Shown here one piece after another: positions 1 to 64,000 of a DNA stretch of 64,000 nucleotides. The stretch is taken from NCBI GenBank assembly GCA_041664445.1, contig JBAYKT010000002.1, positions 8,629 through 72,628 of the forward strand, written 5' to 3'. Within the stretch, counting starts at the first letter, position 1. The number at the start of each line of letters is the position of its first letter. The position numbers and the translations under genes were made by a program. The notes beneath the pieces are model-generated. The model saw only the letters and a list, made by a program, of their open reading frames with translations. It searched no databases and was not told the origin of the DNA. This DNA is from Patescibacteria group bacterium. Lineage in GTDB: Bacteria; Patescibacteriota; Patescibacteriia; Patescibacteriales; UBA12465.

Positions 1-25
1 TTTTTTATCATATTTTTATAATTTA

Positions 26-761
26 TCAACTGCGAACTTCACAAACTCCGGCAGCCTTCCGGCCGATGGCCGCGAATTCAGTCATCTCTTTATCGGTGTA
101 AGCAGCTTTTCCTTGAAAAGTACCATCAACTAAATCAGTATCGGATTTAAATTTTTGCAAATACCAATTATTGGCGCCCTTGATTAATTCGCCCATTACC
201 TGAAAATCATCTTTATCTAAAAGACCGGGGACAACTGTTGTTCGAAACTCATGCGGCAGGCCGCTCTCAATTATAATTTTAACACTTTTTTCGAGATTAT
301 CACAGGCGACCAGCGCGTTCACCGTATTTTCATACTTAGCCAGCGGCGCTTTGATGTCCATCGCAATATAATCAATTAATTTTTTAGCTATCAGATCCTT
401 AAGCATCTCGGGATTAGTCCCGTTAGAATCTAGTTTAACGTCATAACCGATAGCTTTGATCTTAGCAATAAAAGAAGGCAGGTCGGGATGCAAAGTCGGC
501 TCCCCGCCGGTAATGACTACGCCGTCTAAACGGCCATATCTTTCCTTTAAAAAAAGAAAAAGGTCTTCAGGGGAAAGCAGAGAAAGACCTTTTTCTTTTT
601 TATTTTTTTCATCCTCTCCCTCACGGGTCAGGACAAGCATAGGGTTTTAACAGAAGTGGCACCGGAAATTACATCCTTGGGTAAAGATAATGGCCGCTAG
701 ATGATCGGGATAGTCGAGAATTGATAATTTCTCCAAACCGCCGATAATCATAGGGCTTACT
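26..761 (-). pseudogene. nrdG: Anaerobic ribonucleotide reductase activating protein NrdG (radical SAM) split by one in-frame TAA. The N-terminal fragment (ATG 759-761) reads MIIGGLEKLSILDYPDHLAAIIFTQGCNFRCHFC, then TAA at 647-649, then in frame NPMLVLTREG...VVITGGEP... (26-646).
   Basis: CxxxCxxC radical-SAM motif (CNFRCHFC) lies upstream of the stop. The downstream part carries the GGEP and other NrdG/PflA-activase motifs. The stop sits where Tyr is expected (CYNP in E. coli NrdG), one base away from TAA. The gene lies directly downstream of nrdD. Confidence 0.7.
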
Positions 762-817
762 TATTCAGCACAAACTTTAAAAGTCTTACGGTCCTTATAC
801 TCGCTGGCTTTCCCAGG

Positions 818-845
818 ATTATAATTTTTAACTGGGGTCAACCAA
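818..845 (-). promoter_or_regulatory. Possible internal sigma70-like promoter for nrdG on the minus strand (TTGGTT-16-TATAAT) within the 246-nt nrdD-nrdG spacer
   Basis: Reverse complement of 840-845 is TTGGTT and of 818-823 is TATAAT, with a 16-nt spacer, about 55 nt upstream of the nrdG ATG. Confidence 0.3.
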
Positions 846-1007
846 CCGACAACGCGGCTGTAAACGATACATTCTTGTCTTTGAGTTTGTATAGGGCTCA
901 TATTTTTTATGTCTACCAACTGCCTCTGTTTTGAAACATTAGAAGCGGTAGGTATTTATATTATAAATTATAATTTTACAAATTACAATGGCTATTAAAT
1001 TAGGTTT

Positions 1008-3068
1008 TTATAGCTGATTCTGTTCGGCTAAACGAATATCCTCTACACTTTCTTTAAAACCCAATTCTTCGTCGCACTTCGGACAATATTTATGCTCACC
1101 GGATAAATAGCCATGTTTAGGACAAATGGAGAAAGTCGGGGTAATAGTAAAATAAGGAAGCTTATAATTATTGACAATCTTTTGGACTAGTTTCTTGGCC
1201 GCATCGCCGCTTGGCATTCTTTCTCCCAAATAACCATGTAAAACCGTGCCGCCAGTATATTTGGTCTGTAAATCGTCCTGTAAATCAAGGGCGGAAAAAA
1301 TATCATCAGTGTAATTTACGTGAAGGTGGGTAGAGTTAGTATAATAAGGATCAGCTTTAAATTTCTGAACTGCTTCGGTATTGGAACAAGTAATGCCCGG
1401 ATAAACTTGCTGGTCTTTTTTAGCAAAACGATAGGTACAACCTTCTCCGGGAGTCGCTTCTAAGTTATAAAGATTATTGGTTTCATTTTGAAAATCCATT
1501 AATTTTTCTCTCATGAAGTCCAAAATTTCCGCTGCAAACGCATGCCCTTCCGGAGTGGAAATATCTTTGCCCATTAAATTAAGGGCGGCTTCATTCATAC
1601 CGTTAATCCCGATAGTGGAAAAATGGTTGCGCCAGTAATCTCCGAAACGAGCTTTAATATTTTCTAAATAATACATGGAGTAAGGGTAAAGCCGGTCATC
1701 AGTAAACTTTTCAATAATTTTGCGCTTAATTTCCAAGCTTTCCTTGGCAATTTCCATCAAATTAACTAATTTTTTCTTAAACTCTTCTTTGGTTTTAGAC
1801 AGATAGCCCAATCGTGGCAAATTAATTGTAACCACTCCTAAAGAACCGGTAAGTGGATTGGCACCGAATAAACCGCCGCCGCGCTTTCGGAGTTCGCGAT
1901 TATCCAAACGTAAGCGACAGCACATAGAACGCGCGTCATCGCGATTCATATCAGAATTAACAAAATTGGAAAAGTAAGGGATACCATATTTGGCGGTCAT
2001 CTCCCAAGCTGGCTTCAAACATTCTCGGTCCCAGTCGAAATCTTTGTCGACATTATAAGTCGGGATCGGAAAACCAAAGACCCGTCCTGTGGAATCGCCG
2101 GCCAACATTACTTCCGCAAAAGCCTGGTTAAACATGTCCATCTCTTTTTGAAAGTCCTTATATTTCTCCGGCATAATTTTGCCGCCAATAATCACGTTTT
2201 CTTCACCAATCATCGGCGAGGGAGTAACATCTAAAGTAACGTTAGTGAATGGGGTTTGGAAGCCGACTCTAGTTGGGACATTAATATTAAACATGAACTC
2301 TTGCAGCCCTTGCTTAACTTCTTCATAGCTCAGATTATCGTAACGAATAAAGGGTGATAGATAGGTATCAAAGTTAGCAAAAGCTTGCGCGCCGGCCGCT
2401 TCTCCCTGAAGGGTATAAAAAAAGTTAACAATCTGACCGAGAGCACTCCGAAAATGTTTAGGGGCATTACTTTGAACTTTTTCACTTACCCCCTTAAAAC
2501 CCTTAATCAATAAATCTTTTAAATCCCAACCGCAGCAATAAGGCGCTAACAGTCCTAAATCGTGAATGTGGAGATCACCGCCCACATGCGCCTGTCTGAT
2601 ATTCTCCGGATACATTTTATTCAACCAGTACTTAGCGGAAATAGCGGAAGCAATATAGTTATTCAAACCCTGAACGGAAAAACTCATATTACTATTTTCC
2701 TTCAAACGCCAATCAGCCCGCCCTAAATAATCTTCCATTAATTTTTCATCCGCGGTGCTATCGTTAATATCGCGCAACTGACGATGTTGGTCGCGATATA
2801 GAATATAATTTTTAGCGACTTTAATCTGCTTATTTTCCAAGAGGACTTCTTCAACAACATCCTGGACTTCTTCGACGGCTGGGATGCTGTTCTTATGAAA
2901 CTTAGAATTAAGCTTCATGACTACCTGGTCAGTTAATTTTTTAGCCAGATGCTTATCGTCTAGGCCAGTGGCAAAAGCGGCCTTGTAAATCGCTTTGTTA
3001 ATTTTTTCTTGATTGAAATCCGCGATTTCTCCCGATCGCTTGATGATTTTGCTGATAGTCTCTGGCAT
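1008..3068 (-). CDS. nrdD: Anaerobic ribonucleoside-triphosphate reductase, class III (NrdD), with an N-terminal ATP-cone
   Basis: 686 aa with ATP-cone N-terminus, a GGGLFGANPLTGSLGVVTINLPRLGY-type core, and a C-terminal Cys-rich Zn-ribbon with a GY glycyl-radical-like motif. It is flanked by nrdR and nrdG. Confidence 0.9.
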   Translation of the reverse strand: MPETISKIIKRSGEIADFNQEKINKAIYKAAFATGLDDKHLAKKLTDQVVMKLNSKFHKNSIPAVEEVQDVVEEVLLENKQIKVAKNYILYRDQHRQLRDINDSTADEKLMEDYLGRADWRLKENSNMSFSVQGLNNYIASAISAKYWLNKMYPENIRQAHVGGDLHIHDLGLLAPYCCGWDLKDLLIKGFKGVSEKVQSNAPKHFRSALGQIVNFFYTLQGEAAGAQAFANFDTYLSPFIRYDNLSYEEVKQGLQEFMFNINVPTRVGFQTPFTNVTLDVTPSPMIGEENVIIGGKIMPEKYKDFQKEMDMFNQAFAEVMLAGDSTGRVFGFPIPTYNVDKDFDWDRECLKPAWEMTAKYGIPYFSNFVNSDMNRDDARSMCCRLRLDNRELRKRGGGLFGANPLTGSLGVVTINLPRLGYLSKTKEEFKKKLVNLMEIAKESLEIKRKIIEKFTDDRLYPYSMYYLENIKARFGDYWRNHFSTIGINGMNEAALNLMGKDISTPEGHAFAAEILDFMREKLMDFQNETNNLYNLEATPGEGCTYRFAKKDQQVYPGITCSNTEAVQKFKADPYYTNSTHLHVNYTDDIFSALDLQDDLQTKYTGGTVLHGYLGERMPSGDAAKKLVQKIVNNYKLPYFTITPTFSICPKHGYLSGEHKYCPKCDEELGFKESVEDIRLAEQNQL

Positions 3069-3097
3069 AGGAATTGAGATTGAAAATATGTGATTAA

Positions 3098-3556
3098 TTA
3101 TTTTTTTTCTTTAATGAGCTTATTAAGCTCCTTGCGAAATTCCTGAGCATCCTTGAAGGATTCATAAACCGAGGCATAACGAATATAGGCAACCGGGTCT
3201 AATTTTTTTAAATTTTTCATGACTGCTTGGCCAATCTGTTTGGAGGTTATTTCTGTCTTTTTCAATCTTTGCAAATCGCGTTCAGTTGAATGAACAAGTT
3301 TCTTAAACAAGTCTTCGGTAATCGGCCGCTTCTCACAAGATTTTTTTAAACCGCCAACGAGCTTCTCTCGACTATAGGATTCTCGCCGTCCGTCCCGCTT
3401 AACAATTACTAAATCCAAAAGTTCTATTTCTTCATAAGTGGAAAAACGGAAAGAACATTTTAAACATTCGCGCCGACGACGGATAGATAATCCATCGGAA
3501 GCCACCCGAGAATCTACTACCTTAGTATCAGGGTAGTAACAAATTGGGCATTTCAT
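3098..3556 (-). CDS. nrdR: Transcriptional repressor NrdR (Zn-ribbon plus ATP-cone)
   Basis: MKCPICYYPDTKVVDSR...CLKC Zn ribbon followed by an ATP-cone, 152 aa, immediately upstream of nrdD. Confidence 0.9.
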   Translation of the reverse strand: MKCPICYYPDTKVVDSRVASDGLSIRRRRECLKCSFRFSTYEEIELLDLVIVKRDGRRESYSREKLVGGLKKSCEKRPITEDLFKKLVHSTERDLQRLKKTEITSKQIGQAVMKNLKKLDPVAYIRYASVYESFKDAQEFRKELNKLIKEKK

Positions 3557-3582
3557 AAGGCTTATCGTTTAATTTGACTAAA

Positions 3583-3630
3583 AACCTATATTTTGTGGGG
3601 GTTTTTAAAGCGATACACTAAATCTTGTGT
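3583..3630 (-). promoter_or_regulatory. Tandem NrdR-box-like operators (aacctatattttgtgg at 3583-3598, acactaaatcttgtgt at 3615-3630), centres 32 bp apart, 27-74 nt upstream of the nrdR ATG
   Basis: Match the 16-bp NrdR palindrome consensus acaCwAtATaTwGtgt at 14/16 and 12/16. The spacing is typical of paired NrdR boxes. Position implies autoregulation of nrdR-nrdD(-nrdG). Confidence 0.45.
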
Positions 3631-3656
3631 CTGATGGTATTTTAGCAAATTTTAAA

Positions 3657-3683
3657 AGAGGGGTCAAAGCGACCCCTATTTTG
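3657..3683. terminator. Intrinsic terminator hairpin (aggggtc-aaagc-gacccct) flanked by A/T runs. It probably terminates copA on the minus strand.
   Basis: 7-bp GC-rich stem with 5-nt loop. T-run on the plus side (cctatttt) and on the minus side (cttttaaaattt). Confidence 0.5.
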
Positions 3684-3740
3684 CTAATTTTTAAATAATT
3701 ATAAAAATTATTTAAAGTTATCCACAATCATTTTTTAATT

Positions 3741-6503
3741 TTATTGAGGCTTTAGTTCAGAAGCATTGGTAATTTTAACCAAGGTGTTGCGATTAACAAA
3801 ATGATAATTATCTATTATGGTTCCGGTCGGCTCCAAAATACCAATAACCTTAACGCTTGGTAAGCCGAAGAAGTCTTTCAGGCTATCTCCCGGCCCTTGG
3901 ATAAGCTTTTCTTGTTTCATCATCGCGGCCTCATTATAACCAATAACCATTTCATTATCGCCTACAAACAAAGACCCCTCACTAAGTCTAAGCTCGCTCG
4001 GAAAAGCATCAATTCCTAGGAATAATTTTTGCTGACCATCTAGAAAATTAATTTTGGTTTCGTGTTTGGCAATAAAAACATTAAAATCAGCAGCTGCCTG
4101 TTTAGAAACCAATAAAACCGGCTGGCTACCCGCTTCCATATTGGAACTAAGCCTAGCAAACTCCCAAAAACCAAAACTAAAAACAATAATCATGAGCACT
4201 GGCGCAATTAGTGATAAGTAATTCCTCTTATTCGGCTTAAAATATCTCAAAAGTAAAGAATTGCCAACCACCGAAATAGAGCTGAAAGCCATTGCCAACC
4301 CTGCCAGCTCCGGTTTTAAGACTAGTCCGAAAGACATAAAGATCCGAGCGGCAATGGGAATACCAATTACATTATAAAACAGGGCAAAAAACATATTTTG
4401 CTTTATCTTACCCATAGTTTCGCGGGCTAACTGAAACGCAGTGACCACATCATTCAAGTCATTTTTCATAATAACAATTCCACCCGCTTCAAGCGCAACG
4501 TCTGTGCCAGAACCCATAGCAATGCCCAAATCAGCCTGTGCAAGCGCTGGAGCATCATTAATGCCATCTCCCACCATCGCTACCTTATAACCGCGCTCCT
4601 GGAGCTTTTTAACCTCATTGGCTTTATCCTCAGGAAGAACCTCAGCTAAGACATTATCAATTCCCACTTGAACGGCAATGGCTTTAGCCGTGCGTTCATT
4701 ATCGCCCGTTATCATATAAACAATGATGCCTAATTTCTTTAATTTAGCGATTGCTTCCGCCGAAGTAGCTTTAATAGCATCAGCGACCGCAATCACTCCC
4801 ACTACTTCATTTTTAGTGGCTAATAACATGACCGTTTTCCCTTGAGATTCCAGCTCCGTCAATTGATTATTGATGGCATCAACGGAATGCTCTAATTTCT
4901 CCGTTATTAAACGGCGATTGCCAAAGAAATATTCTATTCCCTTTATTTTTCCGCAAACCCCTAAACCGGGAATGGCTGAAAAATCTTTTATTTCTTTAAG
5001 GGCGATTGTTTGTTTGTTAGCAGAAGCATATATAGCTTCGGCGAGCGAGTGCTCGGATAATTTTTCTAAGCTGGCGGCTATCGCTAAAACCTCAGCGGAG
5101 TTAATATCTTGAAAAGCTAAAATATCGGTCACCTCCGCTTGCCCCTTGGTTAAGGTCCCAGTTTTATCAAATACCATGGCCGTGATTTGACAAGCGGCTT
5201 CTAATGGTTCGCCACCTTTAATTAAAACTCCATACTCCGCCCCCTTGCCCGTTCCCATCATTAAAGCGGTTGGCGTGGCCAAACCCAAAGCACAGGGACA
5301 GGCAATCACAATTACCGAGGTAAAGGCCATTAGCGCAAAAGATAAAGTTGCCCCCAAAACAAAATACCAAATACCAAAAGTCAAAATTGCTAAACCAATA
5401 ACCACTGGGACAAAAACAGCTGATATCCGATCAGCAAAACCTTGAATCGGCGCCTTAGAACCTTGGGCATCTTCAATTAAGTTAACTATCCGCGCCAACA
5501 CAGTTTCGTTGCCAATTTTTAATGCTTCAAATTCAAAGCTACCGGTTTTATTAATGGTACTGCCGATAACCGAATCACCGACTGTTTTCTCGACTGGCAA
5601 ACTCTCACCGCTAATCATTGATTCATCAACGGCTGACATTCCTTTAGTAATTTTCCCGTCTACCGGAATCTTTTCTCCCGGACGAACCAATACTAAATCG
5701 CCGCGAACAACTTCTTCCAAGGCAATATCTAACGTTTGACCCTGGCGAATCACGCGGGCGGTTTTAGCCCTGAGACCCATTAACTTTTTAATGGCTTCTC
5801 CGGTCTTGCCCTTAGTTTTAATTTCTAACCACTTGCCCAAAACAACAAAGGTAATTAAGTAGGCAGCGGTTTCAAAATATAATTCCGGGATCTTTCCTCC
5901 TAAACCAATAAGTGAGTCCGTCTTTATAAAGTAACTGATAAAATTAACTAAACTATAAACAAAAGCTGTAGAGGTGCCAATCGCCACCAAGCTATCCATA
6001 TTAAAGGTTTTCGTCTTTAAGCTTGACCAGAAGCCTTTATAAAAACCGGCGCCCACTACAAACTGGATGGGAATAGTTAGCAATAAAGAGATGATTCCCA
6101 CATAGGGCAACAAAGTGACCTTTCCAGGTATAGCAAAAAAATCCAAAAGCATAAAATACAGCATCGGCAAACTAAAAAAGAAACTAAACCAAAATTTTCG
6201 AGCATAAACTTTAATCTCTTTTTCTCGCTTGCGTCTTTCAAAATCGGCGTCTTGAGCGTCTATTTCCTCCGCCTTATACCCAGCCTTTTTAACAGCTTGG
6301 AGTAAAGATGAAATTTTTACTTCGGTACTATTGTAAAAAATACTCGCTTTCTCGGCGGCAAAATTAACGCTTGCCTGCTTTACGCCCGGAACTTTCTTCA
6401 AGGATTTTTCGATTAAATTAGCACACGAAGCGCAGTGCATTCCCGATAGCGCCAGATTAACCCGCTGGGCGGAAGTCTCTGTCGCCTTTTTATTATTTTC
6501 CAT
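3741..6503 (-). CDS. copA: Copper-translocating P1B-type ATPase (CopA-like) with an N-terminal HMA domain and an unusual C-terminal extension of about 185 aa (extra TM helix plus soluble domain)
   Basis: [24 protein letters not shown] motif, CPC in TM6 ([12 protein letters not shown]), [15 protein letters not shown]. The canonical ATPase ends near ...LLLRYFKP; an extra hydrophobic helix and a soluble domain of about 150 aa follow. Confidence 0.9.
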
Positions 6504-6538
6504 AAATTATTTATAAAACTTGTTTATTGCTTATTTTA

Positions 6539-6557
6539 ACACCTACCCCCCAGGTGT
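6539..6557. promoter_or_regulatory. Perfect inverted repeat ACACCT-n7-AGGTGT about 35-55 nt upstream of the copA start. Candidate metal-responsive operator.
   Basis: 6-bp arms with a 7-nt C-rich spacer in the copA 5' region, followed by an imperfect palindrome gtataagttaatgatac. Confidence 0.3.
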
Positions 6558-6607
6558 ATAAGTTAATGATACATCGGACAGAAAAAGGAGTCAATCCGTA
6601 AAATAAA

Positions 6608-6640
6608 AAAGAAGTGCCGATTCCGTGGCACCTCTTTTTA
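6608..6640 (-). terminator. Intrinsic terminator downstream of ftsZ (minus strand): hairpin gaagtgcc-gattccgt-ggcacctc followed by a T-run
   Basis: GC-rich stem with one mismatch. The minus-strand read gives ttcttttttatttt after the stem. Confidence 0.5.
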
Positions 6641-6655
6641 AATTTTTCTTATCTT

Positions 6656-7849
6656 TTACCCCATCTTCTTCCGGATAAAGGCCGGGACACTCAAGTCATC
6701 ATCTTCATTAACGGGTTTTTCTACTTTTTTCTCGGGAATCGTCGGCTTTAGCGGTAAATTTTTAAAGACAGAGGAAAATTTAGCTTTATTTCGGTCTTCC
6801 CTAGCGGCCAGATCTTCTTTCTCGGTTTCCTTTTCAGCAATAAAGGTGTTGGGAGTATAGGCAGACTTGGAAGTCTCGCCTTTTTGACTCTTACTGTGGC
6901 CGTCAAAACCAGTAGCCACAACGGTAATTTTTATTTGATCTTTTAATTTTTCATCAATTACGGCACCGAAGATAATCTTCGCCTCTTCATCGGCCGCTGA
7001 GGTAATAACCTTAGCCGCCTCACTCACTTCAGTCATGCTTAAGTCAGCGCCGCCAGTAATCGTAAAGACAATACCGCGGGCGCCATCGATGGACATATCC
7101 AACAAAGTGGAATTGATTGCTTGTTTAGCCGCTTCAACCGCCTTATTTTCACCCGAAGCAGTTCCAATGCCCATTAAGGCCGAACCGGCATTAGACATAA
7201 TTGCTTTTACATCGGCAAAGTCGGCGTTAATAATACCAGGAACAGTAATAATCTCGGCGATACCTTGAACACCTTGGCGCAAAACATCATCTGCAGTTTT
7301 AAAGGCCTCTAACAAAGAAGTTTTCTTATCAATTACTTGCAGCAACTTATCATTAGAAATAGTGATGATGGTATCAACCTTGTCCGCCAGCTCCGCATAG
7401 CCCCTGTCGGCAATATTCTTGCGCTGGCCGCCTTCAAACATAAAAGGTTTAGTAACTACCGCGACAGTTAAAGCTCCTTGCTCCTTGGCAATTTGAGCCA
7501 CTACCGGCGAAGCTCCAGTTCCAGTACCTCCACCCAGTCCGCAAGTAACAAAAACCATATCACAGCCCTTCAAAGATTCCTTAATTTCATTAGCCGATTC
7601 TTCAGCCGCTGATTTTCCAAGCTCTGGATTCATGCCGGCTCCCAAACCTCTGGTCACTGTTTTGCCAATATGAATTTTCTCGCTGGCCTTATTATAATGC
7701 AAAGCCTGAATATCAGTATTGATGGCGACAAAACCAACGCCCTTAATTCCACTGTCAACCATCCGGTTGATAGCGGAATTACCGCCGCCGCCGACACCGA
7801 CTACTTTTATTTTAGCAAATGTTTCTATTTCTGGTTTTACTTCAGCCAT
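6656..7849 (-). CDS. ftsZ: Cell division GTPase FtsZ
   Basis: Tubulin signature [15 protein letters not shown], 397 aa, adjacent to ftsA. Confidence 0.95.
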
Positions 7850-7869
7850 ACGATTATAGTTATTATACT

Positions 7870-9132
7870 TTATTTTGGCATTATTCTATTGAATAGACCC
7901 TTAGTCTTTTCCAATAAACCGCCCAAGTTATTTTTAAATTTGTTACTGGCGCTGATTCCTTCGCCTTCAGTATGACTGCCCCAGATAACTAAGCCGAGAG
8001 CTGTTAAAAACTCCGGGTTTTTTACCTTATCAATTACCACGTTAATATTCTTAGCTTGGCCTAAAGCGGCCGGAAGCCTTAACTTCTTTTTAGCAGATTC
8101 TACCAAACCGTCAAGTTCAGCGCCGCCGCCGACAAAGATGACTCCGGCAGGAAGCATCCCCGAACGATCAATCCGACGGAACTCCTGGTCTACTTTTTCA
8201 AAAATTTCTTCGGCCCGAGCGTTAATTATTTCCGAAACATATTTTCTAGAAACGGTATTAATATCATCATTTACTTCTTCTTCTCTGACTAACTCGGAAA
8301 TATCAATCTCATCACGCTCTCCTTCTTCTAAGGTAACCGCGCTGCCATATTCGCGTTTAATTCTTTCTGCCAAATTAATCGGGCATCTTAAACCAATGGC
8401 GACATCGGCAGTGATATGTTCGGAGCCGATTGGTAAAATGGCAGTATGAATCAAATTACGCTCCTCATAAACAGCCAACGAAGTAGTAGAGGAACCAAGA
8501 TTAATCAAGGCCACTCCCAGTTCTTTCTGTTTAGAGCTTAATACCGCCTCGGCGGCCGCAAGTGGCGCCAAAACTAAATCTTCTATTTCAAGACCAGTTC
8601 TATATATTGCTTTAGTTAAATTTTTAATCTGAGTGCTTAGCCCTTGAACAATCAAAGTTTCCACTTCTAATCTAATCCCGTTCATCCCAATCGGGTCTTT
8701 AACATCTGATTGATTATCGACGCTAAATTTTATCGGAATAACATGTAAGATTTCATAGTTAACGGGGACGGCTAAAGCCCGCGCCGCTTCAATCGCGCGA
8801 TTAACATCGTTTTCATTAATTTCGCCATCGCTACGACCCACCGCAACTACGCCCTTAGAACGTTCGCATTTAATATGGGGGTCATTAATACTAACCCAGA
8901 CACGGCTAATTGGAACGCCAACCAAGCGTTCTGCTTTTTCTAAGACGGCCGAGATAGAGGAAGTCGTCTCTTCAATGCTATTGACTATCCCACGACTAAC
9001 CCCTGCCGTTGGTCCAGAAACCGCGCCGATAATTTGTAATTCATCGCCAGCCACTCCGGGAATCTTTTGACCGATTACCAAGCGGATAGAAGTAGAACCA
9101 ATGTCTAGTCCGGCGACAATATTATCCTTCAT
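7870..9132 (-). CDS. ftsA: Cell division protein FtsA (actin-like ATPase)
   Basis: [21 protein letters not shown] actin-fold N-terminus, 420 aa, immediately upstream of ftsZ. Confidence 0.9.
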
Positions 9133-9241
9133 AGAATTAATATTAAATCGTTTAAATAAAAATACGGCAATATTTTAACAATATTTTCGTGCTCGCTATT
9201 TGCTGTTAATATTATACAAAATTTATCAGATTTTAACAATT

Positions 9242-10006
9242 CTAGAATAGCCCTAAATACCAGTTAATTATTCCTTGTCCATAAATTAAGGTAATAATAG
9301 CCCCAATCACTAAAAAGGGACCGAGCGCAATCTTAGATTTCCAGCCCTTGTTCTTAGAAACTAGCAAAATAATGCTAATAATTGAACCAATAAAATAAGC
9401 GCTAATTAGTGATAGTCCTAAATGACCCAGAACCGGAAAAGTAATTCCTAAAAGCAGGCCCAACCAAATATCGCCCTCGCCGATACCTCGTTTCTTGGTC
9501 AAAATATATTGCGCCCAAAAAAAGCCGCCGCCAACTAAGGCAGAAATCAGAAGAGCGAACACCGAAAATCCTAAAAATAAATTAAGAATCGCCACCAACG
9601 CAATGGTCGGCCAAACAACCATCATCGGCACCATTTGCCAGCGGAAATCATAAATGAAAATAATCATGAGACTAGAAATCAGAAACCAATCGCGAGCCAA
9701 CAACAGAGAAAAATTAGCAGAATCAGCGGCGTGCAAAAAAGTTAACACAAACAATAAAGAAGTAAAAAATTCCACTAGCGGATACTGCCAAGAAATCTTT
9801 AAATGGCAATGACGGCAGCGCCCGCGTAACCGCAAAAAGCTAAGCAAGGGGATGTTGTCATACCAAGCAATTGTCTGAGAACATGAGGGACAATAAGAGC
9901 GCCCTAAAATTGTATCTTCTTTATACAAACGCCAGACTAAACAGTTTAAAAAACTGCCAATCACTAAACCGATTGCGGCGGCGAAAACGCCAAAAATAAA
10001 TTCCAT
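9242..10006 (-). CDS. pilD: Prepilin peptidase (A24 family, PilD/TadV-like) with an N-terminal Cys4 Zn motif
   Basis: CPSCSQTIAWYDNIPLLSFLRLRGRCRHC motif, polytopic membrane protein, conserved Asp-containing loops. Confidence 0.85.
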   Translation of the reverse strand: MEFIFGVFAAAIGLVIGSFLNCLVWRLYKEDTILGRSYCPSCSQTIAWYDNIPLLSFLRLRGRCRHCHLKISWQYPLVEFFTSLLFVLTFLHAADSANFSLLLARDWFLISSLMIIFIYDFRWQMVPMMVVWPTIALVAILNLFLGFSVFALLISALVGGGFFWAQYILTKKRGIGEGDIWLGLLLGITFPVLGHLGLSLISAYFIGSIISIILLVSKNKGWKSKIALGPFLVIGAIITLIYGQGIINWYLGLF

Positions 10007-10009
10007 ATA

Positions 10010-12367
10010 TTATTTTTTATATTTTTCTTTTAATTCAATGAGCTCCAATTTATCCGGGGCTAATTTAATAGCCTCGTTAATACTATTTAAAGCCGCGTTT
10101 TTATCTCCTCTTTCAAAATATAAAGTCGCTAATGCCAACGGCCAATTATAATCACTGGGGCTTAAAACTGCACCATGAGCAACATAACGGATGGCTGTAT
10201 CCAAATCGCCGCGCAAATAAAAAGTATCAGCGATTTTTTTAAGCAATGAATAATCTTCAATCATGTTGCGATAAGCGGCCTTAAAAAATTTTTCAGCATT
10301 TGCATAATTACCCTGAGAAACATAGGCTCGCCCTAAATCGGTATACATCATATAGCGATAAGACTCAGCAACTTTTTTATGACGAGGATTAATGAGCACG
10401 CTATTAACATCCGGGAGCTTAGTATCGACTAAGCGATAAAAATTCTCGGCCTCCGCCAGCCGCCCCTGCCTCATATAATCACGCCCTCGTTCCAAATAAG
10501 CTAAGGGCCAATTAGGCGTTAATTGCAAAACAACGGCAAAATATTTATCCGCCAGTTCATAATTTTCCAGCTGACTATACAATTGAGCTTTCAATAAAAA
10601 ATTTTGATAACCGCGATCCGGTAAAGATTGGGCAATGGCCGCTAAACGTCTTTTAATCATCGTCTTCGTAGCTAAATCCGATGCTTGTTCCAAATGAACG
10701 CCCAAATTATCCCCCAAAAAATGAGCAACAAAATTTTGCTGGACCGAATTAACTTTTAATCTAAGAATATCGTCATGAATAACGAGCGCCGTCAGCGCTT
10801 CGCCGCGGCTTAAAGAGATATAAATATTATTGAAATAAGCATCAGCAATCAGTGAGCGGCCATTAAGAATTATTTGCCAAGCAGCCAGAATTAAAACACT
10901 AATTAACAAACTGACCCGCCACCAAAATTTAAAACTATATTTTTTTAATAACCAAGAAAAATTATTTACAGACATCGGACGCTCAAAATGGATAGCCGCT
11001 AAAATAGCAAACAGTAGCCAGAAATAAACTTCGGCGGCCACAATCGCAAAACTGAACATTAAGGAAATAAGATAACCCGCCGCGGCAGCAGCAATAGCCA
11101 AAGACAAATATTTATATTTTTCCGCCTGATAATTTTGCCAAGCCAACTTAAAAAAAGAATAATACCATAAAGAAAACAATAGTAGGCCAAAAAATCCAAC
11201 GTTAAGTAAAGTATCCAAAATTAAATTATGTGCCCGATCAGTATTAGCGCTCACGTCGGCATAAATACCCCAATCATTTTCATAATATTTTATAAACACT
11301 TCCCCGGCATTTTCTAAACCATAGCCAAAAGCCGGTTTCTGCAAAATCGCATCGGCGGAGGCATGAAAAAAATTAACTCGTGCGGCAAAACTACCGGCGC
11401 CAATATTAAAAGACTCCTGCAGGCGTCCCGGAGTAAAAATTTCTAAAGCACCAATTCCCAAAATAAAAATTAAAAACGCGCCCGCCGCTATTAAAACCTT
11501 GACCCGGGCTGTAAATTTAGAAGCCAATAAAAGATAGGCGACAAACAAAAAACCGATTAACACTAAAGCTAATAATCCGCCGCGACTCGCGGTCGAAAAT
11601 AATCCTAAAATCTGAAAAACAGCCGCAAAACTGAAAAAAGTTTTAACCCAAAAATTTTTAGATGAATAAGCTAAATAAAAAGCCAAAGGAATCGTTAATA
11701 GCAAAAAGGAGGCAAAAAAATTAGGTTGGCCGAAGGTGGACAGGGCGCGCCCAGTTAAATAAGGTTCATCTGGCCAAGTCAAAAAATCAATATTTAAAAT
11801 TTGCAAAACACCATAAAGCCCTACCAACGTGGCCGAAAGATTGGCGCTTATTAAAATACGGCGGATCTTGGCTTTCAGTGACCAGACCTGAGAGCCAATG
11901 TTTCTCCAGGTAACCAAATTAAAAAATAAAATTAAGGACCATAAAAAATAAAAGAACAGGCTGGAAATTCCTTCTTGCCGCTCGTAAGAACCAAAAAAAC
12001 TAATGCGCCAATCTAAGGAGAATGGCAAAATGGCTACCAAACCGACGAGGAGCAAGGCGGGAATCAAAAAATATTTTTTAAAAACCAGCCACGCTGTTCT
12101 TCGACCAATTTCGGAAACAAGGCTCGGAGACGGAAAAAACAACGCCCGCGCCACAGTCAACACCAACAAGCTCCAAAGTAAAATTCGAAACAAAATAATT
12201 TTATCCAATTCAAAGATGTTAAAACCGGAATAAAAAGCGGCAAACCACAGGGGCACTAAAAAAATAATTGCCAAATAATTGACTTCTATAAAAAATCCTA
12301 AAAATTCGGAGCTAGAAATTCCCTGCGCCCAAGCCTTAAGACGAGAAATTAAAAAATTAATTTTCAT
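10010..12367 (-). CDS. Wzy_C (O-antigen ligase/PglL-like) polytopic membrane protein fused to a C-terminal TPR domain of about 350 aa. Candidate protein O-oligosaccharyltransferase.
   Basis: Multi-TM region with the SRGG motif typical of the Wzy_C/O-antigen-ligase domain, then TPR-like repeats (AYLERGRDYMRQGRLAEAENFY...). The track start at 12406 is a TTG inside the secDF terminator hairpin; the ATG at 12365-12367 (MKINFLISRL...) is more likely. Confidence 0.6.
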   Translation of the reverse strand: MKINFLISRLKAWAQGISSSEFLGFFIEVNYLAIIFLVPLWFAAFYSGFNIFELDKIILFRILLWSLLVLTVARALFFPSPSLVSEIGRRTAWLVFKKYFLIPALLLVGLVAILPFSLDWRISFFGSYERQEGISSLFFYFLWSLILFFNLVTWRNIGSQVWSLKAKIRRILISANLSATLVGLYGVLQILNIDFLTWPDEPYLTGRALSTFGQPNFFASFLLLTIPLAFYLAYSSKNFWVKTFFSFAAVFQILGLFSTASRGGLLALVLIGFLFVAYLLLASKFTARVKVLIAAGAFLIFILGIGALEIFTPGRLQESFNIGAGSFAARVNFFHASADAILQKPAFGYGLENAGEVFIKYYENDWGIYADVSANTDRAHNLILDTLLNVGFFGLLLFSLWYYSFFKLAWQNYQAEKYKYLSLAIAAAAAGYLISLMFSFAIVAAEVYFWLLFAILAAIHFERPMSVNNFSWLLKKYSFKFWWRVSLLISVLILAAWQIILNGRSLIADAYFNNIYISLSRGEALTALVIHDDILRLKVNSVQQNFVAHFLGDNLGVHLEQASDLATKTMIKRRLAAIAQSLPDRGYQNFLLKAQLYSQLENYELADKYFAVVLQLTPNWPLAYLERGRDYMRQGRLAEAENFYRLVDTKLPDVNSVLINPRHKKVAESYRYMMYTDLGRAYVSQGNYANAEKFFKAAYRNMIEDYSLLKKIADTFYLRGDLDTAIRYVAHGAVLSPSDYNWPLALATLYFERGDKNAALNSINEAIKLAPDKLELIELKEKYKK

Positions 12368-12383
12368 GGTTTTATTATAGCAA

Positions 12384-12416
12384 TAAAAAAGGGGCTTGAA
12401 AATCAAGCCCCTTTAA
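12384..12416 (-). terminator. Strong intrinsic terminator after secF: perfect stem ggggcttga/tcaagcccc followed by T7 on the minus strand
   Basis: 9-bp GC-rich perfect stem with a 3-nt loop. The minus-strand read gives tttttttattgc after the stem. Confidence 0.6.
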
Positions 12417-12432
12417 AAATCACTAAGAATAT

Positions 12433-13353
12433 TTAAGCCTTTTTAGCCGCTTTATGCATCTTGTTATTCCAGATTACTAAAATCGGGCTGGCAATAAAGA
12501 TAGAGCTGTAAGTGCCAACAAAAATACCGATGAGCAGGGCGAGAGCAAAGTCTTTAATGGTGCTGCCGCCGAATAATAAAATAGCGAGCAGTGCTAATAT
12601 AGCTGAAAAAGAGGTATTGATAGAACGGGAAATAGTTTGATTGATGCTGGAATTAATCGTATTTTCAAAGTTATCGTTGCTCTTAGGCAAGGTTTCCCGA
12701 ATACGATCAAAGACGACAATGGTATCGCTGACGCTGTAGCCTAAAACCGTTAAAATAGCGGCGATAAATGGCGTGTTAACTTCAATCTGGTAAAAATGAC
12801 CCATAACCGCAAAGGCTCCCAGGGTAATAATAACGTCATGGGCCAGCGCAATAATCGCGGCTACCCCGTACTTCCAAGAAGAAATTGGACGAGAAACACG
12901 CTTAAATGCTAAGGAAATATATAGAATAATCATTATCAAAACAATAATGGAGGCGTTAAACGATTTGCTCTTTAATTCTTGACCAATAGAGGGGCCGACA
13001 AAATCAAAGCGCAACTCTTTAAAGGCGGCACCATCATGCCCGCTAGTTAGGGTTTCTAATTTAGTTAGAATATTTTGGTGCGTGTCTTCGCTCACCTCCT
13101 TGAAACGCAGAATAAAAGTATTGTCATTTGTTGGTTGGATGGTTAAACCTTTAATGTCCTCATCTTTTAAGGCGTCCTGAATCTCAGTAATTGATGGTTG
13201 ATAATTAGAATATTCGGCTTCCAAAAAACTGCCGCCGGTAAAATCAACTCCAAAGTTAAGTCCCCAAGTAATAAGCGCGGCGATAGAAGCGGCGATAAAC
13301 AGCCCGGAAATAGTTAAGAAAATATTTCTTTTTTGAATTATCCGATAAGTCAT
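12433..13353 (-). CDS. secF: Protein translocase subunit SecF
   Basis: 306 aa with SecD/SecF 6-TM architecture, immediately downstream of secD. Confidence 0.85.
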   Translation of the reverse strand: MTYRIIQKRNIFLTISGLFIAASIAALITWGLNFGVDFTGGSFLEAEYSNYQPSITEIQDALKDEDIKGLTIQPTNDNTFILRFKEVSEDTHQNILTKLETLTSGHDGAAFKELRFDFVGPSIGQELKSKSFNASIIVLIMIILYISLAFKRVSRPISSWKYGVAAIIALAHDVIITLGAFAVMGHFYQIEVNTPFIAAILTVLGYSVSDTIVVFDRIRETLPKSNDNFENTINSSINQTISRSINTSFSAILALLAILLFGGSTIKDFALALLIGIFVGTYSSIFIASPILVIWNNKMHKAAKKA

Positions 13354-13390
13354 ATTGTTATTTTTATCTTTAATGATATTTAAGTTCCGC

Positions 13391-14947
13391 TTATTCAGCT
13401 TTAATTTTCTTAATCCCCAAAAGGCACTTTCTTTTTTCTAACCATTCACCTAGAACCAAAACCGACAGAACTCTAGTAATCACAATGGCGCTAAATAAAG
13501 AAACAGAGATGCCGATAAACAAAGTTGTTCCAAACCCTTGAACGGAAGAGGTGCCGAAGAACATTAAAATCAGACAGGTAATTAAAGAAGAAATGTTGCC
13601 ATCGCGAATTGAAGGCCAAGCGCGCTTAAAACCATCAGTCACTGATTGCGGGACCGACTTTCCGGCCTTAAGCTCCTCTTTGGTACGAGCAAAAATAAGG
13701 ATATTGGCATCAACGGCCATACCGACCGATAAGATTAAGCCGGCGATTCCGGATAAAGACAGGGTGACCGGTTTCAAAGCATAGAAAAATAGTAAAATAC
13801 CAATAACCGTGAAAAACAACGCTAAAGTACTATCGAAAATTTTAATTTCATTAAAGGTATAAAAAATAAGAGCAATCATGACAAAAATTAAGGGCAAGGC
13901 AATAGCCACTGGGATTGCTTTAAAAATCGCCAGCATTGTTAAACCATAAACAAAAAGTGATAATACTGATAATACCCCCGGCAGACGGTACATAATAATC
14001 ATGAAGATGGAGACCAAAAGTAATCCCAGAAGACCGGCTTGCAAACTATTATTAATCGACTTAGCACCTAAACTCGCTTCCACAGTTTTTTGAGAAACCA
14101 AAGATACGGGAACCGGCAAAGCACCGGAATTTAAACGCTTAACCAATAACTTAGCTTCATCAACATTAAACTGTCCAGAAATAACGGCTTTACCGCCGGT
14201 AATTTTTTCATTAACTGTAGGGGCGCTAATTACGTAGCCGTCTAGAAAAATAGCCACTGGCTTGCTGACATTGCGCGCGGTAATATCTTCAAACATTTGG
14301 GCGCCCTCGGTATTAAACTCTAAAGAAACTTCCGGTGTACCATCTTGGGCAAATTCTAGAATCGCTCTTTTTAAATATTTTCCGGTCAGCTCGGTATTTT
14401 TCCAAAGACTGTCAGTATTAATATTAATTTCAGTACTACTAGCATCGCCAGTCGGTGTCAGCGTAGTTGAACCTTCCGTATCCTGTTCTTTAAATTCCAA
14501 AATTGGCGTTTCGCCAATCATTTTAATTGCTTCTTTCACGTCTTTAATCCCGGCTAACTCCGCAATAATGCGATACTCCCCATTGCTACCCTTATTAACT
14601 TGGACAACCGGCTCGCTAACGCCAAAAGTATTAACGCGGCGTTCAATCACATCGCGCGCCGACTCCATGGCATCCGCCCGATCAGCTTCCGGTATATTAG
14701 TCACATCCGCCTCATAAACTAACTGAGTGCCTCCCTGAAGATCAAGCCCTAAACTAAAAGGCAATTCTTTAACTTGTGGCAACACAATTATGTTGTTAGT
14801 TTTAGCAGCCGCAAAACGAGCAAACTGATTGTAATAATTGCCACCGGCAATCAGTCCGACCGAGAGGGCAAACAGGATAATTAGACCTAAAATCCAGCGA
14901 GTCTTAGCCTTAAAAGACAGTTTGGAAATTTTTTGCATAAATGACAT
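13391..14947 (-). CDS. secD: Protein translocase subunit SecD
   Basis: 518 aa with a large periplasmic domain and a C-terminal SecDF TM bundle (FARTKEELKAGKSV region). Confidence 0.85.
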   Translation of the reverse strand: MSFMQKISKLSFKAKTRWILGLIILFALSVGLIAGGNYYNQFARFAAAKTNNIIVLPQVKELPFSLGLDLQGGTQLVYEADVTNIPEADRADAMESARDVIERRVNTFGVSEPVVQVNKGSNGEYRIIAELAGIKDVKEAIKMIGETPILEFKEQDTEGSTTLTPTGDASSTEININTDSLWKNTELTGKYLKRAILEFAQDGTPEVSLEFNTEGAQMFEDITARNVSKPVAIFLDGYVISAPTVNEKITGGKAVISGQFNVDEAKLLVKRLNSGALPVPVSLVSQKTVEASLGAKSINNSLQAGLLGLLLVSIFMIIMYRLPGVLSVLSLFVYGLTMLAIFKAIPVAIALPLIFVMIALIFYTFNEIKIFDSTLALFFTVIGILLFFYALKPVTLSLSGIAGLILSVGMAVDANILIFARTKEELKAGKSVPQSVTDGFKRAWPSIRDGNISSLITCLILMFFGTSSVQGFGTTLFIGISVSLFSAIVITRVLSVLVLGEWLEKRKCLLGIKKIKAE

Positions 14948-15013
14948 ATAGGATTAAAGACTAGAGCCGGGCGTGAAACCGGCAAATATTAGTAAATTAA
15001 CTCAAACTTTCCT

Positions 15014-15027
15014 TTATCTTAAGATAA
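15014..15027. promoter_or_regulatory. 14-bp perfect palindrome TTATCTTAAGATAA in the divergent secD/clpP promoter region. Possible operator.
   Basis: Perfect inverted repeat about 40 nt upstream of the clpP -35. Confidence 0.25.
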
Positions 15028-15053
15028 GTAGAAATAAAAATCAAGTCTTGGTC

Positions 15054-15082
15054 TTTACAAAAAAGCCAATTTTATTTATAAT
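15054..15082 (+). promoter_or_regulatory. Near-consensus sigma70-type promoter for clpP (TTTACA-17-TATAAT)
   Basis: -35 at 15054-15059 and -10 at 15077-15082, about 35 nt upstream of the clpP ATG. Confidence 0.45.
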
Positions 15083-15116
15083 AAGTCTATTATAATTCAA
15101 TAAAAAGCTTAAAAAT

Positions 15117-15707
15117 ATGCCATTAATACCCACTGTCATTGAAAAAGAAGGACAAATTGAGCGCGCTTATGATATTTACTCCCGCCTCTTAAAAGACCGC
15201 ATTATTTTCTTGGGCGAACAAATAGATGACCACACCGCCAACATTGTCATTGCTCAATTATTATTTCTGGACGCTCAAAATAAAGACCAAGATATTAAAT
15301 TCTATATCAATTCCCCTGGAGGCTCGGTCAGCGCCGGTCTAGCTATTTATGATACTATGCAACTTATCAAGTCTGACGTTTCAACAATCTGTGTCGGCTT
15401 GGCCGCTTCCATGGCTTCAGTGCTGCTAGCCGCGGGAACTCCCGGAAAAAGGTTTGCTCTTCCTAATAGTGAAATTATGATTCACCAAGTAATGGGCGGC
15501 GCTGAAGGGCAGGCTTCAGATATTAAAATTAGGGCTGAACACATTTTAAAAATAAAATCTAAAATGAATAAGATTTTAGCCTTCCATACTAAACAAAAAG
15601 AAGCCAAAGTTGAGGCTGACAGTGACCGCGATAATTTCATGAGCGCGGAAGAGGCCCAAAAATACGGGATTATTGATAAAATAATCGGCCCCAAAAATAA
15701 AATTTAA
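15117..15707 (+). CDS. clpP: ATP-dependent Clp protease proteolytic subunit ClpP
   Basis: 196 aa with the [15 protein letters not shown] signature and Ser/His catalytic residues in place. Confidence 0.95.
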
Positions 15708-15726
15708 AGATCACGACTAAATAAAA

Positions 15727-15753
15727 ACTCCGCACGTGGCGGAGTTTTTTTAT
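15727..15753. terminator. Bidirectional intrinsic terminator between clpP (+) and the convergent surface-protein genes (-)
   Basis: actccgc-acgtg-gcggagt hairpin flanked by an A-run upstream and T7 downstream. Confidence 0.6.
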
Positions 15754-15772
15754 TTTAGTAAATTTAATTTAT

Positions 15773-16831
15773 TTATTGATACTGAGCTAAATTATAATTT
15801 TTCTGGAAAGAATTAATAATCATTTTAAAAATATTAGGATAAGCCAGGCGATCGCTTAACGCCGGAATATAAGAAATGATATAAATATTTTCACGATCAT
15901 TATCCGTCAGATAAAAGTTCAAACCATCTTCACCCATAATTCCTTCCCAGGTAATTCCTTTTTGTAGACGATTACTATCAACGGTTTCCGAAGGAAAAGT
16001 GACGCTATACCAATCGCTGATACTCTGAATTTTTGGATTTCCCTGAACGGAAATCTGCATTAGAGAATTATCGGGAGCGGAAATAATCGTCGCGTAATCA
16101 TTGTTTAAAGATTTAAGCGTCCAAGCGGTCGGATAATAAATTTCATATTTACCAGTTTGATTTTGATATTTGCTTAAGTAAGTACTGGCGGTGAGCTTAT
16201 CCTTGCCTGTAGGATTATAGCCTTTCCCTAATTCTGATAAATCACCATAATTATCGCCATCACTATCAGGAAGCATGGCATCCGTTCCTAAGGCCAGTTC
16301 TTCATCATCACTCAAGCCATCAACATCGGTATCTAAAAGCGGCGGAGTTTCAATGGTTAACGGTATTTCTTCAATAGTCGTGGAGGCCGTGGAAGTTGAT
16401 TCTATAGTCTCAGGATTAATCATTTCAATAACGCTGGGAGCTATCTCAACAACCGCCGTACTGGAAGCCGTGGAAGTTGAAACTAGAGGTGTTGTTTTTT
16501 CAGGTACGATAGGTGCCGAGGAAACAATCGGCGCGGCGGAAATTGGTTCTTGAGCGGCTGGCTTGATTATAAAGCGATAACTTAAATAAACTAGAACACC
16601 GACAAAAACTAGGCCTAGGCCGATAATCACGATGCCAACTGTTTGGTGCTTATTTTTATTATCAGACACCGCTAAAAATTGCGAACCGGAACCGGAATTG
16701 GCCGTTTTAATATTACCACTGACAAATGAGCGGGTAGGGACAGTGGGCATGTTATGGACAATCAATTCTTGATTAACCCGGACCGCCGTCGCATCGTCGA
16801 TATTTGTTTTTTTATTATTTTTTCCTAACAT
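15773..16831 (-). CDS. Type-II membrane-anchored surface protein. It has a cytoplasmic N-terminus, a single TM, a Ser/Thr/Pro-rich stalk, two thrombospondin-type-3-like Ca-binding repeats and a C-terminal globular domain of about 150 aa.
   Basis: TM helix VGIVIIGLGLVFVGVLVYL, repeats DTDVDGLSDDEE and DSDGDNYGDLSE (DxDxDGxxDxxE). Confidence 0.6.
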   Translation of the reverse strand: MLGKNNKKTNIDDATAVRVNQELIVHNMPTVPTRSFVSGNIKTANSGSGSQFLAVSDNKNKHQTVGIVIIGLGLVFVGVLVYLSYRFIIKPAAQEPISAAPIVSSAPIVPEKTTPLVSTSTASSTAVVEIAPSVIEMINPETIESTSTASTTIEEIPLTIETPPLLDTDVDGLSDDEELALGTDAMLPDSDGDNYGDLSELGKGYNPTGKDKLTASTYLSKYQNQTGKYEIYYPTAWTLKSLNNDYATIISAPDNSLMQISVQGNPKIQSISDWYSVTFPSETVDSNRLQKGITWEGIMGEDGLNFYLTDNDRENIYIISYIPALSDRLAYPNIFKMIINSFQKNYNLAQYQ

Positions 16832-16833
16832 AT

Positions 16834-17040
16834 CTAATTAAGCACCAAAAAAATAATCACCGCGAATAACATTAAAATTACTCCGCCTAAAATAAACCAG
16901 AGCTTAAGATTACCGGCACTCGTTTTGGGCATTGAATGGACTCCAATCGCTAAACGCGAAGGACGAATTTGAGGAGCCGCTTTACTGAGAGTAGCAGGCG
17001 CCGGATTTTTTTCTGGTGTCAGGTTAGCGCCATTAGTCAT
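16834..17040 (-). CDS. Small (68 aa) C-terminally membrane-anchored protein, hypothetical
   Basis: ATG start, single C-terminal TM (LWFILGGVILMLFAVIIFLV), packed between two surface-protein genes with a 2-nt gap. Confidence 0.35.
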   Translation of the reverse strand: MTNGANLTPEKNPAPATLSKAAPQIRPSRLAIGVHSMPKTSAGNLKLWFILGGVILMLFAVIIFLVLN

Positions 17041-17045
17041 AAAAA

Positions 17046-17801
17046 TTATTTGATTACATTACCTGGCATTTTGGCTCCGACAGCGTTAGGATCATATCCG
17101 CCTCTAACTTCCTGACCATCCGGATAAGTATCGCCATCAGTGTCAGCTTTTAAGGGATTGGTTTTGTAGATTTTTACTTCTTCATAATCACTTAGACCGT
17201 CGTTATCAGTATCAATTAAATTAATATTAGTACCGGCAACTAATTCTTCGGAATCAGTTAAGCCATCGCTATCAGAATCAACGGGAGCAGCATTAACAGG
17301 AACGGTTGCTGTCTCCTCAATATTAATTTCCGTCGTGGTGGTGGCACTTGGCGAAATCGCTTCTGCAGTTGTAGTATCAACGCTAGGAATTTCAGTCACA
17401 AAAGTTGAGCTGCTAGTTGTTTCGGTATTAGTTTCTACAACATTATTATCTTGATTAGCAGAAGTTGAAGTCGCTACCGGTGTTCTGACTACTGGCACAG
17501 AGCTAGTATCAATCGGCTCTGCTTTAAAAAATTTATTATAAGCCAAAAATCCCAACAAACCTAAAATAACTACCACCATCAAAATAACGGCGATTTTAAA
17601 ACCAGAACCGCCTCTTTTAGGCTCCGATCTTAGAGACTCGGCAGAAAGTCCGCTCGGAGCTGTTAAGCCGACACGTTGAGTCATAATTTCGGCCGGCGCT
17701 TGCGGTCTTTGATTGTTATTGGACACGTTATCGGTTTCGGCGAAAATATCGTCAACCGGCTGATGTCCTGATTGGTTAGCGTTGTCGAGGTTGTCAAACA
17801 T
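17046..17801 (-). CDS. Membrane-anchored surface protein with a Ser/Thr-rich stalk and three thrombospondin-type-3-like Ca-binding repeats
   Basis: TM IAVILMVVVILGLLGFLAY, then repeats DSDSDGLTDSEE, DTDNDGLSDYEE and DTDGDTYPDGQE. Paralog-like of 15773-16831. Confidence 0.6.
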   Translation of the reverse strand: MFDNLDNANQSGHQPVDDIFAETDNVSNNNQRPQAPAEIMTQRVGLTAPSGLSAESLRSEPKRGGSGFKIAVILMVVVILGLLGFLAYNKFFKAEPIDTSSVPVVRTPVATSTSANQDNNVVETNTETTSSSTFVTEIPSVDTTTAEAISPSATTTTEINIEETATVPVNAAPVDSDSDGLTDSEELVAGTNINLIDTDNDGLSDYEEVKIYKTNPLKADTDGDTYPDGQEVRGGYDPNAVGAKMPGNVIK

Positions 17802-17872
17802 ATTTTTGTATAAGTAACTTGATTATCTTTAAAGTATAGCCAATAAGAAAACTTTTGGCTAATAATTTATTT

Positions 17873-18229
17873 TTATTGTTGCACTGATTGGGTGGCCGGC
17901 CGCATCATATCGGGATCAGCAATGCGACTAGGGTCTAAAATAATATCGGCGTCTTTACGAATAACGCGATAAACTTCGGTTTTACCAGATTCATCAGTTT
18001 TTAAAACTTGAATTTTAGAATCAGCTGGCAAGTTAAGACTAGACTTTTCCTCAGCACTCATAAACTCCGGGGCCGGTAGTGGGTTAATTGCTCCGGATTG
18101 AGAAAGATTGTCGGCGTTCAATTTATTATTACGGATTAAAATAAAAACCAAGATACCAATGATAACGATTACAGTTATCAAACCGATTATAATAATTTTT
18201 TTATTCTTATTTAACATATTATGCAACAT
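17873..18229 (-). CDS. Small N-terminally anchored membrane protein (118 aa), hypothetical
   Basis: N-terminal TM KIIIIGLITVIVIIGILVFILI, located immediately upstream of the giant secreted protein. Confidence 0.45.
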   Translation of the reverse strand: MLHNMLNKNKKIIIIGLITVIVIIGILVFILIRNNKLNADNLSQSGAINPLPAPEFMSAEEKSSLNLPADSKIQVLKTDESGKTEVYRVIRKDADIILDPSRIADPDMMRPATQSVQQ

Positions 18230-18250
18230 ATTTTTTAACTACGGTTCTCC

Positions 18251-21200
18251 TTAATTGCAAGACTCGTTAGTAATTAATACTTCTCCGTCCATGCAATTGG
18301 CGGTAGCGGTACACGTATTAGGCCCGGCAACTTTAGTTACTGTTTGTGTGCTGTTCGGACCGCCGCTTTCTAAAACGCCATGATTATAATCATCAACTGT
18401 TCCGGCAATACAATTAGCTAAACAGACATTATAATAACCAAAAGTTGATAGATACCAATTGCCACTGGTACAGCGATAACCGGGGTTAGCGATGGGGCCA
18501 GTTGTTCCCGTATTTGTTACAGCTCCATTAATACTACAAGTAATGATGGTGCTGTAATACCCGCCTTCCGGATGAAAAGCGACATTAGTTTTAACTTCAT
18601 AGTTAGAACCATATTTAATGGCCGGATAAGAATAGCCGTCGATAACTCCCTGGGGGCAAGTTGGAATCAAAGTACATTGATTATTAGTGCAAGTATAATC
18701 GGTAGTATTAGCACAGGCACAAGTGCCATCGCAACCATCGGTGCCGCAATAATTAGCCGGGCAGGAAGGGGTACAGGTATTAGCATCGGCAACACAAACC
18801 CCCTGTTGGTCAAGGACCCAATCACAGCCACCAGGAACATTGGCTCCCGGACAAGAATAGTCGTCATATTGAGCACACTCAGCGCCATAGTTGCCGGTTT
18901 GACCACTTTCCATAGATTCACAATGGCCGTAAGCACCTTCACAATGCTGACCCGTGGGGCAAGTACTGTTCCAAGTACTGTCGCAGGTAGCTCCCGGTGG
19001 CGGAGTAAAGACTGGCTTCTTAACACAAAGCCCATTTTCGTTCATTGTACCATCTAAAACGGTGCTGCCCGTGGTTCGACAATCATCTTGATAACAACGA
19101 TTGGCTGCAAAATCTCCAGTACAAGTCCATTGAATCCGAGTTCTCCAACCTCCTAAATCGGTCCAGACTTGCTTGCACTGACCGGAAGAACGGTAGCTTA
19201 GAGGAGTTAACTTATTTTGAAAACCAATCGGACAATAGGTGAACTTGGCAGAAGCAGCGCTAATGGCGCTAGAAGCATCAGAAGCCCACTTACTAATACA
19301 TCTGGTGTTATCTAACTTAACAATACTGCAATCGCTTAAAGGATCGGGGGTTTTGACTCCTTCATTGGAATTATAGCAAAGCCTAGTTCCTTCAGAATAA
19401 TTATTATTTATTTGGGCGCTAGTAAAATTAAATAATGGCTGTTTATGAGGATCAACCCAAGTTTGATAATTTTTATTAGCTAAAACCGCATCGCCTTCAG
19501 CAACAGATACGACTCGCGCGTCTTTCTCTACAATCGGCCAGCATTTTTTCTGACAAACACCAGAGCTAGTACATTCATATCCCAGGTCGCAATACAAACC
19601 ATTATTACAATCCAGCGGCACTTCTTCCCCTTCGCTTAAAGTTTGGTCGGCGCCAAAATAATTAGGATCACAATCAAAGGGGCAGTTATCAATGTTTTCA
19701 TATAAAGTGTTATTGATTTTAAGCTGACAATAAGTGTCGCCACAGAAACCGCCACCGTCTAGCGGGGATTTAAAAATACAATAATTACTGCCAGTAATCG
19801 GATAAGGAGTAGAGGCGATTGAAGTCGTGTTGCAAGCGTACTGAACATTTTTATTGCTACCAGCCACACTAGTCGCAACATTACTGCTGCCATCGCAAGC
19901 TTCTTGACCATCATTCCTAACGCCGCCGCGACCTTCGGTATTAGGCTTTTCAATTACTCCGTCGCCGCAATAAGTATTAACGTCTAAAATAAAACTTTTT
20001 TCCGTAGCCGTGCCATATTCGTTAACCGCCTTAATTCTTACTTCTTGGTCAACTCTAGCCACAACCGTGTTTCCTTCCAAATAAACGGCGTTTTGATTGT
20101 TAGCACTAGCGGAAAGATTAAGCCCGGCGGGCATCGGTGAAGTAACCGAATAAGTTAAAGTATGGTTACCCTGAACGGTTGATCCTAAACTGCATTTATA
20201 TGCATAATTTAGACGCGACTGATTGGCGCAATTAAAATCTAGCACCGGCTTATCGACAATTATTTTAATGATAAAGTCATCAGTCACTGGGTTTCCAGCA
20301 GCATTAGTCACTTGAACGCGATAACGGCTTTCAACATCATCAGTAAATTTCTGAGCAGTTGAGATAACGCCTTGATAATTTACTTTTTGACGATTAAGAC
20401 CCTCAGTACTGGAAGTTCTGGTTATTCCCGGCATTTGTAAAATATTCGGACCGCTTACTAAAATAATGGCGAATGAAGGTGCGTTACCACCACCGGAAAC
20501 ATAAAAATTATAATTAAAGGGCACGGTTGGATCTAGATGATAAGTATAATCTTCGGCTTGAGCAGCTGAAGACAGAGAACTAATTTCAATACGTGTGGTT
20601 GTTGAAACGGAAGCGCCATTGCTATCTGTGATGGTGATACCGACGGGATACAAACCGGCACTACCGGCGCGAGTAGCAAAAATCTTTTTTTGATTAATAT
20701 CACTAGTATCTTTAATAATTGGCGGTGCTCCCTGCCAACCAGGCCAAGAACCGGCTAACGGCTGCAAGCTCCAAGTGAGAGAATCGCCGTCAGGGTCGAC
20801 GGCCTGCACAAAACCATTATATTCATTTCCAGAAATACCTTTTAGGGCTAGACTGGTAATTACCGGGGCAGAGTTAGAAGCATTCCCCGAAGCTGAAATA
20901 CCAGTTTCGGTAACACAGGAACTAGCAGTCGGATCATTAGGAGAAAAAGTATAATTAGGACCGGCGTGAGTTTCTAGCACTGCACATAAATTATAATCGG
21001 AGCCGGTGTCGTTAGTTCCATAGACCAGAGCATAACTATCTTTGGGTAATTTTAAATAAGCTCCCACCGGATCATAAACAAATTTTTTGTTACTATCGTC
21101 CCAACAAGTTTTAGAATTGAATCCCGGGCAAGCCCCCAAGCGATTAATCGGATCGACTAGCGCCTGCTTAATGGCCAGCGTCGGAATCAAAATATCACTC

Positions 21201-21913
21201 CAGCTCGGCCACAAAGAAACGCTTTTACCAGACAAATAAGTACCAGCACTAAGCAGTGGATAGCGACCATTAACCTTTTTATAACTAGCCAAAGCTTCTT
21301 TAATCTCTTCTAATTTTCCGATTCTTTTTAAATCACGAATTATCTTAGCCTTCAAGCTGCCGCAGAAAAAACTGGCCGGGCAATCTTCGTCAACCGTGCA
21401 ATTTTTAGGCTCCTTAAGAGCACAAGTATCATTATTAGAACAAAATTGATTAGAGGCGCAATCAGAATCTTGCTCGCATTTCAAAGAGGAAATGGAACAA
21501 GTAGAAGTTTCTAATGGCAAATTATCATTAAATTTCCAGTGGGAAATTAACTGCCCCAAAATATCAACGGTTTTAACATTATAATCCTGATTATAAGAAA
21601 TTAGATAAATATTGGTGTAGATAACCTTAGCATAAGTGTCCGCATTAGCAGCATTAACATAAACGGTGCGGCCATCACGCAAGGCCTCATAACCGTCAAC
21701 GGTTAAAGACTGTGGGGAGCCGGAAAAACCCTGGCTCTCGTACCAACGATAGATACTATAGTGATTGGGATTAGGAACAATTCTGACGCCAATGGCGTCG
21801 CTATTTTGTTCTTGAGCAGAAACTTTAAATACTGCCCCCGCTAAAAGATAAACAAAAACAACCCCAAGCACAAACAGTGAGCTGCTAGTTCTTACAATCT
21901 GGCTGTTTTTCAT
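18251..21913 (-). CDS. Giant (1220 aa) secreted Cys-rich extracellular protein with a signal peptide and a cadherin-like/VCBS-type repeat
   Basis: Signal peptide ...GAVFKVSAQEQ. Very many Cys throughout. DPDGDSLTWS cadherin-like motif. Uninterrupted 3.7 kb ORF. Confidence 0.8.
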   Translation of the reverse strand: MKNSQIVRTSSSLFVLGVVFVYLLAGAVFKVSAQEQNSDAIGVRIVPNPNHYSIYRWYESQGFSGSPQSLTVDGYEALRDGRTVYVNAANADTYAKVIYTNIYLISYNQDYNVKTVDILGQLISHWKFNDNLPLETSTCSISSLKCEQDSDCASNQFCSNNDTCALKEPKNCTVDEDCPASFFCGSLKAKIIRDLKRIGKLEEIKEALASYKKVNGRYPLLSAGTYLSGKSVSLWPSWSDILIPTLAIKQALVDPINRLGACPGFNSKTCWDDSNKKFVYDPVGAYLKLPKDSYALVYGTNDTGSDYNLCAVLETHAGPNYTFSPNDPTASSCVTETGISASGNASNSAPVITSLALKGISGNEYNGFVQAVDPDGDSLTWSLQPLAGSWPGWQGAPPIIKDTSDINQKKIFATRAGSAGLYPVGITITDSNGASVSTTTRIEISSLSSAAQAEDYTYHLDPTVPFNYNFYVSGGGNAPSFAIILVSGPNILQMPGITRTSSTEGLNRQKVNYQGVISTAQKFTDDVESRYRVQVTNAAGNPVTDDFIIKIIVDKPVLDFNCANQSRLNYAYKCSLGSTVQGNHTLTYSVTSPMPAGLNLSASANNQNAVYLEGNTVVARVDQEVRIKAVNEYGTATEKSFILDVNTYCGDGVIEKPNTEGRGGVRNDGQEACDGSSNVATSVAGSNKNVQYACNTTSIASTPYPITGSNYCIFKSPLDGGGFCGDTYCQLKINNTLYENIDNCPFDCDPNYFGADQTLSEGEEVPLDCNNGLYCDLGYECTSSGVCQKKCWPIVEKDARVVSVAEGDAVLANKNYQTWVDPHKQPLFNFTSAQINNNYSEGTRLCYNSNEGVKTPDPLSDCSIVKLDNTRCISKWASDASSAISAASAKFTYCPIGFQNKLTPLSYRSSGQCKQVWTDLGGWRTRIQWTCTGDFAANRCYQDDCRTTGSTVLDGTMNENGLCVKKPVFTPPPGATCDSTWNSTCPTGQHCEGAYGHCESMESGQTGNYGAECAQYDDYSCPGANVPGGCDWVLDQQGVCVADANTCTPSCPANYCGTDGCDGTCACANTTDYTCTNNQCTLIPTCPQGVIDGYSYPAIKYGSNYEVKTNVAFHPEGGYYSTIITCSINGAVTNTGTTGPIANPGYRCTSGNWYLSTFGYYNVCLANCIAGTVDDYNHGVLESGGPNSTQTVTKVAGPNTCTATANCMDGEVLITNESCN

Positions 21914-21948
21914 AATATTATCATTTAGTATTATTCCCTAAATTTATA

Positions 21949-24900
21949 TTATTTAAAAAATATTATTTCCGCCGACTTAGTGCTTTCATTACCATTGCTA
22001 TCTAAAGCGGAAATCGCAAAATAATTATTACCGGTACTAAGTTTGGCTTTGTCCCAAGATAATGAAGAGGCGTTATTGACGGAATCGTATGATTCGCCAT
22101 AAAGATTACTCTTTACGCCCCGATAAACTCGATAGAACAAGGCATTATTAGTTTGCCAAGTAAATTTAATAGTATCCCCCTTATCTTCAACATTTAATCC
22201 AATCGGGGCTTGCGGCGGCGCCTGATCGGTTGGGGTCATGGTAGCAGCATCGCTCATTGTACTTTCCACCCTATTAGCCGAGATGCCCGTTAAGCGAAAA
22301 TCATAAGCTTGTCCATTTTTTAGAGAAGAAATATGCGCCGTACATTTGTAAACCGAGGAGAACGGCACGCAATAATCTTGCAACTTAAATTCTTGGGATT
22401 TAGTCAGCGCCTTACCGCTCTCACCATAATATATTTTGTAAGATACTGTCGGCGCATTAGCCGCAAACCAGGTAAAGGTAACATCCCCGCCAGTACCAGT
22501 ATCGGTTACGGTCTCAAACGCGGCTTCGCCAATTCCTGCTTCACGGAAAAAATATGATTCCTTCAAAACATTCCAAATACAGATACCATCTAAATGGCCA
22601 TCGCCATTTTGATCGGCACCGCAAGCAGAATTTAAACCGGCGCAAGTTGAGCTATCAGAGCTACAAATCAAAGTCGCACTCTGCCCTCTAATCACCGCCC
22701 TATCCGTAATCGCCGGCAAATCATCAATCGTTCCCGGAGCGCCAGCATCACGGCAATAATAAAACTTATAATTAAAATTGTTACAAGTTCCCCCGATAGA
22801 ACCGGTGCAGTTATCGCTCCAAGGATACCAAGTGCCGTTAGTATTTACTGGCGGCCAAGGATTATTACAAATGAAGACATAGAGATTAGCATTCCCACTT
22901 AAGTTATCGCCGGCTGAAAAAGCGTTGCGACAATTACTGGAACAAACATCGTCTGTACAAGCACAGCCAGAATTAACGGAAGAATTACTATCTAAGAACC
23001 TTACCATATCAATCGTCGCGGATAATTTAGTTTCCCCGTCAGTAATTCCATCTTTGGCTGCTAGCAAAACTTTATCAGGTCCAATACTGGCTATTGAGGC
23101 TACGCTCGCATCGCTCAAATTAAATTTCCAATCCCAGAAATAACCGGTAATCGGCTGAATAACTTGGCCGTCGGCGCTATAAGCTGAGGCCTTGAAAACT
23201 TTATCCTTATCACGCTTAGTATCAAAAGTCTTATCTTGAAAATTAGCGTCATTCTCGTCTAGACTGTTTTCGGTAGTATTGAATAAGTAGGATTCAGGGG
23301 CAATTTTAACCTGGCTAATGGCGCAAACTCCAGAATTAGCGCCCTTATCGGACAGGGTTTTAAATTGAACAATATAAGAATTTTTATAATTTTTATTATT
23401 AAAGCTTAAGGCGGCACCCTCAACACCCTCGATTCCTTCGCCATTTAAACCAATGCCGCTTAAACTGATAACTCCCGATTGGCTATTTAAATCTTCATCA
23501 CCCTTAACAATTAAGAAATACTTGGCCTCCGGAGTTAATAATTTATTAGGCGTAAAATTTAAAACTGTCTCATCACCGGAATACTCGCCGGAAATACTGC
23601 CCTGAAAGGAGCAATATAATTTATTTTGATCTGGCAGGTCAGCCAAAGCTTGATTGCCAAAAAGCTGGCTAATATACGATTTAAGCTTGCCAAAGATATT
23701 AGTAAACCAAGTTTGATTAACGGCCGCAAAATTACCGTCGCCTTCGTAGGCAAAGGTCCCGCTCGGACAAACCGCACCGCCATAATTCATTTCTTCCATT
23801 AATAGCGTATTAGCACTAAAGGAAGCGATATCCATTTGTTTATTAAAGGTAACTTTAATAACTGAGTTGCGACAAACATTAGTAGTCCCACTCGCTGGAA
23901 CTGAACCAGTTACAGCTGGACGGGAATCGCAACAAGTATCAATTCCGCAACCGACTGTAGCGGCATTACCGCAATCGCCATCATTCCTACAGCCACAACA
24001 TAATCCTCGATCAGCGCCGCTGCAATTTCCTTTGTCCGGTTGGCAATACAAATCAGGCGCTTCCGTAGTTTGACAAGCAGTCGGGTCAGCTGGGTTACAA
24101 CAACAGGCGCCGCAATCAGAAATATCAGTAGCGGTCGTCCCGGATTCAGTTAAACAAGAATGCCCCGGAAAATTACAAATTCCAAAATTACAAGTAGCCG
24201 TAGCTGAAGAAGAAACGCAATCTTGGCCAACACCGCCTTCGGCATTACCACAACGAGTAGAGCAAGTACTTAAATTATTAAAATCACCGGAAGTTTTAGG
24301 ATTTTGATCACAAGTACTATTACCGCTGGCATCAGTCTGACAATCATAATAAGCGCAGTAGCCTAAATCAGCGCCACTCGTAATTTGTGAACCACTTTTA
24401 CAAGTAGCTGTTGCTTGATCAAAACAACAGGAAGGGGCTAGGGTGCATTCATCTTTTTGACCATTGAAAAGTGAACAAAAATCTTGTCCAGGATTGGCCG
24501 CACAACCATCAACACAAGCTGGCGTATCTTTATAAGTACCAATTTTTACCGGAGTAGAGGAGGCGCAGGTAGCTGGATCGCCAATTGGCGGTGTCGTCGC
24601 GCTAAAACAATTATAATAACCGCAATAACCAAAATTAGGATCAGCAGGATTAGCGGAAATACTGGTTCCAGAACCGCCGCGACAAGAATCATCACCGGTG
24701 GCTGCGGTGCGATTAGCATCAAAACAGCAAGCAGCATTATGTTCGGAACAAGAACTTAGGCCAGCCAAACCGCTACAATCGGTACAAATTCCTCCTGGAT
24801 TTTGAGCGGTAATACTACAATACTGACCGCCATGCCCCGCACAATTACAAGCGGCATCGTGTTCAGCGACAGTTGTGCCCACATTAGCGCAACCAGAACA

Positions 24901-27663
24901 ACTGCCGAATCCCGCGCCATCATCAGTTGTATCCTGACCGCAGGTTCCCTTGCATTCCAAAGGCGCGCAACAATCTTGAGCGCTATTTTCTATACGGCAA
25001 CAACAATCACAGCTAGCCCCCTCGACGGAGACACAAGAATCAGGCTGAGAAATATCCGGATTACTTTCGCAAACAGAACCAGCGGGACAAATGGTATCGG
25101 AAACGCAACGGCCGCCAGAGCCCAATTGTGCGCAACTTAAACCAATAGCACAAATATCACAAGCTGAAGCCGTATCAACGCAAATATTATTAGAGCCTCT
25201 AACCCAAGCATCTGGACAAGAGGTATTAGTTTTTGTTTCCCACTTACCACCGGAATTACAAGTTAAGGACAAAGAAACATCCTGATTATTAATTCTGAAA
25301 GTTTGAGTTTTTGGCATACTGCAAACACCAGCACTACCATCTTTAACACATTTATTAAGCGTATCGTCATAAGTACAAGGAGCACCAAAAACTCCACAGC
25401 CAGTTACCGAAGCGCAGGAAAAATCACAAGTAGCGACTGTGGTTTTAGTGCCACCGGCATAAGGCGAGCAGGCTCCAGGAACATTAGGACAAGTAGCATT
25501 GACCTGACAAGCACCATAATAATCGGCCAAGGTAGCACAACTTTCCGTAGGATCGCTAGGATTGACAACAAATCCCGTATTAAAGTTCCATTCAAAAACG
25601 GAAGTCGGAATATCAATTAAACAAGCGGCTAAGTTAGCAACACAAGTTCCTTTCTTATAGGTATTACCCGGACAACAAACCTGGCCAGGACATTCAAGGT
25701 CTGAAGAACAAGCACTGATTTCGAAGTTTAATTCATTTCCCCATTCACCATTCTTTACTACTTTAACCGGACCAGTGATGGATTCGGCGGGAACATCCAC
25801 GGGAACGATATCAGCACCATTGTCTTGAGAAATAACACCATAAACTTGCTTGGCAGGATTAAACTGAACTAAAGAGTCATGCCCTACCTGACCTAAATAT
25901 TCGCCATAAACTTTGACTGGAGTAGATACACCTCCCTGTCTAGGTTCTAATTTACAAAGACTTGTTTTTAAAGATAAGGCATCATCAACTCTAAAAATAT
26001 TAGGATTTAATTGTTGACTATCGATAGTCTTACTATTGACTGTCATCCTAATCAAATAACTACCATTGGCTAGACCGTCCGGCACCTTAACTACCACCTG
26101 CTTATCGCTCCAGACCGAACTGGCGCAAACCGGCGGAAAACTATAATTAGCTTCGGCGCTAGCAAAATAAACATGGGAGCTTCCCTGCGCGCCGCCAAAA
26201 CCGCTGCCGGTAATCGTTACATATTGCCCGGCTACTCCTTGAGCCGGCGAGAAAGAAATAATGAAAGGACCATCATTTGGGTCAGCTTCTTTAACAAATT
26301 TTAAATAATTGCTACGCTCTTGGTTGCCGCTGATGTTATTAACCACAAAACTACCGGATTCTCCGGAACGAATATTGGGCGTAGCCGCCGTTCCCGATAA
26401 GCCGCTAGGGTGACTGAAATTAGAATCTAAACCCTGAACATTACTTTGGTAATTACCAAAATAAGCTTGGCCGGAATAAAGATTAATTCCTTGATAGGAA
26501 ACCGAAGAACTTAAAGCGCCTTTATCAGGACTAATTAAGCATAATCCCGGACGAGAAATACTATTAGCGATAAAATCTGGAATGATAGGACCATACTCAT
26601 CATTGGTAATATCTTCCGAGCCGTCTTTAGTAAGCACCTTGATAGCACCGCTTACAACTCCGGTTGGAACCGCAATAATTATTTGGTCATCTTGCCAAAA
26701 ATTAACACAAACCGGATTTATTTCCGAAGGATTACGTCCATTTAAAGAGCTACCCATGAAAACAACTTGGCTTTGGCCAGCAACATATTCGCCAAAATTC
26801 TTTCCCGAAATAGTCAGAAAATTATTAGCCGCGCCATTGGGTGTATCTAAATTACAACTAGTGGCACAATCGGTGTCGGTATCGCAAGCCTGATTGTTAT
26901 TTTCATTACAGAATCCGCCTAAAGGACTGACGGCAGTAATTACTGGCGGCCCAAAACAAGTACAAGTGGCGGCATCACAAGATAAATACTGCGCGCACAT
27001 ATTATTGTCAGCGTCGCAAGTCGCATTACTGACATCGGCATCGCAAGATTCGCCAGCTCCTGCTTTTGGCTGACAGGCACAATTACTGTCACAATAATCC
27101 GAAGGGGCACACATGTTATTTTCCATTTGACAGCCGGGATTAGGACTGGCATCACAACTTGTTTGATGAGGATTAATACTACAATCGGAACCAACACAGC
27201 CACCCCAAGAACCGTCTACACAGGCCATTGACCCGCCGCAACCGCAAGAAGAAACTTGTCCGTTAGTACATAAATTGGGGCCGCCATTACCGCTGATTGC
27301 TCCATATAATTTATTGATAACAAAGGTGGCAATCGCCCAAGAAGCTAAGATAACCGCCAAACCGATACTAGCGCTTACCAAGATTTTTTTAGCTTGGCTG
27401 ATTTTATCTTCTTCACCATTAGAAGTCATCCATAAAAAGCCGGCATAGATTATTAGGCCCAGAGCAATTACTCCCAAGAAACCAAGCGCAATATTAATAA
27501 TTCGACCAACCATTTCGCGTGGATCGCCATCGGCTAAAGCGCCGTTCAAACCATTATTTACCGCCTCAGTGCCAAAGTCTTGGGCAAATACTAAACGCCA
27601 AGCAAAAATACCAATGACTAGCACTATTAATGAAACAAGCTTTTTGCTTAATTTTGTTTTCAC
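21949..27663 (-). CDS. Giant (1904 aa) surface protein. The N-terminus is a signal peptide plus a VirB2/TrbC-like two-helix membrane hairpin of about 125 aa. It is followed by a huge Cys-rich extracellular region with C-terminal FN3-like domains.
   Basis: N-term ...LVFAQDFG|TEAVNN...DPREMVGRIINIALGFLGVIALGLIIYAGFLWMTSNGEEDKISQAKKILVSASIGLAVILASWAIATFVINKLYGAISGNGG. FN3-like PPQAPIGLNVEDKGDTIKFTWQ... at the C-terminus. Uninterrupted 5.7 kb ORF. Confidence 0.8.
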   Translation of the reverse strand: MKTKLSKKLVSLIVLVIGIFAWRLVFAQDFGTEAVNNGLNGALADGDPREMVGRIINIALGFLGVIALGLIIYAGFLWMTSNGEEDKISQAKKILVSASIGLAVILASWAIATFVINKLYGAISGNGGPNLCTNGQVSSCGCGGSMACVDGSWGGCVGSDCSINPHQTSCDASPNPGCQMENNMCAPSDYCDSNCACQPKAGAGESCDADVSNATCDADNNMCAQYLSCDAATCTCFGPPVITAVSPLGGFCNENNNQACDTDTDCATSCNLDTPNGAANNFLTISGKNFGEYVAGQSQVVFMGSSLNGRNPSEINPVCVNFWQDDQIIIAVPTGVVSGAIKVLTKDGSEDITNDEYGPIIPDFIANSISRPGLCLISPDKGALSSSVSYQGINLYSGQAYFGNYQSNVQGLDSNFSHPSGLSGTAATPNIRSGESGSFVVNNISGNQERSNYLKFVKEADPNDGPFIISFSPAQGVAGQYVTITGSGFGGAQGSSHVYFASAEANYSFPPVCASSVWSDKQVVVKVPDGLANGSYLIRMTVNSKTIDSQQLNPNIFRVDDALSLKTSLCKLEPRQGGVSTPVKVYGEYLGQVGHDSLVQFNPAKQVYGVISQDNGADIVPVDVPAESITGPVKVVKNGEWGNELNFEISACSSDLECPGQVCCPGNTYKKGTCVANLAACLIDIPTSVFEWNFNTGFVVNPSDPTESCATLADYYGACQVNATCPNVPGACSPYAGGTKTTVATCDFSCASVTGCGVFGAPCTYDDTLNKCVKDGSAGVCSMPKTQTFRINNQDVSLSLTCNSGGKWETKTNTSCPDAWVRGSNNICVDTASACDICAIGLSCAQLGSGGRCVSDTICPAGSVCESNPDISQPDSCVSVEGASCDCCCRIENSAQDCCAPLECKGTCGQDTTDDGAGFGSCSGCANVGTTVAEHDAACNCAGHGGQYCSITAQNPGGICTDCSGLAGLSSCSEHNAACCFDANRTAATGDDSCRGGSGTSISANPADPNFGYCGYYNCFSATTPPIGDPATCASSTPVKIGTYKDTPACVDGCAANPGQDFCSLFNGQKDECTLAPSCCFDQATATCKSGSQITSGADLGYCAYYDCQTDASGNSTCDQNPKTSGDFNNLSTCSTRCGNAEGGVGQDCVSSSATATCNFGICNFPGHSCLTESGTTATDISDCGACCCNPADPTACQTTEAPDLYCQPDKGNCSGADRGLCCGCRNDGDCGNAATVGCGIDTCCDSRPAVTGSVPASGTTNVCRNSVIKVTFNKQMDIASFSANTLLMEEMNYGGAVCPSGTFAYEGDGNFAAVNQTWFTNIFGKLKSYISQLFGNQALADLPDQNKLYCSFQGSISGEYSGDETVLNFTPNKLLTPEAKYFLIVKGDEDLNSQSGVISLSGIGLNGEGIEGVEGAALSFNNKNYKNSYIVQFKTLSDKGANSGVCAISQVKIAPESYLFNTTENSLDENDANFQDKTFDTKRDKDKVFKASAYSADGQVIQPITGYFWDWKFNLSDASVASIASIGPDKVLLAAKDGITDGETKLSATIDMVRFLDSNSSVNSGCACTDDVCSSNCRNAFSAGDNLSGNANLYVFICNNPWPPVNTNGTWYPWSDNCTGSIGGTCNNFNYKFYYCRDAGAPGTIDDLPAITDRAVIRGQSATLICSSDSSTCAGLNSACGADQNGDGHLDGICIWNVLKESYFFREAGIGEAAFETVTDTGTGGDVTFTWFAANAPTVSYKIYYGESGKALTKSQEFKLQDYCVPFSSVYKCTAHISSLKNGQAYDFRLTGISANRVESTMSDAATMTPTDQAPPQAPIGLNVEDKGDTIKFTWQTNNALFYRVYRGVKSNLYGESYDSVNNASSLSWDKAKLSTGNNYFAISALDSNGNESTKSAEIIFFK
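27280..27663 (-). repeat. Copy 1 of a roughly 380-bp nucleotide-level repeat encoding the shared N-terminal membrane module of the two giant paralogs
   Basis: Compare 27421-27500 (gaagtcatccataaaaagccggcatagattattaggcc...ccaaccat) with 30124-30205 (gaagtcatccataaaaatccagcgtagattattaaacc...ccaaccat). Protein identity over the module is very high. Confidence 0.6.
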
Positions 27664-27680
27664 AAATTTATGTTTTTAGA

Positions 27681-27711
27681 TAACCAAAAATGGCAATTAT
27701 TGACAATTGCC
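27681..27711 (-). terminator. Hairpin ggcaatt-attgac-aattgcc overlapping the stop of the 887-aa gene, followed on the minus strand by atttttggtt. Possible weak terminator or attenuator between the two giant genes.
   Basis: 7-bp stem with a short U-run. Weaker than the other terminators in the window. Confidence 0.35.
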
Positions 27712-30360
27712 GTTAACTAGCGAACTGGTGGCCACTCCGAAACAACATGAAGGACTCTGAGGAGTCGCCGCACAGCCCGGACCGGAGCTGGGTTTAAAGC
27801 AATTTTGAAAAATATTTTTTACACCAGAACCAATTTGCGAGTCATAAGTTATTGACTCTAAAAATGGAGAATGCTTTATTTTTGCAATAGTAATATCCGC
27901 AATTCCGTCCAATGGCAAGGAATCGACATCGGAATTATCCAACCAAAATCCCAGCGGTGTTGGCTCTGAACTCTTTAAATTTATAAATCTATGCAAAACC
28001 GGACTAGTTCCACTATCAACTATTTCGCCGCCGGAACGTAAAGTGCTGGACATCATTAAATTATTAAAAGTAATTTCTATCGGATCAGTTGGCGGAATAT
28101 CATTTTGGCCATTAGCAGGATTAATACTGGTAATCTCGGGTGGTGTAGTTTCTATTTTGTCATTTATAAAGAAGGCGTTACGATAGCTATCGCGATTGCT
28201 TCTGTTGCTAGGGAAATTATCGCTGAAAAAGCTAATTGGACCCTCAACAATTGTGTCCCGATTACCATCCAAAGAGTTAAGCGCCGCGTCAATAATACCA
28301 TCTAACTGGAGCGGGTTCGCGCTAGGATAGTTGCGACCGTTAACGTCTTGACAGGAACGATAGCCTAATTGATTTAAGGCGCAGGTTTTGAAAGGGCTAT
28401 AAGCGGCGCAATCAGCGTCACTGGCACAAACTTTCATATTGGCGGCCTTAAGCTCAACCGATAAATTACTATTAGCCGGCAAGCAGTATATTTTTTCACC
28501 GCAACCGTTAATTCCGCACTCATTATCAGAAATAAATTCTACAGTCCTATAGCTACCGCTAACATTAAAGCGTCCACTGACATAATTTCCGCGACAAACA
28601 TAGGCATCACATCGATAAGAGCGGCAATCAGCATTACTGGCGCAAACTGATCCGTCTACTTTACTGGTTGAAGAGGCGTTAACAACTTGGATATAATTAG
28701 CGACTTCAGAGGCAGTCCCGGATAATGTTAGCGGATTCATCGCCTCGTTAAAGTTAACTTTAATTATAGAATTCATTGGTGAGTCTGGACCACCTTTAAC
28801 CTGGCTGGCGAGTTGTCGATCAACCCCGCCCGTAAAGGCGCTGAGACTCAAGGCATTAGTATTACTGGTATTTAAACTTAAATTGTTGCCAGCTGCGCCA
28901 GCAACTTTGGCGGTTAGCAAAACTCGATTACCGGACCGATTAACAATAATAGCCGAGTTGCCACTTAATTGCGCTTGAATATTGGCCGCCTGGATACCGA
29001 TGTCGCAAGTTCCCGGAACAACAATATTATTATTTCCGCCGCTAGTCGCAAAAACATAAACTTCATTGCCGACGCTTAAGGTGTCAGCTAATTTTTCAGG
29101 ACTAATAGTTATCTCCCAAGAATCTCCGGCCGCATGACCAGTAGTTTTAAGACTAAAGTAACCATCAAAAACTACCGTATTTTGACCATCAAAGTCAGAC
29201 ACTCCCAACAAGGCGTTAGTATTACCATTAAATATTTGTGCCTTATCCGGAGTCGCCGCTGGGACAATCACCTTAAACTTGTTAATCAAACCATGATAAT
29301 CAAGCACGACTTCCGCATTAGGCAAAACGCTGATAACACTAGCTGGAGCATAAGTCTGAGGACAACTATTTACAAAAATATCAGCGCTGGCATTTAGAGC
29401 CGGAGTATCGATATTCAATAAATCGCGTTCATTATCCGGACGCGGATAAAGAGAATTAAACATTACTTGGGGTGGCGTTAAATCCAAATTAGTGCTGACT
29501 TCAAATCCCCATTGGAAGCCATTATTGCTACAAGTGCTGAACATGGATGTTCCGTCGTCCTTCTTGAAATCATTAGTTAATTTGATGTCATATTCAGTAT
29601 TGGCACTCTCTGAACCTAAATAACTTAAGGGGGATAACACTAAAGTTAGCTTATCAGCCGAGACGGCCACTGAAACATCAGTTACATTAGTATTTGGAGT
29701 TGGGCAAGAATTAGTACAAGCATCACCCAAACTGCTTTTAAAAATCCGTATAGCCTGAGGGTTAATCAGGGAGCAGGCGGCATTATCGCAAGCGCAGGCC
29801 GCACCGCTAGCATTTACGCACACTGAATCAAGCCCGATAACTTCTTTAAAGCTAATAATAATTGCGGAATTACGAGCGACATTATTCTGGCTATTTTCTG
29901 GGTAAACCATATCAACGGAACAGGCGCCCATTGCCCCAAATCCAGAGTTAGCTAAATTATTGCCGGAGTTCTGAATAGGATTACCTTCAACTCCAGAAAT
30001 TGCTCCCGCTAAGCGTGAGATAATAAAAGTGGTAATTGCCCAAGCAGATAAAGTAACGGCTAAACCGATGGTGGCATTCTTAAGAATTGTTTTTGCCCGG
30101 CTAATCTTATCTTCTTCACCACCCGAAGTCATCCATAAAAATCCAGCGTAGATTATTAAACCTAAAACAATCACCCCCAAGAAACTGAGGATGATTTGAA
30201 TAATACGGCCAACCATCGCACGCGGGTCACCGCCGGCAAGGGCGATAGAATTATTAACGGCGTTAATTCCGAAATCCGCTTGAGCAGACACGAAAGCGAC
30301 CGGCAAAAGAGCGGCGATAGTTACGAAAAGACCGTAAATTATTTTATTTTTTTTCAACAT
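27697..30360 (-). CDS. Giant (887 aa) surface protein, paralog of 21949-27663. It has the same VirB2/TrbC-like N-terminal hairpin and a Cys-rich extracellular region.
   Basis: N-term ...FVSAQADFG|INAVNN...DPRAMVGRIIQIILSFLGVIVLGLIIYAGFLWMTSGGEEDKISRAKTILKNATIGLAVTLSAWAITTFIISRLAGAISGVEG. Many Cys. Confidence 0.8.
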   Translation of the reverse strand: MLKKNKIIYGLFVTIAALLPVAFVSAQADFGINAVNNSIALAGGDPRAMVGRIIQIILSFLGVIVLGLIIYAGFLWMTSGGEEDKISRAKTILKNATIGLAVTLSAWAITTFIISRLAGAISGVEGNPIQNSGNNLANSGFGAMGACSVDMVYPENSQNNVARNSAIIISFKEVIGLDSVCVNASGAACACDNAACSLINPQAIRIFKSSLGDACTNSCPTPNTNVTDVSVAVSADKLTLVLSPLSYLGSESANTEYDIKLTNDFKKDDGTSMFSTCSNNGFQWGFEVSTNLDLTPPQVMFNSLYPRPDNERDLLNIDTPALNASADIFVNSCPQTYAPASVISVLPNAEVVLDYHGLINKFKVIVPAATPDKAQIFNGNTNALLGVSDFDGQNTVVFDGYFSLKTTGHAAGDSWEITISPEKLADTLSVGNEVYVFATSGGNNNIVVPGTCDIGIQAANIQAQLSGNSAIIVNRSGNRVLLTAKVAGAAGNNLSLNTSNTNALSLSAFTGGVDRQLASQVKGGPDSPMNSIIKVNFNEAMNPLTLSGTASEVANYIQVVNASSTSKVDGSVCASNADCRSYRCDAYVCRGNYVSGRFNVSGSYRTVEFISDNECGINGCGEKIYCLPANSNLSVELKAANMKVCASDADCAAYSPFKTCALNQLGYRSCQDVNGRNYPSANPLQLDGIIDAALNSLDGNRDTIVEGPISFFSDNFPSNRSNRDSYRNAFFINDKIETTPPEITSINPANGQNDIPPTDPIEITFNNLMMSSTLRSGGEIVDSGTSPVLHRFINLKSSEPTPLGFWLDNSDVDSLPLDGIADITIAKIKHSPFLESITYDSQIGSGVKNIFQNCFKPSSGPGCAATPQSPSCCFGVATSSLVNGNCQ
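29975..30360 (-). repeat. Copy 2 of the roughly 380-bp repeat encoding the shared N-terminal module
   Basis: See copy 1 at 27280-27663. Confidence 0.6.
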
Positions 30361-30376
30361 TTTGAAAATAAAAAAC

Positions 30377-30405
30377 TTTTAAATTGTCCAGCTTGCTGGT
30401 ATAAT
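30377..30405 (+). promoter_or_regulatory. Extended -10 promoter (TGgTATAAT) for the Rel/SpoT gene
   Basis: TG at 30397-30398 and TATAAT at 30400-30405, about 48 nt upstream of the ATG at 30454. The -35 (ttttaa) is weak. Confidence 0.4.
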
Positions 30406-30453
30406 CAATGTTAGTCTTATTATAGCATAAATCAGATAAATGAAAAACTTTTT

Positions 30454-31920
30454 ATGACGATTGAAAGGATTATAAAAAAATTCTCCGACAACAATCCCGG
30501 AACCGACGCCAGTATTCTAGATAAGGCTTTTATTTTTGCCGATAATGCTCATGCTGGACAACTTAGAAAAAATGGCGAACCATATATCCAACACCCCTTG
30601 CATACCGCCTATATTCTGGCCGAGATCCGGGCTGATTTGCCGACAGTGGTCGCCGGGATTCTTCATGATGTCCCCGAAGATACGGAACGCACGATTGAAG
30701 AAATCGAACAAGAATTCGGTTCTGAAATTGCGTCCTTGGTAAGCGGCGTTACTAAACTTAGTAAAATAAAATACCGCGGCATTGAGAGATATCGAGAAAA
30801 TTTAAAAAAAATGTTTTTGGCGATGACTAGCGACCTCCGCGTTATTTTTATTAAGTTTTGCGACCGCTTAAATAATCTCCGAACTCTAGAAAGTCTGCCG
30901 CCGGAAAAAAAACGACGCATCGCTGAAGAAACTTTAGAGATATATGCTCCGATTGCCGGTCTTTTAGGAATCGGTCGCTTAAAATGGCAGATGGAAGATT
31001 TGTGCTTTAAATATCTATATCCAGAAAAATTTAATGAACTGGAATATGAATATGAAGTTGAAAAAAAAGTTGAACGTCAACGTTTTTTCCATAAAGTAAA
31101 AAGTATTCTGGTTCCTAAACTAGAAGAAGCAAACATTAAAAATTACGAAATTGAAGCTCGCTTCAAACATCTCTATAGTATCTATAAAAAGATGCAAGAA
31201 AAAGACCGTAAATTCAATGAGATTTATGATGTTTTTGCTTTACGCTTAATAGTGCCGACCATTGATGATTGCTATAAAGTTCTGGGAGTAATCCATACCC
31301 TTTGGCGCCCCAAAACCAATCGCTTTAAGGATTATATTGCCGTCCCTAAACCTAACGGCTACCGTTCCCTGCACACCACTATTTTTGGCCCCGAAGGCAA
31401 ACCAACTGAATTTCAAATTCGCACTCGGGAAATGCACGAAGAATCAATTTACGGGATTGCCGCCCACTGGTATTACAAGTCTAAAAGTGAACGTAATTAT
31501 CAACAACCGAAATGGGTTAATGAAATTATTGATATTCAAAAAGAAATCACCACCACTTCCGAATTCGTTAAAAATATCAAAATGGATATTTTTCGCGACC
31601 GTATTTTTGTCTTTTCACCACGCGGCGATGTCTTTGAACTTCCAGAAAAAGCTACCCCGATTGATTTTGCGTATGCCGTTCACGGCAATATCGGCAACAA
31701 AGCTGCCGGCGTCATTATTAATGATAAGCTTGGCAAATTAGACCAAGAACTAAAAAATGGCGACCTAGTAGAAATTATCGTCGAAAAAAACCGCCAATAT
31801 CCTAACAAAGACTGGCTAAAATTTGTAAAAACCAAGCGCGCGCGCGACCAAATAAAAGCTCATGCCAAAAAATCAACTCTAGACAAAATGAAGCGCTTTA
31901 TTCCGGGTATCAATAAATAA
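30454..31920 (+). CDS. Short bifunctional RelA/SpoT-family (p)ppGpp synthetase/hydrolase with HD, synthetase and TGS domains and no ACT domain
   Basis: HD motif HPLHTAYILAEIR...GILHDVPED, synthetase core DVFALRLIV...YRSLHTTI, TGS RIFVFSPRGDVFELPEKATPIDFAYAVH. 488 aa. Confidence 0.85.
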   Translation: MTIERIIKKFSDNNPGTDASILDKAFIFADNAHAGQLRKNGEPYIQHPLHTAYILAEIRADLPTVVAGILHDVPEDTERTIEEIEQEFGSEIASLVSGVTKLSKIKYRGIERYRENLKKMFLAMTSDLRVIFIKFCDRLNNLRTLESLPPEKKRRIAEETLEIYAPIAGLLGIGRLKWQMEDLCFKYLYPEKFNELEYEYEVEKKVERQRFFHKVKSILVPKLEEANIKNYEIEARFKHLYSIYKKMQEKDRKFNEIYDVFALRLIVPTIDDCYKVLGVIHTLWRPKTNRFKDYIAVPKPNGYRSLHTTIFGPEGKPTEFQIRTREMHEESIYGIAAHWYYKSKSERNYQQPKWVNEIIDIQKEITTTSEFVKNIKMDIFRDRIFVFSPRGDVFELPEKATPIDFAYAVHGNIGNKAAGVIINDKLGKLDQELKNGDLVEIIVEKNRQYPNKDWLKFVKTKRARDQIKAHAKKSTLDKMKRFIPGINK

Positions 31921-31943
31921 TCTTTAGAAAAAATAACAAAAAA

Positions 31944-31968
31944 ACACCCCCTAATGAGGGTGTTTTTA
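31944..31968. terminator. Bidirectional terminator between convergent Rel/SpoT (+) and rpsU (-): acaccc-loop-gggtgt plus T5
   Basis: 6-bp GC stem flanked by an A-run and a T-run. Confidence 0.5.
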
Positions 31969-31992
31969 AAAAATATACCTTTTAAGCAAGTC

Positions 31993-32232
31993 TTATCTTC
32001 TGGTGGTTTCCGGAAGTTTTCCTGTTTTTCTTAAAAATTCATTTTTCTTACTCAATGCTAAACCGGATAAAGCTCTTTTCTTAAAGAGACGTTTTGTTTG
32101 TTTTGGTTCTAGATGTTTCTTAGATCTAGCTTTTTCCAAACGCTTGCTATTCTTTAAGCCTTTCTTAAATTTTCTTAAGAAACTTTCAAAGCTTTCGCCT
32201 GGTTTTCTTTTAAAGTCAGCCATAAAATGCAC
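31993..32232 (-). CDS. rpsU: 30S ribosomal protein S21
   Basis: Very basic protein of 79 aa or less. GESFESFLRKFKK / HLEPKQTKRLFKKRALSGLALSKK match the S21 pattern (E. coli NEPFDVALRRFKR / [22 protein letters not shown]). The true start may be the internal Met (MADFKRK). Confidence 0.55.
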   Translation of the reverse strand: MHFMADFKRKPGESFESFLRKFKKGLKNSKRLEKARSKKHLEPKQTKRLFKKRALSGLALSKKNEFLRKTGKLPETTRR

Positions 32233-33622
32233 CTTCCTTTCTATTATTAACTTTTTTTATTGGTTTATCTTTACGCTCCAAACGCTCTCTAACCTTCTTA
32301 AAAACTAAGGTTTCTTGCGTTCCTGAGTCCATATCACGCATTAGGATGGTTCCGTCCATTATCTCTTTTTTTCCTAAAATAAGGCTAGTTTTAGCCTTAA
32401 TAACCACCGCCTCTTCCAATTGAAATTTCAAACTATCAGAAGCAAATGATTGTCTAACGTTAAATCCAGCCTTCCTTAAATCCTCAAATAATTGTAAAGC
32501 TTTAAGTTTGGCTTGATCGCCTAATTGCGCAATAAATACTATATCCTCTTCTGTTTTATTTGTCAAAGCCACTTTATCTTTAATTTTAGCGATTGTTCGT
32601 TCAATTCCAATTGCTAAGCCAGCAGCCGGAGTGGATACGCCGCCCAAAGATTCAATTAAACTATCATAACGACCGCCGCCGCCTAAAGCCAACTTACCAA
32701 CCGTGCCGTCATCATTAATCGGCCAAAACTCAAAAACAATATCATTATAATAATTTAAACCGCGAACAAGATAGGGATTAAAGTTATAGCTAATATTTAG
32801 TTCATCTAAAAATTCTAAAGTTTTAGTTAAATATTCACGACTTTCATCTGATAAAAAATCGGCTAACTGCGGAGCCTCTTCTCGCAATTTCATGCAAGAC
32901 TCATCTTTACAATCCAAAAGGCTTAAACAATTTTTATTTAAACCATTTTTACAAGTGGTGCATAGTTTAGATTTACGACCTCTTTCCTTATAAAAATTTA
33001 ATAATTTAGTACAATATTCTTTTCGGCATTCGCTACCGCCCAAACTATTAACTTGGACTTGAACTTTTACGCCCAACTCTTCAAAGAAGTTATTAGCCAC
33101 AGTAATTAACAAAGCTTCCGCCATCGGCTTGCGTTCACCAATAAGCTCTAAATTGAATTGAGTAGATTCACGATAGCGACCACTTTGTAGTTTTTCCCTT
33201 CTAAAAACCGGACCGAAAGAAAATAGACGCGCTAATTTTTGACCGGAGAGTTCACTGGTTTCTAAATAGGAACGCAGAACGCCCTGGGTTATTTCCGGTC
33301 TTAAAGTCATTTTTTCACTCTTCTCACCATCTACAAAATAAACCTCTTTATCATTATTATGACGACTAGTCTTTTTATACAAATCAAAACTTTCTAAAAT
33401 TGGCGTCTTAATCGGAGAAAAACTATACATCTTGGCTAAATAGCTAGCTTTCTCATAAGCCAAATCAAAACAAGCCTGTTCTAGACCGGTAAAATCTTTC
33501 ATTCCTAATAAACGATTAGGGGTTTTGTCATTCTTCTTTTCCGCTTTAGTCATTTCTGCTTCCACTGAACCCTTTTTTCTTCGAGGCATAAACTTTTGAT
33601 TTAATTTTAATATTGCGGCCAA
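32216..33622 (-). CDS. hisS: Histidine--tRNA ligase. The real start is probably the internal Met at about 33553 (MTKAEKK...RLLGMKDF).
   Basis: Class II aaRS motifs and an anticodon-binding C-terminus. The track start creates a 16-nt overlap with lepB and a non-canonical N-terminal extension. Confidence 0.85.
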   Translation of the reverse strand: MAAILKLNQKFMPRRKKGSVEAEMTKAEKKNDKTPNRLLGMKDFTGLEQACFDLAYEKASYLAKMYSFSPIKTPILESFDLYKKTSRHNNDKEVYFVDGEKSEKMTLRPEITQGVLRSYLETSELSGQKLARLFSFGPVFRREKLQSGRYRESTQFNLELIGERKPMAEALLITVANNFFEELGVKVQVQVNSLGGSECRKEYCTKLLNFYKERGRKSKLCTTCKNGLNKNCLSLLDCKDESCMKLREEAPQLADFLSDESREYLTKTLEFLDELNISYNFNPYLVRGLNYYNDIVFEFWPINDDGTVGKLALGGGGRYDSLIESLGGVSTPAAGLAIGIERTIAKIKDKVALTNKTEEDIVFIAQLGDQAKLKALQLFEDLRKAGFNVRQSFASDSLKFQLEEAVVIKAKTSLILGKKEIMDGTILMRDMDSGTQETLVFKKVRERLERKDKPIKKVNNRKEGAFYG

Positions 33623-34191
33623 GCGGCGGCGTTAAATAAAGCTATTTTATCCAAGGGCCAACCACGAAAAAGAACCTTGCCAGTAATAAAGCTTTTATCC
33701 ACGGCGCCAAAACTGCGAGAGTCCTTAGAATTGTTGCGATTATCTCCCAAAACAAAATATTCGTTGTCGCTTAATTTTAACTTTGCGCCGGTATTATCCA
33801 TAGTCTCCAAACCTGGAGACAAATAAGCTTCATTTAAAGTGAAGCCCGAGGGATTAGAATCATTATAAATAACAATTTTGCCATCCTTAATTTGCACTTC
33901 TTCTCCGGGTAAAGCAATAATTCTCTTAATGAAATATTCTTGGGGGTCTTTTGGATAACGGAAAACAATTACTTGACCGCGGGTCGGCGCGTCAAAACGA
34001 TAGCTAATTTCATCAATTATTAAATATTCATGATCGTGAAAATTTGGCTCCATAGAAGCGCCTTTAACATAAAAGGGCTGAATCAAAAAATAGCGAACAG
34101 GTAAAATGATCGCGAGTGAAATACTCGCGACTTTAACTATCTCCCAAACAAATAAAAAAAATTTACGCATAAATAAAAGTCTAATAATCAA
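33607..34191 (-). CDS. lepB: Signal peptidase I (S26)
   Basis: GASMEPNF (catalytic Ser), KRIIALPGE (catalytic Lys), GDNRNNSKDSR box. Confidence 0.85.
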   Translation of the reverse strand: MIIRLLFMRKFFLFVWEIVKVASISLAIILPVRYFLIQPFYVKGASMEPNFHDHEYLIIDEISYRFDAPTRGQVIVFRYPKDPQEYFIKRIIALPGEEVQIKDGKIVIYNDSNPSGFTLNEAYLSPGLETMDNTGAKLKLSDNEYFVLGDNRNNSKDSRSFGAVDKSFITGKVLFRGWPLDKIALFNAAAWPQY

Positions 34192-34241
34192 GCTTTATAT
34201 TAACAAAAAATTAAAAAAAAATCAAATCTAAATAAAGCCCC

Positions 34242-35294
34242 CTAATTTATGAACATGGCGTCGCCATAACTGAAAAATCGGTATTTTTGCGCCACTGCTT
34301 CTTGATACGCGCGGTCCAGATTTTTCTTTCCGCCGAGAGCGCTCACGAGCATCATTAAAGTTGATGCCGGCAAATGAAAATTAGTAATCAAAGCATCAAC
34401 TACTTGAAATTTAAAACCAGGATAAATAAAAATATCGGTCCAAAAAGATTGTTCTTGCAAAGCCGCTGGTTTTATTTTTTCCCAAACTAAAGATTCCAGA
34501 GTGCGACAACTAGTCGTCCCAACAGCGATGACGCGGCCGCCGCGCTGCTTCGTTTCCAAGATTGATTTTATGGTTTCCTTGCTTATCAACGCAAATTCAC
34601 TGTGCATTTTATGATCGGTTATTTTTTCCACTTTAATCGGCGCAAAAGTGCCGAGACCCACATGAAGCGTCACATATTTTATTTGCACACCTTTAGCTTT
34701 AATTTTTTTCAACAAACTTTTGGTAAAGTGCAGTCCGGCTGTCGGCGCGGCCGCAGAACCAACCTGATGTTTGTCAGCAAAAACTGTTTGATAATTATTC
34801 CTGTCGCTCGCCAGTTGCTGAGAACGCTTAATATAAGGAGGTAAAGGGACTTGCCCAATTTTATTGATTTCCGTAAAAAATTTATTATCGCTCAAATTAA
34901 ATTTAAGCTGCCAAGTGCCGTCGTTGTTATCCTTTATTATTTCCGCTTTTAAGCGCGGCGATAAAATAATAATTAATCCGACTTTAACACGACCACCAAT
35001 TAAACATTCCCAGATATCACGCGCCTCTTTCTTATGCAAAAAAACTTCTACTCGTCCCTGAGTAGCTTCTTTCTTACCAATTAATCTTGCCGGGAATACT
35101 TTAGAATTATTAAGGACCAATAAATCTCCGGGGTTTAAGTAGTTAATAATATCGTAAAAATGTTGATGTTGATAAGCACCGGTTTTTTTATCTAAAACTA
35201 AAAGCCGCGAGTGGTCTCGCGGTCGCAATGGTTTTTGCGCAATCAATTCTGGTGGCAAATTATAAAAAAAATCTGAGGTTTTCCAATTCTTCAT
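34242..35294 (-). CDS. queA: S-adenosylmethionine:tRNA ribosyltransferase-isomerase QueA
   Basis: N-terminal FFYNLPPELIAQKPLRPRDHSRLLVL and overall 350-aa QueA layout. Confidence 0.9.
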   Translation of the reverse strand: MKNWKTSDFFYNLPPELIAQKPLRPRDHSRLLVLDKKTGAYQHQHFYDIINYLNPGDLLVLNNSKVFPARLIGKKEATQGRVEVFLHKKEARDIWECLIGGRVKVGLIIILSPRLKAEIIKDNNDGTWQLKFNLSDNKFFTEINKIGQVPLPPYIKRSQQLASDRNNYQTVFADKHQVGSAAAPTAGLHFTKSLLKKIKAKGVQIKYVTLHVGLGTFAPIKVEKITDHKMHSEFALISKETIKSILETKQRGGRVIAVGTTSCRTLESLVWEKIKPAALQEQSFWTDIFIYPGFKFQVVDALITNFHLPASTLMMLVSALGGKKNLDRAYQEAVAQKYRFFSYGDAMFIN

Positions 35295-35300
35295 ATTATG

Positions 35301-35897
35301 TTAATCCGTTATTTTGCTGAGAGCTTTACGGCGCGCTAACATCATAATGGTAAAACTACTATTTGATAAAATAAGATATATTGGATATAACAACGTGGTC
35401 GCGTTATAAGCATCTAAAGCAAATAGAACAAATATAAATTTAACGGAAGATATCAGCCACGTAAATAGTGTTTCCTCGTAAGGTTTATAATAAGTTTTTC
35501 TAAAAGTAGGAATAAAGGCCAGCGCGTCAGAAATAGTAATTAAAATAACTGCCAATAAAGGATTGGAAGTTAAAATCCAAGCAATCAAGCCCAAAAGTGA
35601 GCCCCCAAAAGCAATCCAATCGGTAATGGTGATTTTCTTTTCCCCCTGGAAGGCGGCTAAAATAGTAATCAAAATACTAATCACAACAGCGACTCCCATC
35701 ACCCAAGCTCCCGGACCGGCGCCTTTTACTATTTGCGCCGCAAAAACTATACCCGCCCCCAAACTCCACATTAACCAGGAAAAGACATGAGGTTTAGTCT
35801 TTTTTTTCAAAATATCTCTCAGATAAGGAATATAGCCAATAACGCTTATCACTGAAGCAAAAATTCCAATAATTACTTTATAATTTTCCATAAGCAT
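35301..35897 (-). CDS. Integral membrane protein (about 198 aa) with an internal two-fold repeat. Resembles a duplicated PQ-loop/SemiSWEET-like 3-TM unit.
   Basis: Repeat 1 is YIPYLRDILKKKTKPHVFSWLMW and repeat 2 is FIPTFRKTYYKPYEETLFTWLIS. It is the tandem paralog of the next gene. Confidence 0.5.
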   Translation of the reverse strand: MLMENYKVIIGIFASVISVIGYIPYLRDILKKKTKPHVFSWLMWSLGAGIVFAAQIVKGAGPGAWVMGVAVVISILITILAAFQGEKKITITDWIAFGGSLLGLIAWILTSNPLLAVILITISDALAFIPTFRKTYYKPYEETLFTWLISSVKFIFVLFALDAYNATTLLYPIYLILSNSSFTIMMLARRKALSKITD

Positions 35898-36492
35898 TAT
35901 TTATAATTCTTCTTCTAATAATAAGCATGGCGATAAAAATACTATTTGAAAAAACAAGAACGGCCGGATAAAGCCAGGTTGTCGGACTATAGGCTTCAAG
36001 GGCAAGCAAACTGATGACGATACCAACAGTGGTGGTTATAAAAGCGGGCAGGGTTTCTTCAAAGGGCTTACCGTAAGCTTTTCTAAAGGTAGGCACGTAA
36101 GCCAAAGTATCAATGACGCAGGCTAAAATAACGGCCGCTAAAGGATTGTTAGTTAAGGCCCAAAGAATTAAAGCTAAAATTGCTCCGCTGAAAGATAATT
36201 TATCAGTTAAAGTAATTCGTTTCTCTCCGCGAGTAATAGATAAAACGGCAATGATTAAACAAATTAAAGCAGTTAGTCCGTTTGCCCAAGAGCCTGCTCC
36301 GGCTCCTTTTATAATCTGCGCCGCATAAGTAATCCCGCCTAATAAGCCCCAGATAAACCAAGAAAAAATATGCGGTTTCGTTTTGCCCCTAAAAATATCT
36401 CGAAAATATGGCACATAAGCGACAACCGCAATTACTGAGGAAATTATTCCTAGAAATATTTTATGACTTTCAATAAAATCTAATAAGAACAT
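35878..36492 (-). CDS. Integral membrane protein (204 aa), paralog of 35301-35897, with the same internal PQ-loop-like repeat
   Basis: AYVPYFRDIFRGKTKPHIFSWFIW and AYVPTFRKAYGKPFEETLPAFI. 20-nt overlap with the downstream paralog. Confidence 0.5.
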   Translation of the reverse strand: MFLLDFIESHKIFLGIISSVIAVVAYVPYFRDIFRGKTKPHIFSWFIWGLLGGITYAAQIIKGAGAGSWANGLTALICLIIAVLSITRGEKRITLTDKLSFSGAILALILWALTNNPLAAVILACVIDTLAYVPTFRKAYGKPFEETLPAFITTTVGIVISLLALEAYSPTTWLYPAVLVFSNSIFIAMLIIRRRIINNAYGKL

Positions 36493-36494
36493 AA

Positions 36495-37514
36495 TTAAAC
36501 CAGCTTATCCTGCCCTGCCGGCTTAAGTCCTAAATGCTCATAGCCCAAGGCGGTAACAATTCGACCGCGTGGCGAACGGTCTAAAAAACCAAGCTGCATT
36601 AAATATGGTTCATACATATTTTCAATCGTATCCGCTTCCTCTCCGGTAGCGGCGGCTAGCGTGTTTAAACCGACCGGTCCGCCTTTAAATTTATGAATAA
36701 TCGTTTCTAAAATACGGCGATCAATAAAATCCAAGCCTAAACTATCAACTTCCAACATTTCCATTGCTTCCAAACAATGTTCTAAAGTAATTCGGCCGTC
36801 GCCTTTCACTTCACAGTAATCGCGAACTCGTTTCAATAGGCGATTAGCAATACGCGGCGTTCTCCGGCTACGATTTGCAATTTCTTTCTTGGCCTCATCG
36901 TTAATTTCAATACTCAAAATCCGCGCGCTGCGGGAAATGATTTGCTCAATATCATCAGGCTCATAAAAATTTAAATGGTGGGTAATTCCAAAACGATCGC
37001 GCAGTGGTGCCGACAATAAACTAGCGAGCGTGGTTGCGCCGATGATGGTAAACTTGGGTAAATCCAATCTTAAAGTTCTGGCACTTGGCCCTTTGCCCAT
37101 CACAATGTCTAAAGCATAATCTTCCATCGCCGGATAAAGGATTTCTTCCACTGTTTTAGACAGGCGATGAATCTCATCAATAAATAAAATATCCCCTTCC
37201 TCTAAATTTGTTAAAATAGCTGCTAAATCGCCAGTTTTTTCAATGACCGGCCCCGAGGTGACTCGAATATTTGCCCCAGTTTCATTGGCGATGACATGCG
37301 CTAAGGTCGTTTTGCCGAGCCCAGGAGCGCCATAAAGCAAAATGTGTTCAATCGGCTCTGTTCTTTTTTTAGCAGCCGCAATCGTAATTTCCAAATTCTG
37401 TTTTACTTTCTCCTGACCAATATACTCCGCCAAAAACTTAGGGCGCAAAGACAAATCTAAGGCGTCTTCCCCTTTTTTTCCGATTGGACTAATTAAGCGT
37501 TCTTCTGTTGGCAT
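36495..37514 (-). CDS. ruvB: Holliday junction branch-migration helicase RuvB
   Basis: AAA+ Walker [10 protein letters not shown], Walker [11 protein letters not shown], 339 aa. Confidence 0.95.
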
Positions 37515-37529
37515 ATAATTATAGTCTAA

Positions 37530-40500
37530 CTAAACCTGTCTAAATTCGCAAATCGTTCTAAAATCACAAAATTCACACATCGGTGACGGCGATGGCGTAA
37601 AATCACGCCTTTTAATAGCGGCGATTTCGGCCATCACGCCCGTTTTTAACTTTTCAATATCTTTCTCGGTGGCATTAAAAGAAAACTTTTCACCGCTTTC
37701 CAAATAATAATAACTTAGCTGACTCACTTTTTCGCCTAAAAATTCTTCCAAAAATATTTTGTATAAAATAAGCTGGCGCTTATCTTTAAATTCCAATTTG
37801 GTTTTGCTTTTGCCGGTCTTATAATCAATAATTTCCAAGCTGCCATCGGCTAAGCGGTCGACTCTATCCATCGTCCCCTTGATAACATCGCTGCCAATTT
37901 TGAAAGAAAACTTTTTTTCCAAAAAGATGATTTCAGACGGCGGATTATTTTGATAATCAGTCAAAAAACGATTTAAAGCCAAGCGCCCTTTCTCCAGATA
38001 AGCGGCGCGCTCCTCCTTATCTTTGTAGCCGTCCGGCTGCCAAAATTCTTGATAAAGCGTAGCTAATCTTTTAGCAGTTATTAGGTCTTCTATTTTTAGC
38101 GGTACTTTTTCATCAGCAAATAAACTGGCTTGGATTTTTTTAGTCTCGCTTAAAATCGGCAGTAAAAAATTATATAAAGTATTATGCAGGACACGTCCGA
38201 AAATAAGCGATGCCTTGTCGGAAGCGGCAGGAATTTTTAAAATGAAGGCAAATTTATACTGCAAGGGGCAAGTGGCAAAGGCCGCTAACTGCGAAAAAGA
38301 AAATTTTTCCGGCAACGGGTACAGCTCTTCCGGATTCTTTGACCTGAGCGGTGCCGGTTCTTTAACGTTCAATAAATGAATATCTTTTAGGAACTCATTA
38401 CGGCGGCTTAACTGCACTTGATCCGAAATTTCCGGTTCAATTCCCATCTCCAAAATAAAACGAGATGGCTTCTTTTCTCTAAGCAAACCATAATCTTTGG
38501 CGCTAGTCAGATAAAGTTCTTCCTTGGCTCTAGTGGCGGCGACGTAAAACAAGCGGCGTTCTTCCTCTAAATGTGCTTCCGGCCCCGGAACATTTTTTTC
38601 TTTGATAAGCGCTTCTGGAATAGAAATTTTCTCGCTGCGTGAAATGGTGGGGAATTTTTTATCAACTAAATTAACAATAAAGACATATTTAAATTCCAAA
38701 CCTTTAGCGCCGTGGACGGTCATAATTTTCACCGTTTCATTATCCGCAAAATCTAGTTTTAAAGAACCGGTTTCTCCTGCTTCCAATTCTAAATTAATGA
38801 CTTCCAAAAAATCTTTTAATTTTACGTCGGCATTATTATCTTCCACAGCTTTCATTTTTTGATAAAGCTGATTAAGGTAAGAAAATAATTCCAAATCTCT
38901 GTCTTTGTCCATCTTTTCCAGCAAACCGGAATCATAAGCAAAATGCAAAAATATTTTTGTCGGCTTATTATTGGCCACTAAAACTGAATGCGTCTCCACT
39001 AACTTCAACAATTTTTTAATATTGGAAACACTGGTCGAGCTAATGCCTTGAATCAAATCAATATTTTTTAGAGCTTCATAAAGCGACCAAACTTTGCGGG
39101 CAGCAATTTTATTAATCGCGACCAAATCAAGATGCGCCACTTTGAAAGCCTCCATATTCAAAACGCGAAACAACGCCGCTGATTCATGATAATTATCCAA
39201 TAAACGGAAGTAAGCAAGAATATCCAGCACGAGCGGCTTATAATACAGACCGCGCCAAGACATAAACTGGTTGGGAATATCCAAGCGTCCCAACTCTTTA
39301 ACATAGGCATCAGCCGTATCATTGGCTCTGACTAAAATTGCAAAATCAAGCCAGCTAATCTCTTCACCTTGAGCAATTTTTTCTTCATAAATATTTTTAA
39401 TGCAGTTAGCAACAAAAGAAACTTCTTCGTCCTGCGTATCAAAATTAAAAAACTTAAGGGCCGGCTCATTTTTTTTGCCTTTGTTAACCGCTCCTTTAGC
39501 CAAAAGGTGTTTGTCTATTTTTAATTTTACCTCCAAACGATTGGGGTCATTATGACTGATAAACTTATGCGCGCGGTCAAGAATTTCCTGGCGTGAACGA
39601 TAGTTCTCGGTTAAGACTATTTCTTGAGCCTGTGGGTAATCTTCTTTAAACTGCATGATATTGGAAATAGAGGCGCCACGAAATTTATAAATCGCCTGAT
39701 CATCGTCGCCAACTACCAATAGATTATTATGCGGGGCGGCCAAAAGACGGACTAATTTATATTGCGCCAGATTGGTATCTTGAAATTCATCAACCATAAT
39801 ATACTTAAATTTCTGACGATAGTATTTTAACAAGTTGGGGCGTTCGATAAATAATTTAATGGCATAAAAAATCAAAGCGCCGAAATCAAGATAATTGTTT
39901 TCTAATAGTAATTGGTTATAGACATGATAAGCATCAGCTAATTCTTTAAGTCGGGTTATTTCCAATTCTTCACCTGATTCATCGTCACTATCCGCCTCTA
40001 TAATTTTAACTTTAGTTTTTTTAGACAATTTTTTCCCGCTTAAACACTCATCCTGATTAGACTCCAGGTCCTCAACATATTTCAGATATTCTTCCGGGCT
40101 GATATTTTCATCTTTCAACCGGGAAAAATGCTTTAAAAGCTCCGAGATAAACTTGGTCGGATTACCGAGAGGACGATAATAATCCAACTGGAATCGGGAT
40201 AAATTTTTCTTAATTAAAACCCACTGGTCAGTTTCATTCAAAAGTTTGAAGCCGGGATTCAAGCCGATTTCTAAGGCGTGATCGCGCAAAATTCGTTCAC
40301 AAAAGCCATGAAAAGTATTAATCCATAAATCGACATAACCATAAGGCATAATTTTATCAGCCCGTTCTTCCATTTCTCCGGCCGCTTTTTCGGTAAAGGT
40401 CAACAATAAAATTTCATCGGTAGAAATTTTCCGGTTAATAATTAAATGGGCCAAGCGATTAATTAAAACCGTAGTTTTTCCAGTACCGGCGCCGGCCACA

Positions 40501-40574
40501 ATCAAAAGTGGGCCATCTTCATGCAAAACCGCCGCTTGCTGCGCTTGATTCAATTTTTTAAAATCTGCCAACAT
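37530..40574 (-). CDS. UvrD/PcrA-family SF1 helicase fused to a C-terminal PD-(D/E)xK nuclease with a Cas4/AddB-like 4-Cys (Fe-S) motif. AddA-like helicase-nuclease.
   Basis: N-terminal LNQAQQAAVL...AGAGTGKTT Walker A. C-terminal ATCPLQYKF...IIDYKTGKS...MCEFCDFRTIC. 1014 aa. Confidence 0.8.
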   Translation of the reverse strand: MLADFKKLNQAQQAAVLHEDGPLLIVAGAGTGKTTVLINRLAHLIINRKISTDEILLLTFTEKAAGEMEERADKIMPYGYVDLWINTFHGFCERILRDHALEIGLNPGFKLLNETDQWVLIKKNLSRFQLDYYRPLGNPTKFISELLKHFSRLKDENISPEEYLKYVEDLESNQDECLSGKKLSKKTKVKIIEADSDDESGEELEITRLKELADAYHVYNQLLLENNYLDFGALIFYAIKLFIERPNLLKYYRQKFKYIMVDEFQDTNLAQYKLVRLLAAPHNNLLVVGDDDQAIYKFRGASISNIMQFKEDYPQAQEIVLTENYRSRQEILDRAHKFISHNDPNRLEVKLKIDKHLLAKGAVNKGKKNEPALKFFNFDTQDEEVSFVANCIKNIYEEKIAQGEEISWLDFAILVRANDTADAYVKELGRLDIPNQFMSWRGLYYKPLVLDILAYFRLLDNYHESAALFRVLNMEAFKVAHLDLVAINKIAARKVWSLYEALKNIDLIQGISSTSVSNIKKLLKLVETHSVLVANNKPTKIFLHFAYDSGLLEKMDKDRDLELFSYLNQLYQKMKAVEDNNADVKLKDFLEVINLELEAGETGSLKLDFADNETVKIMTVHGAKGLEFKYVFIVNLVDKKFPTISRSEKISIPEALIKEKNVPGPEAHLEEERRLFYVAATRAKEELYLTSAKDYGLLREKKPSRFILEMGIEPEISDQVQLSRRNEFLKDIHLLNVKEPAPLRSKNPEELYPLPEKFSFSQLAAFATCPLQYKFAFILKIPAASDKASLIFGRVLHNTLYNFLLPILSETKKIQASLFADEKVPLKIEDLITAKRLATLYQEFWQPDGYKDKEERAAYLEKGRLALNRFLTDYQNNPPSEIIFLEKKFSFKIGSDVIKGTMDRVDRLADGSLEIIDYKTGKSKTKLEFKDKRQLILYKIFLEEFLGEKVSQLSYYYLESGEKFSFNATEKDIEKLKTGVMAEIAAIKRRDFTPSPSPMCEFCDFRTICEFRQV

Positions 40575-40581
40575 ATATTTA

Positions 40582-41706
40582 TTAATTAGGGTTTCTTGTT
40601 AAATCAAGACGACCAGATTTAATATCCGTTTCTAAATCAGAATCGACTTGCGACCAACTACTAAATTTATCTAGAAATTTTGTTTTTTCAGCCGCCGTCA
40701 TTAAACGCGGTGCTGCCTTTTCCGATTTTAGAGGGTAAAGAAAAATAGTAGTAGTCGAGGAGCCAATATTTAAGCCAATGCTCAAACCTTCTTGCGTATC
40801 TTCCGAAAAATACTGATCAAAAATAAAATTTCCTAGAGAATAAAAAATCGGCTTCCCTTGATAAAGCTCCATTCCTTGAACGACATGCGGATGATGACCA
40901 ATAATCGCATCGGCGCCAGCCGCAACTAAGGCTCGCCCGATATTTTGCTGATGTTCACTAAACTGATGCTGATATTCAGCGCCCCAATGAATATTAACAA
41001 TTACTAAATCGGTTTCTAGGCTAGCTGTTTCAATTAATTTTTCCGCCGCCTCTAAATCAAAGTTATTATAAACCATTGATAGGCCAATCAGCGCTATTTT
41101 TTGGTTTGAAACAATAACATCTTTTCGAGAATATTCATCAATTTTAGCATCAGTTGAACCACTATAATTAAAGCCGAGCTCACTTAAATTTTTTCTGGTC
41201 TCTTCAACTCCTATTTGTCCCTGATCGCTAAAATGATTATTAGCCGAAGTAAAATAATTAAATCCATACGCCTTAAGTTCGGCAATTCTCTCCGGCGCAA
41301 AAGCAAAATCATAAGCATTTTGCGGCGCATAATGCCTTCCTTCGTCAGTAACGGCGCCTTCTAAATTAGCGCCAACAATATCCGCTCCCTCCCAAAACTT
41401 ATTATCGCCATCAAGGCCAGATAATAAATAGGAAAGCGGTTGGCCCGCTAAACGTTCGCCGACGTGCCGGTCTAACATCAAATCACCGAAAAAATAAAAA
41501 CGCAAATTATTATTAGCCGTGGCATTATTTGGAAGATGCCACTGCGTTTGCGCACTGAGAATAGCTTGGTGATTATTTAAAATTTCAGAACCATATTGTT
41601 GGAAATCATCGGCCAAATATCGGTAGCGGCTGATTATAAAAAAGCTGCCCAAAAAAATAAAGGCGACAATTAATATTTCCGCTTTTTGGAATTTTATTTT
41701 CCACAT
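40582..41706 (-). CDS. capA: CapA/PgsA-family metallophosphatase-like protein, N-terminally membrane anchored
   Basis: Motifs GANLEGAVTD, NNHFSDQG, IHWGAEYQHQ, GADAIIGHHPHVVQG. Confidence 0.8.
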   Translation of the reverse strand: MWKIKFQKAEILIVAFIFLGSFFIISRYRYLADDFQQYGSEILNNHQAILSAQTQWHLPNNATANNNLRFYFFGDLMLDRHVGERLAGQPLSYLLSGLDGDNKFWEGADIVGANLEGAVTDEGRHYAPQNAYDFAFAPERIAELKAYGFNYFTSANNHFSDQGQIGVEETRKNLSELGFNYSGSTDAKIDEYSRKDVIVSNQKIALIGLSMVYNNFDLEAAEKLIETASLETDLVIVNIHWGAEYQHQFSEHQQNIGRALVAAGADAIIGHHPHVVQGMELYQGKPIFYSLGNFIFDQYFSEDTQEGLSIGLNIGSSTTTIFLYPLKSEKAAPRLMTAAEKTKFLDKFSSWSQVDSDLETDIKSGRLDLTRNPN

Positions 41707-41723
41707 AAGCGATACACAATAAA

Positions 41724-42989
41724 TTAAAATCTTAAAACCTTATTAAAATCACCATCTTTTACCCGTCCAATAACCGCTAAGTTCAAACCAGAATCAACAA
41801 ATATTTTTTTAGCGGTTTTTTGCAAGCTAAGCGGAGTAATCGCGGCAATTTTTTTCATAAACTCAGCCGGGGTCATAATTTGCCGACGCAAAATTGATTG
41901 GCGCGCATACCAATTAGCGACATTATCCGTCGCCTCCATCTGCAAAAGCAGGCGTCCACGCAGTAAATCTTTAGCGCGATTCAATTCCTTAAGCGGTATC
42001 GGCTCGGTAATTAAGCGACGATACTCATTAATGATAATTTCTACCGCCTGCTGTGTTTTCTCAGTCGGTACGCCGGCTTGGGTGGTCAAATATCCGGAAT
42101 CAGAATAAAGTTCCGTATCAGTTTTAACATAATAAGCTAAGCCGTTGCGTTCACGAAGATTAATAAATAAACGTGAACTCATGGCTCCGCCTAGAATTAT
42201 AGATAAAAGCTTAACATTAAATTCTTCAGCATGGCCCAAGGCAAACGTTCTGACCGCTAATGAAAGATTGGCCTGATCAATGTCCTTGAAAGAGGTCTTA
42301 ACTCTTGGTTTTATTTGTTGAACTTTGGTCTTGGTTTGCGCTTGCCATTTATTAGGCTTAAGGGCGCTAAAAATTGCTTTAGCTTTATTAATATCTTTGT
42401 CTTTAACGCCACCTGCCAAAATCAAACACGCGCTGTTGGCGCCATATTGGGCCTCAAGGTAAGATATAAAGTCTTGACGCGTGAAACGTTTGATATTTTC
42501 TTTAGTGCCAACAGTTTCCCAACCGGCCGGGGTATCCCCATAAATACAGGCTTCGAGCACATCCTCAATATGCATCATTGGATTCTCTTCATACATATTA
42601 AGCTCTTCAATGATAACCCCTTTTTCGCGCTGAATTTCCGTCTCTTCCATTTTAGAATGCAAAATCATTTCTCCTAAAATTTCTAAAGCTTGTCCCAGCT
42701 TGTTTTCCGTTGCTTTAATCCAATAGCCGGTATATTCTTTGGAGGTAAAGGCATTAAATTCGCAACCCAAAGAATCTAACTCGCTCGCCAAAGCCAAGGT
42801 ATTAGGATATTTAGCCGTCCCTTTAAAAAATAAATGCTCTAAAAAATGAGAAATGCCATTATTTTTCCTGTTTTCATAACGAGAGCCAGTCTTAAAAATC
42901 AAGAGAGCGGTAGCAGTTTTTGCCCCCGGTAAGGCAATTTTGATAATGGGCGTCTTATTTGACAATATTATCTTTTTATATTTATCCAT
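41724..42989 (-). CDS. M16-family (pitrilysin/insulinase-type) zinc peptidase
   Basis: Inverted zincin motif HFLEHLFFKGT (HxxEH), 421 aa. Confidence 0.85.
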   Translation of the reverse strand: MDKYKKIILSNKTPIIKIALPGAKTATALLIFKTGSRYENRKNNGISHFLEHLFFKGTAKYPNTLALASELDSLGCEFNAFTSKEYTGYWIKATENKLGQALEILGEMILHSKMEETEIQREKGVIIEELNMYEENPMMHIEDVLEACIYGDTPAGWETVGTKENIKRFTRQDFISYLEAQYGANSACLILAGGVKDKDINKAKAIFSALKPNKWQAQTKTKVQQIKPRVKTSFKDIDQANLSLAVRTFALGHAEEFNVKLLSIILGGAMSSRLFINLRERNGLAYYVKTDTELYSDSGYLTTQAGVPTEKTQQAVEIIINEYRRLITEPIPLKELNRAKDLLRGRLLLQMEATDNVANWYARQSILRRQIMTPAEFMKKIAAITPLSLQKTAKKIFVDSGLNLAVIGRVKDGDFNKVLRF

Positions 42990-43092
42990 AGCTATTTAAA
43001 GTTATTTTATTAAATCTTATTTTAAATTTAGCACATATTTGCTATAATTTAAAGCGAAGAATAAATTTAATTTCAATTAAAATCCTTCTCTT

Positions 43093-43809
43093 ATGAGCTA
43101 CAAAATTAATGATCGCAACACCATTTTAAATAGCGGCCGCCAATATAAGATAACCCGGGTCAAGGATATGCCGGATGAAGAAAAGCCGCGCGAAAAAATG
43201 TTAGAAAATGGACCCGGAGCCTTAAGCGCTGCCGAATTATTAGCGGTTGTTCTGGGCACCGGCACCAAAAAAGAAGAAGTGTTTTCCATGTCTTCACGCT
43301 TATTGCGCGAATACGGCGAAAAAGGAATTGCTTATCAAAAAAATCCAGCCGTGATTGAAAAAGACTTGGGCATCCCTCAAGTAAAAGCTTGCCAGATAGT
43401 CGCTTGCTTTGAGCTCGGTCGCCGTTTCTACCAAAAAAAACCGGGTGGCTCAATTACTATTAGAACTGCCAAGCAGGCTTATGAATATCTGAAAGATATG
43501 GGCAATTTAAATAAAGAACAATTTAGAGGTTTATATCTAAACACCCATTATCAGCTTATCCATGATGAAGTAATTTCTATCGGCACGCTTGATGCGGCCA
43601 TCGTTCAGCCGCGCGAAGTCTTCCGGCCAGCCTTGGAATATTCGGCCGCCGCGATGATTATTGCCCACAACCATCCCTCCGGCGTTTTAAAGGCCACCAA
43701 GGCGGATGTCGAAATTACTGATAAATTAATTGCTGCCGGAAAAATTTTAGATATTGAAATTTTGGATCATCTGATAATCGGCAAAAACAAATTTAATAGT
43801 ATTATTTAG
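43093..43809 (+). CDS. radC: RadC-family JAB/MPN-domain protein (UPF0758)
   Basis: HhH N-terminal region and JAMM motif HNHPSG. Confidence 0.9.
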   Translation: MSYKINDRNTILNSGRQYKITRVKDMPDEEKPREKMLENGPGALSAAELLAVVLGTGTKKEEVFSMSSRLLREYGEKGIAYQKNPAVIEKDLGIPQVKACQIVACFELGRRFYQKKPGGSITIRTAKQAYEYLKDMGNLNKEQFRGLYLNTHYQLIHDEVISIGTLDAAIVQPREVFRPALEYSAAAMIIAHNHPSGVLKATKADVEITDKLIAAGKILDIEILDHLIIGKNKFNSII

Positions 43810-43810
43810 C

Positions 43811-44092
43811 ATGTCTGCCAAATATCTAATAAAACCTGGTGTCTGGTTGCTAAAAGATGAAGCCAGTACCAAGTTTCATCTTTCTCAAGACGATTATTTT
43901 GGTACCATTGCCACAATTTTGAGTCTTTGGCGCCAAAATATTGAAAAAAATCCGGACCTTATTAATCCGGATTTTTATCAAACTTTAAATGAAGTAGAAA
44001 AAGATTTAATCTGGCTACAAAAAAACTATCAAATCAAGCCAAGGATTAAAAAGAAAAATAAAATCCCAAAGGGTAAAGAAATTAGCCAATGA
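43811..44092 (+). CDS. Hypothetical 93-aa protein, translationally coupled to radC
   Basis: The ATG lies 1 nt after the radC stop. No recognisable motifs. Confidence 0.4.
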   Translation: MSAKYLIKPGVWLLKDEASTKFHLSQDDYFGTIATILSLWRQNIEKNPDLINPDFYQTLNEVEKDLIWLQKNYQIKPRIKKKNKIPKGKEISQ

Positions 44093-45315
44093 TCGAGCAT
44101 CATCATAATCACCAGTGCTACAATAATCGAAAAGGCAAAATTTTGACGGCGCGGACTAAGCGCCAAAAAAATTAAAAATAAAATTACTGCCAAAAAAGCG
44201 AAGACGCCATTTTCCGCAAAAACCAAGAGAAAGGCATTATGAACTGGTTGATAATAATTAAAATTACTGACTGACGAATTTTTTTCTAAATATTTTACAT
44301 AATTAGCATTACCCACTCCAAACCAGGGGTGGTTTTTTATTATTTTCCCGGACTGAACAGCATAATCTTCACGCTCTGAAATAGATATTTGTTCCAAGCG
44401 TGAAGTGGCCGTAAAACGAGTTAAAGCCAACTCACGATAAGGCAAAGCGGCAATAACCAAGAGTGCCACGGAAAAGAAAATTAATGCTAAAAATCGTTTT
44501 GCTACCCAACGATCTTCCCGCTTATAAATAACCCAGGCTAAAATCAACATGCCGACGGCATAGGCCAACCAAGCGGCCCGCGAGAAAGAGAAAAACATGG
44601 CAATCAGCGCAAAAAAATAACTGAAAAACAACATAATCAAGCCCCAAATCTGAATATTGGAATTAATTATTTTTTTACGGGCCAATAAATAAGCTGATAA
44701 AATCAAAGAAATGGCTAGCACCCCGCCTAAAACATTAGGGTGATCAAGGCCGCCATAAGCTCGCAGCCAACGACCGGAAGCTGTTTCAATAACCGCGGTT
44801 CCAACTACTTCCGGATCATGAGCGGCCAAACCTAAATATTTGAAGGCAAAAGATTTTTGACTGAGAAATTGATAAATCCCTAAAGAGGCTTGAAAAAAAG
44901 TGCTGGTCAAAAAAACATAGATAATTCTCGTTCTATTTAAACAGCTATCTTCATAAGCGGCGCGATTAATTCCTTCTCTAACCAGATAAAATAGGCCTAA
45001 ACCTCCCAAAAATAATAAGTAATGAAAAGTGGCTAAAAGTTTATCGGGCGCATAGAAAAAAGAAACTACCATCACAATTTCCAGTACCCCCAAAAAATAC
45101 CAAAGCAGAGGTGTTTTACGACCAGAATCTCTAGTCCAGATTTTATATATAAAAAAACAGATTAAGGCTAGTAGCAAAACTAAATGACTGACATACAAAC
45201 TAATGTCGTTAAAATTATTAAGCGCCGGCCGAAGAATTAGCTTGGTTTGCCAAGGCAAAATAAAAACAAAAACTAACAAAAAAAATTCAGTTAATCTTTT
45301 GAAGAAGTTCATCAT
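44029..45315 (-). CDS. Wzy_C/O-antigen-ligase-family polytopic membrane protein. Second copy in the window; this one lacks TPR.
   Basis: About 12 TM helices with a periplasmic loop containing an RAAW-type motif. The track start at 45339 is TTG; the double ATG at 45310-45315 (MMNFFKRL) is more likely. Confidence 0.6.
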   Translation of the reverse strand: MMNFFKRLTEFFLLVFVFILPWQTKLILRPALNNFNDISLYVSHLVLLLALICFFIYKIWTRDSGRKTPLLWYFLGVLEIVMVVSFFYAPDKLLATFHYLLFLGGLGLFYLVREGINRAAYEDSCLNRTRIIYVFLTSTFFQASLGIYQFLSQKSFAFKYLGLAAHDPEVVGTAVIETASGRWLRAYGGLDHPNVLGGVLAISLILSAYLLARKKIINSNIQIWGLIMLFFSYFFALIAMFFSFSRAAWLAYAVGMLILAWVIYKREDRWVAKRFLALIFFSVALLVIAALPYRELALTRFTATSRLEQISISEREDYAVQSGKIIKNHPWFGVGNANYVKYLEKNSSVSNFNYYQPVHNAFLLVFAENGVFAFLAVILFLIFLALSPRRQNFAFSIIVALVIMMMLDHWLISLPFGILFFFLILGLI

Positions 45316-46168
45316 ACTTAGACTTAAATTTTTCAGCAAATAGACGCCGTCTATCGCCGAGATATAATTTTAAAACACTATCGGAAATAACCACCCCGTC
45401 TGAATTATTCACAGCTCTTTTTAAATCTGGAGACATAATTCTTAATTGCCAACTTTTAGCAATTTTTTCCAAAATATCCAGCCAAGAAAACCTAGCGGCG
45501 GCGGAGTCAATAATATTTTCAGTACTTAATTGGTTCGCTGTTAAAAACCGCTGATAAAAATTACGGGAATTATAAATTGGTAATAAGCCGCGCAACCAAT
45601 AATAAAAATAAGGATCGTCATGACCTAAAGCTAAATCGCGAATGTCTAAATGCTCCTCGGAAATATAAAAACTTAAACAAATCTTATCACGCTTATTGGC
45701 CGTAGTCGGACGACTATTCAGCAACTTAGCCAGCCCTGCACAGAATAAACGACTTAACCAAATCCGCCTGGCGCTCGTGATAATAAAAAAATCGATATCA
45801 CCTTCTTGGCGCAAATTATGATCGCCAATAAAATTAGCAACCGCGATAGTTTTAACAAAAGGCAAAAGCGCAAAAGCGCGCGCAAATCTTCGAGCGATTT
45901 TTACTTTATGACAAGAATAATTATATCGTATTTTTCTGATTTCGACGATATTTTCTCGGCCGTTTAGAAAATAAAAGCCATTTTTTTGACTGATAATTTC
46001 CGAGGCGGCATTTTCTAAAGTTAACTTAAGAGCCGCCAACGAGCCGCGCCGCCCTAAATAATGCCAAATTTCATAAGCCGTCAACGGGAAATCGAACAAA
46101 TCCAAAAAAACTAGGGGCTTTAAAACGTCCCGTACGGATATTTCTTGATTGTCGGAAACGCTAAACAT
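45287..46168 (-). CDS. Hypothetical protein with a Pol-beta-like nucleotidyltransferase-type motif (GDHNLRQEGDIDFFII)
   Basis: G[DS]x(7-9)DxD pattern. 293 aa. No other clear homology from sequence alone. Confidence 0.4.
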   Translation of the reverse strand: MFSVSDNQEISVRDVLKPLVFLDLFDFPLTAYEIWHYLGRRGSLAALKLTLENAASEIISQKNGFYFLNGRENIVEIRKIRYNYSCHKVKIARRFARAFALLPFVKTIAVANFIGDHNLRQEGDIDFFIITSARRIWLSRLFCAGLAKLLNSRPTTANKRDKICLSFYISEEHLDIRDLALGHDDPYFYYWLRGLLPIYNSRNFYQRFLTANQLSTENIIDSAAARFSWLDILEKIAKSWQLRIMSPDLKRAVNNSDGVVISDSVLKLYLGDRRRLFAEKFKSKYDELLQKIN

Positions 46169-47276
46169 TTTTTGGTCTTTCTATTTTCAAAGGTTCAATG
46201 GCGCTCTGTTCACCGGTAATTTTTAAAACATCCTTATCCATTTTTTTAAATTCCAAAGAGGCATTATTATAATGATTGACGGTCGTAGACAAGCTAATGC
46301 CTAATTTTTTCAAAAAGTCGTCATACGCCAGCATGTGCTTGCCCAACTTTTCAATATTAATTTTTATTTCTTTAGCCTTTTCTTCAATTTGCATCGCCTT
46401 TAAGCCCTGAAGAACAGTTTGTAAATAAGCTAAAAATGAAGTTGGAGACACAATAATTACTTTCTTGTCGCGAAAAGCATACTCTATCAAATCGCGAGTA
46501 TTAACTTTAACTGCGCCCACCTTGTTGACTAATAAATCATAATAAATAGCTTCTGATGGAATAAACATAAAAGCAAATTCCATTGTCCCTCTATCCGGAA
46601 GAACATACTTGGAGGTTTCGTCAATTCTGTTTTTTAAATCTTGCTTAAACTGCTGTTCCATTTTTTCGCGCGTCTCTTTATCGGTCGCATTTAAAATGCG
46701 CTCATAATTTTCCAAAGAAAATTTAGCGTCAATCGGAATAATTTTATCTTTCACAAATACCACCGCATCCACGATTAAATCTTTACCCGTTTTGTCAGCC
46801 TTACCGAGCTTGTATTGCATTTCGTAAGAACCTGGCGGCAAAACATTTTTCAAAGTTTCTTCCAAAAAATATTCCCCCAAGACACCGCGCTGTTTAGGAT
46901 TTTTCAAAATATCCTGTAAGTTCTGCAACTGGGAAGAAAAATTAACTACCTGTTTATTGGTCTCATCCAACTTAGCCAGCTTTTCAGTTACATCGGCAAT
47001 TAATTTTGCTGATTGATTAGTAATATTCTGGACGATTTTAGTCGTTTGCCCATATTGCTCCTGATTAGAACGATGGGTTTCGGATAATTTGCGATCCAAT
47101 TCTTGGCGAAGTTCGGTATTTTGTTGCGAGAGTTGAGTTAATTTCTCTGATTGCTGAGCCATCCTCTCCATGAGCGGCAACATCTTATCGGTCCCTTCGT
47201 CTTTCTTTTTAAGTAGAAGATAGATAATAATCCCTAAGCCGCCCAAAACTATTAAAAAAATAGGCCAATTGTCCAT
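46161..47276 (-). CDS. rmuC: DNA recombination protein RmuC
   Basis: N-terminal TM, long coiled coil, C-terminal RmuC nuclease-like domain (...AFMFIPSEAIYYDL...VSPTSFLAYLQTV). Confidence 0.8.
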   Translation of the reverse strand: MDNWPIFLIVLGGLGIIIYLLLKKKDEGTDKMLPLMERMAQQSEKLTQLSQQNTELRQELDRKLSETHRSNQEQYGQTTKIVQNITNQSAKLIADVTEKLAKLDETNKQVVNFSSQLQNLQDILKNPKQRGVLGEYFLEETLKNVLPPGSYEMQYKLGKADKTGKDLIVDAVVFVKDKIIPIDAKFSLENYERILNATDKETREKMEQQFKQDLKNRIDETSKYVLPDRGTMEFAFMFIPSEAIYYDLLVNKVGAVKVNTRDLIEYAFRDKKVIIVSPTSFLAYLQTVLQGLKAMQIEEKAKEIKINIEKLGKHMLAYDDFLKKLGISLSTTVNHYNNASLEFKKMDKDVLKITGEQSAIEPLKIERPKNV

Positions 47277-47354
47277 AAAATTTAAAAATTAATATTTTCT
47301 CTTTCTATTATATAACTTTTAGCAAAATTTTGGCATCTTGACGGATAGGCGCAA

Positions 47355-47392
47355 AATAAGAAAACAAAAACCGGATAAAATACCCGGTTTTT
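47355..47392 (-). terminator. Intrinsic terminator downstream of the 47415-47945 gene (minus strand): aaaccgg-loop-ccggttt followed by a T-rich run
   Basis: 7-bp stem. The minus-strand read gives tttttgttttcttatttt after the stem. Confidence 0.45.
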
Positions 47393-47414
47393 AAAAAATA
47401 CTGATTTTATAAAA

Positions 47415-47945
47415 TTAAACCTGTTCCGGATGTTCAACATTATTTTCATCCGCTGATGAATATTCTCTAAATGTTTTTTTATCAGCTTTTTTGGATTTTA
47501 TAAATTCAATAATTCCAGAGATAGCAACACTGGAAACGGCTAAAGCGACCAGGGTTCCCGCTAACTTTTTAATATCTCCAGTTTCAAAAGCGTTAGACAA
47601 AGATCCTCCGCCCAGACCAGTTATAATAGTGACTGCTACGGCAACTCCTGGTACTCGTTCTAAAATTCTACTAGCAATGCTAGGATTTTCTTGCAGCGCG
47701 GCTTCTATTTCCTCTTGGTTTCCCAAACTCTTTATTTCTGCCTGTAATTTATCAATATTTTCTTTAAATTCTTGAGCCTCAATATTTATTTCTTCTTCAG
47801 TATTATTTTCATTAGATTTTTCTGCTTCTGGAGCCGAACCAACAGCCAGGGATTCTTTTTTGTGTGGTAAAAATTTTTCGAAAAATTTGTTCATATGTTT
47901 TTTATTAAATAAATTTACACCCAGCCTACATCTCAGCACGAACAT
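47415..47945 (-). CDS. Hypothetical coiled-coil protein with a C-terminal hydrophobic segment. It likely starts at the internal Met at about 47894 (MNKFFEKF).
   Basis: 176-aa ORF with an acidic coiled-coil middle and Gly-rich hydrophobic VAVAVTIITGLGGG. Confidence 0.45.
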   Translation of the reverse strand: MFVLRCRLGVNLFNKKHMNKFFEKFLPHKKESLAVGSAPEAEKSNENNTEEEINIEAQEFKENIDKLQAEIKSLGNQEEIEAALQENPSIASRILERVPGVAVAVTIITGLGGGSLSNAFETGDIKKLAGTLVALAVSSVAISGIIEFIKSKKADKKTFREYSSADENNVEHPEQV

Positions 47946-48099
47946 TTTTTAGCTCTTGACTAGCTTTTAGGGCGGCCACATCTTGGCGTAAATCAGCTAC
48001 TGCCTGATTGGCATTTTTAAAAAATAACAATTTTTCTTCCGGCGTCGCTTGTCCGGCAGAAATTTTTTCGCCTAACTTTTTCGCCTCTTCAATTGTCAT
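47926..48099 (-). CDS. Unannotated 57-aa ORF (MTIEEAKKLGEKISAGQATPEEKLLFFKNANQAVADLRQDVAALKASQELKNVRAEM) between mscL and the downstream gene
   Basis: Below the 60-aa track cutoff. ATG start 25 nt after the mscL stop, same strand, fills an otherwise empty gap. No SD. Confidence 0.25.
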   Translation of the reverse strand: MTIEEAKKLGEKISAGQATPEEKLLFFKNANQAVADLRQDVAALKASQELKNVRAEM

Positions 48100-48123
48100 A
48101 ATCGTTTTAATTAATAAATTAAT

Positions 48124-48573
48124 TTATTCATTTTTATTTTTCAATAAATCTCGAATTTCGGCTAATAATTCTTGGTCCTTAGTTAATGGCGCCGGCTTTT
48201 CATCTTTTTTCTTATCTTCTTCTTCCTCGTTGACTAGTCGGTTCTTAATTTTAGTCAGCACTTTGACCATAAAGAATATGGAAAGGGCGATAATTAAGAA
48301 ATCAAAAATATTTTGCACAAAAACACCAATATTCATGGTTACCGCCGGGGCGCTAATTGCACCCGCAGTATCTTGAACTGCTTGTTTTAATACTATCTTC
48401 CAGCTGGTAAAATCCAGCCCACCAGCAACTACACCGATAAGCGGCATAACTACATCCGAAACTAGTGAAGAAACAATTTTTCCAAAGGCGCCACCGATAA
48501 TTACCGCAACCGCTAAATCAACGACATTCCCTTTAACGGCGAAAGCTTTAAATTCTTTAAAATATTTTTTCAT
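48124..48573 (-). CDS. mscL: Large-conductance mechanosensitive channel MscL
   Basis: N-terminal FKEFKAFAVKGNVVDLAVAVIIGGAFGKIV signature, two TM, 149 aa. Confidence 0.9.
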   Translation of the reverse strand: MKKYFKEFKAFAVKGNVVDLAVAVIIGGAFGKIVSSLVSDVVMPLIGVVAGGLDFTSWKIVLKQAVQDTAGAISAPAVTMNIGVFVQNIFDFLIIALSIFFMVKVLTKIKNRLVNEEEEDKKKDEKPAPLTKDQELLAEIRDLLKNKNE

Positions 48574-48601
48574 ATTTTTGATTTAATCCGCCTATAAATA
48601 A

Positions 48602-51133
48602 TTAAACCCAAGTTACACCGGCAACATGATCGCTATCTTCCTTGAAGCGCATGATTCTGACTCCCTGAGTATCGCGTCCCAAAACATTAACCGATTTAAA
48701 CGGCGTTCTGATTACTTGACCATGATCGGAAATGATAATTAAATCCTTGTCCTCCATCGAATCAGCGTTAACCAAGAAAGCATTGGTAATCTTTCCGGTC
48801 TTGTCGGTTACTTTAGCTGTCTTAATGCCGCTGCCGCCGCGACCCTGAATTTTATAAGCACCAAATTCCGTTCGCTTACCGAAACCATTGGACATGATGG
48901 TTAAAATTTGATAATTTCGTTTTCGTTCTTTATCGGTTTTGGCGACTCCCATGCCAATTAGAGCATCATCTTTATGCAGTCTGATACCAAGAACACCGGC
49001 CGCGCCGCGCCCCATATCACGCACATCACTTTCTTTAAATCTAATTGCTTGTCCTTGAGAGGTTATCAACTGAATGTGGTCGGAGCCGGAAGTCGGCTTA
49101 ACCCAGATTAATTTATCATCATCCTTAATTTTAATCGCAATTAATCCGGAGCGTCGGACATTTTTAAAAGCTTCTAATTCCACCTTCTTGACCAAACCTT
49201 TTTGGGTAGCAAAGAATAAATATTTACTGAAGACTGCTTTATCTAGAGGCAGAATTGAGGATATTTGTTCGCCGCCAATAAGCTGTAAAAAATTAACTAC
49301 CGGCGTGCCTTTGGCAATTCGGGAAGCTTGAGGAATTTCATAAACTTTCAATTGAAATGCGCGTCCTTTAGTTGTAAAGAATAGAACATCATTATGGGTT
49401 AAACTAGTGAACATGAACTCAACCGTATCCTCTTCTTTGGTTGTCAGTCCCATTACCCCCTTGCCTCCGCGAGCCTGGACTTTGAAGGTGTCCGGTTCCA
49501 AGCGTTTAATATAGCCATCGCGGGTCATCATCACCACTGTTTCTTCATTAGGAACTAAATCTTCCATACTGAATTCGCCAACCGCATGAGGGACAACGGC
49601 AGTTTTGCGTTCATCACCATATTTTTCCGTCAGCTCTTTAAGCTCAGTGTTAACGATGCTTCTAATTTTAGCAACTGATTTCAAAATGCTTTCCAATTCT
49701 TTAATCAATTTTAATTTTTCTTTAAGCTCATTCTCAATCCGTTGCTGTTCCAAGTTGGCCAAACTTTGCAAACGCATCTCTAAAATAGCAATTGCTTGTC
49801 TTTCGGATAATTTGAATTTCTTAATCAAACTAAGCTTAGCAACTTCTTTGTCCTTGGAAGCTTTAATAGTTTTAATAACTTCATCAATATTTTTTAAGGC
49901 AATCATCAAGCCTTCTAAAATATGAGCTCTGTCCAACGCTTTATTCAAATCAAATTGTGTGCGGCGACGGACAACCTCTTCACGATGTTTAATATATTCT
50001 TCCAAAATCATTTTCAAAGTCAAAACTTTCGGCTGAATACCATCAACTAGCGCCAGCATATTGAAGTGGAAAGTTGTTTGCAAGCTGGTATGCTTGTATA
50101 AGGTATTTAAAATCTTTTTTGGATAAGAGTCTTTCTTGAGTTCAATAACTACGCGGACGCCATCTTTATCAGACTCATCGCGCAAAGCTTTAATCCCCTC
50201 AATTTTCTTGTCTCTTACTAAATCGGCAATCTTTTCTACTAAGTCAGCCTTATTAACTTGGTAAGGGACTTCACTAATAATAATTTGAAAACCGCCGCTT
50301 TTCATTTCCTCAATCTCCGCCTTACCACGCAAAACGACGCCGCCTTTTCCGGTCGCGTAAGCGTTTAAAATATCTTGTTTATTATAAATAATGCCGCCAG
50401 TTGGGAAATCCGGACCCTTAACAAACTGCGCCAACTCTTCAATACTGGCCTCTGGGTTAGCAATTAAATGTTCAATCGCCGCGGATAACTCTCTTAAATT
50501 ATGCGGAGGAATATTAGTGGCCATACCGACCGCGATACCCATAGTTCCATTCAACAATAGATTAGGGAGTTTAGCGGGCAAAACTTGTGGCTCTTTATGG
50601 CTACCATCAAAATTAGGTAAAAAATTAACCGTTTCCTTTTCAATATCAAACATCATTTCCTCAGAAATGGCCGATAACTTAGCCTCCGTATAACGCATCG
50701 CCGCCGCATTATCACCATCCATGGAACCGAAGTTTCCTTGACCACGAACGAGCGGATAACGCATCGCAAAATCTTGAGCCATTCTGACCATTGAATCATA
50801 AACCGCCGAATCGCCATGAGGATGATATTTACCTAAAACTTCACCGACAACAGTCGCGGACTTACGAAACTTCCCGCCCGCTCTTAAACCAATGCTCCAC
50901 ATCGCATACAAAATACGGCGATGTACCGGTTTTAAACCGTCACGAACATCAGGTAAGGCACGCGAAACAATAACGCTCATCGCGTAATCCAAATAAGACT
51001 TGCTCATTTCTTCAACAATTGGTTGTTCTTCTACCCAACCATATTCGGTTTTTTTGCGGACGTTGGTATTTTCTGGATCTGAATTATTTTCCAAGCGCTC
51101 TTCGTCTTGTGGTTCAAGCTCTTTTTTAGGCAT
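48602..51133 (-). CDS. gyrA: DNA gyrase subunit A
   Basis: [14 protein letters not shown], active-site Tyr region, C-terminal beta-pinwheel repeats, 843 aa. Confidence 0.95.
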
Positions 51134-51143
51134 AAAGATAAAA

Positions 51144-51650
51144 CTAATAAGCTATTTGCGTAATTCCTTCGCAACCTGCCGGAATTTGGCAAGGCTTTGA
51201 TTCGCCGATAGTCGGCATACAATCTATATAAGATGGGCAATTATTATTGACTCTGTTTGGCGGGGTAGGTAAAACGGTTTCGTTAGTCGGTGAGCTCGTC
51301 GCCATCGTACTGGAAGCGTTATTAAACATTTCGGTAGACGTGGCTTCGCTTGAAGAAGAATTTTTATTAACCTCTTCCATTACGCCGTTCAAAAGCCCAT
51401 TAACGTCTTCTTTTAACTTGGCTTGTTGCTCCTGATCTTTGATTTTTTCAGTAGCTTCGCTCAGGGAGTCGCCGATTTCTTTTTTAAGTTCATTTAGTTT
51501 AGCGACATCAGGACTTTTTTCGGCGCGCAGTTTATTCATCTCAAAAACATTCTTCAAATTTAGAAACCAAAATAAAAAAATAACAACCGCTAACGAAGCG
51601 ACTAAAATTTTTGTTAACATGAGTTTTTTCCGGCGCTCCTCTTCCGTCAT
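51144..51650 (-). CDS. Hypothetical N-terminally anchored protein with a coiled coil and a C-terminal Cys-rich tail ([25 protein letters not shown])
   Basis: [18 protein letters not shown]. No recognisable family. Confidence 0.45.
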
Positions 51651-51660
51651 ATTATTTAAA

Positions 51661-52263
51661 CTATTCTTTAATGCCGTCTAAATTGACATCATACAAAATC
51701 TTCTCGGCAATCAAAGTATATTTCAATATCTCTTCTTCACTAAACCAAAGCGGGATTTCTCTCGCTGCGTCTTCAACCGGATCGGAACAATGGACTAAAT
51801 TGCGAACGGCTCTTTCATCTAAACTCGCGAGTTCATAAGAATCTAAAGTGTAGTCACCGCGAATTGTTCCGCCATCAGAAGATAACGGTTCGGTCGCGCC
51901 CACAATTTTCTTAACAATACCGACAGCTTGGTTTCCCTCCCAAATCATCGGGACAATCGGACCGCAGCTCATAAATTTAACCAAGGCACGAATAATATCT
52001 TTACCATACTCAATGGCCTCTTTTTCAATCGGCATTCCAGCTGCTTTTCTTTCTTCAACTGTTCTTTCGCCTTTCTTTAAAAACCAGGCATCATCTTTAG
52101 CATAATGCTTCCATAGCTGGTCTTCAGTCGCCATAACCATCTTCATGGCCACTAACTTTAAACCAGTATTTTCTATTCTCTTAATAGTTTCTCCAATCAA
52201 CCCGCGTTGAACAGCGTCCGGTTTTAGAATAACAAATGTTCTTTCTTTTTTAGGATTAATCAT
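51661..52263 (-). CDS. ndk: Nucleoside diphosphate kinase with an insertion of about 50 aa
   Basis: ERTFVILKPDAVQRGLIGETIKRIE, with the active-site His in NLVHCSDP. 200 aa, versus about 140-150 aa in typical Ndk. Confidence 0.8.
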   Translation of the reverse strand: MINPKKERTFVILKPDAVQRGLIGETIKRIENTGLKLVAMKMVMATEDQLWKHYAKDDAWFLKKGERTVEERKAAGMPIEKEAIEYGKDIIRALVKFMSCGPIVPMIWEGNQAVGIVKKIVGATEPLSSDGGTIRGDYTLDSYELASLDERAVRNLVHCSDPVEDAAREIPLWFSEEEILKYTLIAEKILYDVNLDGIKE

Positions 52264-52297
52264 AAATTTTGTTTCCCTTTATCTTCGGGATTTGGTA

Positions 52298-52942
52298 TTA
52301 AATACTTAATATTACTAGCTCCATATCTTCTTGCGGAAGATCTTTTTTAGAAATTTTTAATTTTTCTTCATAGGTCGGCTTGAGACCTAATTCTTTAATA
52401 AATTTATCAACCGGATCAATATCCATTTTTAAATCCGGAGTTTTATAATGCATCGGAATTACAATTCGCGGTTCAATTTGCGAAATCACTTCAACGGCCG
52501 CTTTGGCATCCAGTGTATATTTCCCGCCAACCGGAATTAATAAAATATCGGTGCCCACTAATTTTTCGAGCTGAGTGCTATCTAATGGTCCGCCCAAATC
52601 TCCCAAATGAGCAATGGAAACATCGTCCACTTCCATTCTATATATAATGTTGCCGCCGCGCTCGGAGCCTTTCTTGTCATCATGAAAAGAATCAATTCCT
52701 TCTACTAGAACGCCCTTAAAATCATATTCACCGGCACAATCTATTACAAATGGGTTGCCGCGCAAGGCGCTGGCATTGTTATGGTCATCGTGATCATGAG
52801 AAATAGTTATAATATCGGCTTCAAAGTTAGGGACTTTCAAGCCAGTATTTTTGCCATAGGGATCGGTCACAACTGTTACGCCCTCGGGTCCAATTTTATC
52901 TTGAATTTTAAAGCAGGAATGTCCTTGCCAAGTGATAATCAT
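52298..52942 (-). CDS. UPF0173-family metal-dependent hydrolase (MBL fold)
   Basis: MIITWQGHSCFKIQ start and HxHxDH-type motif ISHDHDDHNN. Confidence 0.8.
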   Translation of the reverse strand: MIITWQGHSCFKIQDKIGPEGVTVVTDPYGKNTGLKVPNFEADIITISHDHDDHNNASALRGNPFVIDCAGEYDFKGVLVEGIDSFHDDKKGSERGGNIIYRMEVDDVSIAHLGDLGGPLDSTQLEKLVGTDILLIPVGGKYTLDAKAAVEVISQIEPRIVIPMHYKTPDLKMDIDPVDKFIKELGLKPTYEEKLKISKKDLPQEDMELVILSI

Positions 52943-53065
52943 ATAGGTATTACAATAAAAACGGGCTTATAACCCTAAAATTATTATAGCAAACGGAATG
53001 TCCGCGGTCAACCGCCGATAATAGCCGTCAAGCAATAAATATGGCTAATTATTAACCAATTTGGC

Positions 53066-53102
53066 AATAAAAAAGAAGCCCCATCTTTTGCAAGAGGGGC
53101 CT
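53066..53102 (-). terminator. Intrinsic terminator downstream of the secreted-protein gene (minus strand): gcccctctt/aagaggggc-type hairpin plus a T-run
   Basis: The minus-strand read gives ttcttttttattgcc after the stem. Confidence 0.45.
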
Positions 53103-53131
53103 CAAAACTCATTATCTACTTAGGAGTAGAA

Positions 53132-54127
53132 TTACCTGGAGCTTGGACGCTTAAAATCCATAATTGTGATATCATTTCGACTAATCGAAATGTTTTGCTC
53201 TTTGGACTTGCTTCCAGTCATCAGCGGTTTGTTGGAATCATCTACCAACAAGATTAGGATGGCTTGGACAGGTAAACCGTCCGGACCCTTGTATTGGATT
53301 GGGAGAATATTCCAACCAACATATAAGTCGAGACGAGTCGGAACATTATCCGACACAACTTTGCCTAAAGAAGCACCTTCAGCAATAATAAACGGAAATC
53401 CTAATTTGGAAACGATGACCTTTTTGGTCAGTTTGCCGTCATTGGCTTTCATGATGTTTTCTGGTTTGATTTCCAAAATGTCTTGTCCTTCGACAATAAT
53501 TTTGTCGACAATTGCCCAGGTATAATTTATACCATTTTTAGTGGAAGCATCTTCCTTTTCTTCCATTAAGAGGGCGGGAAACATTATTTCCCCAGTTTTG
53601 AGAGTCGCACTACGGCTCGATTGTTGACCAGAAGCCAGGGCTAAACCACGGAAAGGTTCCGAGGGAACAAAAAGGCTTTGTCCTTTTAATCCATTTTTTG
53701 GCTTAACAGTGGCATAACTCCACCAGTCATCAGGACTTTGGGCCTGATTACCGGAAATAGCAGTGCCGCCAAAATCAGCGGTAGCGCCTTTTGTTTGAGA
53801 TATTTCCTCATCTGCGACAGAAGCGTCGGGCTGGTCGTTGTTAGCTGGATCAAAATCCTTCAAAACGATTCTGCCTTTAGTCACCCGGCGAGCAAGATTA
53901 ACTGATTCCTTCAAAACCAGTCCATCATAATATGCCAGTGTAAACTGACCAACACCACCTTTTACGGTAATAGAGAGCTCTTTGGAAGCACGAGCGTTAA
54001 TAATCTGGTCGTCGACCAAGATTTTTTTAGCGGTCGCATTGGCAACCAAAACATTTTGTTTTTGAGCCCACGAGCTCATCGGGAATAAAATTCCTAACAA
54101 CAAGAAAAACAAGATACTTTTTTTCAT
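53132..54127 (-). CDS. Secreted hypothetical protein (331 aa) with a signal peptide
   Basis: MKKSILFFLLLGILFPMSSWAQ signal peptide. No confident family assignment from sequence; a SAF-like beta-rich N-domain is possible. Confidence 0.55.
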   Translation of the reverse strand: MKKSILFFLLLGILFPMSSWAQKQNVLVANATAKKILVDDQIINARASKELSITVKGGVGQFTLAYYDGLVLKESVNLARRVTKGRIVLKDFDPANNDQPDASVADEEISQTKGATADFGGTAISGNQAQSPDDWWSYATVKPKNGLKGQSLFVPSEPFRGLALASGQQSSRSATLKTGEIMFPALLMEEKEDASTKNGINYTWAIVDKIIVEGQDILEIKPENIMKANDGKLTKKVIVSKLGFPFIIAEGASLGKVVSDNVPTRLDLYVGWNILPIQYKGPDGLPVQAILILLVDDSNKPLMTGSKSKEQNISISRNDITIMDFKRPSSR

Positions 54128-54247
54128 GATTTCTACTATTTTAAGGTTAAAAAATTTTTAATGAACTATAAAGTTTGAGCCAAAATAAAAACATTTTGAC
54201 CCCTAACTATATCATTCTTATCTAATTTTGTCAATATTTTATAAATA

Positions 54248-55117
54248 CTACCTAATTTCAGCCAAAATATCTATCGTGTCATTAATATCGGTGCGCTGAA
54301 CCTCAATCCCCATAATTTCCGCTCTATCTAGAACCTCTTGATTGGGATGTCCAAAACGATTATCTTTTCCCACCGAAATTATCATTTTTTGGGGTCTAAC
54401 TGCCTTCAAAAAAGCCTCTGTATTAGAAGTTTTGGAGCCATGATGCGAAGCTTTAAAAATATCCGCACGTAAATCAAAACTACTTTTTATTAACGCACTT
54501 TCTGCTGCCGCTTCATTATCACCAGCAAATAAAAATTCATGGTCAGCGCAATCCAATTTGGCCGTCAAGGAATTATTTTCGTTATCTTTAATATTCAAAC
54601 TAGTAGGATTTATAAAAAACAAACGGCAATAGCCATCCAAACGCAAAGTACCGGTTGTTTTTATATTTATTAGCGGCAAATTTAATTTTTTAATTTCTTC
54701 TTGAAGCGCCATAACTGCCGGCGAAGAAATTTCTGAAGATACAAAAATAATTTTAGCAACCTGATAACGTTTTAAAACTTCAACTAATCCTATTATGTGG
54801 TCATCGTGAAAATGACTAATGATAATATAATCTAAGCGGCGAATATAAAAAGGCAGCACTTCTCCCAAGCGATGCAGAATTAAATTATCCGGTCCGCCAT
54901 CAATTAAAATATTTTTATTGCTTGGCGTTCTAATTAAAATGGCGTCTCCTTGGCCGACATTAAAAAAATAAACATGTAGAAGATTTCTCCTTACTGAAAA
55001 AATAAATAAAAAAATGCCGAACAATAAAATAAATCCGATAATAATTAAAAAATATTTATTTTTTCGGCAACGCGCTATTGTTTTATCTTTTTTAAACATA
55101 TATTCCATTATAAACAA
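54248..55117 (-). CDS. Stand-alone ComEC/Rec2-type metallo-beta-lactamase domain protein with an N-terminal TM anchor
   Basis: YFFNVGQGDAILIRTPSNKNILIDGG and ISHFHDDHIIGL motifs. 289 aa, lacking the competence channel domain. Confidence 0.75.
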   Translation of the reverse strand: MFIMEYMFKKDKTIARCRKNKYFLIIIGFILLFGIFLFIFSVRRNLLHVYFFNVGQGDAILIRTPSNKNILIDGGPDNLILHRLGEVLPFYIRRLDYIIISHFHDDHIIGLVEVLKRYQVAKIIFVSSEISSPAVMALQEEIKKLNLPLINIKTTGTLRLDGYCRLFFINPTSLNIKDNENNSLTAKLDCADHEFLFAGDNEAAAESALIKSSFDLRADIFKASHHGSKTSNTEAFLKAVRPQKMIISVGKDNRFGHPNQEVLDRAEIMGIEVQRTDINDTIDILAEIR

Positions 55118-55132
55118 TAGCGCCTAAACGCG

Positions 55133-55169
55133 CCCTAAAAACAAAAACCATCCTGATTCCGCAGGACGG
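55133..55169 (-). terminator. Intrinsic terminator for the Lys-rich small gene (minus strand): ccgtcctg-cggaat-caggatgg followed by tttttgttttt
   Basis: 8-bp stem with one mismatch, followed by a strong T-run. Confidence 0.5.
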
Positions 55170-55225
55170 CCTTTGTATAATTTTTAAATTGATAAAATCT
55201 ATTAAAAAGTAATAAATTTTAAAAA

Positions 55226-55381
55226 TTATTTTTTCTTGGCGGTTTTCTTCTTAGGAGCAGCCTTTTTAACAGCTTTTTTTACAACCTTCTTAGCCGGTTT
55301 CTTAGCAACCTTCTTAACGGCTTTCTTGGCTGGCTTCTTAGCAGCAACCTTCTTCACAACCTTTTTTGCTTTCTTTTTCAT
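55226..55381 (-). CDS. Unannotated 51-aa Lys/Ala-rich histone-H1-like DNA-binding protein MKKKAKKVVKKVAAKKPAKKAVKKVAKKPAKKVVKKAVKKAAPKKKTAKKK
   Basis: ATG at 55379-55381 is preceded on the minus strand by GGGGGTGAG, a rare strong SD-like site in this window. It has its own terminator at 55133-55169 and an AT-rich promoter region upstream. The plus-strand ORF 55236-55457 (FLAGFLATF repeats) is its antisense shadow. Confidence 0.55.
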   Translation of the reverse strand: MKKKAKKVVKKVAAKKPAKKAVKKVAKKPAKKVVKKAVKKAAPKKKTAKKK

Positions 55382-55518
55382 AATTCTCACCCCCTTTCTT
55401 AAAAAAATTTTTTGTTTTTTTTCTTTTGATCAAAAAAAAATTTTTTATTTTTTATAATATACTTAAATTATACAACTAATAAAAATAACTAGCAATAGTT
55501 TTTTACTTTTTTGTAAAA

Positions 55519-55545
55519 AAAATCTCCGGCGCCGGTAGCGCCGAA
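55519..55545 (-). terminator. Intrinsic terminator downstream of glyQS (minus strand): cggcgc-cggta-gcgccg plus T8
   Basis: The minus-strand read gives gagattttttttacaa after the stem. Confidence 0.5.
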
Positions 55546-55600
55546 GAAATTTTTATCTGCCAAACTATTTTTTAAAATATTTTTTCTGGGATTTAAACGT

Positions 55601-56989
55601 TTAAATTTTTTCTTGAAAAAATTTTCTTAAATCATTTATTTTTATTCTTTCTTGTTTCATGGTATCGCGATCGCGCACCGTCACTTCTTCATTTTCCAAA
55701 GTATCAAAATCTACTGTTAAACAATAAGGGGTACCAATTTCATCTTGACGACGATATCTTTTACCGATGTTACCGTTATCATCAAACTCCGAACGCCAAT
55801 CTTTTTTTAAATCATCAAAAATTTCTCTGGCTTTAGCCACTAATTCTGGTTTATTTTTTAATAACGGGAAAACAGCAATTTTAACTGGGGCTAACTTCGG
55901 TGCTAAGCGCAAAACAGTTCTCATTTCTTCTCCCACCGCTTCTTCTTGATAAGCTTCGCAAAATACGGCCAAAAAAGTTCTACCGACGCCAGCTGAAGTT
56001 TCCACTACATGCGGAATAAATTTTTCATTGGTGGTCGGATCCAAATAATTTAAATCTTGTCCAGAAAATTTACTATGTTGGGTTAAATCATAATCGCCGC
56101 GAGCATGGACTCCTTCTAATTCCTTAAAGCCAAAAGGAAAGTTATATTCAATGTCATAAGCTTCCTGGGCATAAAAAACTAAATTTTCATGCTTATGCCA
56201 CTTTAAATTTTCGGGGGCAATGCCTAAATCAAGATAAAAATTGAAACGGGTCTCGCGCCATTTTTCAAAATAGACCATATCATCTCCCGGCTTTACGAAA
56301 TATTGCATTTCCATCTGCTCAAACTCCCGCGTTCTAAAAACAAATTGACGAGCAGTGATTTCATTGCGAAAAGCTTTGCCGATTTGCGCAATTCCGAAAG
56401 GAATTTTAACTCTGGCGGTATCAACTACATTTTTAAAATTAACATATATACCCTGACAGGTTTCGCCACGCAAATAAGTCGGCTCTTTAGACCAATCACC
56501 GGTAAAGTTCCCTAAATTTGATTGCACTAATAAATTAAATTTCTTTCCAGGAGTAAAATCTTGCGCCCCGCAACTCGGACATTTTATTTTTTGCTTATTG
56601 TCTTCAAAAATTTGGTTAATTTCGTCTTCGGTCATTTTTTCATCAGCAAAAATTCCTGCCTCCTCTAATAAAGAGTCTAAGCGCAAGCGACTATGGCATT
56701 TGCGGCATTCAGTGAGCGGATCGGAAAATCCCTTAACATGGCCGGAAGCTTCCCAAATTTTCGGATTCATAAAAATAGCAGAATCCAAACCTACAACATC
56801 ATCACGTAATTGAGTCATTGCCCGCCACCATTCCTTCTTAATATTGTTAGCGAGTTCCACGCCATAAGGACCAAAATCATAAACCGCTGGAAAGCCGCCA
56901 TAAATTTCCGAGGATGGAAAAACAAATCCGCGGCGTTTAGCGAGAGAGACTATTTTTTCTAAATTATTCTGGGCTTCACTTTTCTTCAT
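55601..56989 (-). CDS. glyQS: Glycine--tRNA ligase (dimeric alpha2 type)
   Basis: N-terminal LAKRRGFVFPSSEIYGG and class II motifs. 462 aa. Confidence 0.9.
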   Translation of the reverse strand: MKKSEAQNNLEKIVSLAKRRGFVFPSSEIYGGFPAVYDFGPYGVELANNIKKEWWRAMTQLRDDVVGLDSAIFMNPKIWEASGHVKGFSDPLTECRKCHSRLRLDSLLEEAGIFADEKMTEDEINQIFEDNKQKIKCPSCGAQDFTPGKKFNLLVQSNLGNFTGDWSKEPTYLRGETCQGIYVNFKNVVDTARVKIPFGIAQIGKAFRNEITARQFVFRTREFEQMEMQYFVKPGDDMVYFEKWRETRFNFYLDLGIAPENLKWHKHENLVFYAQEAYDIEYNFPFGFKELEGVHARGDYDLTQHSKFSGQDLNYLDPTTNEKFIPHVVETSAGVGRTFLAVFCEAYQEEAVGEEMRTVLRLAPKLAPVKIAVFPLLKNKPELVAKAREIFDDLKKDWRSEFDDNGNIGKRYRRQDEIGTPYCLTVDFDTLENEEVTVRDRDTMKQERIKINDLRKFFQEKI

Positions 56990-57002
56990 ATATTTTTTAT
57001 TT

Positions 57003-58700
57003 TTACATTTCGTCTAAGGTGTCTAAACCGATAACATCCAAACCATTTTTTAAAACTTGCGACACGGCTTTAATTAGGGCTAAACGTACTTTTTTAATTT
57101 TTTTATCAGCTTTTAAAATATTGACGGCATGATAATAATCATTGGACAGCTGGGCAAGTTCAAAAAGATACTTGGTTAATTCACTCGGATTGCGCTTAAC
57201 GCTAGCTAAAATTATTATTTCCGGATATTTGGCGATCTTTATCAAGAGTTCCGCTTCTTTTTTCTCTAAGAGCAAAGAGAAATCAATTTTACCAAGCAAA
57301 GAAACGCCTGATTCTTTACGGAGAATGCTCTGAAGACGCGCATAGCTATACTCTAAATAACAAGCGGTATAACCATCGAACTTTAAGGACTCTTCAATAT
57401 TAAAGGTGATAATCTTATCGGCGCTGACTTTAAGCATCTCAAATTTAATAATACCGATTGTTAAAACATCGGCCACCCGAGTCACCTGTTCATCACTCCA
57501 ATCTTCATGTTTGCTTCGAGTTTCCTTAAGTAATCGCGCCCTAAGTTTAGTTTTTAGCTCTTCATAAGTAATAACGTTACCGGTACGCGAAGACATCATT
57601 CCTCCCGGCAAAGTCACGAAGTCATAAGGTAAATGAGTTAAACGTTGTTGATAACCCAAAAGCTCCAATACTTTAAATAATTGCTTAAAGTGAAGACTTT
57701 GACGAACATCAACGACATAAATAGACTCTACTAAATTATATAGGCTGAACTTATTAACCGCGAGTGCTAAATCGGCCACTGGGTACAGAGCCGTGCCATC
57801 GGATCTGATAATCGGCAATACGCCTAAATCATATTTTTCTAAATTAGCAATAATCGCCCCCTCGCTTTTAATTAAAATATTTTTAGCCAACATGGTATTA
57901 ACCATTTCCAGACCTTCGGCAATCACCTCGCTCTCATAAAAGGTTTTTTCAAATTTAACATCCAACTCTTTATATATAGAGGCAAAATAATCAATGCTCC
58001 AGCCTCTCGTTTCTTTCCAAAGAGTATAATTATCCCCGCTCCGGCTTTCAATTTCCTGCATTATTTTAGCTACTTCCAATTTATACTCCGGCCTATCAGT
58101 TAATTTTTGGCTAGCTTCAGCATAACATTTCCCCAATAACCAGCCCTTGGCTTCATTTTGATTGGTATATTCCGGATTCTTTTTTAAGTTCCAAATAGTT
58201 TTAGCGACATGAATACCAAAATCATTAATATAAGAGACGGGTATTGATTTAAAACCGTTGGCGCTTAATAGGCGATTAATGGCGTCGCCGTAAGCGATAT
58301 TGCGCAAATGCCCGACATGATATTCTTTATGAGTATTACCATTAGAATACTCAATCATAATTTGTTGCTGCCGGCCATTATTATTGCGGCCATAATTATC
58401 TTTTCCTTTTTTAATTTGCGCAATCACTTCAGTCGCTAATAATTTAGGAATGATAAAAAAATTAAGATAAGGGCCGACTGGTCTAACTTCTGAAAAGTAA
58501 ACGGCTAATTCCTGATTTTGCTTAATTGTTTCGGCCCATTTCTTGGCTAGTTCCACCGGACTAATATTTTCTTTTTTTGCTGGTTCAAAGCAAGCCAGAC
58601 TCAAATCGCCTAAATCAGAGCTAGGCGGATAAGAAAAAACAAGCGCGGAAGCGCTAAGTTGAGAAGTTATTTTATTTTTTAGACTTTCCAGAAAAGTCAT
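57003..58700 (-). CDS. argS: Arginine--tRNA ligase
   Basis: HIGH-region variant HVGHLRN, DALK-type anticodon-binding C-terminus, 565 aa. Confidence 0.9.
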   Translation of the reverse strand: MTFLESLKNKITSQLSASALVFSYPPSSDLGDLSLACFEPAKKENISPVELAKKWAETIKQNQELAVYFSEVRPVGPYLNFFIIPKLLATEVIAQIKKGKDNYGRNNNGRQQQIMIEYSNGNTHKEYHVGHLRNIAYGDAINRLLSANGFKSIPVSYINDFGIHVAKTIWNLKKNPEYTNQNEAKGWLLGKCYAEASQKLTDRPEYKLEVAKIMQEIESRSGDNYTLWKETRGWSIDYFASIYKELDVKFEKTFYESEVIAEGLEMVNTMLAKNILIKSEGAIIANLEKYDLGVLPIIRSDGTALYPVADLALAVNKFSLYNLVESIYVVDVRQSLHFKQLFKVLELLGYQQRLTHLPYDFVTLPGGMMSSRTGNVITYEELKTKLRARLLKETRSKHEDWSDEQVTRVADVLTIGIIKFEMLKVSADKIITFNIEESLKFDGYTACYLEYSYARLQSILRKESGVSLLGKIDFSLLLEKKEAELLIKIAKYPEIIILASVKRNPSELTKYLFELAQLSNDYYHAVNILKADKKIKKVRLALIKAVSQVLKNGLDVIGLDTLDEM

Positions 58701-58734
58701 AATTTTATTTAGCCTTTTTTAAGGCCATAAATAC

Positions 58735-58764
58735 TTGGTAATAATCTTAGAATTATGTTATAAT
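58735..58764 (+). promoter_or_regulatory. Sigma70-like promoter with an extended -10 (TTGGTA-18-TGtTATAAT) for the plus-strand operon 58840-63917
   Basis: -35 at 58735-58740 and TGn-TATAAT at 58756-58764, about 75 nt upstream of the first ATG. Confidence 0.45.
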
Positions 58765-58839
58765 ACTATCAGACTTTATTAAGTTTTTCAATCCGGCGCT
58801 TGCCGCCTGGTTTGGACTACAAAGCTAGCTTTTAATTTT

Positions 58840-59820
58840 ATGTTTTCTTATCGCTCAATCTTAAAACAATCTTGGAACATCGCCTGGAAGAACAAATATC
58901 TCTGGCTATTCGGACTTTTTGCTTCCATCGCGGCCGCCAGCGGTTCTTTTGAATATCAAGTCTTGGCCAATGGCTTACAATCAAGTGCTTTAGAAAATTC
59001 TTATTCCCATATTAACGGTTTAGTGCTTGTTCTAAGCGCCTTTGGCTCTTTCTGCGCCGGTTTTTGGAATTTATTTTCCTACGATATTTTTACAATCATT
59101 AACACTTTAACGGTTTTAATTATTACTCTGACTTTAATTGTGACTTTTGTCTGGCTATCCATCTCCTCGCAGGCCGCCCTGGTAGTCAGCGCTAAAAAAT
59201 TAATAGTGGCCAAGAAAAAAACACCAATTTTAAATATTAGAGAAAATCTAGCTAAAGGGCATCTTCATTTCTGGCCAGTGCTCGGACTAAACATTCTAAT
59301 TAAAGTTTTGGTTGGTCTAGCCCTCTTTATAATGTCCGTTCCTTTATTATTTTTAGCCGTGAATGGTTCCGCCTATTTAGCCGGAGTTTATGTTTTATCT
59401 TTTATAATTTTTACTCCGATTGCGGTTTCTCTGTCCTTAATAATTAAATACGCAATTGCTTACAACGTTTTAAATGATGAATCTTTCTGCGCATCTTTAA
59501 AAAAATCAATTAAACTATTTGGCAATAATTGGCTAATGAGCGTCGAAATGGGAATTATTCTCTTTATTATCAGCTTCCTGGCCGGTTTTCTATTGCTGGT
59601 TATTATTTCAATTTTTATTTTCCCATACCTCGTTTTTGCCGCCAACTACGGTTTAGCCTGGTTACTGGTTTTCTTGATGTTTATCGTTCTCGCTCTGATT
59701 CTATTTACCGGAGCGATTCTGACAACTTTTCAAGTATCCGCCTGGACTGATTTATTTTTAGAGCTGGAGGAAGGCCGCGGCGAAGCTAAACTGGAAAGAA
59801 TGTTCAAGAAAAAAGCTTAA
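58840..59820 (+). CDS. Polytopic integral membrane protein (about 9 TM), hypothetical. First gene of the PilB operon.
   Basis: Hydrophobic throughout. 4-nt gap to the pilB fusion. No homology recognised. Confidence 0.6.
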   Translation: MFSYRSILKQSWNIAWKNKYLWLFGLFASIAAASGSFEYQVLANGLQSSALENSYSHINGLVLVLSAFGSFCAGFWNLFSYDIFTIINTLTVLIITLTLIVTFVWLSISSQAALVVSAKKLIVAKKKTPILNIRENLAKGHLHFWPVLGLNILIKVLVGLALFIMSVPLLFLAVNGSAYLAGVYVLSFIIFTPIAVSLSLIIKYAIAYNVLNDESFCASLKKSIKLFGNNWLMSVEMGIILFIISFLAGFLLLVIISIFIFPYLVFAANYGLAWLLVFLMFIVLALILFTGAILTTFQVSAWTDLFLELEEGRGEAKLERMFKKKA

Positions 59821-59823
59821 ACT

Positions 59824-62800
59824 ATGGGAAAGGTGGACTCAATCGAAAATTTATTAAATCCGACAGGCGACGAAGAAAGCGTCGCCGGTCTTTTTGCGAG
59901 GAAACAGGAAGAAATAAAACTTAAAGAACTAGAACATAAAACGCAAAGAGACGCCGAAGAGCTTGGTCTGGATTATGTTAATCTCTATGGCTTCCCGATT
60001 AGTCCTGAGGCCTTAGTCTTAATTCAAGAAGAACGCGCCCAAGAACTAAAGGCGATTTGTTTTTTTTATGATGGTAAAAATATCAGAGTCGGTTGTTTAA
60101 ACCCTAGCGCCGAAGTTTTGGAAGAGATGAAACGATTAAGCGAGCAGTATTTTGCTGATGCTAAACTATATCTTGTTTCTTCCAATAGCTTAAAGGCCGC
60201 TTTAGAGGCCTACCGCTCGCTGCCAAAAGTTAAAAAATATGAAAGCGGCGTGGAAATTAGCTCTGAGCAACTAGAAAAATTTAAAAATGACATTTCCAGT
60301 TATAAAAATCTAAACGATAAAATAAATGACGTTAATATTACCGACGTCATTACTTTAATTTTAGCGACCGCCATTAAAGTCGGCGCCAGCGATGTTCATA
60401 TTGAAGCTGAGGATACTGGGGTTGTTATTCGGGTAAGATTGGATGGTGTTTTGCAAGAGGCGGCCGTTATCAGCCGCGAAAAATGGCATAAGATTATTTC
60501 CCGTTTAAAAATTCTGGCGCGCGTTAAAATTAATATTGAAAATAAACCGCAAGACGGACGTTATACAATTTATTTAGAGAAACGCCGAGTTGATGTTCGC
60601 TGCTCTTTCTTGCCGACGGCTTATGGAGAGAGCGTGGTTATGCGCCTTTTAGATTCCGCCATGACGTCTTTGGACATTGAAAACCTGGGTGTCAGACCGG
60701 AAGTCTTGCCGATTTTAAGAAGAGAAATTGCTAAACCAAATGGACTAATTTTAACCACCGGACCAACCGGCAGCGGTAAAACCACAACCCTATACGCTGT
60801 TATCAATAAACTTAATCAATCAGGCACCAAAATAATTACCTTGGAAGATCCAATTGAATACCAGCTATCGGGTATCAACCAAAGCCAAGTGGACAGCAAG
60901 CATGGTTTCAGTTTTTCTGAGGGTTTAAGGTCTATCTTACGCCAAGACCCTAATGTAGTAATGGTCGGGGAAATTAGAGATTTAGAAACCGCGGAAATTT
61001 CCATTCAAGCCTCTCTTACTGGTCATATTGTTTTATCAACTCTGCATACTAACGACGCCGCCGGAGTAATCCCCCGCTTAATTGATATCGGCGTAAAACC
61101 CTATTTTCTAGCACCTTCAATTAACGCCGTCATCGGCCAACGTTTAGTTAGGCGCCTATGTGTTCATTGCCGCCAAGAAAAAACTCTCAGCGCTGATGAA
61201 GAAGAATTGGTTCATAAAATATTAGCAGTCATTTCTCCCAAAACTGGTATTAATATCCCTTCTAAACTACCAAATGTTTTTCAAGCTGGTGCCGGTTGCG
61301 AACAATGCAACTTTACCGGCTATAAAGGCCGTTCCGGTATTTTTGAAATTTTTACACTGGACGACAAAATTCGCCAATTAACAGTAGAGCAAGCACCTTC
61401 TTTTAAAATTCTTCAGCAAGCGATTGAAAATGGCATGATTACCATGCTTCAAGACGGAGTTTTAAAAGCTTTGAATGGCGAAACTAGTTTAGAAGAAGTT
61501 TATCGCGTTATTGGTAATTTTGATTATGTTAACGAACTTTACGATATTGTAATTTCACAAACCATCGGGCGCGGCGTTAAAATAAGCGCCCAGCAAGTAG
61601 AAGACGCCAAGGAATTAAGTAAAAATATTTTAGAAATTAGTGAAAAAGCTAAAGAAGTGCCAACGTCTGATTTAATCAGACTGACAATGACCCTGGCCGT
61701 CTTACGCGAGGCGGGCGATGTTCATATCGAACCGACGGCCGATGAAGTTAAGATTCGTTTCCGCATTGATGGCATCTTGCATGATATTTTTTCCTTGCCA
61801 AAAACCAGTTATTTGCCATTACTATCGGAAGTAAAAATTCTAGCCGGCACTCCGACTAATATTAAGCGTGCCACTTTTGACGGCCGCTTCAGTGTTTATT
61901 TACCCGATCATAAAATTGATTGTCGTCTATCAATTATTTCCGGCGGTTACGGCGAAACTATCGTCGTGCGCTTATTAACAACTGAGGCCGCTAACTTGGA
62001 TATGGTAAAATTGGGAATTACCGGGACAACTTTAACTTCTTTAGAAGCGGCGATGAAAAAAAATAAAGGTATTATTATCACCACCGGACCAACCGGTAGC
62101 GGTAAGACCACCACCTTATACAGCGCCCTCAACCAACTCAACAAACCGGATGTTAAAATTATTACGGTTGAAGATCCAATTGAATACCAATTACCGGGCG
62201 TAATGCAAACCCAAATTGATGAAGCGAGCGGCTATACTTTTGTCTCGGCCATGAAATCCTTATTGCGCCAAAATCCTAATATCATGATGATTGGCGAAAT
62301 CCGAGACTCGGAAACAGCCAAGATTTCTATTGAAGCGGCAATGACCGGCCATTTAGTTTTATCAACTATCCATGCCAACAGCGCCGCCGGGGCCATCTCC
62401 CGCTTTGTCGGACTCGGCGTTGAACGCCAAGCGCTAGCCAACTCCATAGAATATACCATCGGTCAGCGTCTAGCTCGCCGAATCTGTCCTTACTGCAAAC
62501 AAGAAGCTATCGTCAGCTCGGAAGATTTAGAAAAAGTAAAAAATATTTTAAGCAGTATTAATAATCCAGCAGTTACGATTCCCGAAAAATTAACTTTTTA
62601 TAAAGGCACCGGCTGTGAAAAATGCGGTCAAATCGGTTATAAAGGAAGAATCGGCCTTTACGAAGCGATAACCATGACCCCCGGCATTCAAACTATAATT
62701 CAAAATGAAAGAGTCACTGACTTTGAAATTGAACAAGAAGCTATTAAAAACGGCATGGTAACCATGCTTCAGGATGGCGTCCTAAAAGCGCTAAACGGAG

Positions 62801-62835
62801 AAACAACTCTAGAAGAAGTATTCCGCGTAATTTAA
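59824..62835 (+). CDS. pilB: Tandem-fused double type IV pilus assembly ATPase (PilB/GspE family) with architecture N1-N2-CTD-N2-CTD and two complete ATPase cores
   Basis: Two Walker A (LILTTGPTGSGKTTTLYA and IIITTGPTGSGKTTTLYS). Two Asp/Glu boxes (ITLEDPIEYQL and ITVEDPIEYQL). Two Walker B (VMVGEIRD and MMIGEIRD). Two His boxes (TGHIVLSTLHT and TGHLVLSTIHA). Two tetra-Cys motifs. The C-terminal end sequence MxTMLQDGVLKALNGETxLEEVxRVI is repeated. 1003 aa. Confidence 0.85.
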   Translation: MGKVDSIENLLNPTGDEESVAGLFARKQEEIKLKELEHKTQRDAEELGLDYVNLYGFPISPEALVLIQEERAQELKAICFFYDGKNIRVGCLNPSAEVLEEMKRLSEQYFADAKLYLVSSNSLKAALEAYRSLPKVKKYESGVEISSEQLEKFKNDISSYKNLNDKINDVNITDVITLILATAIKVGASDVHIEAEDTGVVIRVRLDGVLQEAAVISREKWHKIISRLKILARVKINIENKPQDGRYTIYLEKRRVDVRCSFLPTAYGESVVMRLLDSAMTSLDIENLGVRPEVLPILRREIAKPNGLILTTGPTGSGKTTTLYAVINKLNQSGTKIITLEDPIEYQLSGINQSQVDSKHGFSFSEGLRSILRQDPNVVMVGEIRDLETAEISIQASLTGHIVLSTLHTNDAAGVIPRLIDIGVKPYFLAPSINAVIGQRLVRRLCVHCRQEKTLSADEEELVHKILAVISPKTGINIPSKLPNVFQAGAGCEQCNFTGYKGRSGIFEIFTLDDKIRQLTVEQAPSFKILQQAIENGMITMLQDGVLKALNGETSLEEVYRVIGNFDYVNELYDIVISQTIGRGVKISAQQVEDAKELSKNILEISEKAKEVPTSDLIRLTMTLAVLREAGDVHIEPTADEVKIRFRIDGILHDIFSLPKTSYLPLLSEVKILAGTPTNIKRATFDGRFSVYLPDHKIDCRLSIISGGYGETIVVRLLTTEAANLDMVKLGITGTTLTSLEAAMKKNKGIIITTGPTGSGKTTTLYSALNQLNKPDVKIITVEDPIEYQLPGVMQTQIDEASGYTFVSAMKSLLRQNPNIMMIGEIRDSETAKISIEAAMTGHLVLSTIHANSAAGAISRFVGLGVERQALANSIEYTIGQRLARRICPYCKQEAIVSSEDLEKVKNILSSINNPAVTIPEKLTFYKGTGCEKCGQIGYKGRIGLYEAITMTPGIQTIIQNERVTDFEIEQEAIKNGMVTMLQDGVLKALNGETTLEEVFRVI

Positions 62836-62839
62836 ATAT

Positions 62840-63415
62840 ATGATAAATAAAAAATTCTTAGACGATTTAAAAAAAGACTATCAAGCTAACGAAAGTGAAC
62901 GCCGACAAATTATCAGCGCCTCTAACGGCATTCTTTTTGAAGCTAAAAAAACTATTTTTTCCTTACAGCGCCAGGATTTTAAAACTGCCGAAACTAAAAT
63001 AACCGAAATGGAAAAAGCGCTGGCCAACTTAGAAAAACGCTTCGGGGCTGATAGACTAAAAAAAGAAGGCGCTTACAAAGCAGCCGCTGAAGAATATTTG
63101 GAAGGCAAAACTTTTTATTTAATAATCAAAAAGAAAGAGATTAATTCCAGCGCTGGCCTAAGTCTTGATTATGAATCATATTTAGGCGGTATTTGCGATT
63201 TAATCGGCGAACTAGTGCGTTATGCTACTAATCAAGCCGCTAAAGGCAAATTTGCCGAAGTCGCAAAAATAAAAAAAGCCGCCGAAGATATTATGGCGCA
63301 GTTGATTGATTTTGATATGACTGGATATCTGAGAACTAAATATGATCAAGCGCGCGGACACTTAAGAAAATTGGAACAAATGGCTTACGAGATTAAAATG
63401 CGAATCGGCAAATAA
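62840..63415 (+). CDS. Translin/TRAX-family protein (C3PO-like) retaining both TRAX-type catalytic motifs
   Basis: YLGGICDLIGELVRYA compared with human translin/TRAX YLLGVADLTGELMRLA. C-terminal LRTKYDQARGHLRKLEQMAYEIKMRIG compared with LRKRYDGLKYDVKKVEEVVYDLSIRG. An ExxE motif (EEYLE) plus DxxxE (DLIGE). 191 aa. Confidence 0.7.
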   Translation: MINKKFLDDLKKDYQANESERRQIISASNGILFEAKKTIFSLQRQDFKTAETKITEMEKALANLEKRFGADRLKKEGAYKAAAEEYLEGKTFYLIIKKKEINSSAGLSLDYESYLGGICDLIGELVRYATNQAAKGKFAEVAKIKKAAEDIMAQLIDFDMTGYLRTKYDQARGHLRKLEQMAYEIKMRIGK

Positions 63416-63419
63416 AAAT

Positions 63420-63917
63420 ATGTTAGTGGCGATTATTTCTGATATCCATGACAACCTTTTAAATTTGGCTAAATGCCTGGACTGGTGCAAAAATCATAAA
63501 ATAGAAAAAATGATTTGTTGCGGCGATGTCTGTGATGCCGATACCTTAAAATTTTTGGCAAAAAACTTTAAGGGGAAAATTTCTTTAGTCGAGGGAAACG
63601 GTGAAACTTTTATTGAATCGGATTTAAAAACCTTAAAAAATATTAAATACCACGGTTTGGCCGGAGTTGAAAAGATAGGCGGACTAAATCTGGGATTTTG
63701 CCATCAAAATAAAGACATCAACCAAGTGACTGAACTTAGCTCGCAAACTTTAGACTTTATTTTTCTTGGCCACAGCCATAAACCTTGGCTGGAAAAGAAG
63801 GAGCAAACTTTTATCGCTAACCCCGGAAATGTTTCTGGCACTTTTTATCAAGCCACCTTCGCCGTTTTGAACACGGACAATAAAAAGCTTGATTTGAAAA
63901 TATTGGCGCATCTTTAA
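63420..63917 (+). CDS. YfcE/MJ0936-type metallophosphoesterase (phosphodiesterase)
   Basis: MLVAIISDIHDN, GDVCD, GNGE and GHSHKPW metal-binding motifs. 165 aa. Confidence 0.8.
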   Translation: MLVAIISDIHDNLLNLAKCLDWCKNHKIEKMICCGDVCDADTLKFLAKNFKGKISLVEGNGETFIESDLKTLKNIKYHGLAGVEKIGGLNLGFCHQNKDINQVTELSSQTLDFIFLGHSHKPWLEKKEQTFIANPGNVSGTFYQATFAVLNTDNKKLDLKILAHL

Positions 63918-63935
63918 AATAATTTTCCATAAAAA

Positions 63936-63963
63936 ATCCCCGTAAAACACGGGGATTTTTTTA
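63936..63963 (+). terminator. Intrinsic terminator at the operon end: atccccg-taaaaca-cggggat plus T7
   Basis: 7-bp GC-rich stem followed by ttttttt. Confidence 0.6.
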
Positions 63964-64000
63964 TTGAAGAAACTAATATTTATAGCGTCCTGTTCTTTAA

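What the first reader, a model, noticed from the sequence alone, without database searches (positions are those of the whole stretch)
15773..30360. 15-kb all-minus-strand cell-surface island of giant Cys-rich extracellular proteins and small Ca-binding anchored proteins
Seven consecutive genes encode membrane-anchored or secreted proteins only. Four are small proteins (352, 68, 251 and 118 aa) with TM anchors, Ser/Thr stalks and DxDxDGxxDxxE repeats. Three are giants of 1220, 1904 and 887 aa with extreme Cys content, cadherin-like and FN3-like modules, and no enzymatic motifs. The block lies between clpP and rel, outside housekeeping operons. For an organism with CPR-like features, which are often episymbionts, this looks like a host-attachment or surface-appendage system. 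The unusual membrane-anchoring mode of two giants, described separately, suggests it may be an undescribed fibre or pilus-like apparatus rather than generic adhesins.
Basis: partly seen in the sequence, partly recalled or inferred. Interest (0 to 1): 0.75.

Follow-up and report, generated by a model that had tools for sequence, protein, structure and literature searches.

The report
Giant surface proteins on conjugative-pilin anchors
This seven-gene operon of a tiny groundwater bacterium (Candidatus Falkowbacteria) makes long, disulfide-rich surface arms attached to the kind of small two-helix subunit that normally builds conjugative (type IV secretion) pili; this arrangement is conserved across a large group of ultra-small bacteria, and I found no paper in the searched library that describes it.

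Summary
Seven tightly spaced minus-strand genes (15773-30360) all encode secreted or membrane proteins, and three are large and Cys-rich.

The "unusual anchor" of the 887- and 1904-aa proteins is a VirB2/TrbC-type T4SS pilin module: Pfam PF18895 above its cut-off, and a signal peptide followed by a two-helix hairpin. It is the best-conserved part of the 887-aa family.

The block is not an island. In about 60 species-level genomes the order rel / 887 / 1904 / 1220 / 118 / 251 / (68) / 352 / clpP is kept. Much more distant lineages (HisS about 40% identical) keep a four-part core between hisS-lepB and ftsA-ftsZ: a short pilin fusion, a giant pilin fusion, and two Ca-binding TSP3 membrane proteins. 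In those lineages the conserved N-terminal region of the 1220-aa protein lies inside the giant pilin, so the 1904- and 1220-aa proteins are parts of one unit.

The modelled 887-aa ectodomain is a string of Ig-like domains, closest to Bacillus-type S-layer proteins. No VirB4 or VirD4 lies in the window.

Best reading: a conserved surface fibre or coat built on "modular" VirB2-type pilins. Whether a T4SS polymerises them is open. It is a new variant of a known kind. Host attachment is untested.

The parts
30419..30446 (-). Promoter-like site (TTTTCA, 16 nt, TG-TATAAT) upstream of the first gene of the operon.
   Evidence: Consensus scan, 10 of 12 matches with an extended -10. This is a consensus match only; function was not shown.
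27697..30360 (-). g887, the short modular VirB2-type pilin: signal peptide (aa 1 to about 27), pilin hairpin (aa 28-121), low-confidence linker, then an all-beta ectodomain of Ig-like domains with Cys-rich inserts (aa about 145-880).
   Evidence: - PF18895 scores 27.7 bits against a cut-off of 26.6; Big_5 has E = 5e-11.
- More than 120 full-length orthologue clusters at 49-91% identity all carry PF18895 plus PF13205.
- The AF2 model has pLDDT 81.6 and helices at 46-78 and 83-121.
- The best Foldseek matches are the S-layer proteins SbsC, Sap and EA1.
29998..30279 (-). Pilin module of g887 (aa 28-121).
   Evidence: This is the most conserved part of the family: 66% mean pairwise identity, against 55% for the ectodomain, 31% for the linker and 40% for the signal peptide. 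It is 57% identical to the same region of g1904; the DNA repeat is 72% identical.
21949..27663 (-). g1904, the giant modular VirB2-type pilin: signal peptide, pilin hairpin (aa 29-125), Cys-rich modules, TIG domains, a large Cys-rich region (aa about 650-1240), Big_5, and fn3-like domains at the C-terminus. Cys content 6.4%.
   Evidence: - PF18895 scores 28.9 bits against a cut-off of 26.6; TIG E = 1e-10; Big_5 E = 5e-9; fn3 is weak.
- Cys distribution.
- Orthologues of 1465-2409 aa occupy the same position in 61 of 66 loci.
27289..27579 (-). Pilin module of g1904 (aa 29-125).
   Evidence: A profile of the two modules finds 31,785 cluster representatives at E <= 1e-3 and 9,968 at E <= 1e-10.
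18251..21913 (-). g1220, a secreted partner: signal peptide; a highly conserved N-terminal region (aa 36-335); three Ig-like (He_PIG/PKD-like) domains; a CGDG Cys-rich domain; and a variable Cys-rich C-terminus.
   Evidence: - 478 homologues; the conserved part is aa 1-750, with many invariant residues in aa 36-335.
- The AF2 model of aa 30-345 has pLDDT 84.
- The N-terminal region aligns inside the giant pilins of distant lineages, for example P0288 aa 2164-2395 at E = 2e-33.
20909..21808 (-). Conserved N-terminal region of g1220 (aa 36-335), the part that is fused into the giant pilin in other lineages.
17873..18229 (-). g118, a small protein with an N-terminal TM anchor and a conserved C-terminal small domain. 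It has no TSP3 repeats.
   Evidence: TM segment at aa 12-30. Detected in 36 of 54 informative loci. Family consensus.
17046..17801 (-). g251, a bitopic membrane protein: cytoplasmic N-terminus with the conserved VDDIFAETD motif, a TM segment, a Ser/Thr stalk, and Ca-binding TSP3 repeats (aa 175-239, nt 17085-17279).
   Evidence: TSP3_bac E = 2e-16. TM segment and motifs. Orthologues with the same motif occur in distant cassettes.
16834..17040 (-). g68, a small membrane protein with a cytoplasmic GVHSMPK motif and a C-terminal TM segment. It has no ectodomain.
   Evidence: TM segment at aa 49-67. The motif RLSLGxHxMPKTS is conserved in 22 orthologues and resembles the motif of g352. tblastn detects it in only 19 of 54 informative loci, and it is very short.
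15773..16831 (-). g352, a bitopic membrane protein: cytoplasmic (V/I)HxMP motif (aa 21-29), TM segment (aa 65-83), Ser/Thr stalk, TSP3 repeat (aa 167-200, nt 16232-16333), and a conserved C-terminal alpha/beta domain (aa about 215-352).
   Evidence: -.
- It is paralogous to g251 across the TM segment, stalk and TSP3 region.
- PsbP hits are weak. One orthologue carries a precomputed PF01789 hit.
- Orthologues occur in distant cassettes.
15723..15749 (.). Bidirectional intrinsic-terminator-like hairpin (11-bp stem flanked by A and T runs) between the convergent genes clpP and g352.

Best explanation
**What it is.** The block is one operon that builds a conserved cell-surface assembly on two "modular" VirB2/TrbC-type pilins.

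**Shown.**
- g887 and g1904 each start with a Sec signal peptide and a two-helix pilin hairpin of the T4SS pilin family.
- They continue as long arms of Ig-like domains (Big_5, TIG, fn3-like) and Cys-rich modules.
- g1220 is a secreted piece that in other lineages forms part of the giant pilin. It therefore belongs physically with g1904.
- g251 and g352 are membrane proteins with conserved short N-terminal motifs, Ser/Thr stalks and Ca-binding TSP3 repeats. g68 shares the g352 motif.
- The core is kept at the same chromosomal place across deep Patescibacteria lineages: short pilin fusion, giant pilin fusion, g251-like protein, g352-like protein.

**Inferred mechanism.**
- Sec exports the pilins and signal peptidase I cuts at A|Q.
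- The hairpin sits in the membrane with both termini outside, as in VirB2 and TraA, so the arms project from the cell.
- The two highly conserved hairpins associate with each other and with the small membrane proteins. Together they form a membrane-embedded base, perhaps a short oligomeric stub.
- Ca2+ bound by the TSP3 repeats and disulfides stiffen the outer part.
- The result is a permanent fibre or coat on the cell surface, used for contact with other cells or surfaces, for envelope integrity, or for both.
For: **Pilin homology.**
- PF18895 is above its gathering score in both giants, and NF045849 is hit below its cut-off.
- All 120 listed g887 orthologues carry PF18895, and two also hit TrbC PF04956.
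- A tandem-module relative hits both PF18895 and TrbC.
- The experimentally studied Saccharibacteria T4SS pilins hit the same Pfam families.
- AF2 predicts helices of 33 and 39 residues.

**The module is more than a greasy anchor.**
- It is the best-conserved region of g887: 66% identity, against 55% for the ectodomain, 40% for the signal peptide and 31% for the linker.
- It is the only region shared by g887 and g1904.

**It is a system, not loose genes.**
- Gene order is kept in 59 of 62 and 53 of 54 informative loci, although the proteins have diverged to 27-50% identity.
- The same core cassette lies between hisS-lepB and ftsA-ftsZ in loci with GC content from 27% to 54% and HisS identity of 38-43%.
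- The fusion of the g1220 region into the giant pilins links g1220 to g1904.

**Extracellular fibre character.**
- High-confidence all-beta domain string.
- Best matches are SbsC (E = 3e-8), Sap and EA1.
- Cys content is 3-6%.
- TSP3 repeats are present.

**Against every subunit of a pilus carrying such an arm.** Ectodomains of 770 to about 4,300 residues on each subunit would crowd a VirB2-type filament. This rests on my own knowledge of F- and T-pilus geometry.

**No T4SS genes nearby.** No VirB4, VirB6 or VirD4 is found in the 64-kb window or in the flanks of related loci.
Against: - There are no expression, localisation or interaction data.
- The pilin assignment rests on HMM scores only 1-2 bits above the cut-off for the two window proteins. 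The family-wide hits are consistent, but no solved pilin matches by sequence.
- High conservation of the hairpin would fit true polymerisation by a T4SS equally well.
- The roles of the four small proteins are inferred only from their architecture and co-conservation.
- Function (attachment or coat) is not resolved.
Confidence: 0.5

Rival explanations
1. The two proteins are true T4SS pilus subunits. The VirB4-type T4SS encoded elsewhere in the genome extracts the hairpins from the membrane and polymerises them, probably as rare or tip subunits among small pilins. The pilus then presents the Ig-like, Cys-rich arms as adhesins, by analogy with modular type IV pilins.
For: - The homology to T4SS pilins and the strong conservation of the hairpin are as above.
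- The module is closely related to modules in multi-gene pilin arrays.
- VirB4 is present in most Patescibacteria, including Falkowbacteria, and pilin genes lie away from virB4 in about 40% of assemblies (PMC12102498).
- One cassette-bearing genome (GW2011_GWF2_43_32) is VirB4-positive.
- T4SS pilins are essential in S. epibionticum (PMC10633639).
- Modular pilins are a proven principle for type IV pili (PMC8179133).
Against: - No T4SS gene is linked to the cassette in any locus examined.
- The cassette instead travels with division and export genes.
- One cassette-bearing draft genome (CG1_02_37_21) is listed as VirB4-negative. It is incomplete, so this is weak evidence.
- Arms of up to about 4,300 aa are hard to pass through or pack on a VirB2-type filament (my own knowledge).
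- The fixed pairing with TSP3 membrane proteins suggests a stationary complex.
Confidence: 0.25
2. It is an S-layer-like envelope coat with no pilus-related function. The hairpin is only a membrane anchor that replaces SLH or LPXTG anchoring. The Ig-like arrays tile the surface with Ca2+-dependent partners. The role is structural (cell shape or protection), which would explain the core-genome position next to ftsAZ and secDF.
For: - The top structural matches of the g887 ectodomain are S-layer proteins: SbsC at E = 3e-8, then Sap and EA1.
- Big_5 is the SbsA-type Ig domain.
- g887 keeps a very constant length (most orthologues 870-940 aa) and 49-91% identity across the lineage.
- The chromosomal position among envelope and division genes is conserved.
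- Ca-binding repeats are present.
Against: - TM-scores are low (about 0.1), so the match reflects shared Ig-like domains, not a shared lattice design.
- No SLH or CWB2 domain was found.
- Classical S-layer proteins have few Cys residues (my own knowledge), whereas these have 3-6%.
- A simple anchor would not be the most conserved part of the protein.
- The giant partner varies from 1,465 to 4,410 aa and can carry a GH39 domain. That looks like an interaction module, not a lattice.
Confidence: 0.2
3. These are generic adhesins on a variable or horizontally acquired surface island, and the pilin hit is a chance match of hydrophobic helices.
For: - The Pfam scores are close to the cut-off.
- GC content is slightly higher than in the flanks.
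- The C-terminus of g1220 and the length of g1904 vary between genomes.
Against: - Synteny is conserved, flanks included, across about 60 species, and the core cassette is kept across deep lineages.
- The hairpin has conserved polar motifs (DPR...GR, YAGFLWMTSGGxE) and invariant residues.
- A profile of the module retrieves 9,968 cluster representatives at E <= 1e-10, including tandem pilin arrays.
- There are no matches in plasmids or phages, no tRNA, and no DGR-like or other repeats.
Confidence: 0.03

Closest known systems
VirB2/TrbC-type T4SS pilins of Patescibacteria (Pfam PF18895 T4SS_pilin and PF04956; the pilin arrays of Ca. Southlakia epibionticum and TM7x; PMC10633639, PMC12102498)
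   Same: - Same Pfam family.
- Sec signal peptide followed by a two-helix hairpin with a short charged loop.
- Same phylum.
- Paralogous copies lie side by side.
   Different: - The known examples are about 100-150 aa, sit in or near virB4 clusters, and are sequence-divergent within an array (average 25% identity).
- Here the module carries 770-1,780 extra residues, and up to about 4,300 in relatives.
- It is not linked to any T4SS gene.
- It is strongly conserved.
- It is always paired with TSP3 membrane proteins.
Modular type IV pilins (PilB and PilC of Streptococcus sanguinis, CofB; Raynaud et al. 2021, PMC8179133)
   Same: Same design principle: a small pilin "carrier" module at the N-terminus, with a bulky functional module grafted on through a linker. 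Ig-like PF05345 modules occur in both.
   Different: It is an unrelated pilin class. Type IV pilins have a class III signal peptide cut by prepilin peptidase and a single hydrophobic alpha-1N helix. g887 and g1904 have a type I signal peptide and a two-helix hairpin.
Gram-positive S-layer proteins SbsC, Sap and EA1 (PDB 4uj6, 9g93, 8opr)
   Same: The g887 ectodomain is a bead-on-string array of Big_5-type Ig-like domains, and these proteins are its best structural matches.
   Different: - No SLH cell-wall anchor.
- Cys-rich.
- Membrane-anchored through a pilin hairpin.
- No evidence for a lattice.
- Low global TM-scores.
Surface adhesins of Gram-positive conjugation systems (for example PrgB of pCF10)
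   Same: Large surface proteins that could take the place of a pilus for cell-cell contact in a monoderm.
   Different: PrgB-type adhesins are LPXTG-anchored and encoded in the transfer operon, and none was detected in Patescibacteria (PMC12102498). The proteins here have no LPXTG motif, a different anchor, and no link to a T4SS.
Bacterial thrombospondin type 3 repeat proteins (TSP3_bac PF18884; for example Myxococcus CglD and MtsD)
   Same: g251 and g352 carry the DxDxDGxxDxxE Ca-binding repeats.
   Different: Only the repeat region matches: scores of 15-34 bits against cut-offs of 400-800. The overall proteins are unrelated.

Membership tests
T4SS VirB2/TrbC-like pilin (PF18895 / PF04956) | Match to the family HMM above the curated cut-off. 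| tested here: met
   g1904 scores 28.9 bits and g887 scores 27.7 bits, against a cut-off of 26.6. All 120 listed orthologues carry PF18895, and two also carry PF04956. NCBIfam NF045849 is hit below its cut-off.
T4SS VirB2/TrbC-like pilin (PF18895 / PF04956) | Cleavable Sec signal peptide followed by two long hydrophobic helices joined by a short charged loop. | tested here: met
   Hydrophobic segments at aa 7-25, 53-71 and 96-114 in g887, with the same pattern in g1904. AF2 predicts helices at 46-78 and 83-121. The AxA|Q-type cleavage site was read from the sequence.
T4SS VirB2/TrbC-like pilin (PF18895 / PF04956) | Small protein consisting of little more than the pilin module (about 100-150 aa). 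| tested here: not met
   The proteins are 887 and 1904 aa. Relatives with a single N-terminal module reach 4,410 aa.
T4SS VirB2/TrbC-like pilin (PF18895 / PF04956) | Encoded with T4SS machinery genes (virB4, virB6, virB3). | tested here: not met
   No such domain occurs in any ORF of at least 90 aa that was scanned in the 64-kb window, nor in the flanks of loci L001, L002 and L082-L085. The rest of the genome was not searchable. Published tables list Falkowbacteria as mostly VirB4-positive.
T4SS VirB2/TrbC-like pilin (PF18895 / PF04956) | Polymerises into an extracellular pilus. | not testable with these tools
   This needs multimer modelling, cryo-EM or immuno-EM.
Modular type IV pilins (T4P) | Class III signal peptide (leader ending in Gly, then a hydrophobic alpha-1N helix with Glu5) processed by prepilin peptidase. 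| tested here: not met
   The N-termini of g887, g1904 and g1220 are type I signal peptides, and there is no N_methyl or T2SSG Pfam hit. A prepilin peptidase gene is in the window (9242-10006), but its substrate motif is absent from these proteins.
Gram-positive S-layer proteins (SbsC, Sap, EA1 type) | Array of Ig-like (Big_5/SbsA-type) domains. | tested here: met
   Big_5 has E = 5e-11. Foldseek gives SbsC at E = 3e-8 and Sap at E = 7e-6.
Gram-positive S-layer proteins (SbsC, Sap, EA1 type) | Cell-wall anchoring module (SLH or CWB2). | tested here: not met
   No such Pfam hit was found at E <= 0.1.
Gram-positive S-layer proteins (SbsC, Sap, EA1 type) | Self-assembly into a 2D lattice as the most abundant surface protein. 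| not testable with these tools
   This needs proteomics or cryo-ET.
Sortase-anchored (LPXTG) adhesins | C-terminal LPXTG motif, hydrophobic segment and positively charged tail. | tested here: not met
   The C-termini read ...VNGNCQ...EIIFFK and ...TNESCN. The only NCBIfam sortase-related hits are on g68, at E > 0.01.
Mobile or variable genomic island | Flanking tRNA, integrase or repeats; patchy distribution; atypical composition. | tested here: not met
   - No tRNA.
- No repeats other than the paralogous pilin modules.
- Synteny is conserved, flanks included.
- No plasmid or phage matches.
- GC content is only 0.41-0.445, against 0.36-0.41 in the surroundings.

The most novel reading that the evidence does not exclude
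The conserved hairpins of the short and giant proteins co-polymerise, either on their own or with the T4SS. They would form a new kind of surface organelle: a short VirB2-type filament or stub that carries Ig-like arms hundreds of nanometres long. This would be a conjugative-pilus-derived attachment fibre. It would be tied to the inner face of the membrane through the conserved cytoplasmic peptides of g352 and g68 ((V/I)HxMPK, which resembles the PilN INLLP peptide that binds the actin-like PilM) and of g251 ((D/E)D(I/M)F). It might thereby be linked to the FtsA/FtsZ division apparatus encoded next to it in distant lineages.
Probability: 0.15. Interest if true: 0.85.

Novelty: new variant of a known kind. 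Interest (0 to 1): 0.62.

Why it matters
VirB2-type pilins are regarded as small proteins. Their presence in monoderm Patescibacteria was itself a recent surprise, and their role there is unknown although they are essential (PMC10633639, PMC12857230).

This locus shows that the same module also serves as the N-terminal carrier of very large extracellular proteins. Of the 150 best representatives of the module family, 56 are 800 aa or longer and 35 are 1,400 aa or longer, up to 4,410 aa. One fixed pair of such proteins, with Ca-binding membrane partners, is a core and deeply conserved trait of Falkowbacteria and related lineages.

This gives three things:
- a concrete, testable candidate for the surface fibres or coats seen on ultra-small bacteria;
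- a parallel, in the T4SS pilin world, to the "modular pilin" principle known for type IV pili;
- a reason to revisit censuses of Patescibacteria pilins that treat all PF18895 hits as small pilus subunits.

If the hairpins only anchor, this would be a mode of surface-protein anchoring for monoderms that I found no description of. If they polymerise, it would be a new kind of adhesive conjugative-type pilus.

Tried and rejected
- **AFDB Foldseek search of the g1220 N-terminal model.** The library was not available.
- **Sequence-profile searches of PDB.** The g1220 family gave only weak PKD-like Ig matches. The pilin module gave nothing.
- **Pfam on isolated g1220 segments.** No domain was found, only weak matches to Cys-knot families.
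- **Genomic context of "small" relatives of the module (P0266, P0321).** They sit on contigs shorter than 2 kb and are probably gene fragments, so they were uninformative. P0245 (119 aa) is a split g887 orthologue.
- **Mobile-element reading.** No tRNA, no plasmid or phage match, and no DGR-like template/variable repeats.
- **Homology of the small proteins to T4SS parts (VirB3, VirB8, TraM).** Only chance-level matches over TM segments were found.
- **Whole-genome check for VirB4 in the closest genome (CP066698.1).** This was not possible with the available tools. That genome is not in the part of the published table that is held.
- **JGI's name "RodZ" for g352.** I treated it as an annotation artefact of the TM segment plus low-complexity stalk.

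Full report

Yes. ORF listing gives seven consecutive minus-strand ORFs at exactly the stated coordinates: 352, 68, 251, 118, 1220, 1904 and 887 aa. The gaps between them are 2-71 bp.

A promoter-like site with an extended -10 lies upstream of the first gene, at 30446-30419 (-). A strong bidirectional hairpin lies between the last gene and the convergent clpP, at 15723-15749. This fits a single 14.6-kb transcription unit.

All seven products have a signal peptide or a TM segment. Cys content is 4.9%, 6.4% and 2.9% in the three large proteins and zero in the four small ones.

Pfam finds no enzymatic domain. It finds TIG, Big_5, He_PIG (at its cut-off), weak fn3 and a very weak cadherin-like match.

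The Ser/Thr stalk and the DxDxDGxxDxxE (TSP3_bac) repeats are present only in the 251-aa protein (E = 2e-16) and the 352-aa protein (weak hit, one strict motif). They are absent from the 68- and 118-aa proteins.

The flanking genes are clpP and secDF on one side and rel, hisS and lepB on the other.

**2. What the "unusual anchor" is.**

[quoted passage not shown] They also match the NCBIfam pilin-like conjugal transfer family NF045849, below its cut-off.

Each protein has a signal peptide and then two long hydrophobic helices joined by a short charged loop. AlphaFold2 with a 66-sequence alignment predicts helices at 46-78 and 83-121, followed by a disordered linker and a confident all-beta ectodomain (mean pLDDT 81.6).

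The two proteins are 57% identical over aa 3-147 and unrelated elsewhere. No other ORF in the window carries the module.

Within the g887 family the hairpin is the most conserved part: 66% mean pairwise identity, and 73% for the first helix. The ectodomain is 55% identical, the signal peptide 40% and the linker 31%. A plain membrane anchor would not be expected to behave this way.

The link between PF18895 and classical VirB2/TrbC is supported in three ways. Two g887 orthologues also carry PF04956. A tandem-module relative hits both families. The experimentally essential T4SS pilins of Ca. Southlakia epibionticum hit both as well.

**3. It is a conserved system, not an island.**

- g887 has more than 120 full-length orthologue clusters, about 880-920 aa and 49-91% identical. 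All have PF18895 plus Big_5. NCBI names them "pilin" or "Ig-like domain-containing protein" in Ca. Falkowbacteria or Patescibacteria.
- g1220 has 478 detectable homologues. They share a conserved core (aa 1-750) and have a variable Cys-rich C-terminus.
- A scan of one genome per species found relatives of g1220 in 182 stretches, of which 79 loci were kept. The closest is Ca. Falkowbacteria CP066698.1.
- tblastn of all window proteins against these loci gave the following counts:
  - g887 then g1904 then g1220 in 59 of 62 loci with enough upstream DNA;
  - g251 then g352 in 53 of 54 loci with enough downstream DNA;
  - rel upstream in 59 loci and clpP downstream in 51.
- Median identities are 40-52% for the operon proteins, 79% for Rel and 87% for ClpP.
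- In 61 of 66 loci with a pilin module, exactly two pilin-fused ORFs precede the g1220 homologue. One is about 870-990 aa and the other 1,465-2,409 aa.
- There is no tRNA, no repeat apart from the two paralogous pilin modules, and no plasmid or phage match.

**4. The cassette is much older than Falkowbacteria.**

A profile of the two hairpins, searched against 1.84 billion cluster representatives, found 31,785 proteins at E <= 1e-3 and 9,968 at E <= 1e-10. Among the best 150:
- 56 are 800 aa or longer with a single N-terminal module;
- 35 are 1,400 aa or longer, up to 4,410 aa;
- about 50 carry 2-17 tandem modules.

The giants that I scanned carry Big_5, TIG, fn3 and DUF4215 domains, and in one case a GH39 glycosidase domain.

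I looked up the genomic places of three giants (3,122, 4,410 and 3,520 aa). They come from contigs with GC contents of 43%, 54% and 27%, and with FtsZ 54-67% and HisS 38-43% identical to the window. All three show the same arrangement:
- (lepB)-hisS-...-yqeY upstream; lepB is seen in two of the three lineages, the contig of the third ending just before hisS;
- a short pilin + Big_5 protein (595-698 aa);
- the giant pilin;
- a g251-like protein and a g352-like protein, plus in one lineage a further small TSP3 protein;
- ybeY-(dagK)-ftsA-ftsZ downstream, followed by nrdR in two of the three.

BLASTP confirms orthology for g887 (25-39% identity over the ectodomain), g251 and g352, and the N-terminal motifs are conserved.

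The conserved N-terminal region of g1220 (aa 31-314) aligns inside these giants. Examples are P0288 aa 2164-2395 (37% identity, E = 2e-33) and P0274 aa 2318-2559. So in Falkowbacteria one giant has been split into g1904 and g1220, or in the other lineages the two have been fused. Either way they are parts of one physical unit.

The window keeps the same wider order: lepB, hisS, rel, [operon], clpP, secDF, Wzy_C-TPR, prepilin peptidase, ftsA, ftsZ..., nrdR.

**5. The individual parts.**

- **g887 ectodomain.** Foldseek against PDB ranks the S-layer proteins SbsC (E = 3e-8), Sap and EA1 first, ahead of Ig/FN3 receptors, LdtMt2 Ig-like domains and CopC. Global TM-scores are low, as expected for flexible domain strings.
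- **g251 and g352.** They are paralogous across the TM segment, stalk and TSP3 region.
- **N-terminal motifs of the small proteins.** The segments before the TM helix carry short conserved motifs. These are (V/I)HxMP(K) in g352 and g68, and VDDIF / (D/E)D(I/M)F in g251. Both are also kept in the distant cassettes. That suggests cytoplasmic partners, but none was identified.

**6. Relation to T4SS.**

No VirB4, VirB6 or VirD4 domain is present in the window. All large ORFs are assigned to other functions. None is present in the flanks of the related loci either.

Published work reports the following:
- VirB4-type T4SSs occur in most Patescibacteria. VirB2-like pilins were found in 1,948 assemblies, near virB4 in 1,135 of them, and in arrays of 2-11 genes. 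No PrgB-like adhesins were detected (PMC12102498).
- In its genome table, Falkowbacteria (class ABY1) are mostly VirB4-positive.
- Of two cassette-bearing genomes that I could find in the table, one is VirB4-positive. The other, a 0.7-Mb draft, is listed negative.
- The studied Saccharibacteria pilins are small (genes of 381-417 nt) and essential (PMC10633639).

In the searchable library, PF18895 appears in only three papers, and none mentions large fusions. The "modular pilin" concept is published only for type IV pilins with class III signal peptides (PMC8179133).

**7. Most likely mechanism.**

What is shown:
- homology of the hairpin to T4SS pilins;
- the extracellular, Ig-like, disulfide-rich nature of the arms;
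- deep co-conservation of the four core components;
- the fusion link between g1904 and g1220.

What is inferred: Sec exports the proteins and signal peptidase I cuts at A|Q. The hairpin then takes the VirB2-like topology, with both termini outside, so the arms project from the cell. The two conserved hairpins and the small bitopic proteins form a membrane base, stiffened outside by Ca2+ (TSP3 repeats) and disulfides.

I favour a stationary or short oligomeric base (confidence about 0.5) over incorporation into a long T4SS pilus (about 0.25), for three reasons:
- there is no genetic linkage to a T4SS;
- the pairing with membrane proteins is fixed;
- the arms are very large.

A purely structural S-layer-like coat (about 0.2) overlaps with the favoured reading, but it does not explain the conservation of the hairpin or the variability of the giant. 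A generic-adhesin or island reading is essentially excluded.

**8. Verdict.**

The finding is real and more interesting than a set of adhesins, but part of it rests on known ground. Patescibacteria VirB2-like pilins are published, and automatic annotation already calls these proteins "pilin".

Four points appear in none of the papers I could search:
- the giant modular form of the VirB2-type pilin;
- its fixed pairing (short plus giant) with TSP3 membrane partners;
- the split/fusion relation with g1220;
- the deep conservation of the cassette next to division and export genes.

I rate it a new variant of a known kind, with interest 0.62.

Noticed in passing
window 59824-62835 (+), with 58840-59820 (+): A 1003-aa protein carries two T2SSE (PilB-type ATPase) domains in tandem, so it is a fused double type IV pilus ATPase. 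It is preceded by a 326-aa ORF with no Pfam hit.
   Followed up: no
window 10010-12406 (-), 44029-45339 (-), 9242-10006 (-): Two Wzy_C (O-antigen ligase / O-oligosaccharyltransferase-like) proteins are present. One is fused to TPR repeats and lies next to the prepilin peptidase gene. This Wzy_C-TPR gene is also kept downstream of secDF in related loci (L001, L002). It could glycosylate pilins or the Ser/Thr-rich stalks of g251 and g352.
   Followed up: partly
window 27692-27711 (-): An 8-bp hairpin followed by a T-run overlaps the stop codon of g887. It could be a partial terminator that gives the first gene higher expression than the rest of the operon.
   Followed up: no
window 16745-16771 (g352 aa 21-29), 16924-16944 (g68 aa 33-39), 17730-17756 (g251 aa 16-24): Short conserved motifs lie in the N-terminal, presumably cytoplasmic, segments of the small membrane proteins. 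They are (V/I)HxMP(K) in g352 and g68, and VDDIFAETD / (D/E)D(I/M)F in g251. Both are kept in cassettes of very distant lineages. The first resembles the PilN N-terminal INLLP peptide that binds PilM (from memory, untested).
   Followed up: partly
protein P0315 (1775 aa); P0280, P0242; locus L088 194-3941: Some proteins consist of 6-17 tandem PF18895 pilin modules ("pilin polyproteins"). One such protein lies in an array of five consecutive pilin genes. The same profile search retrieved 31,785 cluster representatives of the module.
   Followed up: partly
protein P0274 (3122 aa), locus L082 5875-15243: A giant modular pilin of a distant lineage carries a glycosyl hydrolase family 39 domain near its C-terminus (aa 2791-3060). 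The arms can therefore carry enzymes, although the window's proteins do not.
   Followed up: no
loci L031 9866-12907, L065 8615-10702, L079 9932-13294: Stand-alone paralogues of the g1220 family occur in other genomic contexts, without adjacent pilin fusions.
   Followed up: partly
loci L071 4567-9789, L078 4651-9954: These two genomes have only one pilin-fused ORF (1741 and 1768 aa) where the others have a short and a giant one. This could be a loss or a fusion of the short partner.
   Followed up: no
window 62840-63415 (+): A Translin-family protein (E = 1e-20) is encoded here. From memory, this family is mainly eukaryotic and archaeal.
   Followed up: no
window 51144-51650 (-), 35301-36492 (-), 45287-46168 (-), 47415-47945 (-), 53132-54127 (-): Several ORFs of 170-330 aa have no Pfam family. 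One has a weak TssO-like hit. They were not studied further.
   Followed up: no

What the first reader, a model, noticed from the sequence alone, without database searches (positions are those of the whole stretch)
27280..30360. Two giant paralogs share a VirB2/TrbC-pilin-like N-terminal membrane hairpin and a roughly 380-bp nucleotide-level repeat
Both the 1904-aa and 887-aa proteins begin with a signal peptide ending AQ(A)DFG. A polar segment with DPR(E/A)MVGRII follows, then hydrophobic helix 1, a short charged loop (TS(N/G)GEEDKIS(Q/R)AK), hydrophobic helix 2 and a Gly-rich end. This topology and spacing mirror conjugative T4SS pilins; compare VirB2 TDPATMVNNICTFILGPFGQSLAVLGIVAIGISWMFGRASLGLVAGVVGGIVIMFGASFLGKTLTGGG. 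Here it is covalently attached to extracellular domains of more than 750 and more than 1750 aa. No VirB4, VirB6 or VirD4 is in the window. The two modules are also about 75-80% identical at the DNA level (27280-27663 versus 29975-30360). That makes them a substrate for recombination or domain shuffling of the variable extracellular parts.
Basis: partly seen in the sequence, partly recalled or inferred. Interest (0 to 1): 0.6.

Follow-up and report, generated by a model that had tools for sequence, protein, structure and literature searches.

The report
Giant surface proteins on pilin anchors
Two neighbouring giant surface proteins of an ultra-small (Patescibacteria) bacterium each start with a small module of the kind that builds conjugation-type pili; the pairing is old and widespread, and I found no paper describing it, so it may link these bacteria's essential but unexplained secretion system to the cell surface.

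Summary
ORFs 27697-30360(-) (887 aa, "S") and 21949-27663(-) (1904 aa, "L") each begin with a Sec signal peptide, a polar segment (DFG...DPR) and a two-helix hydrophobic hairpin. Both match Pfam PF18895 T4SS_pilin above its curated cut-off. AlphaFold2 predicts a confident hairpin. No VirB4, VirB6 or VirD4 lies in the window.

- DNA identity is 64-74%, not 75-80%.
- Synonymous sites are at chance level and the longest exact run is 17 nt. The DNA similarity reflects protein conservation, not a recent repeat or a good recombination substrate.
- The ectodomains are conserved over their full length in relatives, not shuffled.

New findings:
- The S-then-L pair is an ancient syntenic block of Patescibacteria chromosomes. 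It appears in 72 of the 80 related genome loci examined, and again between hisS and ftsA/ftsZ in distant lineages.
- Of the 150 best cluster representatives carrying the module, 63 are N-terminal fusions of 566-4410 aa.
- The S and L modules co-vary within genomes and resemble one stand-alone pilin of a pilin array in a close relative.

Best reading: modular VirB2-like pilins that anchor, and probably co-assemble, giant Ig-like ectodomains at the cell or pilus surface. Whether they enter a pilus is untested.

The parts
27697..30360 (-). S protein, 887 aa: signal peptide, PF18895 pilin hairpin, disordered Gly-rich linker (about residues 119-138) and a beta-rich ectodomain of Ig-like domains with two Big_5 matches
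   Evidence: ORF and translation. Pfam PF18895 27.7 bits (cut-off 26.6) and Big_5 E 5.3e-11. AF2 full-length model, mean pLDDT 75.2. At least 200 full-length orthologs of 870-921 aa at 49-91% identity.
29975..30360 (-). N-terminal pilin module of S. Signal peptide about residues 1-26/28, polar segment, helix 46-77, loop, helix 83-121. The hairpin itself spans roughly 29998-30225.
21949..27663 (-). L protein, 1904 aa (GTG start, also GTG in orthologs): signal peptide, PF18895 pilin hairpin, then a Cys-rich giant ectodomain with TIG, Big_5 and fn3-like domains
   Evidence: Pfam PF18895 28.9 bits, TIG 1.1e-10, Big_5 5.1e-9. Orthologs of 1903-2131 aa at 48-91% identity over the full length.
27280..27663 (-). 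N-terminal pilin module of L. Signal peptide about residues 1-27, helix 48-80, loop 81-84, helix 85-123. The hairpin itself spans roughly 27295-27522.
   Evidence: AF2 with a 69-sequence alignment; hairpin pLDDT 82-94. PF18895 33 bits and TrbC 17.4 bits.
18251..21913 (-). Third giant secreted Cys-rich protein of the same gene string (1220 aa). It has a signal peptide only and no pilin module. It is a likely partner, not a paralog.
   Evidence: (He_PIG 24.2 bits). A gene at this position is conserved in relatives.
15773..18229 (-). Four small same-strand membrane proteins downstream (118, 251, 68 and 352 aa). Two carry bacterial TSP3 calcium-binding repeats. They follow the giant genes in relatives too.
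30419..30446 (-). Best promoter-like site upstream of the S gene (TTTTCA, 16-nt spacer, TG-extended TATAAT). This is a consensus match only.
15723..15749 (.). Strong terminator-like hairpin (11 pairs) between the end of the gene string and the convergent clpP. Consensus match only.

Best explanation
S (887 aa) and L (1904 aa) are modular VirB2-like pilins on the chromosome of a Patescibacteria (Falkowbacteria-related) bacterium.

What each protein consists of:
- a Sec signal peptide;
- a pilin module of Pfam family PF18895, the family of the small VirB2-like pilins of the Patescibacteria type IV secretion system;
- a flexible Gly-rich linker;
- a very large Cys-rich ectodomain built largely of Ig-like beta-sandwich domains.

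Steps supported by prediction. After export and signal-peptide cleavage, the acidic N-terminal segment lies outside the cell. Helix 1 crosses the membrane inward. The conserved loop (WMTS-G-GEEDK) faces the cytoplasm. Helix 2 crosses back outward. The whole C-terminal ectodomain is therefore extracellular.

Steps that are inferred. The hairpin keeps every family-invariant residue. It most resembles one particular stand-alone pilin of the lineage's pilin array. It co-varies with its paralog inside each genome. From this I infer that it is more than a passive anchor. It probably docks S and L to each other and to the stand-alone pilins and T4SS-like machinery encoded elsewhere in the genome. The giant ectodomains would then be displayed at the cell surface, or on or at the tip of the pilus, for contact with a host cell or for building the envelope.

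S followed by L is an ancient, vertically inherited, syntenic gene pair. It is not a recent duplication.

Confidence by part: about 0.9 for family assignment and topology, about 0.5 for co-assembly with pilins or machinery, about 0.3 for display on a pilus proper.
For: Family assignment:
- PF18895 above the curated cut-off for both proteins.
- 69 of 69 relatives hit PF18895 and 30 of 69 also hit PF04956.
- hhalign against Agrobacterium VirB2 gives 75.6% probability, in register.
- A sub-threshold NCBIfam hit to a Mycoplasma ICE 'pilin-like conjugal transfer protein'.
- NCBI names orthologs 'pilin'.

Fold and topology:
- AF2 hairpin with pLDDT above 90, a disordered linker, and a confident beta-rich ectodomain.
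- Foldseek matches the ectodomain to strings of Ig-like domains in S-layer proteins and adhesins.

More than a generic anchor:
- The loop and glycine/aromatic positions (columns G51, W54, G59, A67, G77, W85) are 96-100% conserved in both S and L across 72 genomes. They coincide with the invariant positions of stand-alone pilins.
- In the closest complete genome (CP066698.1), the first gene of a six-gene stand-alone pilin array is 53-58% identical to the fused modules, including the mature N-terminus. The other five array pilins and a separate lone pilin are 21-39% identical.
- Within-genome S-L identity of the exposed N-terminal segment is 63.4%. S-S orthologs give 47.1%, L-L orthologs 50.0%, and S-L pairs across genomes 46.2%.

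Ancient core pair:
- 72 of the 80 related genome loci examined have S followed by L; 344 genome stretches in all encode a relative of S.
- Distant lineages keep an S (595-698 aa) then L (3122-4410 aa) pair between hisS and ftsA/ftsZ.

Prevalence of the architecture:
- 63 of the 150 best cluster representatives are N-terminal fusions of more than 500 aa.

Literature:
- PF18895 pilins are essential and lie inside the T4SS cluster of Southlakia (PMC10633639; its supplement).
- VirB2-like pilins were found in 1,948 Patescibacteria assemblies, and no PrgB-like adhesin was detected (PMC12102498).

From my own knowledge of published F-pilus and T-pilus structures, not tested here: the termini of VirB2-type pilins face the outside of the pilus, so a C-terminal extension would point outward.
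Against: - No T4SS gene lies near the pair in the window or in any of the six related loci whose called genes carry Pfam annotation. The flanks are housekeeping and cell-division genes, which suits a core envelope protein as well.
- I could not show that this genome or its closest relative encodes VirB4.
- No Patescibacteria T4SS pilus has yet been seen; reviews speak only of a 'potential to elaborate conjugative pili' (PMC12857230).
- A pilus made only of such subunits is sterically implausible, so at most a minor or tip role is possible.
- The window proteins do not reach the PF04956 cut-off. PDB sequence search finds VirB2 only at E 5.1. Foldseek on the hairpin is non-specific.
- Within-genome covariation could also come from occasional gene conversion rather than physical co-assembly.
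Confidence: 0.5

Rival explanations
1. Passive anchor for a core envelope layer. S, L and the third giant protein form an S-layer-like surface coat or wall scaffold. The pilin-derived hairpin only holds them in the membrane and the T4SS plays no part.
For: - The position between hisS and ftsA/ftsZ is fixed across distant lineages, and no T4SS genes are nearby.
- Full-length conservation with constant length is typical of structural proteins.
- The best structural matches are the S-layer proteins SbsC, EA1 and Sap.
- Patescibacteria are reported to carry conspicuous fibrous surfaces and giant membrane proteins (PMC8080830).
Against: - A passive anchor should drift freely in sequence. Instead the cytoplasmic loop and helix-packing residues are 96-100% conserved and are the same as in free pilins.
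- The module tracks one specific stand-alone pilin and co-varies with its paralog.
- TM-scores to S-layer proteins are 0.13 or lower. They show only that both are chains of Ig-like domains.
Confidence: 0.33
2. Cleavable export leader. The hairpin works as an extended leader or pro-domain. A signal-peptidase-type cut after helix 2 (around GAIS/G) releases the ectodomain, or leaves a free pilin plus a secreted giant protein.
For: - Helix 2 runs from inside to outside like a signal peptide and is followed by small residues (A-I-S, A-T-S) in several orthologs.
- Stand-alone pilins end at about this point.
- Single ORFs with 4-16 tandem hairpins exist. These would be easiest to understand if they were processed.
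Against: - The -3/-1 small-residue pattern is not conserved; A-I-N and T-I-N also occur.
- No processing data exist.
- The linker is predicted to be simply disordered.
Confidence: 0.08
3. Recent duplication or recombination cassette. The 380-bp DNA similarity drives recombination that shuffles variable ectodomains.
For: - DNA is 64-74% identical across the module.
- S and L modules co-vary within genomes, and 12 of 144 modules have their own-genome paralog as nearest neighbour.
Against: - Synonymous sites are at chance level (33 identical codons observed against 31.6 expected) and the longest exact run is 17 nt.
- 130 of 144 modules are closest to the same type in another genome.
- The ectodomains are orthologous and colinear across genomes, and the S-then-L order is fixed.
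Confidence: 0.03
4. Chance resemblance. The module is a generic two-helix membrane hairpin unrelated to T4SS pilins, or it is a type IV pilus (T4P) pilin served by the PilB and PilD genes in the window.
For: - Foldseek on the hairpin returns only generic helical hairpins.
- Weak spurious Pfam hits to other membrane families occur.
- The window encodes a prepilin peptidase and a tandem PilB ATPase.
Against: - PF18895 is passed at the curated threshold, and 26,337 cluster representatives match at E <= 1e-3.
- There is a transitive link to PF04956.
- The N-terminus is a classical Sec signal peptide with an A-x-A site. It lacks the class III G/FxxxE prepilin motif, as read directly.
Confidence: 0.03

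Closest known systems
Stand-alone VirB2-like pilins and pilin arrays of the Patescibacteria T4SS (PF18895; for example SEML1_0014-0019 of Southlakia epibionticum; PMC10633639, PMC12102498)
   Same: Same Pfam family, the same signal peptide plus hairpin, and the same invariant residues. A close relative of this genome has a six-gene array whose first member is 53-58% identical to the fused modules.
   Different: Those pilins are 120-160 aa, lie in arrays and often near virB4. Here the module carries 764 and 1779 extra residues. The genes sit among housekeeping genes and form a conserved S-then-L pair. None of the papers I could search mentions such fusions.
Classical conjugative pilins VirB2 (Agrobacterium T-pilus), TrbC (RP4) and TraA (F)
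   Same: Long Sec signal peptide, two hydrophobic helices with a short polar loop, and the motif DP..MV..I...LG..G...A...I..G..WM aligned in register with VirB2.
   Different: Homology is only remote (PF04956 at 17.4 bits against a 27.9 cut-off; PDB VirB2 at E 5.1). Classical pilins are small. VirB2 and TrbC are cyclised head to tail (my knowledge), which a C-terminal fusion would preclude. This is a monoderm host with no VirB genes nearby.
Modular type IV pilins, such as Streptococcus sanguinis PilB and PilC, in which a pilin module carries an adhesin domain (from my own knowledge, not tested here)
   Same: The same design logic: a polymerisation and anchor module similar to the major pilin, fused to a functional extracellular module and present as a minor component.
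   Different: An unrelated pilin fold and machinery (T4P with a class III signal peptide and PilD processing). Those added modules are far smaller.
Extended VirB6 proteins, which are T4SS membrane subunits with large hydrophilic domains (PMC12857230)
   Same: A T4SS membrane component enlarged by big hydrophilic domains of unknown role.
   Different: A different subunit family: polytopic VirB6, not a pilin.
Surface adhesins of Gram-positive conjugation systems (PrgB), and S-layer proteins made of Ig-like domain strings (SbsC, Sap, EA1)
   Same: Large extracellular chains of Ig-like domains at the surface of a monoderm cell. PrgB-type adhesins are the functional slot reported empty in Patescibacteria.
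   Different: No LPXTG or SLH anchor was found by Pfam. Anchoring is through a pilin hairpin. Structural similarity exists only at the level of single domains (TM-score 0.13 or lower).
Mbov_0395 family pilin-like conjugal transfer protein of Mycoplasma ICEs (NCBIfam NF045849)
   Same: The hairpin aligns to positions 15-78 of the 80-position model (E 4.7e-7 and 5.3e-6). It is another monoderm system with a VirB2-like protein.
   Different: The hits are below the curated cut-off (29.4 and 26 bits against 40), and that family consists of small proteins.

Membership tests
Pfam PF18895 T4SS_pilin (Patescibacteria-type VirB2-like pilins) | Profile match at or above the curated gathering score (26.6 bits) | tested here: met
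   28.9 bits (L) and 27.7 bits (S) for the full proteins; about 33 bits for the isolated 130-aa modules.
Pfam PF18895 T4SS_pilin (Patescibacteria-type VirB2-like pilins) | Sec signal peptide followed by a two-helix hydrophobic hairpin with a short polar loop | tested here: met
   Sequences. AF2 helices 48-80 and 85-123 with pLDDT 82-94, and the same hairpin in the full-length S model. Signal-peptide cleavage itself is inferred from the A-x-A motif.
Pfam PF18895 T4SS_pilin (Patescibacteria-type VirB2-like pilins) | Family-invariant residues (L60, G64, G75, F76, W78, M79, T80, G83, G101 in L numbering) | tested here: met
   These positions are invariant in the 69-sequence alignment that includes both window modules. 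The corresponding positions are 93-100% conserved in S and L of 72 genomes, apart from the Met (82-89%) and Thr (85-93%) of the WMT motif.
Pfam PF18895 T4SS_pilin (Patescibacteria-type VirB2-like pilins) | Small stand-alone protein (about 120-160 aa), usually in an array and/or near virB4 | tested here: not met
   The proteins are 887 and 1904 aa. No T4SS gene is in the window. In the closest complete genome the pilin array lies about 73 kb away.
TrbC/VirB2 (Pfam PF04956) conjugative major pilins | Profile match at or above the gathering score (27.9 bits) | tested here: not met
   L module 17.4 bits (E 0.005), spanning profile positions 2-97 of 98. S module has no hit. Thirty of 69 relatives hit at E <= 0.01, best 6.8e-8, so the homology is remote and transitive.
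TrbC/VirB2 (Pfam PF04956) conjugative major pilins | Detectable similarity to a pilin of solved structure (Agrobacterium VirB2, PDB 8cue) | tested here: inconclusive
TrbC/VirB2 (Pfam PF04956) conjugative major pilins | Polymerises with phospholipid into a helical pilus assembled by a VirB4-containing machine | not testable with these tools
   This needs microscopy or biochemistry. VirB4 was not located for this genome. The three Falkowbacteria assemblies I saw in Table S1 of PMC12102498 are all marked VirB4-positive.
Type IV pilus (T4P) pilins | Class III signal peptide with G/(F,M)xxxE cleaved by the prepilin peptidase | tested here: not met
   The N-termini are classical Sec signal peptides ending VFA/Q and VSA/QA. 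No G-FxxxE motif is present.
S-layer or cell-wall-anchored Ig-like adhesins (SLH, LPXTG/MSCRAMM) | SLH or LPXTG wall-anchor domain together with chains of Ig-like domains | tested here: inconclusive
   Chains of Ig-like domains are present (Big_5, TIG, fn3; Foldseek SbsC E 1.2e-7, EA1, Sap and SdrE, with TM-scores 0.13 or lower). Pfam reported no SLH or sortase-signal domain.

The most novel reading that the evidence does not exclude
The Patescibacteria T4SS-like apparatus uses modular VirB2 pilins. A universally paired short and long pilin fusion primes or caps a pilus built from the stand-alone array pilins, or studs the membrane around the machine. It presents giant Ig-like ectodomains as the host-recognition and attachment device. 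These would be the 'missing adhesins' of this essential system. As far as I know they would also be the first VirB2-family pilins to carry functional domains.
Probability: 0.3. Interest if true: 0.8.

Novelty: new variant of a known kind. Interest (0 to 1): 0.55.

Why it matters
The T4SS of Patescibacteria is essential for epibiotic growth, yet its function is described as completely unknown (PMC11665869). Its VirB2-like pilins are an anomaly for a monoderm, and no adhesin has been found for it (PMC12102498).

A very large and deeply conserved class of proteins puts that same pilin module in front of 500-4400-aa extracellular regions. This offers three things:
- concrete candidates for how the system, or the cell envelope, reaches the host;
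- a natural handle for localisation experiments, because the ectodomains make good antigens;
- a testable prediction of co-assembly between S, L and one particular array pilin.

It would also extend the modular-pilin principle, known for type IV pili, to the unrelated VirB2 family.

If the hairpin turns out to be only an anchor, the result still defines a previously undescribed membrane-anchoring device for the giant surface proteins typical of these ultra-small bacteria.

Tried and rejected
- Foldseek of the hairpin model against PDB. It returned only generic helical hairpins and ion-channel helices, with no hit at E <= 0.001. This is uninformative for so simple a fold.
- Profile search of PDB sequences found VirB2 only at E 5.1.
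- Looking for the closest complete genome (GCA_016432645.1) in the supplement of PMC12102498, to read off its VirB4 status. It was not in the stored part of the file. I had no Patescibacteria VirB4 query and no way to fetch that genome whole, so the presence of a T4SS in this lineage rests on the literature only.
- Genes flanking the relative's pilin array (528 aa, 319 aa, 127 aa) gave no Pfam or NCBIfam hit, so they could not be called VirB6- or VirB3-like.
- Recent gene conversion was tested through synonymous codons and rejected.
- T4P pilin identity was rejected on the signal-peptide type.
- Horizontal transfer or a mobile-element origin was rejected. Composition is unremarkable (GC 0.41-0.445 across the giant genes, window range 0.32-0.445), there are no tRNA genes, and synteny is conserved.
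- Spurious Pfam hits (7TM_GPCR_Srsx, DUF898, FTR1, DctQ) and the source names given to homologs ('Zn-dependent protease', 'PspC') were treated as noise from hydrophobic helices.
- Literature searches for any description of giant VirB2-pilin fusions found none. This is absence in the searchable library only.

Full report
**1. What is in the window**

The window is a stretch of a small, AT-rich (about 39% GC) bacterial chromosome. It is dense in housekeeping genes: nrdD/nrdR, ftsZ, ftsA, secD/secF, clpP, relA, hisS, lepB, queA, ruvB, a UvrD/PD-(D/E)XK helicase-nuclease, gyrA, ndk, glyS and argS. It also encodes type IV pilus components: a prepilin peptidase and a fused double PilB ATPase.

The exact S protein is encoded on a 181-kb metagenomic contig (ENA ERZ27249449, k141_776389). 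The closest complete genome is CP066698.1, Candidatus Falkowbacteria, 977 kb. It carries 87-91% identical orthologs in the same order. The organism is therefore a Patescibacteria (CPR) bacterium of the Falkowbacteria group.

**2. Checking the observation**

ORFs 27697-30360(-) (887 aa, called S here) and 21949-27663(-) (1904 aa, GTG start, called L here) lie 33 nt apart on the same strand.

Both start with:
- a hydrophobic signal peptide with an A-x-A-type site (VSA/QADFG in S, VFA/QDFG in L);
- an acidic polar segment (DFG..AVNN..L..GDPR.MVGRII);
- a hydrophobic helix;
- the loop TS(G/N)GEEDKIS(R/Q)AK;
- a second hydrophobic helix;
- a Gly-rich stretch.

The modules are 63% identical over residues 1-140 and 76% over the 79-residue core. 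The remaining 764 and 1779 residues are not significantly similar to each other. A six-frame HMM search finds exactly two copies of the module in the window.

At the DNA level:
- identity is 73.7% of aligned bases over the stated coordinates, or 66% of alignment columns;
- it is 64% in a codon-aware alignment and 70.9% in the core;
- random window segments aligned the same way give 51 +/- 1.4%.

The similarity is real but somewhat lower than the 75-80% stated. It is also not a repeat in the sense of recent duplication:
- third-codon positions are 46-51% identical;
- of the 76 codons that encode the same residue, 33 are identical against 31.6 expected from codon usage;
- the longest exact run is 17 nt.

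The DNA similarity is therefore what amino-acid conservation plus codon bias would give.

**3. Is the module a T4SS pilin?**

- Both full-length proteins pass the curated threshold of Pfam PF18895 T4SS_pilin: 28.9 and 27.7 bits against 26.6. The isolated modules score 33 bits, E about 6.5e-8.
- The classical TrbC/VirB2 family PF04956 is hit only below threshold by L (17.4 bits, E 0.005, but spanning profile positions 2-97 of 98). S does not hit it at all.
- Of 69 aligned relatives, all hit PF18895. Thirty also hit PF04956 at E <= 0.01, best 6.8e-8.
- A profile of the family aligned to mature Agrobacterium VirB2 gives 75.6% probability over 55 columns. A plain profile search of PDB sequences finds the same VirB2 chain, but not significantly (E 5.1).
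- NCBIfam gives a sub-threshold match to the Mycoplasma ICE 'pilin-like conjugal transfer protein' NF045849.
- AlphaFold2 with a 69-sequence alignment predicts helices 48-80 and 85-123 as a hairpin with pLDDT 82-94.
- Foldseek on that hairpin returned only generic hairpins, as expected for so simple a fold.

Conclusion: membership in PF18895 is met. The relationship to classical VirB2/TrbC is remote and supported transitively.

**4. What is already known about this family**

PF18895 proteins are the VirB2-like pilins of the Patescibacteria T4SS.
- In Southlakia epibionticum, six of them lie inside the T4SS cluster and are essential (PMC10633639; supplement).
- A survey found VirB2-like pilins in 1,948 assemblies and arrays of 2-11 pilin genes in 383 assemblies. 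Identity within arrays averaged 25%. The survey detected no PrgB-like adhesin (PMC12102498).
- A recent review calls these T4SSs unique among monoderms for their potential to make conjugative pili (PMC12857230).
- The function of the system is described as completely unknown (PMC11665869).

None of these papers, and no other paper I could find, mentions giant proteins carrying the pilin module. Automated annotation has noticed the domain: NCBI names orthologs of S 'pilin' or 'Ig-like domain-containing protein'.

**5. How common is the fusion?**

An exhaustive HMMER search with the 125-aa L module against 1.84 billion cluster representatives gave 26,337 hits at E <= 1e-3. I classified the best 150:

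| Architecture | Count |
|---|---|
| N-terminal fusion of 566-4410 aa, with ectodomains of 1.7-8.2% Cys | 63 |
| Fusion of 200-500 aa | 14 |
| Several hairpins in tandem | 50 |
| Stand-alone protein of 200 aa or less | 23 |

A word-index search with the same module returned mainly stand-alone Patescibacteria pilins of 101-217 aa, mostly 120-140 aa, at up to 64% identity. The architecture is therefore a large class and not an oddity of this genome.

**6. S and L are an ancient, conserved, syntenic pair**

- S has at least 200 full-length orthologs of 870-921 aa at 49-91% identity. All carry PF18895 plus Big_5.
- L orthologs of 1903-2131 aa align end to end at 48-91% identity.
- A scan of one genome per species found 344 stretches that encode a relative of S.
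- In 72 of the best 80 loci, the roughly 890-aa gene is followed closely (usually within about 100 nt, sometimes overlapping by a few bases) by a second module-bearing ORF. Where that ORF is complete it is almost always 1500-2400 aa.
- The surrounding order is kept at only about 50% protein identity: a divergent relA, then S, L, a third giant secreted protein, a roughly 110-aa protein, and TSP3-repeat proteins.
- In much more distant lineages, an S of 595-698 aa and an L of 3122-4410 aa again lie together between hisS and TSP3/ftsA/ftsZ/nrdR, as in the window. Their ends are homologous and their middles vary.

This contradicts the idea of variable, shuffled ectodomains in a recently duplicated pair.

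**7. Evidence that the hairpin is more than a generic anchor**

(a) Conserved positions. The glycine and aromatic positions and the loop (profile columns G51, W54, G59, A67, G77, W85, together with E61 and K63) are 93-100% conserved in both S and L across 72 genomes. They coincide with the invariant positions of stand-alone pilins.

(b) Resemblance to one array pilin. In CP066698.1, a six-gene stand-alone pilin array plus a lone pilin lies about 73 kb from the pair. The first array gene (127 aa) is 53-58% identical to the fused modules, including the mature N-terminus AQADFGINAVNNGLN..GDPREMVGRII. The other pilins are 21-39% identical.

(c) Covariation within genomes.

| Region compared | S-L, same genome | S-S orthologs | L-L orthologs | S-L, across genomes |
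|---|---|---|---|---|
| Whole module | 67.1% | 60.0% | 59.1% | 56.5% |
| Exposed N-terminal segment | 63.4% | 47.1% | 50.0% | 46.2% |
| Hairpin | 68.4% | 64.6% | 62.5% | 60.2% |

The effect is strongest in the exposed N-terminal segment. Within-genome identity exceeds the cross-genome value in 72 of 72 genomes. Type identity is nevertheless kept: 130 of 144 modules have a same-type nearest neighbour, and diagnostic positions such as Q/N at column 33 and S/G at column 37 separate the types. Distant genomes show the same thing by eye; for example, both S and L of locus L091 begin AQVDPG.E.L...MPLGNTDPRLVASRII.

This pattern fits co-evolution of subunits that contact each other or a common partner. 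It also fits occasional gene conversion. In this window there is no DNA trace of recent conversion.

**8. The ectodomains**

The full-length AF2 model of S has mean pLDDT 75.2, rising above 90 over roughly residues 320-520. It shows the hairpin, a disordered linker (residues 119-138) and a beta-rich region.

Foldseek matches chains of Ig-like domains: the S-layer proteins SbsC (E 1.2e-7), EA1 and Sap, the adhesin SdrE, and cadherins. TM-scores are 0.13 or lower, so the similarity holds only at the level of domain type.

Pfam finds Big_5 in S. In L it finds TIG and Big_5, plus sub-threshold fn3-type matches. L is rich in cysteine, as are most of the fused relatives (1.7-8.2% Cys in their ectodomains). 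This suits a disulfide-stabilised extracellular protein.

**9. Mechanism**

Steps supported by prediction:
- Sec export, with signal-peptide cleavage probable;
- topology N-out, helix 1 crossing inward, a cytoplasmic loop, helix 2 crossing outward;
- the ectodomain outside the cell.

Steps that are inferred:
- the module is handled like the free pilins by a T4SS-like machine encoded elsewhere;
- S and L co-assemble through their hairpins with each other and with the array-1-type pilin.

From my own knowledge of published F-pilus and T-pilus structures, the termini of VirB2-type pilins face the pilus exterior. A C-terminal extension would then point outward. Because of its size, such a subunit could only be a minor or tip component, or could decorate the membrane around the machine.

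The main rival is a T4SS-independent envelope or S-layer-like role with the hairpin as a passive anchor. It is favoured by the housekeeping and cell-division synteny and by the absence of T4SS genes near the pair in every locus examined. I could not establish whether this genome has VirB4. The three Falkowbacteria assemblies I could see in Table S1 of PMC12102498 are all VirB4-positive.

**10. Verdict**

The pilin interpretation is supported at the level of PF18895. The recombination and shuffling interpretation is not supported.

The finding generalises to a very large, conserved architecture that I could not find described anywhere: a VirB2-like pilin module fused to a giant ectodomain, usually as an S-then-L pair. 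It belongs to a system whose function is an open question. I rate it a new variant of a known kind, with interest 0.55.

Noticed in passing
Database proteins P0211 (1775 aa), P0164 (820 aa), P0121 (427 aa); not in the window: Single ORFs with 16, 8 and 4 PF18895-like hairpins in tandem ('polypilins', about 100-110 aa per unit). Fifty of the 150 best cluster representatives have two or more hairpins. It is unclear whether they are processed into single pilins or act as polytopic membrane proteins.
   Followed up: partly
window 59824-62835 (+): A 1003-aa protein made of two complete PilB/GspE-type ATPase units fused in tandem (Pfam T2SSE matched twice, E 1.1e-226, with an MshEN N-terminal domain).
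   Followed up: no
window 9242-12406 (-): A prepilin peptidase gene (9242-10006) lies directly downstream of a 798-aa Wzy_C/O-antigen-ligase-like protein with C-terminal TPR repeats and a weak PglL_A (protein glycosylation ligase) match. This could be a pilin O-glycosylation enzyme. A second Wzy_C protein is at 44029-45339.
   Followed up: no
window 15773-18229 (-) and 18251-21913 (-): Downstream of S and L on the same strand lie a third giant Cys-rich secreted protein (1220 aa, weak He_PIG) and four small membrane proteins, two of them with bacterial TSP3 calcium-binding repeats. Genes at these positions are conserved in relatives, so all seven may form one surface-protein operon.
   Followed up: partly
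window 27692-27711 (-): A weak terminator-like hairpin (8 pairs, then ATTTTTGG) overlaps the stop codon of S, just before the start of L. It might tune the S:L expression ratio. This is a consensus match only.
   Followed up: no
NCBIfam NF045849 against window 27259-27663 and 29956-30360: The modules give sub-threshold hits to a Mycoplasma ICE 'pilin-like conjugal transfer protein' family. This suggests that VirB2-like proteins are not confined to Patescibacteria among monoderm T4SSs. That bears on the statement in the literature that Gram-positive T4SSs lack VirB2 homologues.
   Followed up: no
Loci L016, L017, L020, L022-L025 and many others: Many contigs that carry this operon, otherwise seen here only in Patescibacteria-labelled assemblies, have titles reading 'uncultured Gammaproteobacteria bacterium'. 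One is labelled Bacillota and one Saccharimonadales. These are probably wrong taxonomic labels on the MAG records.
   Followed up: no
L004 10001-12538 and 5076-5513 (CP066698.1, about 751-772 kb): The closest complete genome has a six-gene stand-alone pilin array plus a lone pilin. They are flanked by proteins with no family match (528 aa, 319 aa, 127 aa), and no recognisable VirB4 lies within 10 kb on either side.
   Followed up: partly
window 53132-54127 (-), 58840-59820 (+), 45287-46168 (-): Three sizeable ORFs with no Pfam match: a 331-aa secreted protein, a 326-aa polytopic membrane protein next to the PilB fusion, and a 293-aa protein.
   Followed up: no

What the first reader, a model, noticed from the sequence alone, without database searches (positions are those of the whole stretch)
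55226..55381. Hidden 51-aa Lys/Ala-rich histone-H1-like gene, with the annotated plus-strand ORF as its antisense artefact
The minus strand encodes MKKKAKKVVKKVAAKKPAKKAVKKVAKKPAKKVVKKAVKKAAPKKKTAKKK. This is a classic AKKA/KKPA repeat protein like bacterial H1-like nucleoid proteins (Hc1, BpH1 or AlgP tail type). It has the strongest SD-like site in the window (GGGGGTGAG, 5-9 nt before the ATG). It has its own terminator at 55133-55169 and a 220-nt AT-rich promoter region. The track reports only the complementary ORF 55236-55457, whose FLAGFLATFLTAFLAGFL repeats are the mirror image of the AAG/GCC repeats.
Basis: seen in the sequence. Interest (0 to 1): 0.55.

Follow-up and report, generated by a model that had tools for sequence, protein, structure and literature searches.

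The report
Tiny lysine-rich histone-like protein gene
The minus strand carries a real, conserved 51-codon gene for a half-lysine, histone-H1-tail-like protein in an ultrasmall (Patescibacteria) bacterium; it is also the only gene seen in this lineage with a very strong ribosome-binding site, a pattern so far described only for the ribosomal protein bS21 gene of Bacteroidota.

Summary
Window 55226-55381 (-) is an ATG-to-TAA ORF of 51 aa (27 Lys, 11 Ala, 8 Val, 3 Pro; pI 11.4). It has its own sigma-70 promoter, an unstructured 5'UTR, an extended Shine-Dalgarno (SD) site and an intrinsic terminator. Seven syntenic orthologues (ArgRS-GlyRS-[K-rich]-MBL) were found in Patescibacteria assemblies. 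They keep the frame, the ATG, the SD, the promoter and a terminator that covaries, while protein length ranges from 34 to 72 aa. The plus-strand ORF has no SD, and in two relatives it has no start codon, so it is an antisense artefact. No curated family matches. The likeness to H1, Hc2 or AlgP tails rests on composition and repeats, not on demonstrable homology. The likeliest role is an abundant polycationic nucleic-acid (nucleoid) binder, but this is inferred.

One result was unexpected. About 100 neighbouring genes in this clade lack SD sites (median -1 kcal/mol), whereas this gene pairs 12-14 bp with the 16S tail (-20 to -24 kcal/mol) in every orthologue. This mirrors rpsU (bS21) in SD-less Bacteroidota and leaves open a ribosome-linked or autoregulated role. 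Whole genomes, rpsU and the 16S tail could not be checked. Verdict: new variant of a known kind, moderate interest.

The parts
55523..55547 (-). Intrinsic terminator of the upstream glycyl-tRNA synthetase gene (55601-56989). It insulates the small gene as a separate transcription unit.
   Evidence: 11-bp stem with 7 GC pairs, followed by TTTTTTTT. Equivalent hairpins with different sequences occur in all orthologues.
55467..55503 (-). Promoter AAAAACTATTGCTA-N17-TATAAT: an A-tract, the -35 element TTGCTA and the -10 element TATAAT. The inferred transcription start is near 55460.
   Evidence: scores 10 of 12 matches with a 17-nt spacer. In one search, AAAAACTATTGC is invariant in 7 sequences while the flanking DNA diverges. 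It is also kept in L081 with one mismatch. It has a single exact match in the window.
55382..55460 (-). 5'UTR of about 79 nt, A/U-rich and unstructured.
   Evidence: MFE -5.2 kcal/mol, centroid fully unpaired, z = +1.28. The SD and the AUG are both accessible.
55387..55399 (-). Extended Shine-Dalgarno site AGAAAGGGGGUGA. It can form 13 pairs (one G.U) with a canonical tail UCACCUCCUUUCU. The core ends 8 nt before the ATG.
   Evidence: -21.3 kcal/mol here and -20.5 to -23.8 in 7 orthologues. GG(A/G)GGTGA is invariant. All substitutions are A<->G at positions opposite U.
55226..55381 (-). Coding sequence for a 51-aa protein of (K-K-x-x)n type, Lys/Ala/Val/Pro-rich. The stop codon TAA is at 55226-55228.
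   Evidence: The repeat has a 12-nt period. AAG codons are enriched (16 of 27 against 28% in the window's genes, p = 6e-4). A-runs of 8 or more are avoided (1 observed against 8.1 expected across 8 orthologues). AlphaFold2 predicts a single helix over residues 2-41, pLDDT 84, from a single sequence.
55193..55221 (-). AU-rich hairpin in the 3'UTR (AAAAUUUAUUA / UAAUAGAUUUU).
   Evidence: 100% of cells paired, but with one-sided changes only. L081 has a different 9-bp AU hairpin at the same place. Its function is unknown.
55171..55185 (-). Conserved 3'UTR motif AAAAATTATACAAAG, immediately 5' of the terminator stem. The A-tract can extend the hairpin by pairing with the U-tract.
   Evidence: present in 7 of 8 orthologues, including L081, whose ArgRS is only 55% identical. 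In the MFE structure, ACAAAGG pairs with the U-run.
55137..55169 (-). Intrinsic terminator of the small gene: stem CCGUCCUG / CAGGAUGG, loop CGGAAU and a U-tract.
   Evidence: z = -4.35. In one search, the helix is 96% paired across 7 sequences and 4 of 8 pairs change on both sides (compensatory).
55236..55457 (+). Antisense ORF (73 aa, TTG start, Phe/Leu/Ala/Gly/Thr-rich). It is a by-product of the AAR/GCN/GTN codon repeats and not a gene.
   Evidence: There is no SD (+1.3 kcal/mol). There is no start codon in L004 and L006, and the ORF is truncated and variable in the others. The promoter and both terminators face the other way.

Best explanation
This is a genuine, independently transcribed small gene of a Patescibacteria (Parcubacteria/Paceibacteria-type) bacterium.

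Shown here: a strong promoter with an A-tract, an unstructured A/U-rich leader, an extended SD, a 51-codon ORF, a structured 3'UTR and an intrinsic terminator, all conserved in relatives.

Inferred: the product is a 5.6-kDa polycation (51% Lys) made of K-K-(A/V/P)-(A/V) tetrapeptides. It probably has no fixed fold on its own. I infer that it is made in large amounts and binds polyanions through charge. The most likely target is the AT-rich chromosome, in the manner of the C-terminal tail of histone H1 and of bacterial H1-like tails (Hc2, MDP1/Hlp, the Ku PAKKA tail, HBHA, AlgP). Binding would neutralise and compact DNA in a very small cell.

The number of repeats, and therefore the charge, drifts rapidly by in-frame gain and loss of 12-nt units.

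Translation depends on 12-14 bp of pairing with the 16S 3' tail in a lineage whose other genes use SD-less, A-rich, G-poor start contexts. This would give the mRNA either privileged (very high) or ribosome-state-dependent translation.

The confidence of 0.55 is for the whole statement. Taken separately, I put the claim that this is a real minus-strand gene at about 0.95 and the nucleoid-binding role at about 0.5.
For: Evidence that the gene is real:
- Seven syntenic orthologues (L001-L006 and L081) lie in the ArgRS-GlyRS-[K-rich]-MBL arrangement, with ArgRS 55-77% and MBL 39-58% identical.
- All start with ATG preceded by GG(A/G)GGTGA. All are in frame, 50-59% Lys, and 34-72 aa long.
- The promoter, SD and TTATG are invariant while the rest of the intergenic DNA diverges.
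- The terminator helix covaries in 4 of 8 pairs.
- The antisense ORF is not conserved.
- Near-identical strains differ only by in-frame repeat blocks, giving 44, 57 or 61 aa.
- Lys codon choice avoids A-runs of 8 or more (1 observed against 8.1 expected), and AAG is enriched (p = 6e-4).

Evidence on expression signals:
- Promoter 10 of 12 matches.
- Accessible leader.
- SD of -21.3 kcal/mol against -7.4 or weaker for 44 other genes.

Evidence for a polyanion-binding role:
- Composition and repeat period.
- Published DNA binding by Lys-rich PAKKA / AKKA / pentamer repeats in Ku (PMC3553676), HBHA (PMC10665949) and Hc2, whose size also varies by repeat number (PMC2848022).
- AlgP, an H1-like protein that acts on polyphosphate granules (PMC9239181).
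- Similar stand-alone K-rich genes with their own terminators occur in other lineages (L083, L085, L086).
Against: - There is no experimental or expression data.
- No statistically significant homologue or family assignment exists, so the H1-like label rests on composition alone.
- A polycation of this kind would also bind rRNA, mRNA, polyphosphate or envelope polymers. Nothing in the neighbourhood (tRNA synthetases, an MBL-fold membrane protein) points to DNA.
- The extended SD in an SD-less lineage is known elsewhere for a ribosomal protein gene, not a nucleoid protein gene (PMC9976891).
- Only about 64 kb of this genome, plus 9-20 kb of each relative, could be examined.
Confidence: 0.55

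Rival explanations
1. The protein is a ribosome-associated factor, working like bS21 without being related to it. It would bind the 30S platform or the 16S 3' tail (or rRNA more generally, like the Ala/Lys-rich tails that Parcubacteria add to uS19). Its synthesis would be autoregulated through the extended SD: ribosomes with a free anti-SD translate it preferentially, and the product then occludes the anti-SD.
For: - The extended SD (12-14 bp, -20 to -24 kcal/mol) is conserved in 8 of 8 orthologues, while about 100 other genes of the clade have none.
- Start contexts are G-depleted and A-rich, as in Bacteroidia.
- In Bacteroidota the single gene with such an SD (below -13 kcal/mol, mode about -20, up to 13 bp) is rpsU, which is autoregulated by bS21-lacking ribosomes (PMC9976891, PMC7797042, PMC13000453).
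- bS21 is frequently absent from Parcubacteria, and uS19 there carries an Ala/Lys-rich extension of about 25 aa (PMC9297842).
- The protein is small and very basic, like bS21, bS22 or bTHX-type proteins (my own knowledge).
Against: - Length (34-72 aa) and repeat number vary even between near-identical strains. This is unusual for a stoichiometric ribosomal protein with a defined site.
- There is no similarity to bS21 or to any ribosomal protein family.
- K-rich genes of other lineages (L083, L085) lack a strong SD.
- The presence of rpsU and of the anti-SD in this clade could not be checked.
- A strong SD may simply give high expression.
Confidence: 0.2
2. The protein binds another polyanion or acts outside the cytoplasm. 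Candidates are organising polyphosphate (as AlgP does), binding envelope or host surface polymers as an adhesin (as HBHA and Hlp do), or acting as a cationic membrane-active peptide against the host of this presumably episymbiotic bacterium.
For: - H1-like AlgP spaces polyphosphate granules (PMC9239181).
- HBHA and Hlp Lys-rich repeats bind heparan sulphate as well as DNA (PMC10665949, PMC2409343).
- Ku-tail PAKKA peptides penetrate cells (PMC10739243).
- AlphaFold2 predicts one long cationic helix.
Against: - There is no signal peptide, no adjacent exporter or immunity gene and no polyphosphate kinase nearby.
- The hydrophobic residues are only Ala and Val.
Confidence: 0.1
3. The plus-strand ORF 55236-55457 is the real gene (a small hydrophobic Phe/Leu-rich protein), or the locus is a non-coding tandem repeat or RNA and neither frame is translated.
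For: - The plus-strand ORF is longer (73 aa) and is stop-free in all relatives.
- The reverse complement of the conserved 3'UTR motif reads TTGTATAAT, which resembles a -10 element.
Against: - Stop-free antisense frames follow automatically from AAR/GCN/GTN/CCN codons.
- The plus-strand ORF has no SD (+1.3 kcal/mol), and its start codon is absent or variable in relatives.
- No conserved -35 element exists on that strand (by inspection).
- Both terminators and the promoter serve the minus strand.
- ATG plus SD plus an open frame are kept through many in-frame length changes.
- No Rfam family matches.
Confidence: 0.03

Closest known systems
Chlamydial Hc2 (HctB) and other bacterial histone-H1-like Lys/Ala-rich repeat proteins (AlgP, BpH1, the N-terminal domain of Streptomyces DdbA)
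   Same: Extreme Lys/Ala content, short tandem peptide repeats and repeat-number polymorphism between close strains (Hc2: PMC2848022; here 44, 57 or 61 aa). Presumed charge-based binding of DNA or polyphosphate (PMC9239181, PMC3643593).
   Different: - Those proteins are 100-350 aa or carry extra domains. This one is 34-72 aa and consists of repeats only.
- The repeat here is a KKxx tetrapeptide with Val, not KPAA or a pentamer.
- Pfam HC2 and Hc1 do not match.
- The phylum is different.
- No developmental or regulatory context is known.
Lys-rich PAKKA/AKKA C-terminal tails of mycobacterial HU (MDP1/Hlp), Ku and HBHA
   Same: The same kind of low-complexity motif (PAKK, AAKK, KKAV), which experiments show binds DNA and modulates compaction (PMC3553676, PMC10665949).
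   Different: Those are appendages of folded DNA-binding or adhesin domains. Here the 'tail' is the whole protein and has its own promoter, SD and terminator.
Eukaryotic linker histone H1 C-terminal domain; 'tail-only' H1 of kinetoplastids and Tetrahymena (my own knowledge)
   Same: Lys/Ala/Pro-rich and disordered when free, becoming helical on DNA. The kinetoplastid proteins lack the globular winged-helix domain, as this one does.
   Different: There is no detectable homology and no S/TPKK phosphorylation motifs. This protein is much shorter and bacterial. The resemblance is probably convergent.
The rpsU (bS21) extended-SD autoregulatory circuit of Flavobacteriia/Bacteroidota
   Same: An SD-less genomic background. 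One small, very basic protein gene carries an exceptionally long SD (10-13 bp or more, about -20 kcal/mol) that is conserved across the clade (PMC9976891, PMC13000453; here).
   Different: - The product is not bS21 (no Pfam or NCBIfam hit).
- It is low-complexity and varies in length.
- Anti-SD sequestration, presence of bS21 and uniqueness of the SD genome-wide are all untested here.
Ala/Lys-rich C-terminal extension of uS19 specific to Parcubacteria (Tsurumaki et al. 2022, PMC9297842)
   Same: The same phylum, the same composition and a similar length (about 25 aa).
   Different: That segment is fused to a ribosomal protein. This one is a free-standing gene next to tRNA synthetase genes.

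Membership tests
Histone H1-like nucleoprotein HC2 (Pfam PF07382) / Hc1 (PF07432) | A significant match to the family profile (Hc1: a conserved N-terminal domain; HC2: Lys/Ala/Arg pentamer array). | tested here: not met
   hmmscan against Pfam-A at E<=1 returned no family. One distant K-rich database protein (P0007) carries a precomputed PF07382 hit, but the query does not.
Linker histone H1/H5 (PF00538) | A globular winged-helix domain. | tested here: not met
   No Pfam hit. The 51 aa are entirely repeat sequence.
H1-type Lys/Ala/Pro-rich low-complexity 'tail' (a descriptive class, not a homology family) | At least 40% Lys with Ala/Pro/Val spacers in short tandem repeats, and a strongly basic pI. 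| tested here: met
   K 53%, A 22%, V 16%, P 6%, pI 11.4. The repeat has a period of 12 nt or 4 aa. All 8 orthologues have the same composition.
H1-type Lys/Ala/Pro-rich low-complexity 'tail' | Binds and compacts DNA. | not testable with these tools
   This needs EMSA, compaction assays or localisation. It is inferred only from published behaviour of similar repeats (PMC3553676, PMC10665949).
HU/IHF (PF00216) with a Lys-rich tail (MDP1/Hlp type) | An N-terminal HU fold. | tested here: not met
   No Pfam or NCBIfam hit. The ORF begins directly with MKKK.
Ribosomal protein bS21 (PF01165) | Sequence match to the bS21 profile. | tested here: not met
   No hit in Pfam (E<=1) or NCBIfam (E<=10). No PDB chain matches at E<=10.
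bS21-type extended-SD autoregulatory circuit (Bacteroidota rpsU) | An exceptionally strong SD (below -13 kcal/mol, at least 10 bp) on one gene in an otherwise SD-poor genome, conserved across the clade. | tested here: inconclusive
   The feature is met for all sequence available: -20.5 to -23.8 kcal/mol in 8 of 8 orthologues against -7.8 or weaker at the annotated or first starts of about 100 other genes. However, only 64 kb of this genome and 9-20 kb of each relative were visible, and these contain no ribosomal protein genes.
bS21-type extended-SD autoregulatory circuit | The product controls anti-SD availability on the 30S subunit, and the 16S rRNA retains CCUCC. | not testable with these tools
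   There is no rRNA gene in the window. GGAGG is depleted inside coding sequences (0.58x, z = -3.25), but so is CCTCC (0.53x), which makes the result ambiguous.

The most novel reading that the evidence does not exclude
In this SD-less Patescibacteria clade, the tiny poly-Lys/Ala protein may be the partner of the 16S 3' tail. On this reading it is a non-homologous functional replacement for bS21, which is often missing in Parcubacteria. It would occlude or manage the anti-SD, and its own synthesis would be set by an rpsU-like autoregulatory loop through the 12-14-bp extended SD. That would make it a second, independently evolved case of 'specialised ribosomes plus a single SD gene', and a new lineage-specific ribosome component made of low-complexity sequence.
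Probability: 0.15. Interest if true: 0.8.

Novelty: new variant of a known kind. Interest (0 to 1): 0.5.

Why it matters
Patescibacteria make up a large share of bacterial diversity, yet how they organise their chromatin and start translation is almost unknown.

This locus supplies three things:

1. A concrete, probably very abundant, unannotated or mis-annotated small protein for the nucleoid or ribosome biology of ultrasmall cells. It is a minimal 'tail-only' H1-like polycation.
2. Evidence that a Parcubacteria lineage starts translation without SD sites (A-rich, G-poor leaders with T at -1) yet keeps one gene with an extreme SD. That implies the anti-SD is retained and used for a special purpose, the question that the Bacteroidota rpsU work opened.
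3. A practical warning for annotation. Gene callers either pick the antisense ORF or over-extend the N-terminus, and profile searches are blind to such proteins.

Tried and rejected
- **Profile and sequence searches found nothing usable.** I ran Pfam, NCBIfam, PDB, phmmer on 5.8 billion clusters and exhaustive phmmer on 1.84 billion representatives. The only hits at E<=0.001 were two long repetitive proteins. Low complexity defeats these tools, so the lack of hits is not evidence of absence.
- **A rerun at E<=10 was informative by inspection only**.
- **Exact-sequence look-ups found nothing on record.** This covered the window protein, six orthologues, antisense products and GlyRS.
- **Codon-position or dN/dS discrimination between the strands was rejected.** The third codon positions of the two overlapping frames coincide, and AAA<->AAG is often silent on both strands.
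- **Rfam gave nothing.** There were only sub-threshold terminator-like hits, and the window has no RNA genes.
- **The promoter motif is not a lineage-wide promoter.** It has one exact copy in the window.
- **An antisense promoter from the TTGTATAAT reverse complement of the 3'UTR motif is not supported.** There is no conserved -35 element, and L005 lacks the motif.
- **Internal SD avoidance as a test for a free anti-SD was ambiguous.** GGAGG is depleted, but so is CCTCC.
- **The supplementary tables of PMC9297842 are not held**.
- **The AlphaFold2 model** (one helix, pLDDT 84, single sequence) is treated only as helical propensity, so no fold search was run.

Full report
**1. Observation**

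The coding DNA is a degenerate tandem repeat with a 12-nt period, which corresponds to K-K-x-x. The Lys autocorrelation peaks at lag 4.

The purine tract AGAAAGGGGGTGA (55399-55387) ends 8 nt before the ATG when counted from the GGGGG core.

Its stem is at 55169-55148 and its U-tract at 55147-55137. The 3' region folds at -27.4 kcal/mol, z = -4.35 against shuffles.

The 219-nt upstream spacer is 22.8% GC. It holds the GlyRS terminator and a TTGCTA-17-TATAAT promoter. The leader is unstructured, so the SD and the AUG are exposed.

The plus-strand ORF 55236-55457 also exists.

**2. Which strand is the gene**

The window belongs to a Patescibacteria genome. GlyRS hits reach 88% identity in Patescibacteria/Parcubacteria MAGs, and the gene content is typical of that group.

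Six GTDB genomes (L001-L006) and one JGI metagenome contig (L081) share the order ArgRS-GlyRS-[small gene]-MBL. ArgRS is 55-77% identical and MBL 39-58% identical.

In all seven, an ORF of 34-72 aa follows GlyRS on the same strand. It begins ATG AAA/CCA..., is 50-59% Lys and ends in KKK(K/R).

The alignment of the upstream regions shows AAAAACTATTGC (around the -35 element), TATAAT, GG(A/G)GGTGA and TTATG invariant or nearly so, inside otherwise diverged DNA.

Downstream, the terminator helix is 96% paired, with compensatory changes in 4 of 8 pairs.

The antisense reading frames stay stop-free, as they must opposite AAR/GCN/GTN codons. But they have no start codon at all in L004 and L006, are cut to 26-33 aa in L001 and L002, and never have an SD.

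Three near-identical strains in the public protein collection differ only by in-frame repeat blocks, giving mature lengths of 44, 57 and 61 aa.

Lys codons are arranged so that A-runs of 8 or more are avoided: 1 observed against 8.1 expected across 8 orthologues, with none of 5000 shuffles as low. AAG is enriched over the window's usage (p = 6e-4).

The minus-strand gene is therefore real and the plus-strand ORF is its mirror image.

Public pipelines do call the Lys-rich strand in at least one relative, but with an over-long N-terminus. For example, '...SLQKGGDNM-PAKK...' contains KGGD, which is the translated SD. One JGI record carries a wrong name.

**3. What it is like**

No curated model matches it: Pfam at E<=1, NCBIfam at E<=10 and PDB at E<=10 all return nothing. 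HMMER finds no significant relative among 1.8-5.8 billion proteins. This is expected for such low complexity.

By inspection, the E<=10 list contains many free-standing (A/V/T/P)KK-repeat proteins. Some sit just upstream of secA in other SD-poor lineages (L083, L085). Another sits in a different context with an ordinary SD (L086).

The class 'bacterial H1-like Lys/Ala repeat protein' is known: Hc2, AlgP, the MDP1 and Ku tails, HBHA and DdbA (PMC2848022, PMC9239181, PMC3553676, PMC10665949, PMC3643593). This protein shares its composition, repeat character and length polymorphism, but not a demonstrable family. It is a 'tail-only' version.

AlphaFold2 predicts one long helix over residues 2-41 with pLDDT 84, from a single sequence. 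I read this only as helical propensity on binding a polyanion.

**4. The unexpected feature**

I computed duplex energies between the 18-22 nt before each start codon and a canonical 16S tail (GAUCACCUCCUUUCU). The results were:

| Sequence set | Energy (kcal/mol) |
|---|---|
| This gene | -21.3 |
| First starts of 45 long window ORFs | median -1.1, minimum -5.9 |
| 2000 random 18-mers | median -2.2, minimum -13.6 |
| The 7 orthologues | -20.5 to -23.8 (12-14 pairs) |
| Other genuine genes in those loci | none below -8 |

All SD substitutions among orthologues are A<->G at positions opposite U, so pairing is kept.

The other genes use a different start context. G falls to 0-5% at positions -8 to -1, A reaches 61-68% at -6 and -5, and T occupies -1 in 87% of genes.

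This is the pattern described for Bacteroidota. There ribosomes ignore SD sites, and a single gene, rpsU (bS21), carries an extended SD (below -13 kcal/mol, mode about -20, up to 13 bp) that allows autoregulation by bS21-free ribosomes (PMC7797042, PMC9976891, PMC13000453).

For Parcubacteria, Tsurumaki et al. report three relevant points: frequent loss of bS21, an anti-SD motif detectable in only 48% of genomes, and an Ala/Lys-rich extension on uS19 (PMC9297842).

I found no paper that links a Lys-rich small gene to an extended SD in Patescibacteria.

**5. Mechanism**

Shown: a self-contained, conserved expression unit with strong signals; a polycationic repeat product under selection for frame, composition and codon arrangement; and a unique extended SD in every part of the clade that could be sampled.

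Inferred, best reading: an abundant charge-neutralising binder of the AT-rich chromosome. The extended SD would give its mRNA privileged access to ribosomes that otherwise start on SD-less leaders.

Main rival: a ribosome or 16S-tail partner autoregulated like bS21. Rapid length variation argues against a fixed ribosomal site. The SD parallel and the phylum's loss of bS21 argue for it.

Lesser rivals are polyphosphate binding, a surface or host-directed role, and a non-coding or plus-strand reading. The last is effectively excluded.

**6. Limits**

- Only 64 kb of this genome and 9-20 kb of each relative were visible, with no rRNA or ribosomal protein genes.
- I could not check rpsU, the 16S tail or genome-wide SD statistics.
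- Depletion of GGAGG inside coding regions (0.58x, z = -3.25) would fit a free anti-SD. But CCTCC is equally depleted, so this test is inconclusive.

**7. Verdict**

The H1-like nucleoid label is plausible but unproven. The kind of protein is known, while the free-standing minimal form in Patescibacteria with a lone extended SD is a new variant. Interest is moderate (0.5). It would be high if the ribosome-linked reading proved true.

Noticed in passing
window, 38 ATG-start long ORFs (e.g. 55601-56989, 57003-58700, 6656-7849): The start-codon context is SD-less. G falls to 0-5% at positions -8 to -1, A reaches 61-68% at -6 and -5, and T occupies -1 in 87% of genes. This resembles the Kozak-like initiation context described for Bacteroidia.
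   Followed up: partly
window 55171-55221 (-); L001-L004, L006 and L081 at the equivalent place: The 3'UTR of the small gene keeps an AU-rich hairpin followed by an invariant AAAAATTATACAAAG just before the terminator. This holds even in L081, whose ArgRS is only 55% identical. The reverse complement reads TTGTATAAT, identical to the -10 region of the sense promoter, but no conserved -35 element accompanies it. Its function is unknown.
   Followed up: partly
window coding sequences overall: Compared with synonymous-codon shuffles, GGAGG (0.58x), GAGGT (0.59x) and CCTCC (0.53x) are depleted, and GGCGG is enriched 1.96-fold (z = +8.9). Possible causes are anti-SD avoidance, restriction-site avoidance or codon-pair bias. 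This is unresolved.
   Followed up: partly
window 62840-63415 (+); L081 1899-2474: A Translin-family protein (PF01997, E = 1e-20) is encoded next to a 1003-aa double T2SSE/type IV pilus ATPase. It is conserved at 65% identity in L081. Translin is mainly known from eukaryotes and archaea.
   Followed up: no
window 18251-30360 (-): Three giant ORFs (1220, 1904 and 887 aa) lie here. Two of them have an N-terminal T4SS-pilin-like segment plus Ig-like (Big_5, TIG) domains. These are probably surface or pilus-associated proteins typical of episymbiotic Patescibacteria.
   Followed up: no
L083 10097-10234; L085 8109-8279: Similar free-standing Lys-rich genes (about 45-57 aa) lie directly upstream of secA in two other SD-poor lineages. 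They lack a strong SD (-1.2 and -8.8 kcal/mol). Many genes in L083 have TATAAT-like boxes 6-10 nt before the ATG, which suggests leaderless mRNAs.
   Followed up: partly
P0011, P0013, P0019, P0016 (public protein collection): Public gene calls for orthologues are N-terminally over-extended by about 44 residues through the promoter and leader. P0016 is named 'acyl CoA:acetate/3-ketoacid CoA transferase beta subunit' by its source, which is evidently a mis-annotation.
   Followed up: yes
window 55361-55367 (-), codons 5-7 of the small gene (GCA AAA AAG): An in-frame A-AAA-AAG heptamer occurs here, the dnaX-type -1 slippery site. A -1 shift would end after KKGCEEGCC. I did not check whether it is conserved. 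Such heptamers are hard to avoid in a Lys-rich gene.
   Followed up: no
window 54248-55117 (-): The downstream gene encodes an N-terminal transmembrane segment plus a metallo-beta-lactamase domain (ComEC C-terminal-like). The ORF finder starts it at TTG 55117, only about 20 nt after the small gene's terminator. The real start is probably one of the ATGs a few codons downstream.
   Followed up: no
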